From the NCBI GenBank assembly GCA_018820085.1, contig JAHJOV010000010.1, positions 12,179 to 76,178 of the forward strand: a DNA stretch of 64,000 nucleotides, written 5' to 3'. This stretch comes from Patescibacteria group bacterium. Lineage in GTDB: Bacteria > Patescibacteriota > Minisyncoccia > Portnoybacterales > UBA2143. Made by a program: the position numbers and the translations under genes. Of the stretch, positions 1 to 64,000 are shown piece by piece (within the stretch, counting starts at the first letter, position 1; each line of letters starts with the position of its first letter). Under the pieces are notes generated by a model. It searched no databases. It saw only the letters and a program-made list of their open reading frames with translations, and was not told where the DNA came from.

Positions 1-215
1 TTAAATGTAAGGAAAAAAATGTCTGATTTAGATTTTTCTAAAAAAACAGAAGAGCCCATTTTTGAAGATGAGATAGAGATAAAAAAACCTGATGGAAGAT
101 TAGGAAAGATTATTGCTTTTCCAGAAAAAAAGAACAGCAAGAATATACTAAGGTTATTGAACTAAAAAAAGAGTTCTATGATAGCGTAGAAAAAAGAGAT
201 CCTCGATTAAAAAAT

Positions 216-1028
216 ATGCGGGACAATTTAGAAACGCACGAAAAAAATGTTGATCAATTTGGCGACGAATTAATTAAAGCGCATCCTGGTTTATCATCGA
301 AAGATAGGACAATAACTAAAATAGCCATTAAGCTTCATGATATTGGCAAAATGGATTCTTTGCTTTTTGAGAATTATAATGAATGGCTTTTAAAACATCA
401 TAAAAGAGGATCAGATCGAGCAGGAGAGATGTTAGAAAAATTAAAGGGGCAAAAAATTAATGGGGTTGAAGTTAATGAAAAGATGATTATTAAAGTAAAA
501 GAGGCGATTGATCGTCATATGAATCATCCGTATCTTATACTTATGAACAAAGGTGAAAGATTTCCGGAAGCAGAAGATGATATTGATAGAACTGTTTCTG
601 ATGCGGATATGGTATCTAATGTCGGCTTCAAAAATATTACTTTTAGATTTAATGAAAAAGACATGAATGAAGATCAAGAAGCTGCTAAAAAGAAAGGTAT
701 TACTATCTTAGAAGCTAATTTTGAAAATGTAATGGAAGGAGTAAAAGTTTTAGATGAATATGTTTATTCTGATCAAGCTAAAGAGAAAGTAGGTGAATTA
801 ATCGAGAAATCAGAAGAAATTTTTCAATATTTTAAGAAAAATGATATTTTTAGAAAAGTTCAAGCTGAATTTTCTGATCAACAAGGTAATTTCAGTATAG
901 AAGCAATGCAGGCTAAGTTTGGCAAGGAATATTTTTGTTTGATAAAGAAAAGATTTAATGAGGAAATAGCTAAGGCAGGATCAGAATTAGGTATTGATAA
1001 AAAGGTTTTTAATAATTTTAAGATATAA
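216..1028 (+). CDS. HD-domain phosphohydrolase-like protein (LHDIGK motif)
   Basis: ORF track. HD signature ...IKLHDIGK... with a second His-rich stretch DRHMNHPY. No further family assignment possible by eye. Confidence 0.45.
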   Translation: MRDNLETHEKNVDQFGDELIKAHPGLSSKDRTITKIAIKLHDIGKMDSLLFENYNEWLLKHHKRGSDRAGEMLEKLKGQKINGVEVNEKMIIKVKEAIDRHMNHPYLILMNKGERFPEAEDDIDRTVSDADMVSNVGFKNITFRFNEKDMNEDQEAAKKKGITILEANFENVMEGVKVLDEYVYSDQAKEKVGELIEKSEEIFQYFKKNDIFRKVQAEFSDQQGNFSIEAMQAKFGKEYFCLIKKRFNEEIAKAGSELGIDKKVFNNFKI

Positions 1029-1082
1029 TTTTAAAAGAGTGTTGATTAAAAAACTGCCTGAGAGGCAGTTTTTTGTATTTTG

Positions 1083-1141
1083 TCATTCCCAACTTGATTG
1101 GGAATCCAGTTTTGGATTCCCGCTTTCGCGGGAATGACACT
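1083..1141. repeat. Family-1 double-hairpin MITE-like repeat (gtcattccc ... gggaatgac)
   Basis: Two adjacent perfect hairpins (ggattcccgctttcgcgggaatg and gtcattcccaacttgattgggaatcc) with terminal inverted ends gtcattccc/gggaatgac. Near-identical copies at 8045-8102 and a partial copy at 20880-20924. Confidence 0.8.
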
Positions 1142-2204
1142 AATAGATGTATCCTCGGATACGCGAGTCATTGGTTTTGAGAGTTCGGACACTTTTTCGA
1201 GCCCAACCAGTATAGTTCATTTCAGAGATAGTTACCCAACTACCATTAACCGATTCAACATAGGCAACATGGCCGTATAATCTTCCCATCCAGCCGCCTT
1301 CAGTTAGAACCATAATGGCGCCAGCCTGGGGCGCGCTGCCAGTTTTGTAACCAGCTGCTCTGGCATTGGCCAACCATGATTTAGCATGGCCTGACCAAGG
1401 AACGATTGTTTTTTGAGCTATATACCAAGTACATTGACCATAAGGGAAGATGCGACTTTTACCCGTGCCTGGGCCAGCAGTATAAGTTTGACTGACAATT
1501 TGGCTGACTGTCTGGATAACTGGTATTTGTCCGTCAGGGATAATTAGTTTCTGATTGATTTGAATTGCTCCATCAGCCGGTAAATCATTAAAGGCAATAA
1601 TTTTTTCCGTGTTAGCTTTGTATTTAGTAGCAATAGCGCCAATGGTATCTCCGCTGTTAACTCGATGGACCAAACCATTAATTGGCAAGATGGTTAATTC
1701 ATCGCCTGGTCGGATTAAACTTGTTTCTTTTAGATCATTAGACCAAAGTAGAGTATTTAAACTAATACCAAAACTAGCGGCAATACTGGAAGGCATATCT
1801 CCTTCTTGGACAGTATAAGTAATAATTTCTCCTCTAGGCTCTTGACTGATAGTTGTAATAGGAGTGGTTTGTCCTAAAAGGGCGTTTTCTTGAAAGGTTA
1901 TTAAACTAGATTCTTGATAAAATTCTTCTGATTCTGGTTGATTAATTAAAGCGGCTAGAGTATTAGCTGTTAAGGAAGCTTGATTACTAGTAAATGATTT
2001 TGTTTGTTCAACAATATTTGATTGATTGTTATCAAAATATTGTAAAATAATTTGTTCGGTTCCTTTAACTGGGCTAACTAAGATAGACCCTAGACCAAAT
2101 AAAACAACTGCTGCTAGCAGCAGTTTTTTATTACTTCTTTCGATACTGGTCTTTAAACAGCCAATAAAAGGTTTTAAATGTCGTGTTATTGTACCCATGG
2201 GCAC
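1140..2204 (-). CDS. Secreted peptidoglycan hydrolase with two LysM repeats and a C-terminal CHAP domain
   Basis: N-terminal signal/TM segment. Two LysM-like repeats (YTVQEGDMPSSIAASFGISLNTLLWSNDL and HRVNSGDTIGAIATKYKANTEKIIAFNDL). C-terminal CHAP-type motif GQCTWYIAQ...GH. Confidence 0.6.
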   Translation of the reverse strand: MPMGTITRHLKPFIGCLKTSIERSNKKLLLAAVVLFGLGSILVSPVKGTEQIILQYFDNNQSNIVEQTKSFTSNQASLTANTLAALINQPESEEFYQESSLITFQENALLGQTTPITTISQEPRGEIITYTVQEGDMPSSIAASFGISLNTLLWSNDLKETSLIRPGDELTILPINGLVHRVNSGDTIGAIATKYKANTEKIIAFNDLPADGAIQINQKLIIPDGQIPVIQTVSQIVSQTYTAGPGTGKSRIFPYGQCTWYIAQKTIVPWSGHAKSWLANARAAGYKTGSAPQAGAIMVLTEGGWMGRLYGHVAYVESVNGSWVTISEMNYTGWARKSVRTLKTNDSRIRGYIY

Positions 2205-2256
2205 AGTATTAGACTATCAGGATCAGGGCTCTCTGTCAAGTAAACGTTATCCCCAA

Positions 2257-2517
2257 TTATATCCTCTCAATCGCTTTTGTTAACCGTGATTTTTTACGAT
2301 TGGCCGTATTTTTTTTAATTATTCCCCGTTTAGCCGATTTATCAATAGCTTTATAAATTTCAGGTAAAAGCTTAAGAGCGGCATCTTTTTGTTTTTCTTT
2401 AATCAAAGTATTGCTTTGTTTGATTAATTTTTTCATTTTTTTCAATTTACGTACGTTAAAGACCCGTCTAGTGCGATTTTGGCGAAGGGCTTTTTGAGCT
2501 GATTTTGTTATAGGCAT
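2257..2517 (-). CDS. rpsT: 30S ribosomal protein S20
   Basis: 86 aa, very basic, N-terminus MPITKSAQKALRQNRTRRVFN typical of S20. Confidence 0.7.
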   Translation of the reverse strand: MPITKSAQKALRQNRTRRVFNVRKLKKMKKLIKQSNTLIKEKQKDAALKLLPEIYKAIDKSAKRGIIKKNTANRKKSRLTKAIERI

Positions 2518-2575
2518 AAAAGAAGTATAAGTGAAACTTTAAAAATAAGCAAGAGTATGCTATTGTTTCTATTAT

Positions 2576-3145
2576 ATGATTGCTTCACTTCAAGGTAAAA
2601 TAGAATTAAAAACAAATAAGTTCGCTATTATTAATGTAGGCGGAGTTGGGTATAAGGTTTTTTGTACTATTTCTGTTTTAGATAAGTTGGTTGTTGATCA
2701 AGAAATTAAGCTCTTTATTCACCTCTATATTAGAGAGAATATGTTAGATTTATATGGTTTTTTAACTCTTGAAGAATTGGAATTCTTTGAACTTTTGATT
2801 TCAATCAGCGGGATTGGACCTAAAGCTGCTTCGTCTATTCTTTCCGTTTCTTCAATTAAGGACTTAAAGGCTTCAATTGCTAGTGGTCAAGTTAATCTTT
2901 TAACTAAAGTTTCTGGAATTGGTAAAAAAATAGCTGAAAGAGTTATTTTAGAATTAAGAAGTAAGATATTAGTTTCTGGTTCAGATGTTCGTAAATTAGT
3001 TTCTGACGATGAGGCAGCTGATGCTTTAGTCAGCTTGGGATATTCTAATTACCAAGCTAATCAAGCTCTTAAACAAGTACCAGTTAAGGTAAAAGAAATA
3101 GAGAATAGGATTAAAGAGGCCTTAAGGATTTTAGGACAAAGTTAA
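2576..3145 (+). CDS. ruvA: Holliday junction branch-migration protein RuvA
   Basis: N-terminal OB domain (MIASLQGKI...INVGGVGYKV), central HhH pair (ISGIGPKAA ... VSGIGKKIAERV), C-terminal domain III. Length 189 aa. Confidence 0.85.
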   Translation: MIASLQGKIELKTNKFAIINVGGVGYKVFCTISVLDKLVVDQEIKLFIHLYIRENMLDLYGFLTLEELEFFELLISISGIGPKAASSILSVSSIKDLKASIASGQVNLLTKVSGIGKKIAERVILELRSKILVSGSDVRKLVSDDEAADALVSLGYSNYQANQALKQVPVKVKEIENRIKEALRILGQS

Positions 3146-3207
3146 AGGTCAGACCTCATTTTGCCGAACCTTCAGTAAAGGTTCGGACAAAATGAGGTCT
3201 GACCTTT
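3145..3207. repeat. Family-2 nested-palindrome REP/MITE-like element (aggtcNgacct / ttttgccgaacc ... ggttcggcaaaa / aggtcNgacct)
   Basis: Outer inverted repeat aggtcagacct / aggtctgacct and inner inverted repeat ttttgccgaacc / ggttcggacaaaa. Same architecture recurs at 13853-13913, 20802-20864, 38200-38263, 43449-43513, 43534-43595, 51164-51226, 54303-54364, 54386-54446, 59419-59493 and 59511-59590. Confidence 0.85.
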
Positions 3208-3214
3208 ATGAGTT

Positions 3215-4144
3215 ATGGATATTCAAACCAACAAAGAACAATGGAATCAATTTATAGTTGAAAATGAGGGTTGTTTTTTGCAATCTTGGCAATGGGGAGA
3301 ATTACAGGAATCTATGAATCGGAAAATTTGGCGGATTGAGACACAGGGTTTAAAAGGATTAGTTATTAAGCATGATATAAATTTAGGCAAAAACTATTTG
3401 TATTGTCCTCGAGGTCCAATTGGTCAAGGGGATTTTAATAATTTTATAGAACAAGTTAAAGAGATTGCTCATCAAGAGGGGAGTATTTTTTTTAAGATAG
3501 AGCTAGAAGAATTTAAGGTCCGACCTCAACAGAGGTCCGACCTTAAATTCTTCGTTAAATCCTCAAAACAAATTCAACCAGTTAAGACAGTAATTCTAGA
3601 TATATCTAAATCAGAAAAAGAATTATTAAAACAAATGCATCAGAAGACGAGATATAATATTTGTTTGGCTCAGAAAAAGGGAATTGAGATTAAAGAATCA
3701 GAGGAGGGGTTAGATGACTTTATCAGATTATTAAAACAAACTGCTAAGAGGGACAGGTTTTTTCTACATCCCCGAAAATATTATCAAAAGCTGTTAAAAA
3801 GAGGTCTGGCTAAGTTATTTTTAGCTTATTATCAGAATAAGGTTATAGCCGCCAATTTAATTTGTTTTTTTGGTCAAACAGCTACCTATCTCCACGGCGC
3901 TTCAGATTATAATCATCGTCAGTTGATGGCACCCTATCTTCTTCAGTGGCAAACAATTTTAAAAGCTAAAGAAAAAGGATTGACTCATTACGATTTTTGG
4001 GGTATTAATGAAGAAAAGTGGCCAGGTGTTACTCGATTTAAAAAAGGTTTTGGCGGTCAAGAAGTATCTTATCCGGGTAGCTTTGATTTGATTTTTCAAA
4101 AAACGTGGTATAAGGTCTATAATCTAGCGCGAAAAATTCTATGA
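3215..4144 (+). CDS. FemAB-family peptidyltransferase (peptidoglycan interpeptide bridge formation)
   Basis: FemAB-like motifs (YLHGASDYNHRQLMAPYLLQWQ..., HYDFWGI). Sits upstream of murE. Contains an in-frame 42-bp family-2 mini-repeat at 3509-3550. Confidence 0.65.
   Translation: MDIQTNKEQWNQFIVENEGCFLQSWQWGELQESMNRKIWRIETQGLKGLVIKHDINLGKNYLYCPRGPIGQGDFNNFIEQVKEIAHQEGSIFFKIELEEFKVRPQQRSDLKFFVKSSKQIQPVKTVILDISKSEKELLKQMHQKTRYNICLAQKKGIEIKESEEGLDDFIRLLKQTAKRDRFFLHPRKYYQKLLKRGLAKLFLAYYQNKVIAANLICFFGQTATYLHGASDYNHRQLMAPYLLQWQTILKAKEKGLTHYDFWGINEEKWPGVTRFKKGFGGQEVSYPGSFDLIFQKTWYKVYNLARKIL
3509..3550. repeat. In-frame palindromic mini-repeat inside the FemAB CDS (gaatttaaggtccgacctcaacagaggtccgaccttaaattc)
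   Basis: A perfect 42-bp palindrome-like element with the family-2 core (aggtccgacct). It lies inside ORF 3215-4144 and encodes EFKVRPQQRSDLKF without breaking the frame. Confidence 0.7.
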
Positions 4145-5439
4145 TGAATTTAGAGAAATTACTGAGATTTGGTCGAAAAATCATTCCTAAGTCATTGTTT
4201 GAATTTTTTCAGCCAATTTATCATTTCTGGTTAAGCTTCGTGGCTTCCTTGATTTATGGTTTCCCTTATAGAAAACTTAAAGTCATTGGCGTTACTGGGA
4301 CTAATGGCAAATCAACTGTTGTCCATTTAATTAGTCAGGTTTTAGAAGATGCTGGTCATTCTGTAGCTATGGCTTCTTCAATTGAGTTTAAGATTAAGGA
4401 TAAAGTTTGGAAAAATGAATTAAAGATGACTATGCCTGGTCGGTTTAAATTGCAAAAGTTTTTAAGTCAGGCTGCCAAGGCTGGTTGTCAATATCTTATT
4501 TTAGAAGTAACTTCGGAAGGAATTAGACAGCATCGTCAACGTTTTATTCGTTTTTATACTACTCTTTTAACTAATTTAACCGAAGAACACCTAGAAAGTC
4601 ATGGTGGTTTTGATAACTACAAAAGAGCTAAGGCAAAATTATTCCATCAGCTTCGAACTAGAGGTAAATCAATCGTTAATTTAGATGATCCCAATGCAAA
4701 CTACTTTCTTCAGTTTCCAGCGGCAGCTAAGTGGGGTTATGGAATAGATTTCCAATCTTCAGATCAAGTGAATGTAACCGTTAAGGCGAGTAATTACCAA
4801 TTAAGTCAGCATGGGATAAATTTTAGAGTTGATGGACAGAATTTTAAGGTTAATCTTTTAGGAAAATTTAATTTATATAATGTTTTAGCGACTATGAGTA
4901 TTTGTCTTATGGAAAAGGTTCCTTTGGATCAGATTAAATTATCTTTAGCTAAGGTTAAAGGTATTCCTGGCCGTTTAGAAGTAGTTTTAAAAGAACCATT
5001 TTCTGTTATTGTTGATTATGCTCATACGCCTGATGCTTTAGAAAAGGTTTACCAAATGATTAAAGAATCATTTTCTGGAAAAATTATTGGTGTTTTAGGG
5101 GCAGCTGGTGGGGGACGAGATAAATGGAAGCGACCCGAGTTTGCTAAAATCGCTGAAAAGTATTTAGATAAAATTATTATTACCAATGAAGATCCTTATG
5201 ATGAAAATCCTCAGGTGATTATTAATGATATTTCTAAGGGTCTTAAGGAAAAATCGGCTGAAGAATTTACTGATCGGAGATTAGCTATTCGTCGAGCCTT
5301 GAAATTAGCTCAAGAAGGAGATGTTGTTATTATTACAGGGAAAGGTTGTGAACCATGGATGTGTCTTGCTCATGGGAAAAAGATTCCTTGGGATGATCGG
5401 GAGGTAGTTAGGGAGGAGTTTAAGAAACTGAATAAATGA
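4141..5439 (+). CDS. murE: UDP-N-acetylmuramoyl-tripeptide ligase MurE-type Mur ligase
   Basis: P-loop IGVTGTNGKSTV and the signature DYAHTPDAL. MurE has DYAHTPD, MurF has DxYNANP, MurC/D have DDYAHHP. 4-bp overlap with the upstream gene. Confidence 0.7.
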   Translation: MMNLEKLLRFGRKIIPKSLFEFFQPIYHFWLSFVASLIYGFPYRKLKVIGVTGTNGKSTVVHLISQVLEDAGHSVAMASSIEFKIKDKVWKNELKMTMPGRFKLQKFLSQAAKAGCQYLILEVTSEGIRQHRQRFIRFYTTLLTNLTEEHLESHGGFDNYKRAKAKLFHQLRTRGKSIVNLDDPNANYFLQFPAAAKWGYGIDFQSSDQVNVTVKASNYQLSQHGINFRVDGQNFKVNLLGKFNLYNVLATMSICLMEKVPLDQIKLSLAKVKGIPGRLEVVLKEPFSVIVDYAHTPDALEKVYQMIKESFSGKIIGVLGAAGGGRDKWKRPEFAKIAEKYLDKIIITNEDPYDENPQVIINDISKGLKEKSAEEFTDRRLAIRRALKLAQEGDVVIITGKGCEPWMCLAHGKKIPWDDREVVREEFKKLNK

Positions 5440-6707
5440 TTCTTTTAGAAAAAATATTCTTTTATCTTTTGGTTTTTTGTTTGCCTTTTCAGACACGGAA
5501 GATAATCTATCAATGGGGGGATGGTTTTAATGAATGGGCTAGTGTCTATTTATATCTAACAGACATTTTACTTATTTTGGTCTTTTTGCTTTGGATTTGG
5601 CGAATAAGGAAAGAGCGATTTTTAATCCTTCGAAGAGCTCAGGATATAATTAAAAGCTCTAGTTTTTGGCTAGGAGCTTTTTTAATTGTTAGTTTGTTTT
5701 CTTTAATTGAGGCTAGAAATTTACCTTTAGGTTTTTATGCTTGGTTTAAGTTGCTAGAATTAGCTGGTTTATTCTTCTATTTAAAATATAATTTTAAAGA
5801 TTTATTTGATTTTGACAGTCTAGCTCGGGTTTTTGTGGCTAGTGGGTTATTCCAAGCTTTAATTGCTTTAGGACAGTTTGCTCAGCAGAGGAGTTTGGGT
5901 TTAAGATGGCTAACTGAAAGTCCTTTGGGCGTAGAAATAGATGGGGTGGCTAAAATTGTTGTTGGGAATTTAACTTTACTTCGGCCTTATGGTAGTTTAC
6001 CTCATCCTAATGTTTTGGCTACTTTCTTATTAATCAGTATCCTATTTATTTATTATCTCTGGCTGAAAAGAGAACACTCCTTTTTTGTCAATTTATTACT
6101 AATTACTAATTATTTATTATTAGTTATTGCTTTATTTTTTACTTTTTCCCGAGTTATTATTTTTGTTTTTCTTTTATCTAGTTTAGTTTATTTAATTCTT
6201 AACAGGAAGTTAGGGAAAAAAGTTCTTGGGATATTTTTATTATTAATTATTCTTTGTTCAATGTTTTTTATCTTAGCTTGGCCAGAGATTTCTAATCGTT
6301 TTTCACTTTCATTAGAAGATCAGACAATTTCTTTACGTGGTTTTTATAACCAGGTATCTTTTTCTCTTATTAACGAGTCTCCTTGGCAAGGAGTTGGTTT
6401 GGGTAATTTCGTTTGGGAAATGAAAGAAATATTTCCTCTTTTGAATGATTGGATTCATCAGCCAGTTCATAATATTTATCTATTGATTAGTAGTGAAGTT
6501 GGTTTAATTGGATTAATCATCTTTTTAATGTTTCTTTATCGGCTTTTATTCCAGAGATCTAATCGCATGTTATTTATTCTTTTTCTTTGTTTGCTCTTGA
6601 TTGGTCTGTTTGACCATTTTTTCTGGACTCTTCAACAAGGTCAATTGATGTTTTGGTTGATTCTTGGACTTTTAAGCAGTGCAGAGTATAATGGAAGCAA
6701 CTTATGA
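5436..6707 (+). CDS. O-antigen ligase/Wzy-like polytopic membrane protein
   Basis: About 10 predicted TM helices, a central periplasmic loop, and an FTFSRVIIFVF region reminiscent of the Wzy_C/O-antigen ligase family. Confidence 0.5.
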   Translation: MILLEKIFFYLLVFCLPFQTRKIIYQWGDGFNEWASVYLYLTDILLILVFLLWIWRIRKERFLILRRAQDIIKSSSFWLGAFLIVSLFSLIEARNLPLGFYAWFKLLELAGLFFYLKYNFKDLFDFDSLARVFVASGLFQALIALGQFAQQRSLGLRWLTESPLGVEIDGVAKIVVGNLTLLRPYGSLPHPNVLATFLLISILFIYYLWLKREHSFFVNLLLITNYLLLVIALFFTFSRVIIFVFLLSSLVYLILNRKLGKKVLGIFLLLIILCSMFFILAWPEISNRFSLSLEDQTISLRGFYNQVSFSLINESPWQGVGLGNFVWEMKEIFPLLNDWIHQPVHNIYLLISSEVGLIGLIIFLMFLYRLLFQRSNRMLFILFLCLLLIGLFDHFFWTLQQGQLMFWLILGLLSSAEYNGSNL

Positions 6708-8026
6708 AATTTGTTGCTGATTTACATATTCATTCTAAATATTCTCGGGCTACTTCTCGAGATATGGATATTGACCATTTGAATAAATGGGCCAAAATTA
6801 AAGGAATTAAAGTTTTAGGGACAGGTGATTTTACTCATCATCTTTGGCTTAAAGAACTTAAAGAAAAACTTGAACCAGCTGAGCCTGGTCTTTTTAAACT
6901 CAAGAAGAAGATTCAAATTACTTCTAAAAAGGATGATTGGTTGCCTGATAATAGTAATGGCGATGATCAGGATCAAGCAACTCGTTTTTTATTAAGTGGT
7001 GAGATTAGTTGTATTTATTCTAAGAATAATCGAGTTAGGAAAATTCATGTTATTATCCTAGCTCCTAGTTTTAAAGTAGTCGAAAAGATTAATACTCGTT
7101 TGGGATGGATTGGTAATATTAAGTCTGATGGACGTCCTATTCTAGGATTAGATGTTAAAGAATTACTTAAAATTGTTTTAACTATTTCTGGTGATTGTTT
7201 AATTATTCCAGCTCATATATATACTCCATGGTTTAGCTTATTCGGGGCTAACTCTGGTTTTGATTCTATTGAGGAATGTTTTGAAGAATATTCTAATTAT
7301 ATCTACGCGGTTGAAACCGGAATCTCTTCGGATCCTTTAATGAATTGGCGCTGGTCAGCTTTAGATAAGATTACCTTGATTTCTAATAGTGATAGCCATA
7401 GTCCTTGGCGGATTGGTCGAGAGGCTAATATTTTTGACACTGATTTAAGTTATCAGGGGATTGCTGATGTTATTAAAAATAGTAGTCCAAGTAAATTTTT
7501 AGAGACAATCGAGTTTTTTCCTGAAGAAGGTAGGTATTATTATGATGGTCATCGTAAATGTGGAATTGTCTTAACTCCTTCAAAATCAAAGAAGATAAAA
7601 AGCATTTGTCCTAAATGTAAGAAGCCCTTAACGATTGGTACTCTACATAGAATAGATGACTTAGCAGACAGAAATGAAGGATATCAGCCGGATCAAGCGA
7701 TTCCTTTTAGACGAATGATTCCTTTAGATGAAATTATTGCTGATGCTAAAGGAGTTGGACCAAGTACTAAGACAGTTAAAAGAGAGTATAAGAATCTAAT
7801 TCAGAATTTTGGGACAGAATTTGAAATACTATTAAATGTTAATCTAGAACATATAGAGAGGGTTAGTTCTCCTGAAATTGCCGAAGGTATTAATCGAGTT
7901 CGTCAAAGCAAGGTTGATATTGATCCTGGTTATGATGGTGAATATGGTCAAATTAAAATATTTAAAGACAAGGAACGAGGAAGTTTTTCTAAACAAGCTA
8001 GCTTGTTTAGAATATATATTTTTTAG
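6704..8026 (+). CDS. PHP-domain protein with C-terminal zinc ribbon, endonuclease Q (TIGR00375)-like
   Basis: N-terminus MKFVADLHIHSKYSRATSRDMD...GTGDFTH is characteristic of the PHP/EndoQ family. Internal CPKCKKPL zinc ribbon. The last codons run into the family-1 repeat region. Confidence 0.55.
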   Translation: MKFVADLHIHSKYSRATSRDMDIDHLNKWAKIKGIKVLGTGDFTHHLWLKELKEKLEPAEPGLFKLKKKIQITSKKDDWLPDNSNGDDQDQATRFLLSGEISCIYSKNNRVRKIHVIILAPSFKVVEKINTRLGWIGNIKSDGRPILGLDVKELLKIVLTISGDCLIIPAHIYTPWFSLFGANSGFDSIEECFEEYSNYIYAVETGISSDPLMNWRWSALDKITLISNSDSHSPWRIGREANIFDTDLSYQGIADVIKNSSPSKFLETIEFFPEEGRYYYDGHRKCGIVLTPSKSKKIKSICPKCKKPLTIGTLHRIDDLADRNEGYQPDQAIPFRRMIPLDEIIADAKGVGPSTKTVKREYKNLIQNFGTEFEILLNVNLEHIERVSSPEIAEGINRVRQSKVDIDPGYDGEYGQIKIFKDKERGSFSKQASLFRIYIF

Positions 8027-8044
8027 TATTATTTTTGCTCTCAG

Positions 8045-8102
8045 TGTCATTCCCGCGAAAGCGGGAATCCAGGTCTGGATTCCCAATCAAGTTGGGAATG
8101 AC
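8045..8102. repeat. Family-1 double-hairpin MITE-like repeat
   Basis: gtcattcccgcgaaagcgggaatccaggtctggattcccaatcaagttgggaatgaca. Same two hairpins as 1083-1141 in swapped order. Confidence 0.8.
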
Positions 8103-8113
8103 AAAACCAACAG

Positions 8114-9700
8114 ATGACTAAAAAACAAAAGAAATTGGCTTTTCTAGCTTTTTGTTTTATTTTGGTCTTTCTTGTTTATGGCCAAACGCTTTTTGGTGAT
8201 TTCGTTTTTGACGATCGATATATTGTTTCTCACTTTGAACTTTTTAAAAATCTTAATAATTTACCTCAGGTAGCGACAATGGGCTATTGGACAACTGAAA
8301 CTGGTCTTTACCGGCCAGTTGTTTTAATAACTTATGTTTTTAATTATTCCTTTTTTGGTTCTGAGCCGTTTAGCTTTCATTTAGTTAACTTAATTCTTTA
8401 TGCTTGGACTGGTTACTTGCTTTATTTGCTGATCAGGCGTCTTTTTCCTAAACAGGAATTACTTGCTTATCTGTTTTCTGTTTTATTTTTAGTTTTACCG
8501 ATTCATACTGAAGTGGTGGCTAATATTGTTGGTCGAGCTGAAATCTTAGCTTTATTTTTTTCTTTATTAGCTTTTTTAGAGATTATTAAAAAGAAAACTA
8601 ATATTTGGTTAACTGCTTTATGGCTTCTTTTGGCTGTTGCTAGCAAGGAGACAGCTATTGCTGCTTGGCCTATTGCTTTATTTATTGTTTTTTACAAAAA
8701 CTATTCAAGTATTAAACTTTTAAAAATTAAAGAAACTATAGAAAAGTATTTTATTCCTCTGTTCTTATCAGTCAGCATATACTTCACTCTTCGTCTTTTA
8801 GTTCTTGGTCCTTATTTCTTAGTTACTAATGCTAGTATTGTTGAAAATCCTTTAAAATTCACTTCTTTTTTTGGACGAATTAGTACAGCCCTATATATTC
8901 TATTCATCTATATTAAAAAGTCGTTTTGGCCTTTTAATCTTTGTTCTGATTATTCATATAATCAAATCCCAGTAGTAGAAAGCTTTTTTAATCTAGGAAC
9001 TCTTTTGGGTTTAGCTATTTTTGTCTTCTTCTTTATTACTATTTTTGTTTTTGTAAGGCGTCGGCCAGTTTTGGCTTTAGCTTCGGCTTTTTTTATTTTT
9101 CCTTTCTTAATTATTTCTAATTTAATCTTTCCAATTGGTACTATTGCCGGGGAACGATTAATGTATTATCCTTCTGTTGGTTTATGTATTTATTTAGCTT
9201 ATATACTAATTTTATTAAGTAAGTATCGTAAGAACATAGTCGTTGTTTTGATCGCTATGATAATTCTTTTTTATGGGTCTATGAGTTTTATTCGTAGTTT
9301 TGATTGGCTGACTGAAAAAAATCTCTTTATCTCAGCTGCTCAATGTGCTCCCAATAGTGTTCTTTCTCGTTCCAATATGGGGACAGTTTATTATTTCGAA
9401 GGACGCTATGACGAGGCCGAGAAAGAAATTTTAGTAGCTCATCAGATTTATGATAAATATACTAAGGCGATTAATAATTTAGGTTTGGTCTATTGGAAAA
9501 CAGATCGACCTGAGGAGGCAAAACAAGAATATTTTAGAGCAATTAAAAATTGGCCACCCTATGAAGGGGTTTATGAAAATTTAATTCTCTTAGAAATCTC
9601 TCAAGGTAATATTGAACAAGCTAAGAAATGGATTAGAATTATTTTCTTTGGCGATCCTAAAGCAATTAATGTTTATTTTAGGAAGTATGGATTAAAATAA
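8114..9700 (+). CDS. Polytopic membrane protein with C-terminal TPR repeats (PMT/glycosyltransferase-39-like architecture)
   Basis: N-terminal 400 aa with many TM helices and a conserved acidic loop FGDFVFDD. C-terminal ~130 aa with TPR-like repeats (YDEAEKEILVAHQIY..., EEAKQEYFRAIKNWP...). Confidence 0.4.
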   Translation: MTKKQKKLAFLAFCFILVFLVYGQTLFGDFVFDDRYIVSHFELFKNLNNLPQVATMGYWTTETGLYRPVVLITYVFNYSFFGSEPFSFHLVNLILYAWTGYLLYLLIRRLFPKQELLAYLFSVLFLVLPIHTEVVANIVGRAEILALFFSLLAFLEIIKKKTNIWLTALWLLLAVASKETAIAAWPIALFIVFYKNYSSIKLLKIKETIEKYFIPLFLSVSIYFTLRLLVLGPYFLVTNASIVENPLKFTSFFGRISTALYILFIYIKKSFWPFNLCSDYSYNQIPVVESFFNLGTLLGLAIFVFFFITIFVFVRRRPVLALASAFFIFPFLIISNLIFPIGTIAGERLMYYPSVGLCIYLAYILILLSKYRKNIVVVLIAMIILFYGSMSFIRSFDWLTEKNLFISAAQCAPNSVLSRSNMGTVYYFEGRYDEAEKEILVAHQIYDKYTKAINNLGLVYWKTDRPEEAKQEYFRAIKNWPPYEGVYENLILLEISQGNIEQAKKWIRIIFFGDPKAINVYFRKYGLK

Positions 9701-9719
9701 TAAGAAGAAAGGTAAAAAT

Positions 9720-10829
9720 ATGAAAACAAATAATAAAGAGATTAAGGAGAGAGCTCATAAGATAAATTGGCGAGAATTTTCTGCCATGGAGGAAAAAGAT
9801 AAGATTGTTTTTCTTAACAATTCTCAAACAGGTAATCCTTTTCATGTTTTGTTTTCTCAACAGTTTGATAGAAAAATCTTAGACCTTCTTTGTAAGGTGG
9901 CTGATAAAGCAAGATTGATTCATAAGAATAGAGACAAAGGTAGGAAATTTTTGAAAAGTCTGCTTTTTGGGACCTTTGCTTTAAATTTTTTCAGTCAGCC
10001 TAGTAGTCGAACTTTTCTTTCTTTCGAGACAGCTCAGGAAATTTTAGGGATGGGCATCAGAGATATTCGTGATCCAAACACTTCTTCAGAAGCCAAAGGG
10101 GAATCAATGGAGGATTCAATTAGAACATTTAGCAGTTATGTTGATTTAATAGTTATGAGACATCCAGAAGCAAAAGCTGTGGAAAGGGGAGTCTGGGTTT
10201 TAAACAGGTCTGATCGACGTATTCCAATCATTAGCGGTGGGTCTGGCCCTGATCAACATCCAACTCAAGCCCTGCTCGATATTTATACTATTTATAAGTC
10301 TTTTGATAGAAAAGTGGATAACAAGACTATTATTATGATTGGTGATTTATTGAGAGGCAGAACTGTAAGATCTCTTTCGTATTTCATGAAGAATTATAAG
10401 AATATGAAATTAATTTTTGTCTCGCCACGACATTTAAGAATGAAAAAAGATATAAAAGATTTTCTTAAGCGCCATAAGATTTCTTATCAAGAAGAAAATA
10501 ATTTCAAAAAAGTTATCCCTTTAGCTGATGTCATATATATGACTCGGATTCAGGATGAATGGGATAAAGGAAAAAACAAACAAAAAAGCCATGAGTCTGT
10601 TGGTCAAGGATTCAAGTTTAAGGCAGAATATCTTAATTTGATGAAGAAAAAATCTATTTTAATGCATCCTTTACCCAAAAGGGATGAAATTGATGTAGAA
10701 TTGGATTATTGTGGTGATCCAAGAATAATTTATTGGCGTCAAGAACGTAACGGCATGTGGGCTAGAGTAGCTTTGATAGCTATGATTTTCCAAAAAGAAC
10801 AAGATATTTTGAGATACAAGATAAAATAA
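9720..10829 (+). CDS. pyrB: Aspartate carbamoyltransferase catalytic-chain-like protein with N-terminal extension
   Basis: Carbamoyltransferase motifs SSRTF (STRTR variant), HPTQALLD and HPLP. HPLP is ATCase-like; OTCase has HCLP. About 60 aa of extra N-terminus. Confidence 0.6.
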   Translation: MKTNNKEIKERAHKINWREFSAMEEKDKIVFLNNSQTGNPFHVLFSQQFDRKILDLLCKVADKARLIHKNRDKGRKFLKSLLFGTFALNFFSQPSSRTFLSFETAQEILGMGIRDIRDPNTSSEAKGESMEDSIRTFSSYVDLIVMRHPEAKAVERGVWVLNRSDRRIPIISGGSGPDQHPTQALLDIYTIYKSFDRKVDNKTIIMIGDLLRGRTVRSLSYFMKNYKNMKLIFVSPRHLRMKKDIKDFLKRHKISYQEENNFKKVIPLADVIYMTRIQDEWDKGKNKQKSHESVGQGFKFKAEYLNLMKKKSILMHPLPKRDEIDVELDYCGDPRIIYWRQERNGMWARVALIAMIFQKEQDILRYKIK

Positions 10830-10845
10830 TTACATAAAAATTAAA

Positions 10846-11052
10846 TATATTGTCTTATTCTTAATTAAAGTTTATCAAAAAACCATATCGCCTGATCATG
10901 GTTATTTTCCTATTTTACGTGTCTTAGGCCAATGTCGGCATTACCCAACCTGTTCTCAATATACGGTTCAAGCCGTAAAAAAACATGGGGCCTTTAAAGG
11001 TCTTTGGTTGGGATTAAAAAGAGTTGTTACTTGTCATCCTTGGGGAAATTAA
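10846..11052 (+). CDS. yidD: Membrane protein insertion efficiency factor YidD (missed by the ORF track; no canonical start codon in frame)
   Basis: Manual translation of the frame ending at TAA 11050-11052 gives ...LIKVYQKTISPDHGYFPILRVLGQCRHYPTCSQYTVQAVKKHGAFKGLWLGLKRVVTCHPWGN. This matches the YidD hallmark (FYQ..ISP...CRF.PTCS.YA..A...HG...G..L...R...CHPW). There is no in-frame ATG/GTG/TTG after the upstream stop at 10843-10845; candidate starts are only ATA/ATT. Confidence 0.6.
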   Translation, partial: YIVLFLIKVYQKTISPDHGYFPILRVLGQCRHYPTCSQYTVQAVKKHGAFKGLWLGLKRVVTCHPWGN

Positions 11053-11074
11053 CTAATTTTGCTACAATAAGAAT

Positions 11075-11695
11075 ATGAAAACAAAAATGAATAAGGTAAT
11101 TAAGGTTTTAATTCTTTCAGATTTGACTTTAGTTGGCGGTTTGGGTTTTGTTTCGCCAATTTTTGCCATATTTTTAACTGAAAGGATAAAAGGTGGTAGC
11201 GTTGAGACAGTTGGTTATGTATCAGCTATATATTGGATTATCATTGCTTTGACGGTAATTCCTTTTGGAAGATATTTAGATAAAAATCATGGTGAAAAAG
11301 ACGATTTTTGGTTCATTGTTATTGGTAATATTTTAGCGGCTTTAGCTGTTTTAGGATATCTTTTTTCTTCGGTTATCTGGCATATCTATATCTTTCATAT
11401 ACTTTATGCCTTTGGTATGAGTATGAACATATCGGCTTATGGAGCTATTTTTACTAGACATATTGACAAAGGGAAAGAAGCCTTAAGTTGGAGTACTCGG
11501 GCTGCTTTAATTGGAACAGGAACAGGAATAACAGGCGCCTTGGGTGGAATTATTGCTGCCAGATTTGGTTTTGAAACTCTCTTTGTCGGTATTTTCTTTA
11601 TAGTCCTATTAAGCGCTCTTTTTCCTTTTGCGATTTACAAGAAAATTTATTCCAGGGACAAACAAACAATTCATATACCTACGGTTAAAATTTAA
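11075..11695 (+). CDS. Hypothetical 6-TM membrane protein
   Basis: ORF track. Hydrophobic segments throughout. No recognizable motif. Confidence 0.3.
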   Translation: MKTKMNKVIKVLILSDLTLVGGLGFVSPIFAIFLTERIKGGSVETVGYVSAIYWIIIALTVIPFGRYLDKNHGEKDDFWFIVIGNILAALAVLGYLFSSVIWHIYIFHILYAFGMSMNISAYGAIFTRHIDKGKEALSWSTRAALIGTGTGITGALGGIIAARFGFETLFVGIFFIVLLSALFPFAIYKKIYSRDKQTIHIPTVKI

Positions 11696-11700
11696 TTTAA

Positions 11701-13461
11701 ATGAAGAATTTAGAGATAGCTCAAATTTTTTATCAAATAGCTGAGTTTATTGAGATGAATGAAGTTTCATTTCGTTCCCGAGCGTATAATAAAGCGGCTC
11801 GGGTTTTAGAATCCATGGAAATAAATATTGAGGAGATATATAATCAAGGTGGGCTTAAGGAATTAAAAAAGATTTCTGGGATCGGTCAGGCTACTGCTCA
11901 GAAGATTGAAGAATTTATCAAAACCGGAAAGATTAAAACTTACCAAAAACTTAAAAAAGAATGTCCGGTTGATTTAGAAAAGTTAACAGCTGTTGAAGGA
12001 TTGGGCGCTAGAAAAATCAAAGTTCTTTATAAAGAATTAAGTATTAGAAATCTTAAAGATTTAGAAAAAGCAGCTAAGACAGGAAAGATAGGGGGATTAG
12101 AGGGTTTTGGTCAAAAAAGTGAAACAAATATTTTAGAAGCTATTGAGTTTGTTAAAGCTGGTCAAGGTAGATTTCCATTAGGGACGGCTTTATCCATAAT
12201 TAGACAAATAATTAATAAACTCGAGAAATTATCAGAAGTAAAAAAAATTAGTTCAGCTGGTTCGCTTCGGCGAATGAAAGAAACAATTGGTGATCTTGAT
12301 ATTTTAGTCATTTCTTCTCAACCAAAAAAAGTAATGAATTTTTTTGTTAAAATGCCTGAAGTGATTAAAATCTGGGCCCAAGGATTAACTAAATCGTCAG
12401 TTAGATTAAAAAATGGACTCGATTGTGATTTGAGAGTGGTTAAAAAAGAAAGTTTTGGGGCTGCTCTCCAATATTTTACTGGAAGCAAAGAACATAACAT
12501 TTTAGTTAGAAAAATAGCTAAGAAGAAGAAATTAAAATTAAATGAATATGGAGTTTTTCTAATTAAAGAGAAAACCCCGACGCAAGGTCGGGGTCCCGAC
12601 CACGAAATGCGTCGGGAGAGAATTGCTGGCAAAAGTGAGAAAGAAGTTTACAATGCTATTGGCCTACCATATATTGAACCAGAACTAAGAACTAATACTG
12701 GAGAGATTGAGGCAGCTTTAAATAATAAGTTGCCCGAATTAATTGGATATAAGGATATAAAAGGTGAGACTCATAGTCATAGTGATTGGAGTGATGGAGA
12801 CGAGAAAATTGAAGATCTTGCTAAAGCAGCTAAAAAAATGGGTTATCAATATATAGTTCTTACTGATCATGCTGGCTTTTTAAAAATCACTAATGCTTTG
12901 GATGAGAAACGGCTTCTAAAACAGATGGATGAGATAGATAAAATTAATAAAAAGCTTTCAGGAATTAAGATTATTAAAGGAGCTGAGGTTGATATTAAAG
13001 TTGATGGTAGCTTAGCTATTAAAGATGAAGTTTTAGCTAAGTTAGATTTTGTTTATGGAGCAATTCATTCAAAATTTAAGATGAGTAAAAAAGATATGAC
13101 TCAGAGATTAATTAGGGCTATAGAAAATCCTCATCTTGACGCTATTGCTCATCCAACCGGACGAATGATTCAGAAAAGGGAAGAGTATCTATTGGATTTT
13201 GAACAGATCTTAAAAGTAGCTAAGAAGAATAGAACCGCTTTAGAAATTAATGCTCATGCTAAACGTTTGGATTTAAAGGATATTTATATCCGTCAGGCCG
13301 TAGAAATGAGTGTTAAAATGGTCATTGGAACTGATGTCCATCATCTCAGCTATATGCCTATGATGGAATTAGGTATTGCTCAAGCTCGCCGGGGTTGGGC
13401 TAGTAAAAAGGATATTCTCAATACACGTTCTTTTATAGAATTTATTAAATATTTTAAATAA
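11701..13461 (+). CDS. polX: DNA polymerase X family protein with C-terminal PHP 3'-5' exonuclease domain
   Basis: Pol beta-like N-terminus (MKNLEIAQIFYQIAEFIEMNEVSFRSRAYNKAAR), HhH motifs (ISGIGQATAQKI, VEGLGARKIK), C-terminal PHP (THSHSDWSDG..., HP.GR). Contains a GC-rich palindromic in-frame insertion at about 12580-12625. Confidence 0.8.
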   Translation: MKNLEIAQIFYQIAEFIEMNEVSFRSRAYNKAARVLESMEINIEEIYNQGGLKELKKISGIGQATAQKIEEFIKTGKIKTYQKLKKECPVDLEKLTAVEGLGARKIKVLYKELSIRNLKDLEKAAKTGKIGGLEGFGQKSETNILEAIEFVKAGQGRFPLGTALSIIRQIINKLEKLSEVKKISSAGSLRRMKETIGDLDILVISSQPKKVMNFFVKMPEVIKIWAQGLTKSSVRLKNGLDCDLRVVKKESFGAALQYFTGSKEHNILVRKIAKKKKLKLNEYGVFLIKEKTPTQGRGPDHEMRRERIAGKSEKEVYNAIGLPYIEPELRTNTGEIEAALNNKLPELIGYKDIKGETHSHSDWSDGDEKIEDLAKAAKKMGYQYIVLTDHAGFLKITNALDEKRLLKQMDEIDKINKKLSGIKIIKGAEVDIKVDGSLAIKDEVLAKLDFVYGAIHSKFKMSKKDMTQRLIRAIENPHLDAIAHPTGRMIQKREEYLLDFEQILKVAKKNRTALEINAHAKRLDLKDIYIRQAVEMSVKMVIGTDVHHLSYMPMMELGIAQARRGWASKKDILNTRSFIEFIKYFK

Positions 13462-13463
13462 GT

Positions 13464-13838
13464 ATGTCTTTAAAAACAAAAAATTGGATTTTAGTTTTTA
13501 TTTGGGCTAGTTTTATCTTTTTTCTTTCTCATCAGCCCTTTCTTGAATCTGGTTTGCCTAACCAATGGGATTTTATTTTACGGAAAATAGCTCATATTAC
13601 TGAATATGCTATTTTAACTTGGTTGTTAATTCGAGCTTTAAGGGGATATCAATTAACTCCTAGTCAGATTTTACTTTTAGCTATTAGTTTATCTTTTCTT
13701 TATGCTATGTCTGATGAATATCATCAGACTTTTATTCTTGGCCGCCAAGGCGTTCCTCGAGATGTTTTCATAGATAGCTTTGGTATTTTTCTAGGCGCTT
13801 GGCTGAGCAAGATGAAAGTAAAGGTTAGAGTTGTGTAG
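13464..13838 (+). CDS. VanZ-like family membrane protein
   Basis: 4 TM helices and a VanZ-type motif (MSDEYHQTFILGRQGVPRDVFIDSFGIFLGA). Confidence 0.55.
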   Translation: MSLKTKNWILVFIWASFIFFLSHQPFLESGLPNQWDFILRKIAHITEYAILTWLLIRALRGYQLTPSQILLLAISLSFLYAMSDEYHQTFILGRQGVPRDVFIDSFGIFLGAWLSKMKVKVRVV

Positions 13839-13852
13839 AGGTTTGTTGTGTA

Positions 13853-13913
13853 GAGGTCCGACATTATTTTGTCCGCACCTCAGCAGAGGTTCGGCAAAAT
13901 AAGGTCTGACCTC
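13853..13913. repeat. Family-2 REP/MITE-like element
   Basis: gaggtccgacattattttgtccgcacctcagcagaggttcggcaaaataaggtctgacctc. Confidence 0.8.
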
Positions 13914-13990
13914 GTTGTAGAAAACCGTTATTTCACGCGGTTTTTTTGATTGACCAAAGACACTTAAGGCGGTATCATTAAGGTAGAAAC
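13914..13990 (+). promoter_or_regulatory. Terminator-promoter cassette T1 (copy 1): hairpin aaaaccg...cggttttttt, then TTGACC-N17-TATCAT
   Basis: Stem-loop aaaaccgttatttcacgcggttttttt (13919-13948), then -35 TTGACC (13950-13955), 17-nt spacer, -10 TATCAT (13973-13978). It lies 40 bp upstream of the MTase gene at 14019. A second copy (~85% identical) is at 17376-17455. Confidence 0.6.
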
Positions 13991-14018
13991 CTAAAATTAA
14001 AGATTTGTTAATGTTAAT

Positions 14019-14885
14019 ATGAATAAAAAAGTATTTAAAAAAAATAATCTTTTTTCTCAAAAAGAAGTGACGAAAGCTGAAATCTACCTAGGTGATTCTT
14101 TAGAGGTAATAAATAATTTTAAATCAGACAGCATTGATTTAATTGTAACCTCTCCACCTTACGCTGATCAAAGAAATAGTACATATGGAGGAATTAAGCC
14201 CGATTGTTATGTTGAATGGTTCTTGCCAATTTCTAAAGAACTGTTAAGAGTTTTAAAACCCACAGGAACATTTATATTAAATATAAAGGAAAAAGTAACG
14301 AATGGTGAAAGACATGTATATGTTATAGAGTTGATTTTAGAAATGAAAAAACAAGGATGGTTATGGACAGAAGAATATATCTGGCATAAAAAAAATAGTC
14401 ATCCAGGAAAATGGCCAAATAGATTTAGAGATTCTTGGGAGAGATTATTGCAATTTAATAAAACAAAAGGATTTAATATGTATCAAGAAGAAGTTATGGT
14501 TCCTATGGGTGATTGGGCTAAAACAAGATTAAAGAATTTGAGCAAAACTGATATGAGAAGAGATGATTCAAGGGTTGGTAGCGGTTTTGGAAAAAATGTA
14601 TCCAAATGGATTGGAAGAGAAATGGCCTATCCAACAAATGTATTGATGTTAGCAACCGAAACAGGCAACAAAAACCATAGTGCTGTTTTCCCCAAGAGCC
14701 TTCCTACTTGGTTTATTAAATTATTTACAAAAAGAGGCGATACTGTATTAGATCCATTTTTAGGATCAGGAACGACCTTAATCACTGCTTTAGAGTTAGA
14801 TAGGAATTCAATCGGTATAGAAATACTTAAAGAATATTATGATTTAGCCACAGAAAATATAAATAAAAACATTCAACAATTATGA
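14019..14885 (+). CDS. Beta-class DNA methyltransferase (N4-cytosine or N6-adenine; motif IV SPPY precedes motif I)
   Basis: DLIVTSPPYADQ (motif IV) in the N-terminal part and VLDPFLGSGTTLITA (motif I, FxGxG) near the C-terminus. This is the circularly permuted beta-class order of the N6_N4 MTase family. Confidence 0.8.
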   Translation: MNKKVFKKNNLFSQKEVTKAEIYLGDSLEVINNFKSDSIDLIVTSPPYADQRNSTYGGIKPDCYVEWFLPISKELLRVLKPTGTFILNIKEKVTNGERHVYVIELILEMKKQGWLWTEEYIWHKKNSHPGKWPNRFRDSWERLLQFNKTKGFNMYQEEVMVPMGDWAKTRLKNLSKTDMRRDDSRVGSGFGKNVSKWIGREMAYPTNVLMLATETGNKNHSAVFPKSLPTWFIKLFTKRGDTVLDPFLGSGTTLITALELDRNSIGIEILKEYYDLATENINKNIQQL

Positions 14886-15694
14886 AAAATTTAAATTACA
14901 ATCAATTTAACAAATTTATTGAAAGCGATGTTATTCATCCTTTCTATCAGAAAAGATTATTAAGTCTCAAAAAAATTAAGTTAAATTACTTAATAAAAAG
15001 AAAAAATCCATATCTATTTAAAGCAAAAAATATTCAAACAGCAGGAGATTTTTCGAAATACTTATTAGATGCTTTTCTTTCATCACAAGAAGAAACATTT
15101 TTTGGAGATCTTCTAGAAAATCTTGCTATTCATATTTGTAAACAAATATTTGATGGGAAAAAAGCAGAACAGGTAAAATTTCGTAGTGTTGACCTTATCT
15201 TTAAAAGAGATAATAAACTGTATATTGTTGGCATTAAATCTGGTCCCAATTGGGGCAACAGCGATCAGCTAAACGCTATGAAAGGAAATTTCAAAAAGTC
15301 AAAAGAAACTTTAAAAAAAGAAGGCGAAAAACTAAGAATTATCAGTGTAAATGGTTGTATGTATGGGAAAGATAATAAACCACTCAAAAAGGATAAAAAA
15401 GATTATAAAAGAAACTATTATAAATTATGTGGTCAACAATTCTGGGAGTTAATATCTGCTGATGATAAACTTTATAAGAAGATAATTGAGCCATTGGATA
15501 AAGAAGCTAAAAAGAGAGATGAAGTATTTCAAAGTCTATATGTCAAAAAACTAAACGAGATGACTAAGGACTTAATAGAATTATTTTATACAGATAATGA
15601 TTTAGATTGGAATAAAATAATTGATTATGTTTCTAAAAAAGAAACTAAAAAGAGGAAGCTAAAAGAAAAAAGTAGTTCTAAAGCAAATAAATGA
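14882..15694 (+). CDS. Putative type II restriction endonuclease partner of the MTase (lysine-rich; possible PD-(D/E)xK core)
   Basis: Start overlaps the MTase stop (ATGA), indicating translational coupling. Possible nuclease core VDLIF...YIVGIKSG. No confident family match by eye. Confidence 0.35.
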   Translation: MKNLNYNQFNKFIESDVIHPFYQKRLLSLKKIKLNYLIKRKNPYLFKAKNIQTAGDFSKYLLDAFLSSQEETFFGDLLENLAIHICKQIFDGKKAEQVKFRSVDLIFKRDNKLYIVGIKSGPNWGNSDQLNAMKGNFKKSKETLKKEGEKLRIISVNGCMYGKDNKPLKKDKKDYKRNYYKLCGQQFWELISADDKLYKKIIEPLDKEAKKRDEVFQSLYVKKLNEMTKDLIELFYTDNDLDWNKIIDYVSKKETKKRKLKEKSSSKANK

Positions 15695-15778
15695 AAGATT
15701 TGAAGAAAATTTGGAAGTTGAAATGATTTGAAAAGAATAAAAAGCAGGAAACGAATAACTTCCTGCTCAAAAATTTTA

Positions 15779-16048
15779 TTATTTTTGTCTTTTGATAAAT
15801 TTTTTCATTGTGTTATTGACATTTTTACCGCCCACTTTTACTGTTCCAACTATCCGTCCATAAGAAATAGCATCTTCTGTGTAACTGATAGTTTTATTTT
15901 CAACTAGTTTTTCAAGCTCGTGCTTGGCAGCAGCACCGCCTTTTTGGTTTTTTTCTGGTGCATCAACGTTGGCGAGCCTAATGAACTTATTGTAGGGGAG
16001 ACGAACAGTGTCGCCGTCAATAACCTCTTTGACTTTAGCTTTAGGCAT
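15779..16048 (-). CDS. Small staphylococcal-nuclease (SNase/thermonuclease)-like protein
   Basis: 89 aa with SNase hallmarks EVIDGDTVRL...IRLANVDAPE...YGRIVGTVKVGGKNVN. These correspond to the Ca-binding DxDTx and catalytic DAPE region of thermonuclease. Confidence 0.5.
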   Translation of the reverse strand: MPKAKVKEVIDGDTVRLPYNKFIRLANVDAPEKNQKGGAAAKHELEKLVENKTISYTEDAISYGRIVGTVKVGGKNVNNTMKKFIKRQK

Positions 16049-16119
16049 AAATTTTATTAATTTATTATGAGTAAGGTTCGACTAAGCCTTTTTCGATGTT
16101 ATTCTATCAGATTGGGTTT

Positions 16120-16175
16120 CAATGTCAAGGATTCTTACTTATCAACTTGACAAGAATTCTTTACAAGGGATATAA
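16120..16175 (+). promoter_or_regulatory. Strong sigma70-like promoter TTGACA-N18-TATAAT flanked by direct repeats (candidate autoregulatory operator) for the HTH-Panacea gene
   Basis: TTGACA at 16146-16151 and TATAAT at 16170-16175. Direct repeats caaggattcttac / caagaattcttta bracket the -35 box. A GATATAAT extended -10 is present. Confidence 0.55.
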
Positions 16176-16184
16176 TCAATATAT

Positions 16185-16970
16185 ATGATTAAAGATCTAT
16201 TTAAAAAAATCAAGGCGTTACGTGAAGAAAATAATTTCTCACAGGGATATATGGCAGGAGAGCTTGGAATGTCTCGACCAACCTATACACAGATAGAGAA
16301 AGATGAACGGGAATTGACCATTTCAGAGGCGAAAAAAGTAGCGTCTATATTCAGCATGTCTTTAAAAGATTTGTTAAATGGCGGTAAAAAAGAAATTAAA
16401 GTTAATTTTGAGAAAAAAAAGAAAGTTAAAAAAACGGTTGAACCAAAGATGAGAATTATTATGACTCAAGCAAATGTAGAAAAATTTAAAGAAGTATTGC
16501 TATATATTTTAGAAAAAGCCGGGGCACGGCCAAATATTGGAGAGACCGCTATTTATAAACTGCTCTATTTTATAGATTTTGACTATTATGAGAAATTTGA
16601 AGAACAACTTATAGGCGCCAAATATATTAAAAATCATTTCGGTCCAACACCAATTGAATTTAAAAAAATAACTGATCAGATGATAGAAAAAGGTGAGATA
16701 GAAAAAGTCAAAAGCAAACATTTTCAATATGAGCAAAAAAAATACTTGCCGAGAAGGTCGGCTGACTTGAAAATTTTATCAGCTCAAGAAATTCAACATA
16801 TCGATGATGTCTTAAATCGTCTGTCGTGGAAAAACGCCAAGGAATTAAGTGAATATTCTCATTCGGATACTCCCTGGAGAGTTCATAAAATAGGCGAAGC
16901 AATTAGCTACGAAACTGTTTTTTATCGTGACGATGATCATTCAATTAGGAATTACGATGACGAACTTTAA
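16185..16970 (+). CDS. Fused HTH-XRE DNA-binding domain + Panacea (DUF4065/SocA-like) antitoxin domain protein
   Basis: N-terminus FSQGYMAGELGMSRPTYTQIEKDERELTISEAKKVASIF is a classic XRE HTH. The C-terminal domain ...ARPNIGETAIYKLLYFIDFDYYEKFEEQLIGAKYIKNHFGPTPIEF matches the Panacea/DUF4065 antitoxin signature (KLxKLLYfaD...G..i....Y.a...GPv). Confidence 0.6.
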   Translation: MIKDLFKKIKALREENNFSQGYMAGELGMSRPTYTQIEKDERELTISEAKKVASIFSMSLKDLLNGGKKEIKVNFEKKKKVKKTVEPKMRIIMTQANVEKFKEVLLYILEKAGARPNIGETAIYKLLYFIDFDYYEKFEEQLIGAKYIKNHFGPTPIEFKKITDQMIEKGEIEKVKSKHFQYEQKKYLPRRSADLKILSAQEIQHIDDVLNRLSWKNAKELSEYSHSDTPWRVHKIGEAISYETVFYRDDDHSIRNYDDEL

Positions 16971-17301
16971 GAGTACGATAGAGTTTCAAAAAGATTTCAA
17001 AAAATTATTCAAGAAATTTAAATCATTGGATAGCGATTTGAAAGAGTTTAAAAAAGTTTTAAATGAAGCACCTCTAGGAATTGGCAAACATTTTAATGTT
17101 ATTACGAAAACTGACTTTATATATATTGTTAAGGCCAGATTTTTTTGTAAAAATTTAAAGAAGAAAGATTTACGAATTATTTATTCCCATATTGAAGAGC
17201 AAAAAAAGATTGAATTTATTGAGATGTATTTCAAAGGGGATAAGGAAAGTGAAGATAGAGAAAGAATTAAAAAATACTTAAAATCTCTTTTAACGAGTTA
17301 A
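16957..17301 (+). CDS. RelE/ParE-superfamily-like toxin candidate, overlapping the Panacea gene by 14 bp
   Basis: In-frame ATG at 16957 gives MTNFKSTIEFQKDFKKLFKK...LGIGKHFNVI...ARFFCKNLKKKDLRIIYSHIEEQKKIEFIEMYFKGDKE. This resembles the RelE/YafQ pattern (F.K.FKKL...G..L.G.....YR..RIIY.I.....I.I..IGHR). The 3' overlap with the antitoxin is typical of TA operons. The ORF track gives an upstream alternative start at 16927. Confidence 0.4.
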   Translation: MTNFKSTIEFQKDFKKLFKKFKSLDSDLKEFKKVLNEAPLGIGKHFNVITKTDFIYIVKARFFCKNLKKKDLRIIYSHIEEQKKIEFIEMYFKGDKESEDRERIKKYLKSLLTS

Positions 17302-17375
17302 CGAGGTCGGACCTGAAACCTTGAATTCGCATTATTCTTCTAATAGCTTGGTTTAATAGAAAAAAATCCACGAGA

Positions 17376-17455
17376 CCTCGTCGTAGAAAACCGTTATTTC
17401 ACGCAGTTTTTTTGATTGACCAAAGGCATTTAAGAAGGTATTATTAAAGTATAAA
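17376..17455 (+). promoter_or_regulatory. Terminator-promoter cassette T1 (copy 2): TTGACC-N17-TATTAT
   Basis: About 85% identical to 13914-13990. -35 TTGACC 17418-17423, -10 TATTAT 17441-17446. Preceded by the motif cttggtttaatag, which is also found at 20938-20955. Confidence 0.55.
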
Positions 17456-17525
17456 TTCATTGTCATTCTGAGCCAGCAGACGAAGAATCTCATATAAATA
17501 ATTAAACTCTAGGAAATGTAAATAG

Positions 17526-17717
17526 ATGAAGAAGATTTATTGTAAAAATAAAATTTATTCTGAAAAAGAAATCAATAATATTGCGACTGTCAATAAAATG
17601 GTAACAGTTGACTGTTTAAAAGATGAAAATATGATTAGTGTTGAAAAAGAAGGCGAAGATTGTTTGTTTGAATTTACAAAAACAGGAGAAGATAAATTTT
17701 TATTAACATGGTCATAA
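17526..17717 (+). CDS. Small hypothetical protein leading RM module 2
   Basis: ORF track only. 63 aa with two Cys. Ends 1 bp before the MTase start. No recognizable HTH. Confidence 0.2.
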   Translation: MKKIYCKNKIYSEKEINNIATVNKMVTVDCLKDENMISVEKEGEDCLFEFTKTGEDKFLLTWS

Positions 17718-17718
17718 T

Positions 17719-19014
17719 TTGAAAATTGAGATTATGTTAAAACAATCAAGTACAATAAAATTATTTAAAAAAATCAAGATTGATTCCTCTTGGGCTTTTG
17801 CTGATAAAACTAGAAAAGATACTGCATATATCACTCATGGTTATCATCGCTATCCTGCAAAATTTATTCCGCAAATCGTTTCTCGATTAATTGAAAGATA
17901 TACTAAGAAAGGAGATTTGGTAGTTGATCCATTTGGTGGATGTGGAACAACTTTAGTTGAATCAAAAGTTAATGGTAGACAGTCAATCGGAGTAGATATA
18001 AATCCTGTTGCAGTTTTAATAGCAAAAGCAAAAAAAACTCCAATTAAACCCCTTAAATTAGAAAAATATTACTTAAAATTAAAAAATAAAATAGATTCTT
18101 TTAATAGAAATGCAAAAGTAAGAGTTCCTGAGCACATAAGGATTGATTATTGGTTTGGACCCGAGAAAAAAAAAGAGCTTGCTTTTCTTTTTTCTGAAAT
18201 TTCAAGAATAAAGGATCAGGACGTAAGAGATTTTTTCTATTGTGGTTTTTCAAATATTCTCAAAAATTGTTCAATCTGGCTTCAAAAAAGCAATAAACCA
18301 ACAAGGGATTTTGATAAAAAAATACCTGAACCATTTATGGTTTTTCTACGACAGATTAAAATGATGTTAAGGGGTAATCTTAATTTCTATAATCTTTTAC
18401 AAGAAAGAAAATTTTTAGAAAAGACTTGCGATGTATATTGCGCTGATGCAAGAGAGATACCGGTAAAAACTAATTCAGTTAACTTAATCGTTACTTCTCC
18501 ACCTTATGTTACGTCGTATGAATATGCTGATTTACATCAACTTACTGCTCTTTGGTTTAAATATACCAAAGATTTAAGTGATTTTAGAAAAAGGTTTATA
18601 GGTACTTATCATAATGGAGTAAAGGATATAGTTTTAAACAGCGAAATAGCAGAAGATATAAGACGAAGCTTAGAAAAAAAAGATAAGAAAACAGCTAAAG
18701 AGGTAAGTATATATTTTAGTGAAATGAATCATTGTTTTAAGGAAATGAAAAGAACATTAAAGAAAGGTGGAAGGTCTTGTATTGTTATAGGTAATACAAG
18801 TTTAAAGGGTATAAATATTTTAAATGCAGAGGTATTTACTGAACAATTACAAAATTTAGGGCTTAGAATTGATGATATCATCAAGAGAAAGATTCCTTCA
18901 AAGAATCTACCATCTACTAGAAATAAAAAAACAGGTCGTTTTGCAAAAGCAACGGATAAAAACAAAATTAACATTTATCCAACAGAATATATTTTAATAA
19001 CAAAAAAAGTATGA
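17719..19014 (+). CDS. Alpha-class DNA methyltransferase (motif I DPFGGCGTT ... motif IV SPPY)
   Basis: LVVDPFGGCGTTLVE (motif I) at about aa 65 and LIVTSPPYVTSYEY (motif IV) at about aa 260, with a long target-recognition region between. 431 aa. Confidence 0.75.
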   Translation: MKIEIMLKQSSTIKLFKKIKIDSSWAFADKTRKDTAYITHGYHRYPAKFIPQIVSRLIERYTKKGDLVVDPFGGCGTTLVESKVNGRQSIGVDINPVAVLIAKAKKTPIKPLKLEKYYLKLKNKIDSFNRNAKVRVPEHIRIDYWFGPEKKKELAFLFSEISRIKDQDVRDFFYCGFSNILKNCSIWLQKSNKPTRDFDKKIPEPFMVFLRQIKMMLRGNLNFYNLLQERKFLEKTCDVYCADAREIPVKTNSVNLIVTSPPYVTSYEYADLHQLTALWFKYTKDLSDFRKRFIGTYHNGVKDIVLNSEIAEDIRRSLEKKDKKTAKEVSIYFSEMNHCFKEMKRTLKKGGRSCIVIGNTSLKGINILNAEVFTEQLQNLGLRIDDIIKRKIPSKNLPSTRNKKTGRFAKATDKNKINIYPTEYILITKKV

Positions 19015-19703
19015 TTAAATTCACAAACAATTTTCAAGAAAATGTAGTTCCTCTTATCGAAGATTTTTCTAAAAAATATGGTAACGAACAAGTGCATAGA
19101 TATTTTTTTGAGATACTTACAAAAACAAAAGAATTATATCAACTAAATTGTGAAAAAGACAAAGGACAAAGTTGGCGAAATGAAAGTGGGACCATGCTGG
19201 AAAATTTAGTCGTCTATTTTATACAAGAAGAGGTTAAGAAGTTGGGATATGATTTGATTACTGATGATCAAATAAAAAAAGCATCGCAAGGTAATAAGAT
19301 AATAAGTAAGGTATATCGCAATATTGTTATTCGTTATGGTGATTATTCTATTTTGCCGGACGGCGATATTATTATTTATAACCCTAAAAATGGCAAAGTG
19401 TTATCTATTATTTCCTGCAAAAATTCTTTGCGTGAGCGATATGCACAAACTTTATATTGGAAACTTAAGCTTTCCTTAGATCCTATAACCAAACCGATTA
19501 AAATGTATTTTATTACTATTGATAAAGAAATTGGCAAAAAACCAGAACTTGATATTAATCCGAAAAATGGACCGACAAAACCAAGGATATTGTTAGAACA
19601 TGAAATGGATGGTGTTTATGTTGGCAGAGAATTACAGGATGCGAGCGATAAAGTAAAGGAGTTTGATAAATTCATTGATGATTTAAAAAAAATACTAAAA
19701 TAA
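19011..19703 (+). CDS. Putative type II restriction endonuclease of RM module 2
   Basis: 4-bp ATGA overlap with the upstream MTase. Possible PD-(D/E)xK-like core (ILPDGDIIIY...VLSIISCK). No confident family assignment. Confidence 0.3.
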   Translation: MIKFTNNFQENVVPLIEDFSKKYGNEQVHRYFFEILTKTKELYQLNCEKDKGQSWRNESGTMLENLVVYFIQEEVKKLGYDLITDDQIKKASQGNKIISKVYRNIVIRYGDYSILPDGDIIIYNPKNGKVLSIISCKNSLRERYAQTLYWKLKLSLDPITKPIKMYFITIDKEIGKKPELDINPKNGPTKPRILLEHEMDGVYVGRELQDASDKVKEFDKFIDDLKKILK

Positions 19704-19706
19704 TTT

Positions 19707-20096
19707 ATGGATACAAAAACACAAATTTTAATAATAATTATTTCCTCATTAATATCAGGCATCATTGGCGTCATTATCTCAATTATTTATCATAGAAAAT
19801 ATGAACAACATAAGATTAAAATTGATACATTGAAAAATTTTGTAGCATATAGATATAATACAAAAAGTGTTGAATTTATGAAAACAATTAATGAGATATT
19901 TATCGTATTTCGAAATTCCAAAGAAGTTATAAATACTTTAAATAAGTTACATGAATACATTTCTACAAATCAAAAAGATTTAGCAAGTGATTATCTTGTT
20001 AAACTATTTAAAGCAATGTGTAGAGATTTAAAAATAAATATCAATAAATTTGCTGATGACTCTATCTTCATTCGCACTTTTGACATAAAAGAATAA
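19707..20096 (+). CDS. Hypothetical small protein with N-terminal TM helix
   Basis: ORF track. TM segment ILIIIISSLISGIIGVIISIIY. Tightly packed between the REase candidate and the second MTase. Confidence 0.25.
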   Translation: MDTKTQILIIIISSLISGIIGVIISIIYHRKYEQHKIKIDTLKNFVAYRYNTKSVEFMKTINEIFIVFRNSKEVINTLNKLHEYISTNQKDLASDYLVKLFKAMCRDLKININKFADDSIFIRTFDIKE

Positions 20097-20099
20097 AGT

Positions 20100-20783
20100 A
20101 TGCAAATAGAATCAACAACGCTTTGGGATTTTCTGAGGCAAAATTATGGTGATAAGCCACATGGAAATAATAGATATAATAGCGTTACTCCGGCAATGAT
20201 AATTTGGAATTTATTGCAGAGATATACAAAAGAAGGTGATTTAGTCGTTGATCCTATGTGTGGAAGTGGAACAACTATTGATGTTGCAAAAGAATTAAAT
20301 AGAAAAGTAATCGGATATGATCTTAATATTGTAAGGCCTGATGTAATTAAAAACGATTCTCGTAGAATCCCGCTTCAAGATAATAGTGTTGATTTTGTTT
20401 TTATTGATTCGCCTTATTCTAATAATATTAAATATTCAAATGATGAAAAATGTATTGGTAAAATATCTTGTGAAAGTGAAGAATTTTATAATGAATTAGA
20501 AAAAACAGCAAGTGAAATTGCGAGAATTCTAAAACCAGATAAGGTGATGGGTTGGGTTATTGCTGATCAATGGATAAAGAGAAAATTTACACCTGCAGGA
20601 TTTTTAGTATGGCAGAGGTTGGAAAAATATTTTGAACCAATGGATATTGTCTGTTTGACAAGACATAATCAGACATCAAATACTGGTATTTGGCACGATA
20701 GAGCCAGACAGTATAATTTCTATTTAAGAGGGTTCAAATATTTGTTTATTATGAAGAAGCCAGAGGCGTTGTCCTTAAAATGA
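20100..20783 (+). CDS. Second, small DNA methyltransferase of RM module 2 (motif I ... DSPY)
   Basis: LVVDPMCGSGTTIDVA (motif I) and VDFVFIDSPYSNN (motif IV, D/S-PPY class variant). 227 aa. Confidence 0.7.
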   Translation: MQIESTTLWDFLRQNYGDKPHGNNRYNSVTPAMIIWNLLQRYTKEGDLVVDPMCGSGTTIDVAKELNRKVIGYDLNIVRPDVIKNDSRRIPLQDNSVDFVFIDSPYSNNIKYSNDEKCIGKISCESEEFYNELEKTASEIARILKPDKVMGWVIADQWIKRKFTPAGFLVWQRLEKYFEPMDIVCLTRHNQTSNTGIWHDRARQYNFYLRGFKYLFIMKKPEALSLK

Positions 20784-20801
20784 CGCCTATGGCAAACAAC
20801 C

Positions 20802-20864
20802 AGAGGTCGGACCTAAAAAGCGGAACCTTTACTGAAGGTTCCTACTTTTTGAGGTCGGACCTCT
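20802..20864. repeat. Family-2 REP/MITE-like element (variant inner arm aaaaagcggaacc/ggttcctacttttt)
   Basis: agaggtcggacctaaaaagcggaacctttactgaaggttcctactttttgaggtcggacctct. Confidence 0.8.
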
Positions 20865-20879
20865 AGGTCATTCTAGGGA

Positions 20880-20924
20880 TTAAATCTGGATTCCCGCTTT
20901 CGCGGGAATGACAAGGAAGTTAGT
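20880..20924. repeat. Partial family-1 repeat
   Basis: aaatctggattcccgctttcgcgggaatgacaagg. One hairpin of the family-1 element. Confidence 0.7.
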
Positions 20925-20976
20925 TATAATTATGAATCGCTTGGTTTAATAGGGGAAAAATGATAAAATAAGATAA

Positions 20977-22038
20977 ATGTTTAATTTTTCGCAAAAACCA
21001 GCTTTCGGTTTGGATTTAAGTGATATTTCTTTAAAGGCTGTTCAGCTTGAAAAAAAGAATGGAGGTTTAGCTTTAATTGATTTTGTTAATCAAGAAATTC
21101 CTCAAGGACTGGTTAAAGAAGGAGAAATAAAAAAAGAAAAAGAATTAATTAATCTTTTTAAAAAAACCCTTGGTCAAACAGGAAGCCCATTTAGGAATGG
21201 ACGAGTGGTTTGTAATTTACCAGAAGAAAAGGTTTTTACCAGAATTATTCAGTTGCCTAAAATGAAAGAGAGTGAACTTGAAAAAGCAATTACTTGGGAA
21301 GCAGATGCTAATATTCCCTTAAGTATTAATGAGGTTTATCTAGGTTGGCAAATTGTTGATCCAATTTTTGAACATATTGATCATCTTGATGTTTTAATTG
21401 CTGCTGCGCCACGAGTTTTAATAGACAGTTATTTGAGTTTTTTGAAAAAAAGTGGACTAAAACCTATTGCTTTAGAGCCAGAATCAATTGCTGTGATTAG
21501 AAGTTTAATGACTAAAGATGATTTAACTCCAAGTATTGTTGTCGATCTGGGGGCAGTTGGAACTAATTTCGTTATTTTTTCCGCTTTAGCTATTCGTTTT
21601 ACCTCTCATATCGATATTTCTGGCCGACTATTTAATCAATCAATTATTAAAGAGTTAAAAGTAGATGAGAAAGAAGCCAATAAGTTGAAGATAGAGATTG
21701 GTTTGGATCAGAAGAATGACAAGAGAGTTTATAAGGCTCTTAAACCAATTATTAATAATTTAGCCAAAAAAATTAAAAGCTATATTTCTTTCTATCATGA
21801 ACACGCTACTCATGTTCATGGTCCAGACGGGGCTATCGGTCAAGTAATTCTTTGTGGAGGTGATTCTCTTTTAAATAATTTACCCGAAGTTTTAACAGAA
21901 AAATTAGGATTGCCTGTTAAAATGGGGAACCCGTTAACTAATCTTTTATCAGGAGATAAAAAAGAGACGACTATTCATCAAAAAGAATCTTTTGTTTATA
22001 CCACCGCCATAGGGTTAGCTCTTAGAGAATTACTTTAA
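20977..22038 (+). CDS. pilM: Type IV pilus assembly ATPase-fold protein PilM
   Basis: N-terminus FGLDLSDISLKAVQL and actin-like ATPase fold motifs. Followed by pilN-like and pilO-like genes. Confidence 0.7.
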   Translation: MFNFSQKPAFGLDLSDISLKAVQLEKKNGGLALIDFVNQEIPQGLVKEGEIKKEKELINLFKKTLGQTGSPFRNGRVVCNLPEEKVFTRIIQLPKMKESELEKAITWEADANIPLSINEVYLGWQIVDPIFEHIDHLDVLIAAAPRVLIDSYLSFLKKSGLKPIALEPESIAVIRSLMTKDDLTPSIVVDLGAVGTNFVIFSALAIRFTSHIDISGRLFNQSIIKELKVDEKEANKLKIEIGLDQKNDKRVYKALKPIINNLAKKIKSYISFYHEHATHVHGPDGAIGQVILCGGDSLLNNLPEVLTEKLGLPVKMGNPLTNLLSGDKKETTIHQKESFVYTTAIGLALRELL

Positions 22039-22045
22039 GAATAAT

Positions 22046-22612
22046 ATGTTTAAGGTTAATCTTTTACCACCTCAAGAAAAGAAGAAATTAGAACTGGCTG
22101 AACTAAGTCATATTTTAGCTTTTTCAGCTGTCCGTTTAGTAGTCATCTTAATAATTTTTATTTTGGTTTTAATTAGCGCTTATTTTTGTTTGCGTATTCT
22201 TATTAATACTCAAAATGATTTAATAGAAGTTAGACAAAGAGATGAAAAGGCTCAGCTTCAGACTGAAGTTGAAGAAAAAATTCAACGACTTAATCAAGAT
22301 GCCAAAAAAATTTATCTTAAGCAGAATAATCTAATCGTTTGGGTTCCTATTTTAGAAGAATTAAGTGAAATTACTCCTTCTGGAATTTATCTAATTAATT
22401 TTTCTTATCGGACATCTACTGGTCAAATTGACCTTAATGGTTGGGCTGATAATAGGGATAAACTTTTAGTTTTTGAGAACTTATTAAAAGAAAGTTCCTA
22501 TTTTGAGGAAATAAAGTCACCTTTAACTAATTTAATTAAGCAAACTAATATTAACTTTAGTTTCACTCTTAAGTTGCCTTCTTTTGAAGAGGGCGAGAAC
22601 GCAATAGAATGA
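22046..22612 (+). CDS. pilN: PilN-like type IV pilus assembly protein
   Basis: Single N-terminal TM helix followed by coiled coil. Synteny after pilM. Confidence 0.5.
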   Translation: MFKVNLLPPQEKKKLELAELSHILAFSAVRLVVILIIFILVLISAYFCLRILINTQNDLIEVRQRDEKAQLQTEVEEKIQRLNQDAKKIYLKQNNLIVWVPILEELSEITPSGIYLINFSYRTSTGQIDLNGWADNRDKLLVFENLLKESSYFEEIKSPLTNLIKQTNINFSFTLKLPSFEEGENAIE

Positions 22613-23166
22613 ATGATTCTCAAAAAAAATTGATTGGTTCCTTGGGGATTGCTTTGGTTGTCTTAGTTCTTTTTATTTATTTTGTTATTTCCCCTTTGAT
22701 AGGGAAGATTAAAGAATCATCTCAGGAATATTTAGTTAATCGAGAAATTTTAGCTCAATTAGATCAAAAAGAATTTTTATTTAATGATTTGGGAAAGAGT
22801 TATCAGGAAAAACAGGATCAATTATTGATGATTGAAGGGACTTTTTTAAAACAAGAGGAAACAGTTGGTTTTATTTCTGATTTAGAAAAGATTGCTAAGC
22901 AAACAGGAAATATTTTTGAAATTAAAACGGCCCAATCTTATATTCCTTCGGATGATGAAATTGGAGGGACTTTTCTTAGTTTAAATATCTCTCTCTGGGG
23001 TGACTTTAATGATTTACTTGAATTTTTAGCTAATTTAGAAGATAGTCCTTATCCGCCTTACCGTTTATTAGAAATAGATAGTTTATCAATTAATAGATTA
23101 GAAGACGATGATTTTAATGATGGTGATTTGGAAACTATCTTAGGAATTAAAATTTATACCCAATAA
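22609..23166 (+). CDS. pilO: PilO-like type IV pilus assembly protein
   Basis: N-terminal TM helix and coiled coil. 4-bp overlap with pilN. Assignment is by synteny. Confidence 0.4.
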   Translation: MNDSQKKLIGSLGIALVVLVLFIYFVISPLIGKIKESSQEYLVNREILAQLDQKEFLFNDLGKSYQEKQDQLLMIEGTFLKQEETVGFISDLEKIAKQTGNIFEIKTAQSYIPSDDEIGGTFLSLNISLWGDFNDLLEFLANLEDSPYPPYRLLEIDSLSINRLEDDDFNDGDLETILGIKIYTQ

Positions 23167-23171
23167 AAATA

Positions 23172-23444
23172 ATGATTAGAATCTCACCAGAAAAAATATC
23201 TTATTTCCTAAAAAAATACCATTTTTGGATTTTAGGATTAATTCTTTTTTTATTACTCTCTTTTAGCGCTTTTATTTATTACAAGAATGTTTATTTAGTA
23301 ATCAATACTCAAGTTGAATCAGCTGGTGAAGAAATAACTATTGATGAATATATTCTTGGTAAAATTATGGGTAATATAGAAGAAAGAGAGAATAATTTAT
23401 TTCGAGTTGAAACGAAAAATTACTATAATCCTTTTAAAGATTGA
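23172..23444 (+). CDS. Small TM protein (possible PilP-like accessory)
   Basis: ORF track. One TM helix. Position after pilMNO. Confidence 0.2.
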   Translation: MIRISPEKISYFLKKYHFWILGLILFLLLSFSAFIYYKNVYLVINTQVESAGEEITIDEYILGKIMGNIEERENNLFRVETKNYYNPFKD

Positions 23445-23521
23445 CTTTTGGAGTTTAGTCTTGAGAAAAATGAACCTTCATGTTATACTTTATATGAGTA
23501 AATAGATGGAGGTTTATTTTT

Positions 23522-24178
23522 ATGAAACAAAAAGAAAAATTAAGAGCAGTTGAATTAAGGAAGAAAGGAAAGAGTTATAGTGAAATTTTAAAAAAGATTT
23601 CAGTATGTAAGAGTACTCTAAGTTTATGGTTAAGGGATGTGGAGTTGACTTCTAAACAGTTAGATGATCTTTATAAAAGGGGGCGGGAGAGATGTCGTTA
23701 TAATGGAGCGAAGGCAAACCAACAGAAAAGGATAGAAAGAACTAAATTAATTATCGAAGAAGCAAAAAAAGAATCAAGAATTTTATTTAAAAACCCTTTA
23801 TTTTTATCAGGACTCATGTTATATTGGGCGGAAGGAACTAAGAAAGGAGAGGTTGTAGATTTTAGCAATTCTGATCCAGAAATGATAAAATTAATGATGA
23901 AGTGGTTTAGATCAATATGTAAGGTTCCAGAAGAAAAGTTCAAAATCAATCTCTATATACATGAGTTACATTGCAGGAAAGATATAGAGAAATATTGGTC
24001 AAGCATTACAAAAGTTCCATTGTCTCAATTTCATAAAACCCAAATCAAGTCCACTACTTTAAAACACAGGAAGAATCCTCTTTATGACGGTACATGTTCT
24101 GTTAGAATATACAACAAAGATCTGTTTAGAAAAATTAAAGGATGGAGAATAGGGGTATTAAAAAAAATTGATAGATAG
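23522..24178 (+). CDS. Hypothetical protein with N-terminal HTH-like segment
   Basis: RAVELRKKGKSYSEILKKISVCKSTLSLWLRD resembles a short HTH. The rest is unassigned. Lies just upstream of tRNA-Arg and the recombinase. Confidence 0.3.
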   Translation: MKQKEKLRAVELRKKGKSYSEILKKISVCKSTLSLWLRDVELTSKQLDDLYKRGRERCRYNGAKANQQKRIERTKLIIEEAKKESRILFKNPLFLSGLMLYWAEGTKKGEVVDFSNSDPEMIKLMMKWFRSICKVPEEKFKINLYIHELHCRKDIEKYWSSITKVPLSQFHKTQIKSTTLKHRKNPLYDGTCSVRIYNKDLFRKIKGWRIGVLKKIDR

Positions 24179-24187
24179 TTTATATAT

Positions 24188-24264
24188 GTGCCTGTAGCTC
24201 AGCCGGATAGAGCAACTCCCTTCTAAGGAGTAGGTCGCAGGTTCGAATCCTGCCAGGCGCACCA
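24188..24264 (+). tRNA. tRNA-Arg (anticodon TCT)
   Basis: 77-nt cloverleaf folded by hand: acceptor gtgcctg/caggcgc, D-arm gctc-agccggata-gagc, anticodon stem actcc/ggagt with loop cTTCTAa, T-arm gcagg-ttcgaat-cctgc, discriminator A, encoded CCA. Confidence 0.85.
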
Positions 24265-25719
24265 GTAAGGAAAAGTCAAATTTCGGTGGTTCGCCTCGCT
24301 TCGCTCGGCGACCAAATTGAACGGAATTTTGGGCGAAAAAATCAGTTGGCGGTTTTGTAAAATGTGGTTCGAGCCGATATTTTTCAGAAATGTTGCCATT
24401 TCTTTTTTGTTTTCGGCTTCTACTAATTTAGTGGCTTGATTAAGCGATAAAACGAATTCGCGAGCCGGTTCGAGCCAAGACAAACCTTTTTGCTCAAAGT
24501 CGCTAATTTTTTCTTGAAACCCTACCTTTTGCGATAATAATTCCTGTTTTTTGGCGGCATATTCTTCTGTGGATAAAGCGTCTGTCAAAAACACATCGAG
24601 CAATTTCGCAAGTTTTGTTTCTATTCGGTTTAATTGTTCTTTTAAACTTTCTATTTTTGATTGCGTTTGTTGTTTTGCTTGTTCTTGCTCTGCTTCCAAC
24701 GCCGCCAAAACTTTTTCCGTGTTTTGGCTCGACAAAGAAACTTTTTGAAGAAAGGATTTAATCTGTTCTGCTAAAAGTTCCTCGCGCAAATAATGCTTTT
24801 CTTGGCAAATTCCTTTTTTCTTAGTGCAACGATAATAATTATGTCCCTTCTGGATTTCAGCGGTGATACTTGCTCCGCAAGAAGCGCATTTTAGCAGGCC
24901 GAGAAAAGCAAAATTATGTTTTCTTACTTCTTGCACTTTTCCTCGCTTGCTCATCACTTCTTGGCAGGTATCAAAAAGTTTCTTTGAAATTAACGGCTCG
25001 TGTTGTCCCTCAAAAATTTCCCCGCGATATTTCATCAAGCCAATATAGAAAATATTTTGTAGAATTTTTTGCACATTACTAATAGCTACCTCTCTGCCAA
25101 GATTCCCTCGCAGATTTTTTTCTTTGCACCAATTTGCGAGAAATTTTAGGGTAAATTCGCCAGTGGCGTATAGTTCAAAAAGTTTTTTTACTTTGCTTGA
25201 TTTTTCTCGGTCAATATCAATCATTCTCGTTTTAGGATTGTTTAAATAACCCACTGGCGCCCAGCCGGGCCAGACGCCGTTTCTGATTTTTTGCCGCAAC
25301 CCTCTTTTCACATTCTCTCGCAAATTGTCCACAAAATATTCTGATTGGCCAAAAGCGATGTTCAGCATAAATAATCCTTGCGGTGTCGGTTCAAACCAAA
25401 AAGTGGGAAATTTGAGGGACTTAATCAAGCCGCGATCTACAAAATGGATAATCTTTCCGCCGTCCACGGAATTGCGAGCTAACCTGTCTGGGTGCCACGA
25501 AATTATCCCGTCTGCTTTCCCTTGTTCCAGAAATGACAACATTTCGGCGAATTTTATTCGTCCAGGTTCTTTGGCAGTTTTTGCCTCGCATAGCGAGGCG
25601 ACAATTTCAAGTTTTTCTTTGGCGGCAAATTCTTTTAGCTCAACAAGTTGAGCTTCAATACTTAAAATCTGCCTGTCATCTTCTTCCGTACTTTTGCGAG
25701 CGTAGATAATGTATTTCAT
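24223..25719 (-). CDS. Large serine recombinase (resolvase-domain N-terminus, recombinase domain, zinc ribbon, coiled coil)
   Basis: N-terminus MKYIIYARKSTEEDDRQ with the catalytic Ser in the YARKST context. Zinc ribbon CASCG...YYRCTKKKGICQEKHY followed by coiled coil. The open frame continues through IR-A and 42 nt antisense into tRNA-Arg, so the last ~45 codons are encoded by repeat and tRNA sequence. Confidence 0.85.
   Translation of the reverse strand: MKYIIYARKSTEEDDRQILSIEAQLVELKEFAAKEKLEIVASLCEAKTAKEPGRIKFAEMLSFLEQGKADGIISWHPDRLARNSVDGGKIIHFVDRGLIKSLKFPTFWFEPTPQGLFMLNIAFGQSEYFVDNLRENVKRGLRQKIRNGVWPGWAPVGYLNNPKTRMIDIDREKSSKVKKLFELYATGEFTLKFLANWCKEKNLRGNLGREVAISNVQKILQNIFYIGLMKYRGEIFEGQHEPLISKKLFDTCQEVMSKRGKVQEVRKHNFAFLGLLKCASCGASITAEIQKGHNYYRCTKKKGICQEKHYLREELLAEQIKSFLQKVSLSSQNTEKVLAALEAEQEQAKQQTQSKIESLKEQLNRIETKLAKLLDVFLTDALSTEEYAAKKQELLSQKVGFQEKISDFEQKGLSWLEPAREFVLSLNQATKLVEAENKKEMATFLKNIGSNHILQNRQLIFSPKIPFNLVAERSEANHRNLTFPYWCAWQDSNLRPTP
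24259..24357. repeat. IR-A, left copy (99 bp, 100% identical inverted copy at 25771-25869); begins with the last 6 nt of tRNA-Arg
   Basis: gcaccagtaaggaaaagtcaaatttcggtggttcgcctcgcttcgctcggcgaccaaattgaacggaattttgggcgaaaaaatcagttggcggttttg. Exact reverse complement at 25771-25869. A diverged third copy in direct orientation at about 29720-29855. Confidence 0.9.
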
Positions 25720-25770
25720 ATTTTTTTCCTTTGTTAATTGTTAATAATTGAAAAAATTTTCTTTTACCAA

Positions 25771-25869
25771 TTCAAAACCGCCAACTGATTTTTTCGCCCA
25801 AAATTCCGTTCAATTTGGTCGCCGAGCGAAGCGAGGCGAACCACCGAAATTTGACTTTTCCTTACTGGT
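25771..25869. repeat. IR-A, right copy (inverted)
   Basis: Perfect reverse complement of 24259-24357. The continuation of the homology (rc of 24357-24385) resumes at about 25985-26012, beyond IR-B. This suggests IR-B was inserted into a once longer repeat. Confidence 0.9.
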
Positions 25870-25955
25870 GCTCTATTCTGAAAATAGTTCGAACGCATTT
25901 TGCCGCCTGCGGCGGCGACGGCCAGCCCCCAAAAATTTGAGCGGCTTCGCCGCGA
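25866..25955. repeat. IR-B, left copy (90 bp, GC-rich; inverted copy at 34344-34432 with 2 differences)
   Basis: gtgctctattctgaaaatagttcgaacgcattttgccgcctgcggcggcgacggccagcccccaaaaatttgagcggcttcgccgcgatc. It contains the internal palindromes cgccgcctgcggcggcg and ctattctgaaaatag. Its GC content contrasts with the AT-rich surroundings. Confidence 0.85.
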
Positions 25956-26053
25956 TCTTAAAAACTGCCAAAGAACCTGTAAAAAACATCGGCTCAAACC
26001 ACATTTTGTAAAAGAAAATTTTTTCATTGCTAATTATTAAATTAACATTCAAT

Positions 26054-26755
26054 ATGAACAAAGCGAAAAAGCCATGTTGTGGCAAATGGGAAGAACCAGA
26101 AAAAACATCTTCCCCAAAAGCCGCGGCAGAAATAAAACAAGAAATTAAAGTGCGATATGACCAATTTGCCAAAGAAGGTGGCTCAGCTGAAGGTTGTTGT
26201 CCTTTGGCCGGAGAAAAAGCTGAAAGTTTTGCTTTAGAACATGGGCTCTATAGCCAAGAGGATCTTGCTTTACTTCCTAAGTTAGCTATTAATCTTTCTC
26301 GAGGTTGTGGCAATCCCACTAGTTTTGCTGATATCCGGCCAGGTGAGGTAGTTGCTGATTTTGGTTGTGGTGGAGGCATTGATCTTGTTTTGGCTGCTCA
26401 TAAGGTAGGACCAACTGGAAAAGTAATAGGAATAGACTTTGCCCCCCAGATGATTGAAAGAGCAAAACAAGTAATGAAAGAAGCTGGCTTATCTGATAGA
26501 GTTGAGTTTATTTTGATGGATATAGAAAATCCACAGGTTCCAGATAATATTGCTGATGAGGCGATCTCTAACTGTGTAATTAATCTCTGTCCCTGTAAGC
26601 CCTGTGTTTACAAACAAATCTTTGATATTCTAAAGCCTGGGGGTCGTCTGGCCATCTCTGATATTGTTACTATAGGAGATGTTGACCGTAAAATTCGGGA
26701 GTACTTTCAGTCAATTTGGTCAGGATGTGTTGGTGGAGCAATAGAGGAGGGATAA
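26054..26755 (+). CDS. arsM: Arsenite S-adenosylmethionine methyltransferase ArsM-family protein
   Basis: ArsM hallmarks: GCGNPTSFADIRPGEVVADFGCGGGIDLVLAAHKVGPTGKVIGIDFAPQM and the conserved cysteine block ISNCVINLCP, then LKPGGRLAISDIV. N-terminal Cys pairs (CCGKW, CCPLAG). Likely start is the ATG at 26054; the ORF track starts at 26027. Confidence 0.7.
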   Translation: MNKAKKPCCGKWEEPEKTSSPKAAAEIKQEIKVRYDQFAKEGGSAEGCCPLAGEKAESFALEHGLYSQEDLALLPKLAINLSRGCGNPTSFADIRPGEVVADFGCGGGIDLVLAAHKVGPTGKVIGIDFAPQMIERAKQVMKEAGLSDRVEFILMDIENPQVPDNIADEAISNCVINLCPCKPCVYKQIFDILKPGGRLAISDIVTIGDVDRKIREYFQSIWSGCVGGAIEEG

Positions 26756-26775
26756 ATAAAAAAATTATTTGGATA

Positions 26776-34432: not shown

Positions 34433-34561
34433 TAGTGGACAAATCTGTCCTATCTGAGTGGCCATATTTAGCCAATCTGGATAATGACTTAATCAAGCCA
34501 TTCTCCGAAGTTTGAATATTGGGTTAAAAATAGAGTTTAAAACTAATTTTCTTATAGTAAT

Positions 34562-35368
34562 ATGTTCAAGACAACAGAAGACCAAAAAGAATATATTAGA
34601 GAAACCTATCCTGAAGTTACAGATCATCGCATTGATGAAAGACATTGGGATCTTCATTGTTCGCATTGTAATATGACGCGAGGATTTCAGGTTATTGAAA
34701 GAAGTGAGGGTAGGGAATATACCAATTATGGTGGTGTTTATAGTATTGATAGTGAAGCTCCTTACTCTATTTATTTTAGGTGTCCTGTGTGCAGTGGATA
34801 TAAGCAATGGATATTGTATAAAATTAGTAGTCGAGAGGTGATAGAAGAGGTAAATCCAGGCGAAGAACCGAAAAAAAAGACTGTAGTTCGTTATTATCGT
34901 GTTACATCTTTGCCGAGCGAAGGAGTGGAAGATATGGAAGAAATTCCAGAAAACCCACCATCATTAAGAACCGCGTATAAACAAGCAATTCGCGCAATGG
35001 ATGCTAATGCACACATAGCGGCTGCAGCTATGTTTCGTAGAGCTCTTCAGATAATAACCAGGGATATTCTTGATGCAACACCTGGAAGTCTTGCTGCCGA
35101 ATTAAGTGAAGTTGTTGGGAAAAAATATAATGGTGTGAAAATTACAAATGATTTTAGCGATATTGGTTATATATTAAAAGAAGCGGGTAATCAGGGGGCA
35201 CATCCCGATAAGGATCCAGATTTACTTGAATTTACTGAACAAGATGCTCAAGACTTGCAAAAAATATTTATGGAGATTGTATCAGACTTATTTTTTGTTC
35301 CTGAGGTAGCAAAAAAATCACGCGAAGATTTCCTAAAACGTAGAAAAATTGGTTCAAAAACGATTTGA
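34562..35368 (+). CDS. Zinc-ribbon (CxxC...CxxC) protein with C-terminal DUF4145/HEPN-like domain (speculative)
   Basis: CSHCN...CPVCSG pair in the N-terminal half. The C-terminal half (AMFRRALQIITRDILDA...ILKEAGNQGAHPDKD) resembles the DUF4145 pattern. Confidence 0.3.
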   Translation: MFKTTEDQKEYIRETYPEVTDHRIDERHWDLHCSHCNMTRGFQVIERSEGREYTNYGGVYSIDSEAPYSIYFRCPVCSGYKQWILYKISSREVIEEVNPGEEPKKKTVVRYYRVTSLPSEGVEDMEEIPENPPSLRTAYKQAIRAMDANAHIAAAAMFRRALQIITRDILDATPGSLAAELSEVVGKKYNGVKITNDFSDIGYILKEAGNQGAHPDKDPDLLEFTEQDAQDLQKIFMEIVSDLFFVPEVAKKSREDFLKRRKIGSKTI

Positions 35369-35632
35369 GATAATTGTAAGAGAGTTTATTAGACTATATT
35401 TCAGTTTTAATAAAGTAGAACTTATAACCTCCCAACCCACTCAATTTTACTCTTGAATCTTTTATCATTTAGGTCTAGGATATAGAAGCTTGGATGTTCC
35501 TTAAGAAAAGTTAGAGCATCCTTGACTAGAGCGTACTGTGTCTAAATTAACAAACCTATTAGAGAATAAGAGAGGGTTTGTTTTTTGAACCTTAAAAATA
35601 TAGAGAAATGATTATAACAAAAGGAGGGTATC

Positions 35633-36667
35633 ATGGAATTAAAGAATATAGATTTTGGAAATGTTTTTGTCTCAGCTGGAACATTAAATTTCTTTGGACA
35701 GGGGTGGCCATATCACAGGGTATATAAATGGTTGTTTAAGAAGGGTTTTGATTTTTCTGGAGCAACCTTTATTTCCAAAACAACAACTTTTTCTCCTCGG
35801 CAAGGCAATATGCCTATAAGAAGGGATTGTCAGCCGATAGTAAAGGTTAGTGGAGCTAAGGTATATAAGGCCACTAAAGAAGCTTTGAGATTAAGGTTTC
35901 TTGAAATGCAATCTTTGTTTGCCCCGGACTGCATCAAGGTTGATTTATTAAAAGGAATAGCATTTAATTCTGTTGGTTTGAGCGGACCGGGAGTCATTAA
36001 TTTGTTAAATAGAGATATTTGGCAGAATATGTCAGTTCCTTTTATGGTCTCGTTTATGAGTTTAGGCAATGTGCTTAAAGAAAAGTTGAACGAAACTAAA
36101 CTTTTTACAGAATTAATGATGGAGGCATTGTCGGAGTTTAAGTCACCTTTTGGAATTCAGGTAAATGTTTTGTGTCCTAATACTGGACACCCAACAAAGG
36201 GTATGATTAAAGATTCATTAGCTATTTTGGGTGTAATATCTAAACTAGGTATTCCAGTGGACTTAAAAATTGGAGTGTCTGATGCTTACGAAGCAGGAAT
36301 TGATTTCATAAAGGAGATTGAACGGTCTGGTCTTTGTGATTGTCTGACTTGTTCCAATGCCATACCTTATGGAAAAATGGAAGATCAGATTAACTGGAAA
36401 AAGATTTGTGGGAATAAGTCTCCATTGGAAGATTTTGGGGGAGGGGCGCTTTCAGGAAAGCCCTTGTTCCCGATAGTTTTAAATTGGTTAAGAAAGGTTC
36501 GTTGGGCAGGCGTAAAGATGCCTATTAAAGTTGGTGGAGGAATTTTATCCTCTGATAATGCCCGAGTGATGTTTTTAAATGGGGCGAATGCAATAGAGCT
36601 TGGTGTTGTTTCTATTTTGCGTCCTTGGAGGGTGAAGAGTATTATCGATATTTGTAAGATAAAATAG
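35633..36667 (+). CDS. Dihydroorotate dehydrogenase-like (class 1 DHOD/DHPD family TIM-barrel) protein
   Basis: Motifs NVFVSAGTLNFFG, VNVLCPNTGHP, LTCSNAIPYG and VGGGILSSDNARVMFLNGANAIELG resemble PyrD-family signatures. Confidence 0.5.
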   Translation: MELKNIDFGNVFVSAGTLNFFGQGWPYHRVYKWLFKKGFDFSGATFISKTTTFSPRQGNMPIRRDCQPIVKVSGAKVYKATKEALRLRFLEMQSLFAPDCIKVDLLKGIAFNSVGLSGPGVINLLNRDIWQNMSVPFMVSFMSLGNVLKEKLNETKLFTELMMEALSEFKSPFGIQVNVLCPNTGHPTKGMIKDSLAILGVISKLGIPVDLKIGVSDAYEAGIDFIKEIERSGLCDCLTCSNAIPYGKMEDQINWKKICGNKSPLEDFGGGALSGKPLFPIVLNWLRKVRWAGVKMPIKVGGGILSSDNARVMFLNGANAIELGVVSILRPWRVKSIIDICKIK

Positions 36668-36745
36668 AAGAAATAAAGAGGATGGTGCAGAATGTGCCAT
36701 CCTCTTTACTTTATTATCTAGTTTGAGTATAATAAATCAATGTAT

Positions 36746-36821
36746 GGTGCCCATAGCTCAATGGTTAGAGCTCTAGTTTGTGGAACTAGCGACGAGGGTT
36801 CGACTCCCTCTGGGCACCCCA
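36746..36821 (+). tRNA. tRNA-His (anticodon GTG) with encoded G-1
   Basis: Acceptor gtgccca/tgggcac with an extra 5' G pairing the discriminator C. Anticodon stem ctagt/actag with loop tTGTGGa. T-arm gaggg-ttcgact-ccctc. CCA encoded. Confidence 0.85.
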
Positions 36822-36831
36822 GGTTAAAAAT

Positions 36832-37689
36832 ATGAGAGAAACATTCCAAAACTTAATTATTCAGGCGAGTCCATGGTTAACGACTCACGGAATTAAAATC
36901 CTAGTTATTTTAATCGGCGCATACATTATTCGTCGTTTTGGTAGTGGTTTAATTGATCGTATTATTCGTAAAGCTGTTGTTGCTAAGGGTTTTCTTAGTC
37001 CAGAGGCAGAAAAGAAAAGAGAGGATACTTTGATTATAGTTTTTGGAGGAATTTTGAAAGTAGTTATCTGGCTTGGAGCGATTTTAATGATTTTAACTGA
37101 ATTAGGAGTTAATATCGGTCCCTTATTAGCTGGAGCCGGTGTTATTGGTTTAGCTATTGGTTTTGGCGCTCAATATATTATCCGTGATTTTTTTACTGGA
37201 CTATTTATTATTTTAGAAAATCAATATCGGGTTGGCGATATAGTTTGTATTGGTGATGTTTGTGGAGAAGTTGAAAGTATTAATTTGAGAATGACTGTTA
37301 TTCGTGATGTTGATGGAGCAGTTCATCATATTCCTAATGGAGAAATTAAGATTGCTACTAATAAGACCAAAGGTTTTGCCCGGGTTAATTTAGTTATTGG
37401 TGTCGCTTATGATACAAATATAGATAAGGTTAAAGGGATAATTAATCAAGTTGGTCAAGATCTGGCTAATGATTCGGAATGGAAAGACAAAATTATTAAG
37501 GCCCCAGAATTTATTAGAATCGATAATTTTGGAGCTTCATCTGTAGATATTAAGATATCAGGAGAAGTTAAGCCATTGGAACAATGGGGTGTCCTGGGTG
37601 AATTAAGAAAAAGAATCAAAGATGCTTTTGATCAGAATGGAATTGAAATCCCATTCCCTCAAAGAGTAATCAGACAGATTAAGGAATAA
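36832..37689 (+). CDS. Small-conductance mechanosensitive channel (MscS family)
   Basis: Three TM helices, then the MscS beta-domain signature GDVCGEVESINLRMTVIRDVDGAVHHIPNGEIKIATN. Confidence 0.7.
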   Translation: MRETFQNLIIQASPWLTTHGIKILVILIGAYIIRRFGSGLIDRIIRKAVVAKGFLSPEAEKKREDTLIIVFGGILKVVIWLGAILMILTELGVNIGPLLAGAGVIGLAIGFGAQYIIRDFFTGLFIILENQYRVGDIVCIGDVCGEVESINLRMTVIRDVDGAVHHIPNGEIKIATNKTKGFARVNLVIGVAYDTNIDKVKGIINQVGQDLANDSEWKDKIIKAPEFIRIDNFGASSVDIKISGEVKPLEQWGVLGELRKRIKDAFDQNGIEIPFPQRVIRQIKE

Positions 37690-37736
37690 CTTTATTTGAC
37701 ATTAAGTTGTCAATCTGTTATTTTTGATAAGTAACT

Positions 37737-38201
37737 ATGCCGACAATTCAACAGTTAGTAAAACGTCCAAGAAGAGTTTCTAGAAAAAAGCCAAAGGCAC
37801 CAGCCCTTTGGCGAAGTTTTAATTTATTAAAGAATAAACCTAAAAGAGCATCCTCTCCTTTTAAACGGGGAGTTTGTACTAAGGTTTATACGGTTACACC
37901 TAAAAAACCAAACTCAGCTTTGCGTAAAGTTTGTCGAGTTCGTTTAACTAATGGTATGGAAGTAACGTCCTATATCCCCGGTGAAGGCCATAATTTACAA
38001 GAACACTCAGTTGTTTTAATTAGAGGTGGACGAGTTAAGGATTTGCCTGGTGTTCGTTATCATGTTGTTAGAGGTATTTTAGATACTCAAGGAGTTGAGG
38101 GTCGTATGCAAAAAAGAAGTCGCTATGGCGCTAAGAAAATAAAGGCTGGTGGTAAGGCTCCGGCTAAAGAGGCTCCAGCTGAGGAGCCAGCCGAAGCATA
38201 G
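37737..38201 (+). CDS. rpsL: 30S ribosomal protein S12 with Ala/Pro/Glu-rich C-terminal tail
   Basis: [13 protein letters not shown]...[52 protein letters not shown]. Confidence 0.9.
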
Positions 38202-38263
38202 AGGTCGGACCTTATTTTGCCGAACCGCTGCTGAGGTGCGGACAAAATAAGGTCCGACCTCTA
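38200..38263. repeat. Family-2 REP/MITE-like element overlapping the rpsL stop codon
   Basis: agaggtcggaccttattttgccgaaccgctgctgaggtgcggacaaaataaggtccgacctct. Confidence 0.85.
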
Positions 38264-38274
38264 ATTGCAAATAT

Positions 38275-38745
38275 ATGCGTAGAAAAAGAAACGTTAAAAG
38301 AGATATTGAACCAGATTTTAGATATAATAATACTCTGGTTGCTAAATTTACTAACCATCTTATGAAAGAGGGTAAGAAATCTGTGGCCCAAAAAGTACTT
38401 TACGGGGCTTTTGATTATATTGAAAAAAATAACAAAGGCAAAGATGCCTTGGAAGTTTTTGATTTAGCTATTAAAAACACTTCTCCATTAGTAGAAGTTC
38501 GTTCACGAAGAATTGGCGGGGCTCGTTATCAGGTGCCTCGAGAAGTTAGAGGTGAACGAAAAATTGCTTTAGCTATGCGTTGGATTCTTAAAGCGGCTCG
38601 AGGCAGAACTGGCAAGCCGATGTATCTACGATTAGCTGAAGAGTTATTAAATGCTTCTAAGAACGAAGGTGAAGCAGTTAAGAAGAAACAGGAAGTTCAT
38701 AAGATAGCTGATGCTAATAAGGCTTTTGCTCATTTCGGTTGGTAA
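38275..38745 (+). CDS. rpsG: 30S ribosomal protein S7
   Basis: Sequence typical of S7. Synteny rpsL-rpsG-fusA. Confidence 0.9.
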
Positions 38746-38755
38746 TTGTTAATTT

Positions 38756-40840
38756 ATGCGGGAATATCCATTAGAAAAAATAAGAAATATTGGCATTATT
38801 GCTCATATTGATGCAGGAAAAACTACGGTTACCGAAGGTATTTTATATTTGACTGGTCAGACTCATAAGATTGGAGCTGTTCATGAAGGTGATACTCAAA
38901 TGGATTGGATGGAACAAGAGCGTGAGCGTGGTATTACTATTACTTCAGCCGCTACAGCTTGTTCTTGGAAAACGCATAGAATTAATATCATTGATACACC
39001 TGGTCACATAGACTTTACAGCTGAAGTTCAGCGTAGTTTACGTGTTTTAGATGGAGCTATTGTTGTTTTGGATGGAAAGATGGGTGTTGAACCACAATCA
39101 GAAACAGTTTGGCGTCAGGCAGATGATTTTGGTGTCCCTCGAATGTGTTTTATTAATAAGATTAACCAAATTGGAGGAGATTTTTATAAAAGTTTAATTT
39201 CAATTAGAGAACGATTAAGTATTAATTCTTTTCCAGTTCAAATACCTATTGGTTTTGAAAAAGATATTAATGGAGTAGTTGATTTAGTTAAGATGAAAGC
39301 TTATGTTTACAAAGATTTTCACGATAAAAAACTAATTGAAGAAGAAATTCCAGATGATTTAAAAGAGAAAGCTGAACAATATCGTCAGGAATTAATTGAA
39401 AAAGTAGTTGAAGTTGACGATGCTTTAACTGAGAAGTATTTAGAAGGAAAAGAAATTAGTCTAGAAGAATTAGTTAAGGCTATTAGAGAAAGTACTTTGA
39501 AAGGTATTATTTTTCCTGTTTTTGCCGGTGACGGTCGGGGAGTTATTGTTGAGACTCTATTGGATGCGGTTGTTAATTATCTTCCTTCACCAATTGATTT
39601 GCCGCCTGTTATTGGAATTGATCCTAAAACCGAAGAAGAAATTACCAGAGAAACTAAAGATGATGCTCCTTTGTCGGCTTTAGCTTTTAAGATTGCAACT
39701 GATCCTTATGTTGGTCAGCTTTGCTATTTTCGAACCTATTCTGGAACCTTGGAAAGCGGTTCATATATTTTAAACGCCACAACTGGAAGCAAAGAAAGAG
39801 TTGGTCGAATTGTTAGAATGCACGCCAATAAAAGAGAAGAAGTTAAAGAGGTTCCGGCTGGAGATATTGCTGCCATTGTCGGACTTAAAAGAACAACTAC
39901 TGGCGATACTTTATCTGATATTGATAATCCTATTATCTTAGAAAAAATTAAATTCCCTGAGCCAGTTATTTCTATTGCTGTTGAGCCTAAAACCAAGGCT
40001 GACCAGGAAAAGATGGGTTTGGCTTTAAGAAAGTTAGCTGAAGAGGACCCAACCTTTCAGGTTAAAGGCGATGTTGAGACCGGTCAGACCATTATTTCCG
40101 GAATGGGTGAATTGCATTTAGAAGTTTTGGTTGACCGAATGTTTAGAGAGTTTAGCGTTGGCGCTAATGTTGGTAAGCCTCAGGTTTCTTATCGGGAAAC
40201 AATTAAAAAAACAGCTAAAGCTGAGGGAAAATATATTCGTCAGACTGGTGGCCGAGGACAATATGGTCATGTTTGGATAGAAATTGAGCCTCAAGAACAG
40301 GGTCAAGGGTTTGAATTTGTTAATAAGATTAAAGGCGGTATTATTCCTCAGGAATATATTCCAGCTATAAGCAAGGGGATTAAAGAAGCTATGGACAAAG
40401 GCATTATTGCTGGTTATCCTTTAGTTGATACTAAAGTAACCCTTTATGATGGATCTTTCCATGATGTTGACTCTTCTGAATCAGCATTTAAGATTGCTGG
40501 TTCTCTGGCTTTACAGGCAGCAGTTAAGTTAGCTGATCCTGTTTTGTTAGAACCAGTTATGAAATTACAAGTAGTTGTTCCAGAAAAATTTATGGGTGAT
40601 GTTATTGGTGATCTTAATTCTAAAAGAGGTCGGATAGAACAAATGGAAGATCGAGGCGAGGGAATTAATTTAATGAAAGTAATTGATGCTCAGGTGCCTT
40701 TAGCTAGTATGTTTGGTTATGCTACTCAATTACGTTCAATGAGTCAGGGGCGAGGAACTTCAACTATGGAATTTAACCATTATGCTGAAGTACCTAAACA
40801 TGTAGCCGAAGAAATAATTGGAGGGAGAGAGAAGAAATAA
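38756..40840 (+). CDS. fusA: Elongation factor G
   Basis: G1 motif [17 protein letters not shown], and full five-domain length (694 aa). Confidence 0.95.
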
Positions 40841-40845
40841 ATACT

Positions 40846-41070
40846 ATGTGGGAAAAAATAAAAAATATACTATTAAGAGAAGGGGGTAAGTGTATTATTG
40901 TCGAAGATAATCAACCAACTTATATTGTCATGAAGTTGGAAGATTACGATATAGATGAAGTCAATCGTAATATTGATCACTGGAAGCAAGAAGAAAACAC
41001 TCAAAATGAACCAGAGATTAAAGAGGATGAAAAGAAAGAAGATGTTAAAATAGAGGATTTACCATTTTAA
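40846..41070 (+). CDS. Small acidic hypothetical protein between fusA and tuf
   Basis: ORF track. N-terminal half loosely Phd/YefM-like (GGKCIIVEDNQPTYIVMKLEDYD); C-terminal half acidic and low-complexity. No partner gene. Confidence 0.2.
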   Translation: MWEKIKNILLREGGKCIIVEDNQPTYIVMKLEDYDIDEVNRNIDHWKQEENTQNEPEIKEDEKKEDVKIEDLPF

Positions 41071-41232
41071 AGTTAAAAGGCGGTAAAGCTGTTGACAAGA
41101 AGGGAGTTTTTTGCTAATTTGTATATATAAGTGTAGACAAACTAAATTTAATAAGTTGACAAAGAATTTTGGATAATGACCAATTAAGTTTTTTTGTTAG
41201 TCGTTATTTACAATTCATTGTTTATTGCCATT

Positions 41233-42435
41233 ATGGCCGAAAAATTTGAAAGAAATAAACCACATCTTAATATAGGTACTATTGGTCATGTTGACCATGG
41301 TAAAACAACCTTAACCGCAGCTATTTTAAAATGCATGGCGGCAGCTGGTTTTGTTTCACAAGATAAAGGCGTTGATCAAATTGATAATGCTCCTGAAGAA
41401 AAAGCGCGTGGTCTAACTATTTCTGTTTCCCACGTTGAGTACGAAACTGCAAAGCGTCACTATGCTCATATTGATTGTCCTGGACACGCCGACTACATTA
41501 AAAACATGATTACTGGAGCGGCTCAAATGGATGGTGGAATTTTGGTTGTTTCTGCTAGTGATGGGCCTATGCCTCAAACACGAGAGCATATTCTTTTAGC
41601 TCGTCAAGTTGGTTTACCTGCTCTAGTTGTTTTCTTAAATAAGGTAGATCAAGTTGATGATTCAGAAATGCTTGATTTGGTTGATCAAGAAATTAGAGAG
41701 CTTTTAACTAAGTATGAATATGATGGTGAAAAGACTCCTATTATTAGAGGTTCAGCTCTTCAAGCTTTAGAATGTGGTTGTGGTAAAAAGGAATGTGATA
41801 AGTGTGGTCCAATTTTGCAATTAATGGATGCAGTTGATGAAAGTATTCTTGAACCAAAAAGAGCAGTTGATGAACCATTTTTAATGCCAGTTGAAGATGT
41901 CTTCTCTATTGAAGGTCGTGGTACTGTTGCCACTGGTAGAATTGAAAGAGGTAAAGTTAAAGTTAATGAAGAAGTTGAATTAGTTGGAATAAAAGAAGCA
42001 ACTCAAAAGGTTGTTGTTACTGGTATCGAGATGTTTAATAAATCCCTTGACGAAGGAATGGCCGGTGATAATGCTGGTGTTCTCTTAAGAGGTGTTAAGA
42101 GAGAAGATATTGAAAGAGGTCAGGTTTTAGTTAAGCCGGGCAGTGTTACTCCTCATACAGAATTTGAAGGCGAAGTATATGTTTTAAGCAAGGAAGAAGG
42201 CGGTCGTCATACTCCTTTCTTTAATGGTTACAAGCCTCAATTTTATATCCGAACCACCGATGTGACTGGTGATGTTGTTTTACCTGAAGGAATTGAAATG
42301 GTTATGCCAGGTGATACAGTTAATTTAAAGATTAAGTTAATGGCTCCAGTTGCTTTAGAAAATAAACAAAGGTTTGCTATTCGAGAAGGCGGTAAAACAG
42401 TTGGTGCTGGGGTTGTTACTAAGATCATTAAGTAG
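41233..42435 (+). CDS. tuf: Elongation factor Tu (contains a Cys4 insertion [13 protein letters not shown] in domain I)
   Basis: [43 protein letters not shown]. The true start is the ATG at 41233, in frame and downstream of the ORF-track start. Confidence 0.95.
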
Positions 42436-42443
42436 TTATAAAA

Positions 42444-42776
42444 ATGGCACCTAAAAAAGAAGAAGAAGTTAAACAAAGAATTCGTATTAGAATTCAAGCT
42501 TACGATCACAAGTTGATTGATCAATCAGTCAAACAAATCGTTGAAACGACTGAACGGTACAGCGTGACTATTCGCGGACCGGTCCCTTTGCCAACCGAGA
42601 TTCATAAATATACGGTTAACAGGGCTACTTTTGTCCATAAAAAGTCACGTGAGCAGTATGAAATGAGAGTCCATAAGCGATTGATTGATATCATTAATCC
42701 TGGTCCCAAAGTTATTGACGCTTTGATGGAATTAACATTACCAGCTGGCGTTGATATTGAGATAAAGATGGTATAA
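42444..42776 (+). CDS. rpsJ: 30S ribosomal protein S10
   Basis: [18 protein letters not shown]... is typical of S10. Confidence 0.9.
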
Positions 42777-42806
42777 TAAATATTATCTAAAGGATTTGAC
42801 TATTTG

Positions 42807-42830
42807 TGACCGGGGTAACCCCGGTCTTTA
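42807..42830 (+). terminator. GC-rich perfect hairpin (gaccggggtaaccccggtc) plus T-tract between rpsJ and rplC
   Basis: Perfect palindrome followed by tttagttttt. Possible attenuator or terminator inside the S10 operon. Confidence 0.4.
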
Positions 42831-42842
42831 GTTTTTAAATAT

Positions 42843-43508
42843 ATGAAGTTTATACTAGCTAAAAAATTAGGTATGAGTCAGATTTTTGACTCTAAAAATA
42901 AGGTTATTCCCGTAACCTTAGTTGAAGCTGGGCCATGTCCAGTAGTTCAAGTTAAAGATAATAGTGTTCAAATAGGCTTTGAAGAAAAGAAAGAAAAGCA
43001 TACCAATAAGGCTCAGCAAGGTCATTTTAAAAAAGCTGGTTTAGATAAGAATTTTCGATACTTAAAAGAATTCCCTAATAAAGATTTGAAAGTTGGGGAT
43101 GTAATTGATATTAGTATTTTGAATCCTGGTGAAAAAATTAGAATTAGTGGTATTTCTAAGGGAAAAGGATTTCAGGGCGTAGTTAAAAGACATGGTTTTT
43201 CTGGAGCTGACGCTACTCATGGAACCAAACACAACGAAAGAGCTCCTGGTTCAATTGGTTCAGCTTTCCCTGAAAGAGTTTTTAAAGGTAAAAAAATGGC
43301 TGGCCGAATGGGTACTGATAGAATTACAACTAAAGGATTAACAATAGTTGCGGTTGATAAAGAGAACAACACATTAGCTATTAAAGGAGCTGTTCCTGGC
43401 CGAAAAGGGACTTTATTAGAGATTATTGTTACTAAAGAAGTTGATGAAAAGGTCGGACCTGAAAAGCAGAAATCGGCATATGAGGTCAGACCTTCCCCAA
43501 AGGTCTGA
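42843..43508 (+). CDS. rplC: 50S ribosomal protein L3 (C-terminal ~20 codons and stop supplied by a family-2 repeat)
   Basis: L3 signature throughout. The tail ...KVGPEKQKSAYEVRPSPKV overlaps the repeat at 43449-43513. Confidence 0.9.
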   Translation: MKFILAKKLGMSQIFDSKNKVIPVTLVEAGPCPVVQVKDNSVQIGFEEKKEKHTNKAQQGHFKKAGLDKNFRYLKEFPNKDLKVGDVIDISILNPGEKIRISGISKGKGFQGVVKRHGFSGADATHGTKHNERAPGSIGSAFPERVFKGKKMAGRMGTDRITTKGLTIVAVDKENNTLAIKGAVPGRKGTLLEIIVTKEVDEKVGPEKQKSAYEVRPSPKV

Positions 43509-43513
43509 CCTCT
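43449..43513. repeat. Family-2-related composite repeat
   Basis: aaggtcggacctgaaaagcagaaatcggcatatgaggtcagaccttccccaaaggtctgacctct. Confidence 0.75.
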
Positions 43514-43533
43514 AAGGAATGTGGCATTAGAAT

Positions 43534-43595
43534 TAAGGTCGGACCTTGTTTTGCCGGACCTCTGCTGAGGTACGGACAAAACAATGTACGACCTT
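43534..43595. repeat. Family-2 REP/MITE-like element (gccggacc variant, ends in atgtacgacc)
   Basis: taaggtcggaccttgttttgccggacctctgctgaggtacggacaaaacaatgtacgacctt. Same variant as 54386-54446. Confidence 0.85.
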
Positions 43596-43619
43596 ATCAA
43601 TGTTGACCTTCAAGAAGCT

Positions 43620-44261
43620 ATGAAAACACCAGTCTACAATCAAAAAGGAGAGGAAATCTCAAAGGTAGATCTACCAGCTGAGATTTTTGACGTTGAATTA
43701 ATTTCAGATCTAGTTCATCAAGTGGTTGTAGCTCAAATGTCTAATGCTCGAAAAGTTATTGCTCATACTAAAGATAGAAGTGAAAGGAGAGGCGGAGGTC
43801 GAAAGCCTTGGCGTCAAAAAGGGACTGGTCGAGCTCGCGTTGGTTCAAATCGTTCGCCAATTTGGCGAGGTGGTGGCATAACCTTTGGGCCAACTAAAGA
43901 TAGAAATTTTAGTAAGAAGATAAATAAGAAGATGAAAACTAAAGCTCTTTTTATGAGTTTAACATCAAAAGTTAAAGATCAGGAGTTTGTTTTACTAGAT
44001 AAGATGGAAATAACCGAAAGCAAAACTAAAGTAATGGCCCAAATATTTAGCAATCTTAAGGATAAAATTAAAAAAGATTTAAGTAAAAGTGTTTTAATTG
44101 TTTTGCCTCAGACCGATTTGAAAATCAGTCGAGCTGTTAAGAATATTCCTAAGATTAAAACTATTAGGGCAGATAGTTTAAATGTTTTAGATGTTTTAAG
44201 TCATCGATATTTAATAATGTTTCAAGAATCAATTAAAGTAATTAAAGGAACATATTTATAA
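43620..44261 (+). CDS. rplD: 50S ribosomal protein L4
   Basis: Canonical L4 N-terminus MKTPVYNQKGEE at the in-frame ATG at 43620. The upstream ATG at 43584 used by the ORF track lies inside the repeat. Confidence 0.85.
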   Translation: MKTPVYNQKGEEISKVDLPAEIFDVELISDLVHQVVVAQMSNARKVIAHTKDRSERRGGGRKPWRQKGTGRARVGSNRSPIWRGGGITFGPTKDRNFSKKINKKMKTKALFMSLTSKVKDQEFVLLDKMEITESKTKVMAQIFSNLKDKIKKDLSKSVLIVLPQTDLKISRAVKNIPKIKTIRADSLNVLDVLSHRYLIMFQESIKVIKGTYL

Positions 44262-44262
44262 T

Positions 44263-44655
44263 ATGTCTTTATTTAGCAAATTAAAAAAGAATAAACCTGA
44301 AAAAGCTAAGCCAGAAGTAAAAGCGGCTAAGTCTATTAAAGCGATTGATAAAACAAAGAACGCTTATGTTTATCAAGTTATTAAAGAACCTCATATTACA
44401 GAGAAGGCTGGTCTTTTAACCGAGCAAAATAAGTATGTTTTTAAAGTTTATCCTAAGGCCAATAAAATAGAAGTTAAAAAGGCAATTGAAATTCTTTATG
44501 GAGTTAAGGTTGAAAAGGTTCATATGGTTCATACAGCTCCTAAAAAGAGACGGTTAGGCCGTCATCAAGGTTGGCGTCACGGATTAAAAAAAGGATTTAA
44601 AAAGACAATCGTCACTTTGAAAAAAGGGGATAAAATAGAATTATTACCACGATAA
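44263..44655 (+). CDS. rplW: 50S ribosomal protein L23
   Basis: Position and L23-like core (YQVIKEPHITEKA...VFKVYPKANKIEVKKAIE). Confidence 0.85.
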   Translation: MSLFSKLKKNKPEKAKPEVKAAKSIKAIDKTKNAYVYQVIKEPHITEKAGLLTEQNKYVFKVYPKANKIEVKKAIEILYGVKVEKVHMVHTAPKKRRLGRHQGWRHGLKKGFKKTIVTLKKGDKIELLPR

Positions 44656-44656
44656 T

Positions 44657-45496
44657 ATGAAAAGATATAAACCAACTTCATCAGGTAGACGAGGAATGAC
44701 TTCAGTAGATTTTTCTTCAATTACTACACAAAAGCCAGCTAAAAAGTTAACTAAGAAGTTACTTCAAAAAGCTGGTCGTGGTTTTCGTGGCCGAATTACA
44801 GTCAGACACAAAGGTGGCGGTCATAAAAGGAAATATCGAATAATTGATTTTAAAAGACACGATAAATTAGATATTTCAGCTACAGTTGTTTCCATTGAAT
44901 ATGATCCTAATCGGACTTGCTTTATTGCCTTACTTAACTATAATGATGGAGAGAAAAGATATATCTTAGCCCCAGTGGGTTTAAGGGTTGATCAGAAAGT
45001 AATTTGTCAGGAAAAAGCTCCATTAAAAATTGGTAATCGGATGGAATTAAAGAATATTTTAATTGGGACTCAAGTATATAATATTGAGCTTCAACCTTTA
45101 AGGGGTGGTCAGTTGATTCGTTCAGCTGGTGGCACAGCTACAGTTATGGCTCATGATAGTGGTTATGCCCAATTAAAACTTTCTTCTAATGAAATTAGAA
45201 TGGTTAGAGATAACTGTATGGCTAGTATTGGTCAGTTGAGTAATATAGAACACGGCGCTGTTGTTATTGGCAAGGCTGGTCGAAGTCGATGGATGGGTAA
45301 ACGACCAACTGTTCGTGGTTCAGCTATGAATGCTTGTGATCATCCTCATGGTGGTGGAGAAAATAGACAGTCGATTGGTTTAAGAAGGGGTCCAAAAACA
45401 CCTTGGGGTAAATTAGCTTATGGAGTTAAGACTAGAAAAAAGAAAGCTAGTGATAAATTAATTTTAAAAAAGAGAAGTAGAAAGAAAAAACGATAA
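44657..45496 (+). CDS. rplB: 50S ribosomal protein L2
   Basis: GRRGMTSVDF..., HKGGGHKR, and DHPHGGGENRQS motifs. Confidence 0.95.
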   Translation: MKRYKPTSSGRRGMTSVDFSSITTQKPAKKLTKKLLQKAGRGFRGRITVRHKGGGHKRKYRIIDFKRHDKLDISATVVSIEYDPNRTCFIALLNYNDGEKRYILAPVGLRVDQKVICQEKAPLKIGNRMELKNILIGTQVYNIELQPLRGGQLIRSAGGTATVMAHDSGYAQLKLSSNEIRMVRDNCMASIGQLSNIEHGAVVIGKAGRSRWMGKRPTVRGSAMNACDHPHGGGENRQSIGLRRGPKTPWGKLAYGVKTRKKKASDKLILKKRSRKKKR

Positions 45497-45505
45497 TATA
45501 TTAAT

Positions 45506-45805
45506 ATGAGTAGATCACTTAAAAAAGGTCCATATATGGATGCCAAGTTAATGAAGAAGGTTGCTAAGTTAAAATCGGGCGATAAAGATGCGATTAAAAC
45601 TTGGGCTAGGGCTAGTACCATTTCTCCAGAAATGGTTGGTTTTACTTTTGGAGTTCATAACGGAAAAGACCATATTTCAGTTTTTGTAACTGAAGATATG
45701 GTTGGTCATAAGCTAGGTGAATTTTCTTTAACCCGAAAGTTTATTAAACATGGTGGTAAAATACAGAAAGAACAAGAAGTATCTGCTAAACAGAAGGATA
45801 ATTAA
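45506..45805 (+). CDS. rpsS: 30S ribosomal protein S19
   Basis: [15 protein letters not shown]... [29 protein letters not shown]. Confidence 0.9.
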
Positions 45806-45810
45806 TAACT

Positions 45811-46398
45811 ATGATTACCGCTAAATTAAGACATTTAAGAATATCTTCTCGTAAAGTTAGGTTAGTAGTTGATTTAGTTAGAGGTTTGAATGTGATAGAA
45901 GCAGAAAAACAGCTTAAGTTTTTACCTAAGCGAGCAGCTGAACCAGTTTTAAAACTTTTAAATTCAGCTGTAGCTAATGCTCTTAATAATTTTAAAGCTC
46001 TTAAAGAGAATCTTTTTATTGCTAAGATTATGGTTGATCCAGGGCCTACTTTAAAACGGTGGATGCCTCGGGCTATGGGTCGAGCCACTCCATTAAGAAA
46101 AAGAACTAGTCATATAACAATAGTTTTAGAATCTAAAGAGCCATTACCAGTTAAAAAGGAGATTGAGAAAAAAGAAGTTAAACCAGTTAAAAAAGAAGAC
46201 CTTAAGAAAGATAAGAGTGACTTATTAGAAGAAGTCACTCAGCCGATTGACCAGCCGATTGAAGAAAAAGAAGAAGTTAAACTTAAATCACCAGCTCCAG
46301 ACAAACCATATCAGACTACCTCTCAATCAAAGAAAAAGTTTTTTAGTCGACAAACTTTTGGCAATGTTCAAAAGCGATTTAGAAGGAAAGTAATATAA
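45811..46398 (+). CDS. rplV: 50S ribosomal protein L22 with Lys/Glu-rich C-terminal extension
   Basis: L22 core ([53 protein letters not shown]), then about 80 aa of low-complexity tail. Confidence 0.85.
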
Positions 46399-46400
46399 TT

Positions 46401-47066
46401 ATGGGAAGAAAAGTCCATCCATTTATCTTTCGAATAGGCACAGTCAATACTTGGAAATCACGTTGGTTTAATCAAAAGAGATATAAGAATTTATTAGAGC
46501 AAGATATAAAATTGCGTAATTTTGTGGCGAAAAAATTAATCAAAGCTAGTATTAATTCAATAGAAATAGAACGTTCAGCTAATTTGGTTAATATTATTAT
46601 TTTTACAGCTAAGCCAGGTTTAGTTATTGGTCGCGGAGGAAGTGGTGTTGAAGATCTCAAACAGGAACTTAGAAAGATTATTCATCAGATTGATCCAGAA
46701 TCAGCTAAGACAGATATTCGTTTAGAAGTAGAAGAAATAAGACAACCAAATAGTAAAGCAGCTATTGTTGCTCAAGATATGGCTATGCAGATAGAGAAGA
46801 GAATGCCTTATCGTCGGGTTATAAAACAAACTTTAGATAAGATTATGCAGAATCATGAAGTTCAAGGAGCTAAAATTATGATAAATGGGCGTCTCAATGG
46901 AGCTGAAATTGCTCGAAAAGAATGGTTAAAGAAGGGAAGAATCTCTCTTCAGACATTAAGAGCTAATATTGACTATGCTAATGCAACTGCTTACACTACT
47001 TACGGAACAATTGGTGTCAAAGTTTGGATTTGTAAAGGAGAAGTTTTTGATAAAGATAAGAAATAA
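46401..47066 (+). CDS. rpsC: 30S ribosomal protein S3
   Basis: [23 protein letters not shown]... and KH-domain pattern. Confidence 0.9.
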
Positions 47067-47068
47067 TT

Positions 47069-47482
47069 ATGTTAACACCTAAGAAAGTAAAACATAGAAA
47101 ATGGCAAAAAGGACGCCGAAGAGGTAAGGGTAAAGAAACTCGCGGAACAGAGATGGCTTTTGGTTCTTTTGGTTTAAAATCAATCGAAGCTTATTGGTTA
47201 ACCTCTCGACAGATAGAAGCAGCTAGACGAGCTATGACTCGTCATATTCAGCGGGGTGGGAAGATTTGGATTAGAGTTTTTCCAGATAAGCCAATAACCA
47301 AGAAAGGTATTGAAGTACCTATGGGTGGAGGAAAAGGAAGCGTTGATCATTATGTTATGCCAATTAAACCAGGTCGAATTATTTTTGAAATGGATGGAGT
47401 GACAGAAGAATTAGCTAAAGAAGCAATGGCCAAAGCTAGTCATAAGTTACCAGTTAAAACCAAGTTTATTACCAGAAACTAA
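47069..47482 (+). CDS. rplP: 50S ribosomal protein L16
   Basis: [21 protein letters not shown]... and [18 protein letters not shown]. Confidence 0.9.
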
Positions 47483-47483
47483 C

Positions 47484-47687
47484 ATGAAAGCAAAAGAATT
47501 AAGACAGAAAACAGAAAAAGAGTTAAAAGATTCATTAATTCAAGATTGTTTGAAACTTGGTCAGTTTAAATTTGATTTGGCTTCTAAAAAACTCAAAAAT
47601 GTTAGAGAAGTTAGAGATTTACGTCGAGAAATTGCTAGGATTTTAACTATATTAAACAAAAAAGATGTTATTAAAAAAGAAAACTAA
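47484..47687 (+). CDS. rpmC: 50S ribosomal protein L29
   Basis: MKAKELRQKTEKELKD... L29-like helix. Position. Confidence 0.75.
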   Translation: MKAKELRQKTEKELKDSLIQDCLKLGQFKFDLASKKLKNVREVRDLRREIARILTILNKKDVIKKEN

Positions 47688-47976
47688 AAAAATTAAAGAA
47701 GAAACTAAAGTTAAAGAGCCTATTAAAAAAGGACGCTCGCTTAAGGGTATTATTGTTAGTGATAAAATGGATAAAACCATAGTTGTTTTGGTTAATCGTT
47801 ATAAAGAACATCCCAAGTATAAGAAAAGATATAGAGTCAGTAAGAAATATAAGGCTCATGACGAGAATAATAAGTACAAAATAGGCGATAAGGTCGTTAT
47901 TTATGAAAGTAAACCTATAAGTAAAGATAAAAAATGGAGGGTAGTAGGTTTGGTTAAAAATTCTAAAAAAATATGA
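47665..47976 (+). CDS. rpsQ: 30S ribosomal protein S17
   Basis: [40 protein letters not shown] is typical of S17. Start may be downstream of 47665. Confidence 0.85.
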
Positions 47977-48338
47977 TTCAAGCAGGAACCAAATTAAAAG
48001 TAGCTGATAATACTGGCGCAAAAATCATCGAGTGTTTTAAGGTTTTAGGTGGCAGCCGTCGACGCTATGCTCAGATTGGTGATGTTATTGTTGCTTCAGT
48101 TAAAGTAGCTGAACCAAGAAAGTTAGTTAAGAAAAAAGATGTTGTCCGAGCAGTCATAGTTCGCCAAAGAAAGGAATTTCGCCGAGCTGATGGTTCATAT
48201 ATCCGTTTTGATGAGAACGCAGCTGTTATTGTTGATGGATTTAATCCTAAAGGTGGTCGTATTTTCGGACCAGTTCCTCGAGAATTAAAAGACAAAGGAT
48301 TCGATAAGATAGTTTCATTAGCCCCTGAAGTTTTATAA
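47973..48338 (+). CDS. rplN: 50S ribosomal protein L14
   Basis: [17 protein letters not shown]... L14. Confidence 0.9.
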
Positions 48339-48342
48339 AAGT

Positions 48343-48648
48343 ATGAAGATTAAAAAGAATGATACAGTATTAATAATTAGCGGTAAAGACAAAGGTAAAA
48401 AAGCTAAAGTTTTAGAGTCTTTTCCTAAACAAGGCAAGATTAGCGTTGAAGGTGTTAATATTGTTAAAAAACATCGTCGGCCTAAGACAGAAAAAGAAAA
48501 AGGACAGGTAATTGAAGTTATTAAACCAATTAGTGTTTCGAATGTTAAGTTAATATGTCCTAAATGTAACACAGCCAGCAGAGTTGGTTATCGATTGACC
48601 GAAAAAGGGAAATATCGCATTTGTAAAAAATGCCAACAGGAAATTTAA
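48343..48648 (+). CDS. rplX: 50S ribosomal protein L24 (with C-terminal zinc-ribbon-like CPKC...CKKC)
   Basis: KIKKNDTVLIISGKDKGKKAKV KOW motif. Cys4 C-terminal extension. Confidence 0.85.
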   Translation: MKIKKNDTVLIISGKDKGKKAKVLESFPKQGKISVEGVNIVKKHRRPKTEKEKGQVIEVIKPISVSNVKLICPKCNTASRVGYRLTEKGKYRICKKCQQEI

Positions 48649-48650
48649 TC

Positions 48651-49202
48651 ATGAAATTACTAAAAGAAAAATACATAAAAGAAGTTTTGCCAGCTTTGAA
48701 AGAGAAGTTGGGATATAAAAACAATTTGGCTGTACCTAGAATTACTAAGGTGGTTGTTAATAGTGGGTTTAATCCATCAACTGGGGGAGATAATATCCAA
48801 GAGACATTAGCTCACGATCTATCTTTAATGACTGGTCAGAAGCCAATGCCTTGCCAAGTTAAGAAGCCAGAAGCTGGTTTTAAAACTAGAAAAGGAATGG
48901 TCAACGGATTAAAAGTTACTTTAAGAGGACATCGAATGTATGACTTTTTGAATCGTTTGGTTCATATTTCTTTACCTCGAGGTCGTGATTTTCGTGGTTT
49001 ACCAGAAAGCACTGTTGATCAATTAGGTAATTTAAATATTGGAATTAAAGAACATATAATCTTTCCAGAAATATTATCTGAGCATGTTAAAAAGATTTTT
49101 GGTTTTCAAGTTACAGTTGTTAGTACAGCTAAAAATCGTAAAGAAGGAGAAATGCTATTTAGATTATTAGGATTCCCAATTAAACTTAAGGAGAAGAAAT
49201 AA
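48651..49202 (+). CDS. rplE: 50S ribosomal protein L5
   Basis: [37 protein letters not shown]. True start is the ATG at 48651, downstream of the ORF-track start. Confidence 0.9.
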
Positions 49203-49203
49203 T

Positions 49204-49389
49204 ATGGCTAAAAAATCGGTTATTGCTAGAGCGAAGAAAAAACCAAAATTTTCTACCCGAGAAATCCGGCGTTGTTTTCGCTGTGGTCGTAAAAGAGCTT
49301 ATTTAAGGAAATTCAATTTGTGTCGAATTTGTTTTAGAGAATTAGCTAACAAGGGAGAGATCCCTGGAATTAAAAAATCATCATGGTAA
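49204..49389 (+). CDS. rpsZ: 30S ribosomal protein S14 type Z (zinc-binding)
   Basis: 61 aa, [23 protein letters not shown]. Confidence 0.85.
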
Positions 49390-49775
49390 ACGATCCAATT
49401 GCTGATATGTTAACTAGAATAAGGAATGCTCAAGCCGTTAATCATAAAACGGTAGTTATACCTTTTTCTAAACTTAAATTAAATCTAGCTGAAATTTTAA
49501 TTAAAGAGGGTTTGATTAAAAAAGTAACTCCTCAAGGAAGAAAAACTAGGAAGGTTATTGAAATTGAGTTAAAATATCAAAAAGGTCAACCAATAATTAA
49601 TGTCTTAAGAAGAATCAGTAAACCAGGTCGACGTCTCTATATCAAAAAGAGTCAGATTCGGTCGATTAGACAAGGTTTTGGTCTATCTATTATTTCTACC
49701 CATCAAGGTTTAATGACTAATTCCGAAGCTAAGAAAAAAGGTTTGGGTGGAGAAATAATGTGTGAAATTTGGTAA
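49383..49775 (+). CDS. rpsH: 30S ribosomal protein S8
   Basis: [17 protein letters not shown]... Confidence 0.9.
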
Positions 49776-49779
49776 AAAT

Positions 49780-50322
49780 ATGTCAAGAATAGGAAAACAA
49801 CCAATTGAAATTCCAGAAGGAGTTGAAATCAAGATTGATCAAGGAGAAATCAAAGTTAAAGGTCCCAAAGGGGAACTAGTTCAGGATATCCCGAGAGAGA
49901 TTGAAATAGTTGTTGAAGAAAAAAAAATAATAGTCAAACTTAAGAAAAAAACCACTAATGCTCCTGCTTTGTGGGGTCTTTTGAGATCATTAATTTTTAA
50001 TATGATTGAAGGAGTAACTCAAGGGTTTGAGAAACAATTAGAAATTGAAGGAGTTGGTTATCGAGTTGCTTTGGAAGACAATAAGTTAATTTTGAGTCTT
50101 GGTTATTCTCACCCAGTTAATGTAGAAGCACCTGATGGAATTGAATTTAAAGTTGATAAAAACTTAATCACTATTTCAGGAATTGATAAACAGTTAGTGG
50201 GTCAAGTAGCAGCTTATATTAGAGCGAAGAAAAAACCAGAGCCATACAAAGGTAAAGGAATTCATTATTTTGGCGAAGTAATTAGAAGAAAGGCCGGTAA
50301 AAAGACTACTGGAACTGAATAA
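49780..50322 (+). CDS. rplF: 50S ribosomal protein L6
   Basis: [23 protein letters not shown] at 49780 just after the rpsH stop; the ORF track uses an upstream GTG. Confidence 0.9.
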
Positions 50323-50675
50323 TGTTAATTAAACAACAAAAAAAACAAAGAAGACAAAAGCGAATTAGAGCTAAAGTAATCGGGACTAAAGAGTGTCCGC
50401 GTCTTTCTGTTTTTAGAAGTAATCAACATATTTATGTTCAGTTGATTGATGATCAAAAAGGTCAAACTTTAGTTAGTTCGAATGATTTAAAAATTAAAAC
50501 TATCAAAGGCAAGGGAAGTAAGATAGAGATAGCTACTGAAATTGGTAAACAAATTGCTGAAAAAGCTTTAGAGAAAAAAATAAATAAATTAGTCTTTGAT
50601 AGATCTGGATATAAATATCATGGTCGGGTTAAAGCTGTGGCTGAAGCAGCTCGTCAAGCAGGACTTAAATTTTAA
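50322..50675 (+). CDS. rplR: 50S ribosomal protein L18
   Basis: [28 protein letters not shown] is typical of L18. Confidence 0.85.
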
Positions 50676-50677
50676 TT

Positions 50678-51160
50678 ATGGATAATAAAAATTTTCAACA
50701 AAAGAATAATAGAGAGCCAGAACGAGAAAAAGAGTATGATCAGAAATTATTAGATGTTGCTCGAGTTGTTCGAGTTATGGCTGGAGGCCGTCGATTTAGA
50801 TTTAGAGTAACCATAGTTATCGGTAACAAAAATGGCAAGGTTGGTGTTGGGGTAGCTAAAGGATCTGATGTTAGTATTGCTGTTGAAAAAGCAGTTAGTG
50901 ATGCTAAAAAGCATTTAATTAAGGTCAAAATTGTTAATGGAACTATTCCTCATCAAGTAGAAGCTAAGTTTGGTACAGCTAGGGTTTTGCTTAAACCAGG
51001 CGCTAAAGGTAGAGGTATTGTTGCTGGGGGAGCGGTTCGAGCTGTTTGTTATCTGGCTGGAATTGAAAACCTTTCTGGAAAGATTTTAGGTAAAACCAAG
51101 AATAAACTTAATAATGCACGCGCTACAATTAAAGCATTACAGGATTTGAAGAGTCGATAA
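50678..51160 (+). CDS. rpsE: 30S ribosomal protein S5
   Basis: VVRVMAGGRRFRFRVTIVIGNKNGKVGVGVAKG S5 core. Confidence 0.9.
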   Translation: MDNKNFQQKNNREPEREKEYDQKLLDVARVVRVMAGGRRFRFRVTIVIGNKNGKVGVGVAKGSDVSIAVEKAVSDAKKHLIKVKIVNGTIPHQVEAKFGTARVLLKPGAKGRGIVAGGAVRAVCYLAGIENLSGKILGKTKNKLNNARATIKALQDLKSR

Positions 51161-51163
51161 TTC

Positions 51164-51226
51164 GAGGTCCGACCTCATTTTGTCCGAACCTTTACTGAAG
51201 GTTCGGCAAAATGAGGTCGGACCTCT
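51164..51226. repeat. Family-2 REP/MITE-like element sitting where rpmD (L30) would normally be
   Basis: gaggtccgacctcattttgtccgaacctttactgaaggttcggcaaaatgaggtcggacctct. Confidence 0.85.
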
Positions 51227-51237
51227 AAACCAGATTT

Positions 51238-51699
51238 ATGCAGTTACATCAATTAAAACTTAAGCATCCTAAGAAATTACGTAAACGAGTCGGTCGTGGA
51301 GGTAAAAGTGGTACTTATTCAGGTAAAGGGATGAAAGGGCAAAAATCTCGGGCTGGTAAAAAGCCTCGGGTTGATTTTGCTGGTGGCGATACATCAATGA
51401 CTAAAAGAATACCTAAACAAAGAGGAACTACTGGTCGGCATAAAGAGACTAAAGTTAAAAGAGGAGTTAAATCATCAATTCTTACAGCTCAGTCAATTAC
51501 TATTGATTTGAAAGACATTGAAAAGAAGTTTAAAGAAGGAGAAGTTGTTTCTCCAAAGAGTTTGTTAGAAAAGGGTTTAATTGGTAGAATAAGAAAGAGT
51601 ATTCCTAAAAAGATTAAAATTATTGGAGGCAGTAAATTTACAAAAGGTTTAAAGTTTAAAGGGGTTCGATTAACTAAAAAACTTCAAGGAAAAGATTAA
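51238..51699 (+). CDS. rplO: 50S ribosomal protein L15
   Basis: KRVGRGGKSGTYSGKGMKGQKSRAGK... is typical of L15. Confidence 0.85.
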   Translation: MQLHQLKLKHPKKLRKRVGRGGKSGTYSGKGMKGQKSRAGKKPRVDFAGGDTSMTKRIPKQRGTTGRHKETKVKRGVKSSILTAQSITIDLKDIEKKFKEGEVVSPKSLLEKGLIGRIRKSIPKKIKIIGGSKFTKGLKFKGVRLTKKLQGKD

Positions 51700-51700
51700 T

Positions 51701-52984
51701 ATGAAATGGTTAGAAAAAGTTATTCAAATTTTTAAGATTAAAGATCTCCGCAAGAAGATATTCTTTGTTTTGATGATTTTAGTTATTTTTAGAATTGCAG
51801 CTAATATTCCTGTACCAGGAATTGATACTGAACGTTTAAGTCAGTTCTTTGGCAGTAATCAATTATTTGGTTTACTTAATATTTTCACTGGCGGAGCTAT
51901 GAGTAATTTGTCAATTATTATGCTTGGCTTAGGTCCATATATTACTGGAACAATTATTATGCAGCTTTTAACTATGATTTTTCCTCAATTAGAAGCGTTG
52001 TACAAGGAAGAAGGAGAGAAAGGAAAGAAAAAGTTTAATCAATATGGACGAATTTTAACCGTTCCTTTAGCTGTTCTTCAAGGTTACGCTATGTTAACTC
52101 TTTTAAGTCGACAGGGGGTTATTGATTCTTTGTCTAGCTTTCAATGGTTTGCTTCTATTACGATTGTTACAGCCGGTTCCATATTTTTGATGTGGTTGGG
52201 TGAAATGATATCTGAAAAAGGAATTGGTAATGGAGTTTCTTTATTAATTTTTGGCGGTATTGTTTCTAGCGTTCCACTTTCTATTAGAGAATTAGCTGTT
52301 ACTTATACTCCAGCTCAGATTCCATCTTATATTGCCTTCTTAATTCTAGCTTTAGTTATTACAGCTAGTGTTGTTGTTATTACTGAAGGTCGGCGTAATG
52401 TTCCTGTTTCTTATGCTAAAAGAATTCGTGGTAATAGGGTTTATGGCGGTGTCTCTACATATTTGCCTTTAAGTGTTAATCCGGCTGGAGTTATTCCAAT
52501 TATTTTTGCTTTATCAATTATGCTTTTCCCAGGAATGGCTGCTAACTTTTTAGGTACTTCAAGTATTGGTTGGTTAGCTAGTATTGCTCAGATGGTTGGT
52601 CGTCTTTTTATAAATCCTTGGTTTTATGGATCTGCCTATTTTCTTTTAGTTATCTTATTCACATATTTCTATACAGCTGTTACTTTTGATCCTAAAAATA
52701 TAGCTACTAATTTACAGAAGAGTGGAGGATTTATTCCGGGTATTCGTCCAGGGACTCCAACCTCTGATTTTCTATATTTTATTCTTAATCGGGTTTTGCT
52801 TTTTGGCGCTATCTTTTTAGGAACGATAGCTGTTTTACCTTCTATTATTCAAGGAGCAACTGGGATCACTGCTTTTGGCTTTGCTATTGGTGGGACGGCT
52901 CTTTTAATTGTTGTTTCTGTTGTTTTAGAAACTATGCGACAAATTAACTCTCAATTAACAATGAGAGATTACGAAGGATTCTAA
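51701..52984 (+). CDS. secY: Preprotein translocase subunit SecY
   Basis: 10-TM protein in the canonical position after rplO. SecY-like conserved loops. Confidence 0.9.
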   Translation: MKWLEKVIQIFKIKDLRKKIFFVLMILVIFRIAANIPVPGIDTERLSQFFGSNQLFGLLNIFTGGAMSNLSIIMLGLGPYITGTIIMQLLTMIFPQLEALYKEEGEKGKKKFNQYGRILTVPLAVLQGYAMLTLLSRQGVIDSLSSFQWFASITIVTAGSIFLMWLGEMISEKGIGNGVSLLIFGGIVSSVPLSIRELAVTYTPAQIPSYIAFLILALVITASVVVITEGRRNVPVSYAKRIRGNRVYGGVSTYLPLSVNPAGVIPIIFALSIMLFPGMAANFLGTSSIGWLASIAQMVGRLFINPWFYGSAYFLLVILFTYFYTAVTFDPKNIATNLQKSGGFIPGIRPGTPTSDFLYFILNRVLLFGAIFLGTIAVLPSIIQGATGITAFGFAIGGTALLIVVSVVLETMRQINSQLTMRDYEGF

Positions 52985-52985
52985 C

Positions 52986-53555
52986 ATGTCAAAATCACAA
53001 ATAGTTATTCTTTTTGGCCGTTCTGGTTGTGGTAAAGGGACTCAAGCTAATCTTTTAATTAAAAACTTTGGTTTTGAATATTTAGGGAGTGGCGCCTTAT
53101 TAAGAGAAAGAATTACTCAAGAAGATTTTACTGGGAAAAAATTAAAAGAAGTTCTAGATCAAGGAGAATTAGTTCCAACTCCAATAATGTTTAGGGTTTG
53201 GGCAGAGAAAGTAGAGGAAATGAGAGAGAAAATAAACAAAAATGGCCTCATTATTGATGGTAGTCCCCGGGCTCTTTTAGAAGCAGAGTTAATGGATCAT
53301 GTGTTTAAGTGGTATGGCTGGAAAGATATTAAAGTAATTTTACTTGATATTCCTGAACAAGAGGCTTTTGATCGATTAATTAAGCGTCATCGAAACGATG
53401 ATAAGCCCGAGGCGATTGAAGAACGTTTGGCTTATTTCAAAAAAGATGTTCAGCCAGCTATTAACTATTACAAGAAGCAGGGCCGGCTAATTAAGGTTGA
53501 TGGTTATAAATCAATTAAAGATGTTTATGATGAGATTAAAAAAACAATTCAATGA
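52986..53555 (+). CDS. adk: Adenylate kinase
   Basis: P-loop GRSGCGKGTQA and LID/NMP-binding pattern. Confidence 0.85.
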   Translation: MSKSQIVILFGRSGCGKGTQANLLIKNFGFEYLGSGALLRERITQEDFTGKKLKEVLDQGELVPTPIMFRVWAEKVEEMREKINKNGLIIDGSPRALLEAELMDHVFKWYGWKDIKVILLDIPEQEAFDRLIKRHRNDDKPEAIEERLAYFKKDVQPAINYYKKQGRLIKVDGYKSIKDVYDEIKKTIQ

Positions 53556-54295
53556 TTTCTATAAAGACTTTAGAAGAAATTGAAATAATGGCTCAAGGTG
53601 GTCAGATTCTAGCTAAGATTATGAGAGAATTGAAAGATAAAGTTAGTCCGGGTTTGACTACCCAAGAACTAGATAGGCTCGCTTCCGAGCTTATTTTAAA
53701 TTATGGCGCTGAATCAGCTTTCAAGAATTATCGTAGTTTTCCGGCTGCTTTATGTACTTCAGTAAATGAACAGATTGTTCATGGAGTTCCTTCTGATAGG
53801 CGATTATTAGATGGAGATATCTTAAGCTTAGATTTAGGTATTGTTTATAATGGATTTAATAGTGATATGGCTGTGACTGTTCCTGTAGGTACAGTTGATC
53901 CAGAGATTGGTCGTTTAATTAGAGTAACTAAAAAATCCCTTAAAAGGGCTATCGCTCGAACTAAATCAGGGAAAACTATTGGCGATATTGGTCATGCTAT
54001 TCAGGGATATGTTGAGAATCAGGATTTTCATGTTGTTCGTGATCTTTGTGGTCATGGAATTGGCAAACAACTTCACGAAAAGCCAGATATCCCTAATTTT
54101 GGTCAGCGTCATAAGGGAGAGTTGCTAAAACTAGGTATGGTTTTAGCTATTGAGCCAATGGTTGTCATTGGTCAGCCGAAAATAAAAAAAGGCCCTGATG
54201 GCTTTGTTTATCAAACAGCGGATGGAAGCATTTCAGCTCACTTTGAGCATACTGTCGCCGTAACCGCAAAGGGACCAAGAGTGCTGACAGAGTGA
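53552..54295 (+). CDS. map: Methionine aminopeptidase type I
   Basis: Pita-bread fold motifs (HGVPSDRRLLDGDILSLDLG, HGIGKQLHE, AIEPM). Confidence 0.9.
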   Translation: MISIKTLEEIEIMAQGGQILAKIMRELKDKVSPGLTTQELDRLASELILNYGAESAFKNYRSFPAALCTSVNEQIVHGVPSDRRLLDGDILSLDLGIVYNGFNSDMAVTVPVGTVDPEIGRLIRVTKKSLKRAIARTKSGKTIGDIGHAIQGYVENQDFHVVRDLCGHGIGKQLHEKPDIPNFGQRHKGELLKLGMVLAIEPMVVIGQPKIKKGPDGFVYQTADGSISAHFEHTVAVTAKGPRVLTE

Positions 54296-54302
54296 TCTAG
54301 TA

Positions 54303-54446
54303 AGGTCCGACCTCAAAAAGTAGGAACCTTTTACTAAAGGTTCCGCTTTTTAGGTCTGACCTTAATTCTGAAGTCACGCAACCCGAGGTCGGACCTTATT
54401 TTGCCGGACCTCTGCTGAGGTACGGACAAAATAATGTACGACCTCT
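54303..54446. repeat. Two tandem family-2 elements (54303-54364 and 54386-54446) between convergent map and thrS
   Basis: aaggtccgacctcaaaaagtaggaacc...ggttccgctttttaggtctgacctt, and gaggtcggaccttattttgccggacctctgctgaggtacggacaaaataatgtacgacctct. Confidence 0.85.
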
Positions 54447-54455
54447 AGACTGTCA

Positions 54456-56219
54456 TTATTTTTTCTCCTCTATCTCCTTTTTAATTTTTTCAATGAATTT
54501 GTTGATTTTCATAAGGCCGAGATCTCCTTTGGTTCTATCGCGGACGGCAATTGAATCTACTTTCTCTTCTTTTTCACCAACGATTAAAAGATAAGGAATC
54601 TTTTGTATCTGACCGTTTCTGATCTTTTTACCTAAAGTTTCGTCATTATCGTTTAATTCAACTCTGATATTATTTTCTTGGAGTTGTTTTTTTATCTTTT
54701 CCCCGTATTTATTAAACTTCTGCCCAACTGGAATGATTTGGGCTTGAACAGGTGATAACCAAACAGGGAAAGCCCCACCAACATGTTCAATATAGACACC
54801 CATAAAGCGTTCTAAAGAGCCGAGTATGGCTCGATGAATCATAAATGGTTCCTTATTTAGACCATCCTTATCTGTATATTTCATTTTAAATCTTCCAGGT
54901 AGGTTAAAATCAAATTGAATCGTTGAAAGTTGCCATTGTCGGCCTAATGAATCAGCTACTTTAACATCAATTTTAGGTCCGTAGAAGACAGCTCCGCCTA
55001 CATCAAGAACATATTTCTTATAACCAACACTAGCCATCGCCTTTTTAAGAGCACCTTCTGCTTGTTTCCATCCTTGATCACCACCAATAAACTTCTTCTT
55101 ATTTTTAGGATCTCTAATAGAAAGATTCATTTCAAAATCTTTAAAACCAAAGGTTTCAAGTATGTAAAGAGTTAATTTTAAGGCCTCAGTTAATTCTTTA
55201 TGAAGTTGATCTGGAGAACAGATAATATGGGCGTCATCTTGAGTGAAGCCACGAACTCTGGTTAATCCATGAAGGGTGCCACTTTTTTCATAACGATAAA
55301 CAGTACCCATTTCAGTCCAACGAAGAGGTAGTTCTCGGTAACTTCTTGGTCGAGAGTTATACATCTTAACTTGCAAAGGACAATTCATTGGCTTGAGTCG
55401 ATATTGTTCATCTTCAATACCAAAAGAATCATACATCCCTTCTTTATAGAACTCTAAGTGACCAGAATGCTTCCAAAGTGATTCGCTGGCGATATGAGGA
55501 GTACTGACTAATTCGTATCCTTTTTCAAGGTAAGTATTTAAAGCAAACTCCATTATTTTATGACGAACAAAAGCACCTTTAGGTAACCAAAGGGGGAGTC
55601 CTTGTCCAACTTCATCGTCAAGCATAAACAATTCCAGGCGCTGGCCAAGAGTTCGATGATCTCTTTTTTCGGCTTCTTTTTGCTGTTTAAGATAAGTGTC
55701 TAATTCTTTTTTGGTTTTAAAAACAGTTCCATAGATTCTTTGAAGCATTTTGTTGTCTTCGCTTCCTTTCCAGTAGGCGCCTGCTAGTGAAGTTAATTTA
55801 AAAGCATCAAATTTAATTTCTTTAGTCGTTTTAATATGAGGGCCTTTACAAAGATCAATGAAGTCACCTAGGGTATAAACAGTTACTTTTTTAATTTTTT
55901 CTTTTTGTAGGTCTTTGATTAGCTCTAATTTGTAAGGTTGGTTTTTAAATATTTTCTTGGCTTCAATTAGAGAGACTTCTCTTTTTTTGAATTGCAGATC
56001 TTTTTTAATCAATTCTTTCATTTTCTTCTCAATTTTAGGTAAATCTTCTGGAGAGAAAGAGCGGTCCCGTCCCGCCTTCGCTGAAGCTTTGGCGGGCAAA
56101 GCAAAATCGTAGTAAAAGCCATTTTCAATATTTGGGCCAATAGCAAATTTAACTCCTTTAAAGAGTTTTTGAACGGCCATAGCCATGCAATGGGCAGTTG
56201 AATGTCTAAGAATATCCAT
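54456..56219 (-). CDS. thrS: Threonyl-tRNA synthetase (short form lacking the N-terminal TGS domain)
   Basis: Class II aaRS core and anticodon-binding domain (FMLDDEVGQGLPLWLPKG..., HRAILGSLERFMGVYIEHVGGAFPVWL). Starts within the editing-domain region (RHSTAH...). Confidence 0.9.
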   Translation of the reverse strand: MDILRHSTAHCMAMAVQKLFKGVKFAIGPNIENGFYYDFALPAKASAKAGRDRSFSPEDLPKIEKKMKELIKKDLQFKKREVSLIEAKKIFKNQPYKLELIKDLQKEKIKKVTVYTLGDFIDLCKGPHIKTTKEIKFDAFKLTSLAGAYWKGSEDNKMLQRIYGTVFKTKKELDTYLKQQKEAEKRDHRTLGQRLELFMLDDEVGQGLPLWLPKGAFVRHKIMEFALNTYLEKGYELVSTPHIASESLWKHSGHLEFYKEGMYDSFGIEDEQYRLKPMNCPLQVKMYNSRPRSYRELPLRWTEMGTVYRYEKSGTLHGLTRVRGFTQDDAHIICSPDQLHKELTEALKLTLYILETFGFKDFEMNLSIRDPKNKKKFIGGDQGWKQAEGALKKAMASVGYKKYVLDVGGAVFYGPKIDVKVADSLGRQWQLSTIQFDFNLPGRFKMKYTDKDGLNKEPFMIHRAILGSLERFMGVYIEHVGGAFPVWLSPVQAQIIPVGQKFNKYGEKIKKQLQENNIRVELNDNDETLGKKIRNGQIQKIPYLLIVGEKEEKVDSIAVRDRTKGDLGLMKINKFIEKIKKEIEEKK

Positions 56220-56220
56220 A

Positions 56221-59200
56221 TTATTCTAATACTTTAACATTATCACAAAGGATTTTCAAGTTTTCGTCACGGTCACTTAAGCGACCACTGACTAAAACAA
56301 TTTTTTCTTCCTGCCAAATAGTAGATGTTTGTTCTAAAACAGATGGGAAAACTAAGACCTCTATTCGGCCAGTCATATCTTCTATTTCAACAAAAAGCAT
56401 TGGTTGACCAGTTCGGGTGTTAATTTTTTGAATTTTGTTAATTATACCACCTACATGAACTCGATGACCAACTTGTTTTTTAGACAATCCCTGACAAGGG
56501 TAAGCCGTTCGGGCTAATTGTTTTTGATATTTTTGAAGTGGATGTTCGGAAATATAAAGGCCAAGTAGTTCTCTTTCCCAACTAAGACGTTCTTTTTTAC
56601 TAACTGGTTCAACTTCGGGTAATTTAATTGATGGCATAGCAACATCTGATTCTCCGCCGAATAAGCTGGTTTGGCCATTTTGTCTAGCTTTTTGAGTTTC
56701 TCTGGCTAAATTAAGCATTTGTTCAACGCCAAATAAGAGTTGATTTCTTTCATTAAGATCATCTAAAGCTCCGCATTTGATTAAACTTTCTAAACTCTTC
56801 TTATTAAGATCCTTGGAATTAACTCTTTCAACGAAGTCAGCTATTGATTTGAAATTACCATTTTTCTCTCTTTCTTCAACAATAGCTTTAACTACATTAT
56901 GCCCAACATTTTTAATAGCATTAAGACCAAAATGAATAGCTTTTCCACTAGCTTTACTGAAATTTTGGTTACTTTCGTTGATGTTGGGTGGCAGAACCTG
57001 AATATTCATCCTTTTACATTCATTAATCAAGAAGGCGGTTCTTTCAATATCGCCTTGATCAGATGTCATTGAGGCAGCCATGAATTCAACTGAATAATGA
57101 GTTTTAAGATAGGCCGTCCAGTATCCAATTAAAGCATAGCAAGTAGCATGAGCCTTGTTGAATCCATATTGGGCAAAAGGTTCAACTGTTTGCCAAATTC
57201 TTTTAGCAATTTTAGGACTGATTTCGTTTTTAATCATTCCTTGAATCATTCTTTCTTTTTGTTCATCTAGAAGTTTTCTAATTTTTTTCCCAACTGCTTT
57301 ACGTAGGATATCTGCCTCAGATAAGGTGAAACCAGCTAAATCTCGAGCAATTCGCATTAATTGTTCTTGGTAGACCATAACACCGTAGGTATTTTCTAAA
57401 ATTGGTTTTAATTTAGGATGAAGATATTCAACTTCTTTAAGACCATGTTTTCGAGCAATGAATTCTGGAATAAATTCTATGGGACCAGGACGATAAAGAG
57501 CAACCATAGCGATAATATCTTCAAATTTGGTTGGTTTAAGGTCTTTAAGATTTTTTTTCATTCCATTTGATTCTAATTGAAAAATAGCAGTAGTGTTTGC
57601 TTCTTGAAAGAGTTTAAATGTTTTTTTGTCATCTAAAGGAAGGGTCGCTAAATCAATCTTTTTTTGGAACAATCTTTTAATTTGATTAAGTGTATTTTGG
57701 ATGATAGTTAGGGTTTTCAATCCTAAGAAGTCCATTTTTAAAAGACCTAAATCTTCAATAGCATGCATTTCGTATTGAGAAATAATATTTTCATCGTTTT
57801 GAGTTGGGTGTTGAGTTGGAACAATCTGGTCAAGAGGGTCTTTAGTGATAACGACTCCGCAAGCATGAGTTGAGGCGTGACGGGCTACTCCTTCTAATTG
57901 CATAGCCATGTCAATTAATTGTTTAGTATTTTCATCTGATTCATAGTTTTGATGTAATTCTGGTGATTGATGAATAGCTTTTTCTAAATTAGAGCCAAAA
58001 GGGACCATCTTAGCTATTTGATCACAAAAATTATATGGGTAATCCATAGCTCGGCCAACATCTCGAATAGCAGCTCGGGCAGCCATTGTTCCAAATGTAA
58101 TAATTTGAGCGACGTGATCATAACCATATTTTTTAGAAACATATTCAATTACTTCATCGCGTCTGTCATCAGCAAAGTCTAAATCAATATCAGGCATGGA
58201 GATTCTGGCTGGATTTAAGAATCTTTCAAAAAGTAAATCATATTTTAAAGGATCGACATCAGTGATATTAAGAAGATAGGAAATGATTGATCCTGGAGAT
58301 GAACCGCGGCCAGGACCACAGACAATTCCATTTTCTTTGGCCCAGTTAACAAAATCAGCAACGATTAAAAAATAAGAAGCAAAGCCAGTTTCTTTGATAA
58401 CGCTCAATTCATAATTAAGTCGTTTTAAAACTTCTTTATGTGGTTCAGCAAATTTTCTTTTTTTTAATCCTTTTTGACATAGTTCATTGAGGTATTCTTC
58501 TGGGTTTTTTCCATTAGGGACCTCAAAGTGAGGGAGGTGAATTTTGTCTAACTCAAATTCAAAGTTACATTTTTCTACTATTTTTTGAGTATTTTCAATT
58601 ACTTCAGGTATATTTTTGAAGTCCTTAGTCATTTGTTCGGTTGATCGTAAGGAAAAATCATCTGCTTTCATAGTAATTCGATCTCGGTCACTAACTTTTT
58701 TATCTGTTTGAATACTCATTAAAACATCTTGAGCTTCAGCATCTTCTGCTTTAACATAATGAACATCATTAGTAGCTACTAAAGGAATATTATTTTTCTT
58801 AGCAATTTCAATAATAACTTGATTAATTTTTTCTTGTTCGTTTAAGCCAGGATGATGTTGGATTTCTAAATAAAAATTTCCAACACCAAAAATTTTCTGG
58901 TATTCTAAGGCTAATTTTTCGGCTTCTTCTGGTTTCCCTTTAATAATGGCTTGAGGAATCTCTCCAGCCAAACAAGCTGATAGACCAATTAAACCAGCAC
59001 TATGTTTTTTCAATAGTTCTTTATCAATACGTGGCTTGTAGTAAAAGCCATCTAAATAGGCTCGAGTGGTTAATTTAACTAAATTACGATAACCTTCTGC
59101 GTTTTTGACTAGAAGAATTAAGTGATGACGTTTGATGTCAATATTAGGTCTTTTTTGATGCATACTGTAAGGAGTGATATAAGCTTCAGAACCTAAGATT

Positions 59201-59382
59201 GCTTTCATGCCTCTTTTTTTAGCTTCGCGATAGAACTCAACTAAGCCATACATAGAGCCATGATCGGTTAAAGCAATTGAAGACATTTTTAATTCTTGAC
59301 AGGTATCTAAAATCTGTCCGATTTTAGCCAGACCATCTAAAAGAGAATAATGAGAGTGAACATGTAAATGCGTAAACTTCAT
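56221..59382 (-). CDS. dnaE: DNA polymerase III alpha subunit
   Basis: PHP N-terminus MKFTHLHVHSHYSLLDG, polymerase core, OB fold. The ORF-track start at 59430 adds 16 codons that lie within a family-2 repeat; the canonical start is the internal Met at about 59382. Confidence 0.9.
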   Translation of the reverse strand: MKFTHLHVHSHYSLLDGLAKIGQILDTCQELKMSSIALTDHGSMYGLVEFYREAKKRGMKAILGSEAYITPYSMHQKRPNIDIKRHHLILLVKNAEGYRNLVKLTTRAYLDGFYYKPRIDKELLKKHSAGLIGLSACLAGEIPQAIIKGKPEEAEKLALEYQKIFGVGNFYLEIQHHPGLNEQEKINQVIIEIAKKNNIPLVATNDVHYVKAEDAEAQDVLMSIQTDKKVSDRDRITMKADDFSLRSTEQMTKDFKNIPEVIENTQKIVEKCNFEFELDKIHLPHFEVPNGKNPEEYLNELCQKGLKKRKFAEPHKEVLKRLNYELSVIKETGFASYFLIVADFVNWAKENGIVCGPGRGSSPGSIISYLLNITDVDPLKYDLLFERFLNPARISMPDIDLDFADDRRDEVIEYVSKKYGYDHVAQIITFGTMAARAAIRDVGRAMDYPYNFCDQIAKMVPFGSNLEKAIHQSPELHQNYESDENTKQLIDMAMQLEGVARHASTHACGVVITKDPLDQIVPTQHPTQNDENIISQYEMHAIEDLGLLKMDFLGLKTLTIIQNTLNQIKRLFQKKIDLATLPLDDKKTFKLFQEANTTAIFQLESNGMKKNLKDLKPTKFEDIIAMVALYRPGPIEFIPEFIARKHGLKEVEYLHPKLKPILENTYGVMVYQEQLMRIARDLAGFTLSEADILRKAVGKKIRKLLDEQKERMIQGMIKNEISPKIAKRIWQTVEPFAQYGFNKAHATCYALIGYWTAYLKTHYSVEFMAASMTSDQGDIERTAFLINECKRMNIQVLPPNINESNQNFSKASGKAIHFGLNAIKNVGHNVVKAIVEEREKNGNFKSIADFVERVNSKDLNKKSLESLIKCGALDDLNERNQLLFGVEQMLNLARETQKARQNGQTSLFGGESDVAMPSIKLPEVEPVSKKERLSWERELLGLYISEHPLQKYQKQLARTAYPCQGLSKKQVGHRVHVGGIINKIQKINTRTGQPMLFVEIEDMTGRIEVLVFPSVLEQTSTIWQEEKIVLVSGRLSDRDENLKILCDNVKVLE

Positions 59383-59418
59383 TGATAAATTTAGAGGTCT
59401 AGCCTTAAAAGGTTTTTC

Positions 59419-59590
59419 AAGGTCCGACATAGAAAAGTAGTGACCTTACCAGCAGGGAAGGTTACGCTTTTCAGGTCGGACCTTCAGAAAAACATCATGA
59501 CTTCAGAATTAAGGTCGGACCTATTAAGCGGAACCTTTATTAAAATAACTTTTTACTAAAAGTTACTACTTAATTATGTCCGACCTTATC
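59419..59590. repeat. Cluster of family-2 elements (59419-59493 variant and 59511-59590) between divergent dnaE and ligA
   Basis: aaggtccgacatagaaaag...caggtcggacctt, and aaggtcggacctattaagcggaaccttt...atgtccgacctt. Shares the junction motif agaattaaggtcggacct with 54366-54395 and 43520-43545. Confidence 0.8.
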
Positions 59591-59699
59591 ATTTAAGAAT
59601 AGATCTCTTTAATTAGTATATCACTATTAGCTTTCTTGGCAACTTTATTACGGACCTCTAGAATGTTCTTGAAAGAGACTAATTTAAGCGCTATACTAA

Positions 59700-61733
<2,034 letters not shown>

Positions 61734-62024
61734 ATGGCTATTACAAAAAAAGAAGTTGAACATATTGCCAAGTTAGCCCGATTAGGGCTAAGCGAGCAAG
61801 AAAAGAAAAAATTCACCGAAGAGCTTTCGGCTATTTTGAGTTTTGTTGATAAGTTGAATGAGATTAAAATAGATAAGATTGAACCAACAGCTCAAGTAAC
61901 TGGTTTAGAAAATATTACCCGAGAGGACAAGGGTAAGAAAAAAACAAAAAAAGAAACAGATAAGTTATTAAATCTAGTTCCAGAAGTTGAAAATAGACAC
62001 GTTAAAGTGAAAGCTATTTTATAA
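61734..62024 (+). CDS. gatC: Glutamyl-tRNA(Gln) amidotransferase subunit C
   Basis: HIAKLARLGLSEQEKKKFTEELSAILSFVDKLNEI. Confidence 0.8.
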   Translation: MAITKKEVEHIAKLARLGLSEQEKKKFTEELSAILSFVDKLNEIKIDKIEPTAQVTGLENITREDKGKKKTKKETDKLLNLVPEVENRHVKVKAIL

Positions 62025-62025
62025 G

Positions 62026-63450
62026 ATGGATTTGAATAAACTTACAATCAAGCAAGCTCATCAAGGCTTAAAGAAAAAAGAATTTTCAGCTGTTGAATTA
62101 ACAGAATCAGTTTTGAATAGAATCAGAAAACGTAATCCAGAAATTAACGCCTATTTAACTATAACTGACGAATTAGCCCTAAGTCAGGCCAGACGAGTTG
62201 ATAAAAGGATAACTAATAAAGAGGAAATCGGTGTCTTAGAGGGCATTCCAGTAGCCATTAAAGACATTATTTTGGTTGATGGAATTAGAGCGACAGCTGG
62301 TTCAAAGATTTTAGACAATTACATCGCTCCCTATGATGCGACGGCTATTAAAAAATTAAAAAAAGCCGGAGCTGTTATTGTTGGTAAAACTAATCAAGAT
62401 GAATTTGGTATGGGAGCTTCAGGCGAGAATTCTGCTTTTGGCTCAACTAAGAATCCTCATGATTTAGAAAGAGTAACTGGTGGCAGTTCTAGTGGCTCGG
62501 CCGCCGCTGTGGCTGATAATCAGGCTATTTATGCTTTAGGCTCTGATACGGGAGGCTCAAGTCGTCAGCCAGCTTCTTTTTGTGGAATAGTTGGTTTAAA
62601 ACCAACTTATGGCCGGATTTCTCGTTATGGTCTGATTGCTTTTGCTTCTTCTTTAGACACAATTGGTATTTTAGCTAAAACATCTGAAGATATTGAAATT
62701 GTTTTTAATGCAATTAAAGGTAAGGACGAAAAAGACGCTACAAGTGTAAATACTGATGATGAAATTCGAAATTCGAAATTCGAAATTCGAAATTTACAAA
62801 TAGGAGTCCCTAAAGAATATTTTATTGAAGGGATTAATCCTCAAGTAGAAAAGATAGTTAGAAAAGCAATTGGGCAATATGAAGAAATGGGTGCTAAAAT
62901 AATAGAGGTGAGTTTACCTCATGCCGAATATGCTCTGGCTTGTTATTACATTATCCAGCCAGCTGAGGCTTCAACTAATCTTTCCCGTTACGATGGTATC
63001 AAATATGGGCTTTCGGAAAAAGGCAAAGATCTTTTAGAAGGATACCTTAAAACAAAACAAAAAGGATTTGGTCATGAAGTTAGAAGAAGGATTATGATTG
63101 GTACTTATGTTTTATCGTCTGGTTACTACGATGCTTATTATCTTAAAGCTCAAAAAATAAGAACCTTAATTAAACAAGATTTTGATAAGGTTTTTGAAAA
63201 AGTTGATGTTTTAATGACTCCAACTGCGCCAACCCCTGCTTTTAAGATAGGGGAGAAAGCAACTGATCCTGTTTCTATGTATTTATCTGATATTTATACA
63301 GCTTCTCTTAATTTAGCTGGGTTACCTGGTGTTTCTATACCAATTGGTAAAATAGGCAAGTTGCCAGTTGGTCTTCAAATCATTGGCCAGCAATTTGATG
63401 ACGAGAAAATACTTAAAATAGCAAAACTATATGAGAACAGTATTTTATAA
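62026..63450 (+). CDS. gatA: Glutamyl-tRNA(Gln) amidotransferase subunit A (amidase signature), with an internal 7-bp microsatellite
   Basis: Amidase signature GGSSSGSAAAVA and catalytic Ser-cisSer-Lys context. Contains (gaaattc)x4-5 at 62761-62795 encoding EIRNSKFEIRNSKFEIRN. Confidence 0.9.
   Translation: MDLNKLTIKQAHQGLKKKEFSAVELTESVLNRIRKRNPEINAYLTITDELALSQARRVDKRITNKEEIGVLEGIPVAIKDIILVDGIRATAGSKILDNYIAPYDATAIKKLKKAGAVIVGKTNQDEFGMGASGENSAFGSTKNPHDLERVTGGSSSGSAAAVADNQAIYALGSDTGGSSRQPASFCGIVGLKPTYGRISRYGLIAFASSLDTIGILAKTSEDIEIVFNAIKGKDEKDATSVNTDDEIRNSKFEIRNLQIGVPKEYFIEGINPQVEKIVRKAIGQYEEMGAKIIEVSLPHAEYALACYYIIQPAEASTNLSRYDGIKYGLSEKGKDLLEGYLKTKQKGFGHEVRRRIMIGTYVLSSGYYDAYYLKAQKIRTLIKQDFDKVFEKVDVLMTPTAPTPAFKIGEKATDPVSMYLSDIYTASLNLAGLPGVSIPIGKIGKLPVGLQIIGQQFDDEKILKIAKLYENSIL
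62761..62795 (+). repeat. 7-bp tandem repeat (gaaattc)n inside gatA
   Basis: gaaattcgaaattcgaaattcgaaattcgaaattt. About 4.7 units. Three units equal 21 bp equal 7 codons. Confidence 0.85.
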
Positions 63451-63967
63451 TCTAATAGATTGGTTTAATAACAAGTCTTTTTCTATGGAAGGATTTAATC
63501 AGGCTGTTTTGCCGTTTAAGATTATTTCTGGATTTCTTTCAGTTGGTTTGATTATAATTATTATTTATCTAATTTTTCTAATTAGAAAAGATATTAAAAA
63601 GTACTTAGAGATGTTGATAGAAAGCACTGTTCAAGCAGATGAGCCGCGAAAAGTTTCTCTTGAGGGTTGGCAGCCAGTTATGGACAAGTTGAATAGTAAT
63701 AATGAAGATAGCTATAAACAGGCAGTCATAGAGGCAGATAAAATTTTTGATGATTTACTTAAGAGAAATGGCTATCAAGGAGAAGATATGGGTGAGCGAT
63801 TAAAGCAAATTACTCAAAATCAATTGTTTAATCTTGACGAAGTTTGGCAGGCTCACAAATTGCGTAACCGCTTAGTTCATGAACCTAATTTTCAGCTTAA
63901 AGAACATGAAGCCCGAAGGATGATTGAAATTTATCAAAAGGCCTTCAAAAATCTAGAAGCGATCTAG
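63431..63967 (+). CDS. Hypothetical single-TM protein
   Basis: ORF track. One TM helix (FLSVGLIIIIIYLIFLI). Start may be the internal Met. Confidence 0.25.
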   Translation: MRTVFYNLIDWFNNKSFSMEGFNQAVLPFKIISGFLSVGLIIIIIYLIFLIRKDIKKYLEMLIESTVQADEPRKVSLEGWQPVMDKLNSNNEDSYKQAVIEADKIFDDLLKRNGYQGEDMGERLKQITQNQLFNLDEVWQAHKLRNRLVHEPNFQLKEHEARRMIEIYQKAFKNLEAI

Positions 63968-64000
63968 AGAACAAAGAATTGTACATTAAAAAGTCCAGTT

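Follow-up and report, generated by a model that had tools for sequence, protein, structure and literature searches.

The window, by which we mean the whole 64-kb stretch of DNA analyzed here, contains ribosomal protein operons, two restriction–modification (R–M) systems and type IV pilus genes, with palindromic repeats of two families concentrated at gene junctions. Pfam assignments give the junctions as RuvA/FemAB, VanZ/MTase, S12/S7, L3/L4, S5/L15, MAP/ThrRS and DnaE/LigA, the last five of which were also named in a first-pass annotation of this DNA. An element was found at every coordinate given in that annotation, although at 43449 a lone core and a mini hairpin take the place of a 62-bp copy. 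The accompanying figure of more than 20 copies holds for cores, but elements are fewer: ten full, two mini and two solo copies of family 2, and two full copies and one half copy of family 1, that is, three family-1 sites per 64 kb. The individual features are as follows.

1081–1139, minus strand: family-1 doublet, an NTS-like hairpin at 1112–1139 (26/28 to the NTS consensus, two mismatches) plus an inverted variant hairpin.
3143–3208, plus strand: family 2a (REPIN-like), junction of RuvA stop and FemAB start; site empty in L112/L113 and L114/L115.
3506–3553, no strand: in-frame palindrome within FemAB, perfect over 48 nt, made up of two cores and a 4-nt loop and translated as EEFKVRPQQRSDLKFF.
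8045–8103, plus strand: family-1 doublet, reverse complement of the 1081 copy except for the central loop.
12577–12616, no strand: single-copy, GC-rich nested palindrome within the 16-codon insertion of PolX, where it lies in frame in the thumb.
13851–13915, minus strand: family 2a, VanZ/MTase junction, left border of a 7-kb R–M island.
17304–17314, no strand: solo AGGTCGGACCT core just past the stop of ORF 16927–17301, between two R–M modules.
20801–20865, plus strand: family 2b, right border of the R–M island.
20866–20913, minus strand: half or degenerate family-1 copy abutting family 2b; 20886–20913 is 27/28 to NTS and fits the SRM pattern.
38199–38263, plus strand: family 2a, rpsL/rpsG, with the rpsL stop TAG (38199–38201) at its edge; junction empty in L199 and L201.
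43450–43513, no strand: solo core (43450–43460) plus mini hairpin GAGGTCAGACCTT-CCCC-AAGGTCTGACCTC, encoding the C-terminal 19-aa tail of L3 and its TAA stop.
43533–43597, plus strand: family 2a, spacer from rplC to the true start of rplD; the core on its right has degenerated to ATGTACGACCT.
51162–51227, minus strand: family 2a, rpsE/rplO junction.
54300–54365, minus strand: family 2b, map/thrS spacer; inner hairpin plus T5, terminator-like on both strands.
54383–54447, plus strand: family 2a, convergent map/thrS spacer; identical in L206.
59417–59486, minus strand: family 2b upstream of dnaE, containing the longest-ORF ATG at 59430.
59509–59589, plus strand: family 2b with expanded loop, divergent dnaE/ligA spacer.

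The repeat unit of family 2 is a palindromic core, (G/A)AGGTCNGACCT(C/T). Its exact 11-mer, AGGTCNGACCT, occurs 21 times in the 64 kb versus 0 expected (24 times with at most one mismatch), and TTTTGCCGAACC occurs six times versus 0.35 expected. No copy of AGGTCNGACCT was present in 927 kb of unrelated control loci, a set drawn from a metagenome scan with ribosomal protein S3 whose 42–47% identical relatives come from unrelated bacteria and are unsuited to empty-site analysis. Full elements (62–80 bp; six of type 2a and four of type 2b) consist of two inverted cores that enclose an inner hairpin, whose asymmetric bulge is conserved. The A5/T5 tracts are flipped between the subfamilies, and both keep the internal loop of 2 versus 3 nt. 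Incomplete copies comprise the mini hairpins at 3506–3553 and 43481–43513 and the solo cores at 17304 and 43450, and BIME-like composite clusters of mini hairpin, conserved linker and full element also occur. The stem is 88.8% paired over 30 pairs, 12 of which are altered on both sides (compensatory) and just one on a single side; G–U intermediates are nearly absent, which points to a DNA-level element. Hairpins in the window fold as DNA much better than shuffled sequences (z = −8.9 to −12.8). Nineteen of the 24 cores are extragenic. Bases 5′ of the core are variable (TTAA, ATAG, GTAG, ATTA, AGTA, TTCG, CCAG and CCCG), also between genomes, and no conserved GTAG or CGTC tag adjoining the core was seen in the window copies.

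Several elements touch coding sequence. As annotated at first pass, the rpsL (S12) stop codon overlaps an element edge, and the 19-aa tail and stop codon of L3 (rplC) are repeat-derived. The RuvA stop codon also overlaps an element edge. The starts of rplD and dnaE that had been placed inside repeats proved to be ORF-calling artefacts: the real rplD start is ATG 43620 (MKTPVYNQKGEE, matching MKQVMYNQKGEE in L200) and that of dnaE is ATG 59382 (MKFTHLHVHSHYSLLDG), the dnaE product being called as 1,053 aa in L206. The palindrome reported in frame inside FemAB was borne out; apart from the window, only one 82%-identical homologue has it, and, judged by sequence comparison, it is lineage-specific. 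Its proposed counterpart in PolX belongs to 16 codons that are genuinely inserted when compared with the L114 orthologue, but it is single-copy, its 10-mers recurring nowhere else above chance, and kinship with family 2 is not demonstrable; we therefore rejected it as a family member.

Contigs of short-read metagenome-assembled genomes (MAGs) often break at repeats, and L110 indeed begins inside an element. Nevertheless, four assemblies made independently (L108, L109, L110 and L206; GCA_018821905.1, GCA_018826345.1, GCA_043825535.1 and one Logan assembly) carry these elements at matching positions, with four mismatches in a 12-kb overlap. The repeats are therefore real, and an origin in collapsed or chimeric assembly can be practically dismissed. 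Since placement is identical in all four, nothing suggests that the elements are still moving. L206 and L108, which represent the same genome, hold additional copies outside the window, and full family 2 was found only in this genome and one related MAG. Orthologous junctions in relatives are empty or filled with different hairpins, which identifies the family copies as lineage-specific insertions and agrees with the proposed insertion into gene ends and FemAB. For example, L3 and L4 overlap in L200 (S3 90% identical), which lacks an element at the rplC/rplD junction; VanZ and PilM are adjacent in L114/L115, compared with the junction at 13851–13915; and the S5/L15 junction is empty in L201 and carries different hairpins in L198 and L199. 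The description of this DNA as unusually repeat-rich holds against close relatives, which have zero to two cores in 3–21 kb. A scan of viral contigs for the doublet pattern yielded only two matches and thus no sign of phage origin.

The hairpins might instead be primarily transcription or RNA signals selected in place, such as terminators, mRNA 3′-end stabilizers or RNase III sites, rather than mobile DNA. In keeping with this idea, 2b inner hairpins followed directly by a T5 run were flagged as terminator-like on both strands, 2b elements lie at operon ends and 2a elements inside operons, the map/thrS junction, which holds family 2 in the window, carries a classical terminator in L199, and three different hairpins occupy S5/L15 in three relatives. 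However, 2a does not fit the terminator pattern of a GC-rich hairpin directly followed by a T-run: its T-tract lies upstream of the hairpin, and it occurs within the ribosomal operons str, S10 and spc. Orientation at co-directional junctions is unbiased (4:2), the stem almost lacks the G–U intermediates, copies lie in frame in FemAB and the L3 tail, and the closest relatives manage without the elements. Rfam at gathering thresholds recognized only two tRNAs in the window and no family matching the repeats. We consider selection in place as the origin of the hairpins unlikely, but secondary exaptation for a terminator or RNA role would be compatible with mobile DNA, with 2b then perhaps acting as a terminator and 2a as an RNase III-type stem.

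In other genomes, a gene accompanies the core. We collected at least 107 loci by a DNA pattern requiring two cores, a sample that could enrich for RAYT flanks. Among the loci listed, the largest shared gene cluster (at least 16 loci) encodes a protein of 180–250 aa that matches Pfam Y1_Tnp (29–48 bits versus a cutoff of 23). Its best NCBIfam match is the REP-associated tyrosine transposase (REP_Tyr_transpos; 28–42 bits versus an equivalog cutoff of 80), and its only PDB match is 4ER8, TnpArep (E = 4.8e-4). Neither the HUH motif nor the Tyr of YIHxNP varies. A core lies at most 53 nt from both gene ends in nine of the 16 RAYT-like loci listed and at most 100 nt in a tenth; genes with a core on both sides occur in L014, L024, L025, L035, L041, L047, L058, L089, L095 and L202/L203. 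None of 80 control loci contained a RAYT-like gene. Host genomes with the core flanking the transposase were mostly Patescibacteria, and 2,771 protein clusters matched the RAYT profile. Sampling RAYT homologues by protein similarity alone gave mixed support for the pairing. In L202/L203, both flanks read CTTGCGG-AGGTCNGACCT-CCGCAAG; in L204/L205, the flanking core has drifted and is arranged in inverted orientation; and in L209, no exact core lies outside the gene and a degenerate copy occurs downstream only. About 22 codons ahead of the HUH motif, these RAYT genes also contain their own core once more, in frame. In L204, where the flanks drifted to AGGCCCGTCCT, this internal copy drifted alike; such covariation could reflect recognition by the enzyme of its own gene.

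These data bear on two other origins of family 2. As a classical MITE, it would have arisen by deletion from a DDE insertion sequence (for example, one of the IS630/Tc1-like type), would carry terminal inverted repeats and a TA target duplication, and would move by cut and paste. Its size of 62–80 bp and hairpin shape fit, and TA lies on both sides of six of the ten full copies and of the FemAB mini copy. The remaining copies lack TA borders, however, and TA...TA, being palindromic, merely lengthens the inverted repeat and is not evidence of target duplication; the empty-site relatives are too diverged to define the insertion joint for this test. Neither the window nor the genes common to the listed pattern loci (at least 107) yielded a DDE transposase, and the gene traveling with the core is an HUH/Y1 enzyme. 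A MITE is therefore very unlikely, and of the initial label 'MITE/REP-like' only the second half is retained, for both families. The second possibility is that AGGTCNGACCT is a double-stranded site for a host protein (a regulator, nucleoid protein, R–M target or DNA-uptake sequence), with the repeats as site clusters. In favor of this, the core is an interrupted palindrome without mismatches, tandem core arrays occur in L035 and L061, and R–M and pilus genes are at hand in the window. Against this, the half-site centers are just 6 bp apart, which is atypical for HTH dimers; uptake sequences are non-palindromic and frequent in genes, whereas these cores are mostly extragenic; and the sole gene consistently adjoining the core is RAYT. 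The R–M variant was rejected: the island encodes EcoO109I-like and BsaWI-like enzymes, but GGNCC appears in the core only in versions with N = C or G, and none fits RGGNCCY (EcoO109I) or WCCGGW (BsaWI). We regard a host-protein site as extremely improbable.

Because the same core flanks RAYT-type transposase genes elsewhere, family 2 is best read as a REP/REPIN-type element, and we think it probable that it was spread by a RAYT and that family 1 is an NTS/SRM hairpin doublet of the class recognized by Ssn. As single-stranded DNA, the whole family-2 element would fold into a ~30-bp stem. A RAYT, an HUH/Y1 single-strand DNA endonuclease, would recognize this folded repeat, presumably at the replication fork, then cut it and rejoin it elsewhere, thereby spreading and probably maintaining the family. 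Copies would survive in harmless places, namely intergenic spacers, the ends of genes and, in FemAB, a surface loop that is variable. We infer that a RAYT (and an Ssn) acts or acted on the copies in this genome; no RAYT gene was found in the ~81 kb made up of the window, 6.8 kb upstream (L108) and 10 kb downstream (L206). More tentatively, and with some doubt, AGGTCNGACCT could be the recognition core of an undescribed RAYT clade widespread in Patescibacteria, whose enzyme recognizes its own gene for self-regulation or self-mobilization.

Family 1 was compared with a 28-nt NTS consensus taken from PMC11893778, where the neisserial NTS hairpin is described as the target of Ssn GIY-YIG single-strand nucleases and Patescibacteria are mentioned nowhere in the text. 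GTCATTCCC occurs five times in the window versus 0.22 expected. Positions 8045–8072 agree with the consensus at 27 of 28 sites and fit the SRM pattern, which two of the three family-1 sites show versus 0.06 expected per random window. On this sequence basis, family 1 matches the NTS/SRM hairpin class. No GIY-YIG/Ssn gene was found in the window, the 6.8 kb upstream (L108) or the 10 kb downstream (L206), ~81 kb in all. A 79-aa GIY-YIG protein in L114 was rejected as the Ssn partner; its gene lacks a flanking motif and gave no tblastn match in the window.

In sum, the two repeat families are real and lineage-specific but of an ordinary kind that matches known repeat classes. Among the papers searched, none connected REP, RAYT or MITEs with Patescibacteria, and where the core sequence itself turned up, the setting was eukaryotic or viral and unrelated. 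At about 1 Mb, CPR/Patescibacteria genomes are highly streamlined, which makes dense hairpins in ribosomal protein operons, protein tails and an enzyme loop unexpected baggage. Placement with REP/RAYT and NTS/Ssn would extend two nuclease-plus-hairpin systems to a phylum for which we found no report. It would also explain contig breaks, as many CPR contigs end at such sequences, and gene-calling errors such as the longest-ORF starts of rplD and dnaE and the repeat-derived L3 tail. With the common core as a simple marker, the cognate RAYT can be sought and repeat–enzyme coevolution studied in uncultured symbionts. If the reading as a RAYT clade is true, a long-lived repeat–enzyme system would have been kept, vertically and horizontally, in the ultra-small genomes of symbionts, which otherwise lose DNA that is not essential.

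Among known systems, family 1 resembles Neisseria NTS/dRS3 and SRM repeats in sequence, TGTCATTCCCGCGAAAGCGGGAATCCAG being 27/28 identical to the NTS consensus CGTCATTCCCGCGMAVGCGGGAATCYRG, and in occurring in both orientations. It differs in that the hairpin is joined to an inverted variant hairpin (stem ATTCCCAA/TTGGGAAT) to form a 57-nt doublet and, unlike in SsnA systems, an ssn-type gene is absent from the window. Correia elements are neisserial MITEs with TA duplication and 26-bp terminal inverted repeats, thought to derive from DDE-type insertion sequences; family 2 shares with them small intergenic hairpins that are often TA-bordered and cotranscribed with neighbors, but travels with an HUH/Y1 enzyme. 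Rickettsia palindromic elements (RPEs) of 100–150 bp lie in frame in protein genes. Like them, a palindrome here occupies a variable loop of a conserved enzyme (FemAB) in frame, and repeats supply a C-terminal tail (L3) while leaving the gene intact; the inserts are only 33–48 nt long and probably unrelated to RPEs in sequence. Most REPs carry a GTAG or CGTC tetranucleotide at one repeat end, according to PMC3733652, and no such tag was seen in family 2. Its core is a perfect 5-N-5 palindrome common to many Patescibacteria lineages and some spirochaetes, unlike genus-specific imperfect REP palindromes, and the associated proteins, at 220–270 aa, are longer than RAYTs of Enterobacteria and Pseudomonas, and their NCBIfam scores fall well short of the RAYT equivalog cutoff. 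The host also differs from those groups, being a CPR bacterium of ~34% GC with no cognate gene found in ~81 kb. The likeness to REP, BIME and REPIN repeats of Enterobacteria and Pseudomonas lies in short palindromic, mostly extragenic units, in inverted doublets forming a single long hairpin, as in REPINs, and in composite clusters, as in BIMEs. As in RAYT systems, the transposase gene is bracketed by its own repeats in other genomes sharing the core, the enzyme is of the HUH/Y1 type, with E. coli TnpArep (PDB 4ER8) as its only solved relative, and repeat and enzyme covary (L204).

The palindromic 11-mer AGGTCNGACCT, which forms the core of the REP/REPIN-like family 2, occurs in 21 exact copies in the window (GC content, 34.4%) and in none of 100 dinucleotide-preserving shuffles; permitting ≤1 mismatch gives 24 copies. 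TTTTGCCGAACC (six copies versus 0.35 expected) and GTCATTCCC (five versus 0.22) were also found in the window. Local folding scanned along the entire window ranked the repeat sites highest in stability, with only tRNAs and a few other structures as exceptions, and repeat elements folded as ssDNA yielded z values of −8.9 to −12.8 relative to shuffles. At every coordinate named in the first-pass annotation an element was present, and Pfam bore out its gene junctions (RuvA/FemAB, PolX, VanZ/MTase, S12/S7, L3/L4, S5/L15, MAP/ThrRS and DnaE/LigA). Its count of more than 20 copies holds for cores and not for elements, because family 2 comprises doublets, mini doublets, solo cores and composites.

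Family-2 copies in the window and, for the composite unit, in L206 (same genome, beyond the window)
3143, subfamily 2a
3506–3553, mini doublet (two cores, 4-nt loop) inside FemAB
13851 (−), subfamily 2a
17304, solo core
20801, subfamily 2b
38199, subfamily 2a
43450, solo core
43481–43513, mini doublet (two cores, 4-nt loop) in the L3 tail
43481–43597, composite unit
43533, subfamily 2a
51162 (−), subfamily 2a
54300 (−), subfamily 2b
54383, subfamily 2a
59417 (−), subfamily 2b
59509, subfamily 2b
L206 14487–14552, composite unit
L206 21326–21425, composite unit

Oriented by their internal asymmetry, family-2 copies run from a core, (G/A)AGGTCNGACCT, through an outer tract, 2 nt, GAACC, a loop, GGTTC, 3 nt and the complementary tract to a second core. 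Subfamilies 2a (TTTTG-CC-GAACC ... GGTTC-GGA-CAAAA) and 2b (AAAAG-CG-GAACC ... GGTTC-CTA-CTTTT) have reversed T4/A4 tracts, with the internal loop of 2 nt versus 3 nt constant in both. The right-hand core frequently has the same degenerate form, ATGT(A/C)(C/G)GACCT, which marks descent from a common master copy. In a recurring composite, a mini hairpin is followed by a linker, CTAAGGAATGTGGCA...CAGAATTA, and a full 2a element, recalling the organization of BIMEs, the known REP mosaics. The linker consensus is CT(A/G)(A/C)GGAATG(T/C)GGC...CAGAATTA.

Alignment A3, of 12 copies, shows pairing at 88.8% in the 30-pair stem, versus 77.9% in shuffles, with two-sided changes at 12 pairs, a one-sided change at only one and G-U intermediates almost absent. 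Palindromy kept in this manner is more in line with an element that works as DNA than with an RNA specific to one strand. Secondary RNA effects are plausible: the inner hairpin of 2b plus T5 resembles a bidirectional terminator, and four of four 2b copies lie at operon ends. In 2a, the T-tract is on the wrong side of the hairpin, and the copies are located inside operons, where they would give RNA stems of 28–30 bp. The 4:2 orientation, the scarcity of G-U pairs, the in-frame copies within genes and the empty sites in relatives argue against a primary RNA role. TA borders, the sole pointer to a DDE-type MITE, suggest that further reading but may simply lengthen the palindrome.

The palindrome reported in frame within FemAB is perfect, 48 nt long, encodes EEFKVRPQQRSDLKFF and sits in a length-variable loop. 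Among 26 aligned homologues, it recurs, with mutations, only in an 82% relative; short AT-rich or unrelated longer loops take its place in the remainder, and the net gain is ~5 codons. For the in-frame palindrome proposed in PolX, a real insertion of 16 residues (LIKEKTPTQGRGPDHE) is evident against the orthologue in the relative L114, but the palindrome is single-copy and at most a possible relative of family 2. The 63-position Pfam profile of the PolX thumb is stretched over 76 residues, and the palindrome folds with z = −3.8. Stop codons do overlap elements as suggested, with that of L3 inside a repeat and those of S12 (TAG) and RuvA (TAA) at an element edge. The start codons of rplD and dnaE, by contrast, had been misplaced within repeats: the conserved L4 N-terminus begins at ATG 43620, not 43584, and DnaE (annotated as 1053 aa in L206) at ATG 59382 (MKFTHLHVHSHYSLLDG), not 59430.

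The window belongs to a Patescibacteria MAG. An assembly artefact is excluded, as the same sequence with elements at the same positions is found in GCA_018821905.1, GCA_018826345.1, GCA_043825535.1 and one Logan assembly, with four mismatches in 12 kb of overlap. Core density is 0.33 per kb in the window versus 0–2 cores in 3–21 kb in relatives, and a profile search found full family 2 only in this genome and one related MAG, JAHJUH01. In the S10–spc operon stretch, spacers exceeding ~10 nt exist only at S10/L3, L3/L4 and S5/L15, the latter two occupied by repeats. The closest relative, L200 (S3 90% identical), has a 202-aa L3 with an ATGA overlap with L4; relative to it, the window contains ~175 extra nt, which lengthen L3 by 19 residues with a TAA stop and then supply a full 2a element upstream of the region encoding the conserved N-terminus of L4. 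Between RuvA and FemAB, the element is absent from L112/L113 and L114/L115 (FemAB 73% and 71% identical), where the genes overlap or are 2 nt apart, and L111, the relative at 82%, carries another palindrome or hairpin, ~90 nt long (L111 1195–1295). Neither L199 nor L201 has an element at S12/S7. S5/L15 is empty in L201, holds a GTCATCCTGAGC hairpin in L198 (14860–14960) and another palindrome, TTTAGGAGTCCAACTCC, in L199 (15340–15400). The map/thrS spacer holds a related AGGTACGACCT element in L198 and a classical terminator in L199. These comparisons show family-2 elements to be lineage-specific gains at permissive sites, and the S5/L15 and RuvA/FemAB spacers are either recurrent landing sites or places where hairpins are favored.

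The str and spc ribosomal operons of L198 also contain inserted small accessory genes (cupin, HicA/HicB and PNPOx-like; 213–539, 1096–1990 and 16907–17386), so in this clade such operons do tolerate insertions. A 7-kb island at 13839–20976, missing between VanZ and PilM in L114/L115, encodes an N6/N4 MTase with an EcoO109I-like endonuclease, HTH-SocA/Panacea, an MTase with a BsaWI-like endonuclease and a third MTase. Both of its borders carry family-2 copies, and a solo core lies between modules. Separately, region 24188–36818 could be a retroelement, or an element that has integrated or can invert. It contains a perfect 99-nt inverted repeat (24259–24357/25773–25871) around a large serine recombinase gene beside a tRNA, and a ~96-nt inverted repeat (25864–25959/34342–34436) whose arms are separated by 8.4 kb with a reverse transcriptase gene (30011–31015, minus strand).

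A pattern scan for two cores 35–55 nt apart, using one genome per species, returned at least 107 loci, of which at least 38 are labeled Patescibacteria (Saccharibacteria, Paceibacterota, Lloyd-, Chisholm-, Beckwith- and Nealsonbacteria); many others among the matches listed are from termite-gut spirochaetes. The sequence between cores is quite unlike from genome to genome, with tandem arrays at some loci. Such arrays are present at L035 2129–2251, at L061 1851–1925 and at L003, L074 and other spirochaete loci. Their period is 16 bp in a CPR-like MAG, where the L035 array adjoins the downstream end of the RAYT gene, and 23–24 bp in termite-gut Spirochaetaceae.

When all ORFs in the matches listed were clustered, the largest cluster common to pattern loci was a 180–250-aa protein at 16 loci. 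It scores above the Pfam Y1_Tnp cutoff, has REP-associated tyrosine transposase (RAYT) as its top NCBIfam match, below the equivalog cutoff, and keeps the HUH motif and YIHxNP tyrosine invariant; its sole PDB match is E. coli TnpArep (4ER8). The RAYT-like profile matched 2771 protein clusters, named 'transposase' at most. Among these listed matches, the core lies ≤53 nt from both gene ends in 9/16 loci and ≤100 nt in a tenth locus, with palindrome extensions beyond it differing genome by genome. Neither gene nor core occurred in 80 control loci (927 kb). Sampling by protein gave a mixed result: CTTGCGG-core-CCGCAAG borders the L202/L203 homologue at each end, the L204/L205 homologue lies between inverted copies of a core that has drifted and is no longer palindromic, and for the L209 homologue the sole copy is a degenerate one on the downstream side. 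Seven RAYT-gene loci (L014, L024, L041, L047, L202, L204 and L209) carry an in-frame core ~22 codons before the HUH motif, in constant frame and encoding G-P/R-T-S. In L204, the flanking repeats have drifted to AGGCCCGTCCT and the internal copy is also AGGCCCGTCCT; the internal core thus appears to co-vary with the flanks.

For family 2, the enzyme association in other genomes, the structure and the lineage-specific insertions are demonstrated. We consider it probable that its members are non-autonomous REP/REPIN elements, which a RAYT acting on the folded single strand would spread and which would persist where tolerated. Because no RAYT gene lies in the ~81 kb of this genome that were covered, RAYT activity here is something we only infer. 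Were the core a double-stranded DNA protein site, a restriction–modification target or an uptake sequence, its RAYT linkage would be left unexplained.

Family-1 copies are doublets of two inverted hairpins. One of the two hairpins, TGTCATTCCCGCGAAAGCGGGAATCCAG, differs from the Neisseria Transformation Sequence (NTS), CGTCATTCCCGCGMAVGCGGGAATCYRG (consensus from PMC11893778), by 1–2 mismatches per 28 positions and also matches the published degenerate SRM pattern. The GIY-YIG nuclease SsnA cleaves NTS hairpins as ssDNA, and the motif often flanks ssn genes (PMC11893778). Other CPR loci also have hairpins resembling these, frequently adjoining family-2-type cores. The window has no GIY-YIG gene, and a 79-aa GIY-YIG gene in L114 was rejected as an Ssn partner, the motif not flanking it.

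Our literature search found no paper on REP/RAYT or NTS/Ssn in Patescibacteria, and the RAYT surveys consulted leave these phyla unmentioned. Both are already known kinds of system. REP/REPIN-RAYT systems are defined by a transposase gene flanked by repeats (PMC3116915, PMC3337134, PMC5581495), and the same arrangement is seen with the core in other genomes. Two features of loci outside the window are unusual: a perfect 5-N-5 core common to many lineages and an internal core that appears to co-vary with the flanks.

Follow-up and report, generated by a model that had tools for sequence, protein, structure and literature searches.

Integrative elements with large serine recombinases and islands at tRNA genes

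Integrative elements of the large serine recombinase (LSR) type, such as A118, phiC31 and Bxb1, SCCmec (CcrAB), the Anabaena XisF element and SPbeta (SprA), rely on a three-domain recombinase, insert site-specifically and have a few bases in common between their junctions; their short attP and attB sites have little more than a central dinucleotide in common. An offset of 5 bp between attP and attB half-sites has been described for these enzymes. The locus presented here lies in a 64-kb stretch of Patescibacteria DNA, hereafter the window, and carries the same three-domain recombinase together with a core of 4-8 nts. Unlike these LSR elements, however, it uses as its target the extreme 3′ end of a tRNA gene, as its relatives do at many different tRNA genes. 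In addition, conserved arms of ~100 nts flank the core on both sides, the integrated element holds a second complete att module in inverted orientation, and the recombinase ORF crosses the att site. In Tn4451 and Tn5397 (TnpX and TndX), a circle is excised and inserts at sites resembling the joint of its ends; the central A-core-C module described below appears to have the sequence of such a joint.

Islands at tRNA genes are normally made by tyrosine integrases (PMC4383910). Some tycheposons, a minority, rely on a large serine recombinase; in the paper describing them, neither long inverted att arms nor an inverted att module inside the element nor tRNA read-through is mentioned (bioRxiv 10.1101/2020.12.28.424599). 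Tycheposons are likewise small cargo-carrying islands at tRNA genes, in a host phylum different from Patescibacteria. In Islander-type tRNA islands, which have a tyrosine integrase, the 3′ part of the tRNA is replaced and a displaced direct-repeat fragment is found at the far end, whereas the only recombinase here is of the serine type, only GCAC is repeated and the tRNA body is untouched.

Mx8 intP/intX and the SSV1-type integrases, which carry attP in their own gene, are tyrosine recombinases. Integration likewise alters the 3′ end of their recombinase gene and gives free and integrated forms with different C-termini, but in the present family the change is confined to the last ~10-25 residues, and antisense tRNA encodes the tail of the integrated form. 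The Hin/Gin/Cin/Pin switches also place a serine recombinase gene within a segment bracketed by inverted repeats (hin in the H segment), and both orientations occur among the relatives of the present locus. Hin/Gin-type invertases are small (~190 aa), with 26-bp sites and a Fis-bound enhancer. In contrast to these small enzymes with a C-terminal HTH, the recombinase here has 498 aa and the LSR domain set, the arms have ~100 nts, one orientation is strongly dominant and the unit lies within a mobile island. The FLP protein of the yeast 2-micron plasmid is a tyrosine recombinase. If the island were excised at its outer cores, the predicted circle would resemble this plasmid, as two ~200-bp inverted, site-bearing repeats would separate the recombinase and cargo segments; however, no replication genes were seen in minimal elements.

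Architecture of the locus

An earlier note, made from the letters of the window, had described a perfect 99-bp inverted repeat (IR1) around a recombinase gene. Sequence comparison within the window confirmed the repeat, with 99 of 99 positions complementary and two full-length copies where none is expected by chance, although the right arm lies 2 nts downstream of the proposed 25771-25869 (Table 1). It was also correct that the left arm starts with the last 6 nts of tRNA-Arg (GCACCA), that the arms bracket only the recombinase gene and that its ORF stays open to 24223, in the anticodon region of the tRNA.

From left to right, the locus reads tRNA-Arg, core GCAC and A arm; the recombinase gene, pointing back at the tRNA; A′-core-C′; the segments f-B-e′; 8.4 kb of cargo; and d′-C, core GCAC and flank. 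The left IR1 arm is an attR-type junction, while the right one is part of an intact internal module: A′-core-C′ is a complete att module of ~200 bp, inverted, inside the element. The arms of a second repeat, IR2 (96 nts, 96.9% identity), lie on either side of the cargo, and the extents of IR1 and IR2 given by BLAST overlap at 25864-25871.

The earlier note had proposed that the right IR1 arm resumes at 25985-26012, beyond a 90-bp interruption caused by a second, inserted element. Neither part holds. The match concerned (24353-24384 with 25982-26013, 32 nts, 88%) is not colinear with IR1 and lies on the wrong side of the repeat: on the left, A is followed by B, whereas on the right, in reverse complement, B is followed by a gap of ~110 nts and then by A. 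The sequence at 25982-26013 is a distinct copy, in inverted orientation, of the final nine recombinase codons, with the stop still present (KNIGSNHIL*), and the supposed interruption is the proximal IR2 arm, with its partner beyond the cargo.

The degenerate third copy of the A arm is probably the remnant of another unit. Each arm contains a conserved GC hairpin, which is kept among elements even though its sequence differs. The two tRNAs were the only Rfam matches, and dyad symmetry around the core was not established by eye. The T-loop-like motif of the C arm, TYCGAAC, lies ~4-5 nts farther from the core than the T-loop of the tRNA, a displacement that may be analogous to the LSR half-site offset. 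The GC content of the cargo is 38-43%, against ~30% upstream.

Table 1. Positions of the features of the integrated element in the window
Feature	Position	Strand	Remarks
tRNA-Arg(TCT), integration target	24188..24264	+	ARAGORN; Rfam 70.9 bits
Core GCAC of attR-type junction (tRNA/A arm)	24259..24262	+	putative crossover within core
IR1 left arm (A)	24259..24357	+	33 residues of the C-terminal recombinase tail encoded on minus strand
Large serine recombinase, 498 aa	24223..25719	-	Resolvase, Recombinase and Zn_ribbon_recom domains; catalytic Ser in YARKST
Segment B, codons ...KNIGSNHIL	24353..24384	-	ancestral stop now sense (TTA CAA); homolog P0088 stops here
Segments d′ (25600-25632), GC hairpin (25583-25599) and f (25563-25582)	25563..25632	-	inside recombinase gene; d′ and f are repeated next to the inner ends of the C arms
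Segment e′	25749..25770	-	immediately 5′ of recombinase start; copy ahead of cargo genes
IR1 right arm (A′)	25773..25871	+	belongs to intact internal att module
Central core TGGTGC	25866..25871	+	reverse complement of tRNA end GCACCA; at IR1/IR2 arm junction
IR2 proximal arm (C′)	25864..25959	+	tRNA-3′-half-like motif at start (…TAGTTCGAAC…); GC hairpins, one terminator-like
Sense copies of recombinase pieces	25960..26026	+	f 25960-25979, B with stop 25982-26013, e′ 26005-26026, then cargo
Cargo segment	26027..34240	+	two ArsM-like methyltransferases, membrane protein, CobO-like adenosyltransferase, retron-like reverse transcriptase (minus strand), RmuC, unknown 403-aa protein
Degenerate third A-arm copy (3′ half) and e′	29768..29876	+	86-92% identical, interrupted by 34-nt hairpin
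Distal d′ copy	34243..34340	+	34243-34258 and 34322-34340 separated by 63-nt hairpin insert
IR2 distal arm (C)	34342..34436	+	ends in attL-type junction core GCAC (34429-34432)
Two further genes (DUF4145; DHO_dh-like)	34437..36740	+	likewise missing from empty-site strain L112

The recombinase and its C-terminal tail

The classification of the enzyme as a large serine recombinase, which the earlier note had set against an IS607-like one, was borne out by its matches to PF00239 (E = 2.4e-21, residues 4-150), PF07508 (E = 3.7e-14) and the zinc ribbon PF13408 (E = 7.6e-8). In LSRs, directionality is controlled by a coiled-coil motif within the zinc-ribbon domain, for which the recombinase gave only a sub-threshold leucine-zipper-like match at residues 342-375. 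IS607-family enzymes are small serine transposases with an N-terminal HTH, and their model, NF033518, gave 25.8 bits against a cut-off of 110. Every curated NCBIfam cut-off was far above the score of the recombinase, which matched the A118 integrase, YokA/SprA, CcrB and XisF weakly.

The recombinase ORF traverses the left IR1 arm and enters antisense tRNA-Arg, which provides the final ~12 residues, and its TAG stop (24223-24225) overlaps the anticodon. No stop interrupts the tail across the A arm in 116 of 120 homolog clusters, these being the best 120 of at least 7850 relatives, and the inner 22 codons of the arm show a weak codon-position signal. At the protein level, the tail encoded by A-core-C (WCSILxxVRTHFAA...) is conserved, and so is a serine whose codon switches between AGT and TCT, while the integrated tail is set by the host tRNA and varies with the tRNA allele. 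Inversion would swap the extreme C-terminus of the recombinase, as had been supposed. Canonical tails outnumber A-core-C tails by 116 to 2 among the best 120 protein clusters. The apparent “C-type” tails of cluster P0033 were rejected, as they belong to canonical elements beside degenerate C-like sequence.

A long ORF across the central module, encoding a small protein or part of a split recombinase, was sought; several open frames were found on both strands, differing by locus, and the d′ frame meets a stop inside C′. Among them, only the A-core-C frame looks protein-constrained. Segment e′ could be a promoter, but a sigma-70 promoter scan gave no match of this type in its support. LSR elements use a separate directionality factor for excision; no candidate for one was recognised among the small cargo ORFs.

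The tRNA target, the core and empty sites

The earlier note had suggested an empty-site comparison, which did reveal a mobile unit. Via the neighbouring HTH protein, two empty tRNA-Arg sites were located, one in a sibling strain (L112, flank 99.95% identical) and one in a relative (L119). Both read ...GCGCAC/TGT, whereas occupied sites read ...GCGCAC/CAGTAAGG, hence the insertion begins directly after GCGCAC. The body of tRNA-Arg is unaltered by the insertion. Native alleles end ...GGCGCAC/T, and the CA that completes the encoded CCA comes from the element. The only stretch common to the empty site, the tRNA/A junction (attR), the intact inverted C′-core-A′ module and the C/flank junction (attL), the last three being the core-bearing sites of the element, is GCAC. 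Across the family, the cores match the host tRNA end (TGGTGC, TGGCTG, TGGCGG or GTGG, in the range of 4-8 nts) and co-vary with it. A GC at the central dinucleotide would be a palindrome, an unusual feature in an LSR site with directionality.

The whole recombinase-plus-cargo island is present or absent as one block, contrary to the suggestion of an inverted-repeat-bounded unit moving by itself. The sibling strain lacks 12.5 kb (24263-36740), which exceeds the 10.2 kb bounded by the cores, so that the mobile unit has no cleanly proven right boundary. The predicted empty-site pattern, in which the tRNA-Arg end is joined to the flank after 34433, had no match in metagenome contigs. Two other comparisons were rejected: the candidate empty/occupied pair L098/L087 consists of unrelated loci, and L116, at first sight a copy of this element in another species, belongs to a genome that is 99.2% identical downstream (L122), its divergence being limited to the HTH-tRNA flank.

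A family of elements across Patescibacteria

A protein search scored at least 7850 relatives, the best 120 of which show 78-90% identity, mostly span the tail and represent many lineages of Patescibacteria. At least 433 matches were confirmed in species-representative genomes. In most of the 80 genome loci with a contig extending beyond the gene, the 3′ end of the recombinase gene adjoins a tRNA gene on the opposite strand, and the tRNAs concerned include Leu, Arg, Ile, Lys, Phe, Gly, Glu, Asn, Gln, Ala, Val, Met and Ser. IR1 was found in 47 of these loci, at many different tRNAs, and IR2 abuts it in 35. The window is colinear with one locus (L002) across 1.8 kb, including the central module. 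The two arms of an element have a median identity of 99-100%, against a median of 62% between elements, which indicates concerted evolution. Furthermore, simple elements without a recombinase (tRNA-A′-e′-cargo-d′-C′-flank) were found, which shows that an ordinary integrated element has A at one end and C at the other.

A viral collection contained only two N-terminal recombinase fragments and so gave no indication of a phage or of a circular contig. A full-text literature search aimed at the family found no description of it, nor of long homogenised inverted att arms with an internal inverted site. This family of tRNA-3′-end elements with a second, inverted attachment site is widespread in Patescibacteria and apparently undescribed.

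Proposed origin and possible function of the inverted attachment module

On balance, the locus is probably an LSR element integrating at tRNA 3′ ends, in which the recombinase is tied to the cargo by an inverted internal att module that also renders the recombinase segment invertible. The IR1 arms are two copies of the A arm of the attachment module A-core-C, and the C arms form the second inverted repeat, enclosing the cargo. As judged from the sequence shared between the sites, the recombinase would cut within the core, at about tRNA positions 71-74, and integration would keep the tRNA intact while supplying its encoded CCA. In the excised circle, the recombinase ORF is predicted to read A-core-C, such that integration would exchange its extreme C-terminus. 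Formally, the composite would be a minimal recombinase element and a cargo element lacking a recombinase, arranged in tandem, with the junction between them inverted. This inversion would have turned deletion-prone direct repeats of ~100 bp into inverted repeats, locking recombinase and cargo together. The un-inverted tandem state predicted by this step was found in none of ~137 loci. Ongoing recombination or gene conversion between the arms would keep them identical and occasionally flip the recombinase segment.

The proposal that the recombinase gene lies in an invertible cassette stands in part. In one relative (L094), the recombinase segment is flipped between 102-nt arms that are 100% identical, and its intact ORF reads A-core-C. 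Polymorphism at the present locus was, however, not seen: the six same-species assemblies spanning the inner left-arm edge all have the same orientation. This uniformity within the species and the predominance of canonical tails suggest that inversion is rare or counter-selected.

In a bolder version, which we regard as rather unlikely, the internal inverted module is itself functional. Together with the excision joint, it would give the circle two inverted recombinase sites, and in the chromosome the LSR would flip its own gene. The tRNA-dictated C-terminus would be traded for the A-core-C one, a built-in switch of directionality or activity standing in for a separate directionality factor, in a mobile family whose spread through Patescibacteria relies on targeting the universal tRNA 3′ end.

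It is less likely still that the A′...A recombinase unit moves autonomously as a transposon, with the 99-nt arms as its terminal inverted repeats, and that the C...C′ cargo unit is a second transposon of this type alongside. Each unit is indeed bracketed by its own long repeat, with the core at the outer ends, one locus (L047) consists of the recombinase unit alone, flanked by two inverted tRNA-Ala genes, and chains of alternating units occur (L082). However, serine recombinases acting on inverted sites produce inversion rather than excision, the difference between occupied and empty sites is the whole island, and the simple elements without a recombinase end in A and C, not in the same arm twice. 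The contigs that contain only arm-recombinase-arm (L021, L116) can be explained by assembly breaks at the repeats.

We give equally little credence to a selected complementarity of the arms, in which a 99-bp RNA or single-stranded DNA duplex would regulate the recombinase or be its real substrate. Patescibacteria take up DNA as single strands, and both the perfect complementarity and the retention of a GC hairpin in each arm despite sequence variation would fit such a role. Against it, no Rfam family was matched, the arms are identical as DNA with no relaxation of the G-U type, and the A arm carries a coding signal. Moreover, the C arms are equally near-perfect at distances of 0.6-8.4 kb, and a transcript across both arms has no support.

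The earlier note had seen the repeat as recently formed, and an inverted duplication giving rise to a new invertible cassette at this locus alone would account for arms that are 100% identical across 99 nts. This is very improbable, given that an equivalent repeat, placed in the same way relative to gene and tRNA, is a conserved feature of the family in diverse Patescibacteria (47/80 loci). As the arms of one element are ~99% identical but those of different elements diverge by ~38%, the perfect identity reflects homogenisation, not youth. Finally, a chimeric inverted join in a metagenome-assembled genome is hardly conceivable: same-species contigs often break at or near the arms, but the arrangement was independently assembled in NCBI, ENA, JGI and Logan data (same-species loci L111, L113 and L116-L118) and occurs in dozens of other genomes.

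Significance for Patescibacteria

The Patescibacteria (CPR) have tiny genomes, and their routes of gene exchange are little known. This locus reveals a very abundant family of elements that brings defence-like and metabolic cargo to the 3′ end of almost any tRNA gene by means of a serine, not a tyrosine, recombinase. The homogenised arms and the internal inverted site break short-read assemblies at such loci, which has a bearing on CPR genome quality. Should the recombinase prove to recognise general features of tRNAs with a programmable core, it may be of interest as a tool for genome integration.

The recombinase gene and its inverted repeat

The single gene enclosed by the inverted repeat encodes a protein with the domain set of a large serine recombinase (LSR), namely Resolvase, Recombinase and zinc ribbon, and the enzyme belongs to this group. 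It is distant from all curated families: the CcrB and XisF models score well under their cut-offs, the IS607 model gives 25.8 bits against a cut-off of 110, and the closest relative of solved structure is the A118 integrase (1e-6). Hence the choice left by the earlier note between an LSR and an IS607-like enzyme falls to the former. The arms are 100% complementary and are the only full copies of this repeat (IR1) in the 64-kb window, in a search allowing up to 3 mismatches, with 0 expected by chance. The perfect 99-bp repeat around the recombinase gene alone was found as previously described, as were the left arm, its start within the last bases of tRNA-Arg (seen in the sequence and in the tRNA call) and the recombinase frame, which is open into the anticodon, while the right arm lies 2 nt from the position first assigned. 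The proposed continuation of the right arm did not hold, as the 32-nt match concerned lies on the wrong side, outside colinearity with that arm, and is an inverted copy of the final nine recombinase codons with the stop retained (KNIGSNHIL*).

Features of the element and its surroundings (window positions)
Feature	Position	Strand	Remarks
HTH protein gene	23522-24178	+	beside tRNA-Arg
tRNA-Arg(TCT)	24188-24264		final six bases GCACCA = first six of left IR1 arm
LSR ORF	24223..25719	-	498 aa; sole gene between IR1 arms
LSR stop codon TAG	24223-24225	-	overlaps tRNA-Arg anticodon
IR1 (A) arms	24259-24357 / 25773-25871		99 nt
Core-to-core unit	~24263-34432		10.2 kb
32-nt match	24353-24384 / 25982-26013		right copy: inverted recombinase 3' codons
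ArsM-like methyltransferase genes	26027-26755; 28403-29704		SAM methyltransferases
Degenerate third A arm and e'	29768-29876		just upstream of reverse transcriptase/RmuC pair
Retron-like reverse transcriptase	30011-31015	-
RmuC-family protein	31526-32791	+
Hairpin insert	34259-34321		63 nt; divides distal d'
Outer C arm	34342-34436		1-nt indel relative to partner arm
DUF4145 and DHO_dh-like proteins	34437-36740		between distal core and tRNA-His

A repeat shared across a family

A protein search scored at least 7850 recombinase relatives, the best 120 of which have 78-90% identity, span many Patescibacteria lineages and in most cases extend over the C-terminal tail. Species-representative genomes gave at least 433 confirmed matches, from which 80 loci were taken for analysis. 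Where the contig extends past the gene, an opposite-strand tRNA (Leu, Arg, Ile, Lys, Phe, Gly, Glu, Asn, Gln, Ala, Val, Met or Ser) adjoins the recombinase 3' end in most loci. The ~100-nt repeat surrounds the recombinase in 47 of the 80, and 35 of these 47 also carry a second, ~95-nt repeat (IR2), whose inner arm abuts the first repeat and whose outer arm lies 0.6-2.4 kb off. Within an element the arms have a median identity of 99% (IR1) or 100% (IR2), whereas between elements the median for the A arm is only 62%. This contrast argues that perfect arm identity reflects continuing homogenisation and not a recent origin, and with the same repeat in 47 loci the idea of a "recently formed" cassette was abandoned.

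Anatomy of the element

A and C denote the ~95-100-nt arms on either side of a short core, B the last recombinase codons, e' a short segment upstream of the start codon, and d' and f recombinase codons ~30-40 and 47-53, with a GC hairpin between them; a prime marks an inverted copy. In recombinase orientation, all canonical loci, in which the recombinase reads toward the tRNA, follow the order flank / core-C - d - cargo (opposite strand) - e - B' - f' - C'-core'-A' - e' - recombinase - B - A-core / tRNA. The window conforms to this order and is colinear with the genome locus L002 between 26027 and 24239 (87% over 1.8 kb); its core-to-core unit matches a block of raised G+C (38-43% against ~30% upstream).

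A 4-8-nt core is common to three sites per element and co-varies with the host tRNA end: TGGTGC in most, TGGCTG/TGGCTC for Gln/Asn, TGGCGG for Ser and GTGG for Ala. With this shared core, the A-core/tRNA junction has the form of attR and the flank/core-C junction that of attL, and the central module is an inverted, intact A-core-C joint.

The 63-nt insert in the window carries a perfect 16-bp hairpin (CAGTAAATTTTTCAAG...CTTGAAAAATTTACTG), and in the unrelated locus L051 (~3480-3520) d is interrupted by a hairpin on the same CAGTAAATTTTTCAA...TTGAAAAATTTACTG stem. Short-read contigs of the window's species often end at or within A and C arms (L113, L114, L116, L118, L125-L127), and these repeats seem to break Patescibacteria genome assemblies systematically.

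Empty and occupied tRNA-Arg sites

Other assemblies of the same organism were reached through the neighbouring HTH protein, and the comparison with relatives advocated earlier revealed both site states. In L112, whose left flank is 99.95% identical to the window, 24263-36740 is missing and ...GGCGCAC is followed by TGTGTATGG, directly into tRNA-His. The site is also empty in L119, a relative with another HTH allele, which reads ...GGGCGCAC then TGTTTTT after the tRNA-Arg end. It is occupied in L116, which shares the HTH allele of L119 and reads ...GCGCAC then CAGTAAGG...; its element is 100% identical to that of the window over 1.6 kb, and its flank only 73-87%. The insertion thus starts directly after GCGCAC, and by this alignment it would supply the CA of the encoded CCA and leave the tRNA intact. 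Because L112 also lacks the two genes at 34437-36740, which are linked to the cargo in all other contigs, the right boundary of the moving unit is not cleanly proven; this segment may belong to the mobile unit, represent an older island or have been deleted separately.

At E <= 1e-20 the HTH protein has 1704 relatives, many of which lie on contigs of ~1 kb, and one genome that downstream is otherwise 99% identical (L116 against L122) carries an 80%-identical HTH allele beside another tRNA-Arg allele. The HTH gene and tRNA-Arg look like a mobile or hypervariable module. In L115 (841-984), the HTH gene is identical, the 3' half of tRNA-Arg is unlike that of the window and another tRNA-like sequence follows; a different island may use the same tRNA-Arg there.

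Simple elements and isomers

A search for a tRNA followed by an A arm and e' returned 24 metagenome loci, most of them mini-elements that lack a recombinase and read tRNA-A'-e'-cargo(0.5-0.8 kb)-d'-C'-flank (among them L087, L088, L092, L093, L096, L099, L102, L104, L105, L107, L109, L110). With A at one end and C at the other, these mark the arms as the termini of an ordinary integrated element. Their existence implies non-autonomous relatives, presumably mobilised in trans. The L087 contig holds two, whose arms are only 77-91% alike.

Locus L094 holds a complete canonical element on a single 10.6-kb contig, except that its recombinase segment is turned round between arms of 102 nt and 100% identity; the recombinase ORF remains intact and reads A-core-C. 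L090 is arranged as tRNA-A'-e'-recombinase, and L081 and L082 show a recombinase co-directional with a cargo unit, as well as units in chains. In L047 (3799-5595), two tRNA-Ala genes (cgc and tgc) in inverted orientation enclose the recombinase unit, as would be expected had the internal att module recombined with a second tRNA, inverting a chromosome segment. Orientation polymorphism, as suspected earlier for an invertible cassette, was not found in the window's species: the window and the five further assemblies that extend past the left arm's inner edge (L111, L113, L116-L118) are all canonical.

Probable translation of the C-terminal tail

Among the top 120 protein clusters, the tail runs through A into antisense tRNA in 116 and through A-core-C in two (P0095, P0120); those of P0096 and P0104, classed as tRNA-type by automatic sorting, end at the B/e' junction, and P0088 stops at the ancestral position. 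Virtually all homologs keep the tail frame open across A. Variation is modestly higher at third positions (0.235/0.188/0.325) over the inner 22 codons of A, with no such excess in the outer 10. In frame with A-core, C opens with ~14 codons whose protein sequence is conserved (W-C-S-I-L-E/K-L/I-V-R-T-H-F-A-A), with synonymous changes and a Ser AGT/TCT switch. These codon patterns lead us to infer translation of the recombinase through A-core-C when the element is excised or flipped. Integration would then exchange the extreme C-terminus for tRNA-dictated residues; the recombinases of L116 and the window differ only there.

Proposed mechanism

Strand exchange by the recombinase most likely occurs within the core, about tRNA positions 71-74. 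In formal terms, the composite element can be derived if a minimal recombinase element (C-f-B-e'-rec-B-A) is placed in tandem with a simple cargo element and the junction segment A-core-C-f-B is then inverted across the short e/e' repeat. Direct repeats of ~100 bp, through which one partner would be lost by deletion, would thereby become inverted repeats that can only flip, so that recombinase and cargo would remain tied to each other. The arms would be kept identical by gene conversion or recombination between them, which would now and then also turn the recombinase segment around. The un-inverted tandem that this derivation predicts was not found among the loci examined.

Cargo and neighbouring genes

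The two ArsM-like methyltransferases are paralogs (72% identical over a 210-nt stretch), one with an HMA metal-binding domain, and between them lie a CobO-like corrinoid adenosyltransferase and a Cys-rich 51-aa ORF; together they may form a metal(loid)-methylation cassette. The retron St85 model gives the reverse transcriptase 127 bits, under its cut-off of 235. With a degenerate third A arm and e', and a retron-like reverse transcriptase beside RmuC, the cargo looks composite and defence-like. Upstream of pilM/N, window ~14000-20800 is a defence-rich neighbourhood with, in the L111 annotation, several restriction-modification genes (N6_N4_Mtase x3, RE_EcoO109I, RE_BsaWI) and a SocA_Panacea-domain protein.

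Relation to known elements

A full-text literature search aimed at this Patescibacteria element family returned no description of it. The element behaves like LSR integrative islands and, like Mx8-type systems, alters its own recombinase gene upon integration. Islands in tRNAs are normally tyrosine-integrase elements (PMC4383910). This element differs from known cases in targeting the extreme 3' end of many tRNAs, in its ~100-nt homogenised arms, in an att module that persists, inverted and intact, within the integrated form, and in being accompanied by recombinase-less satellites.
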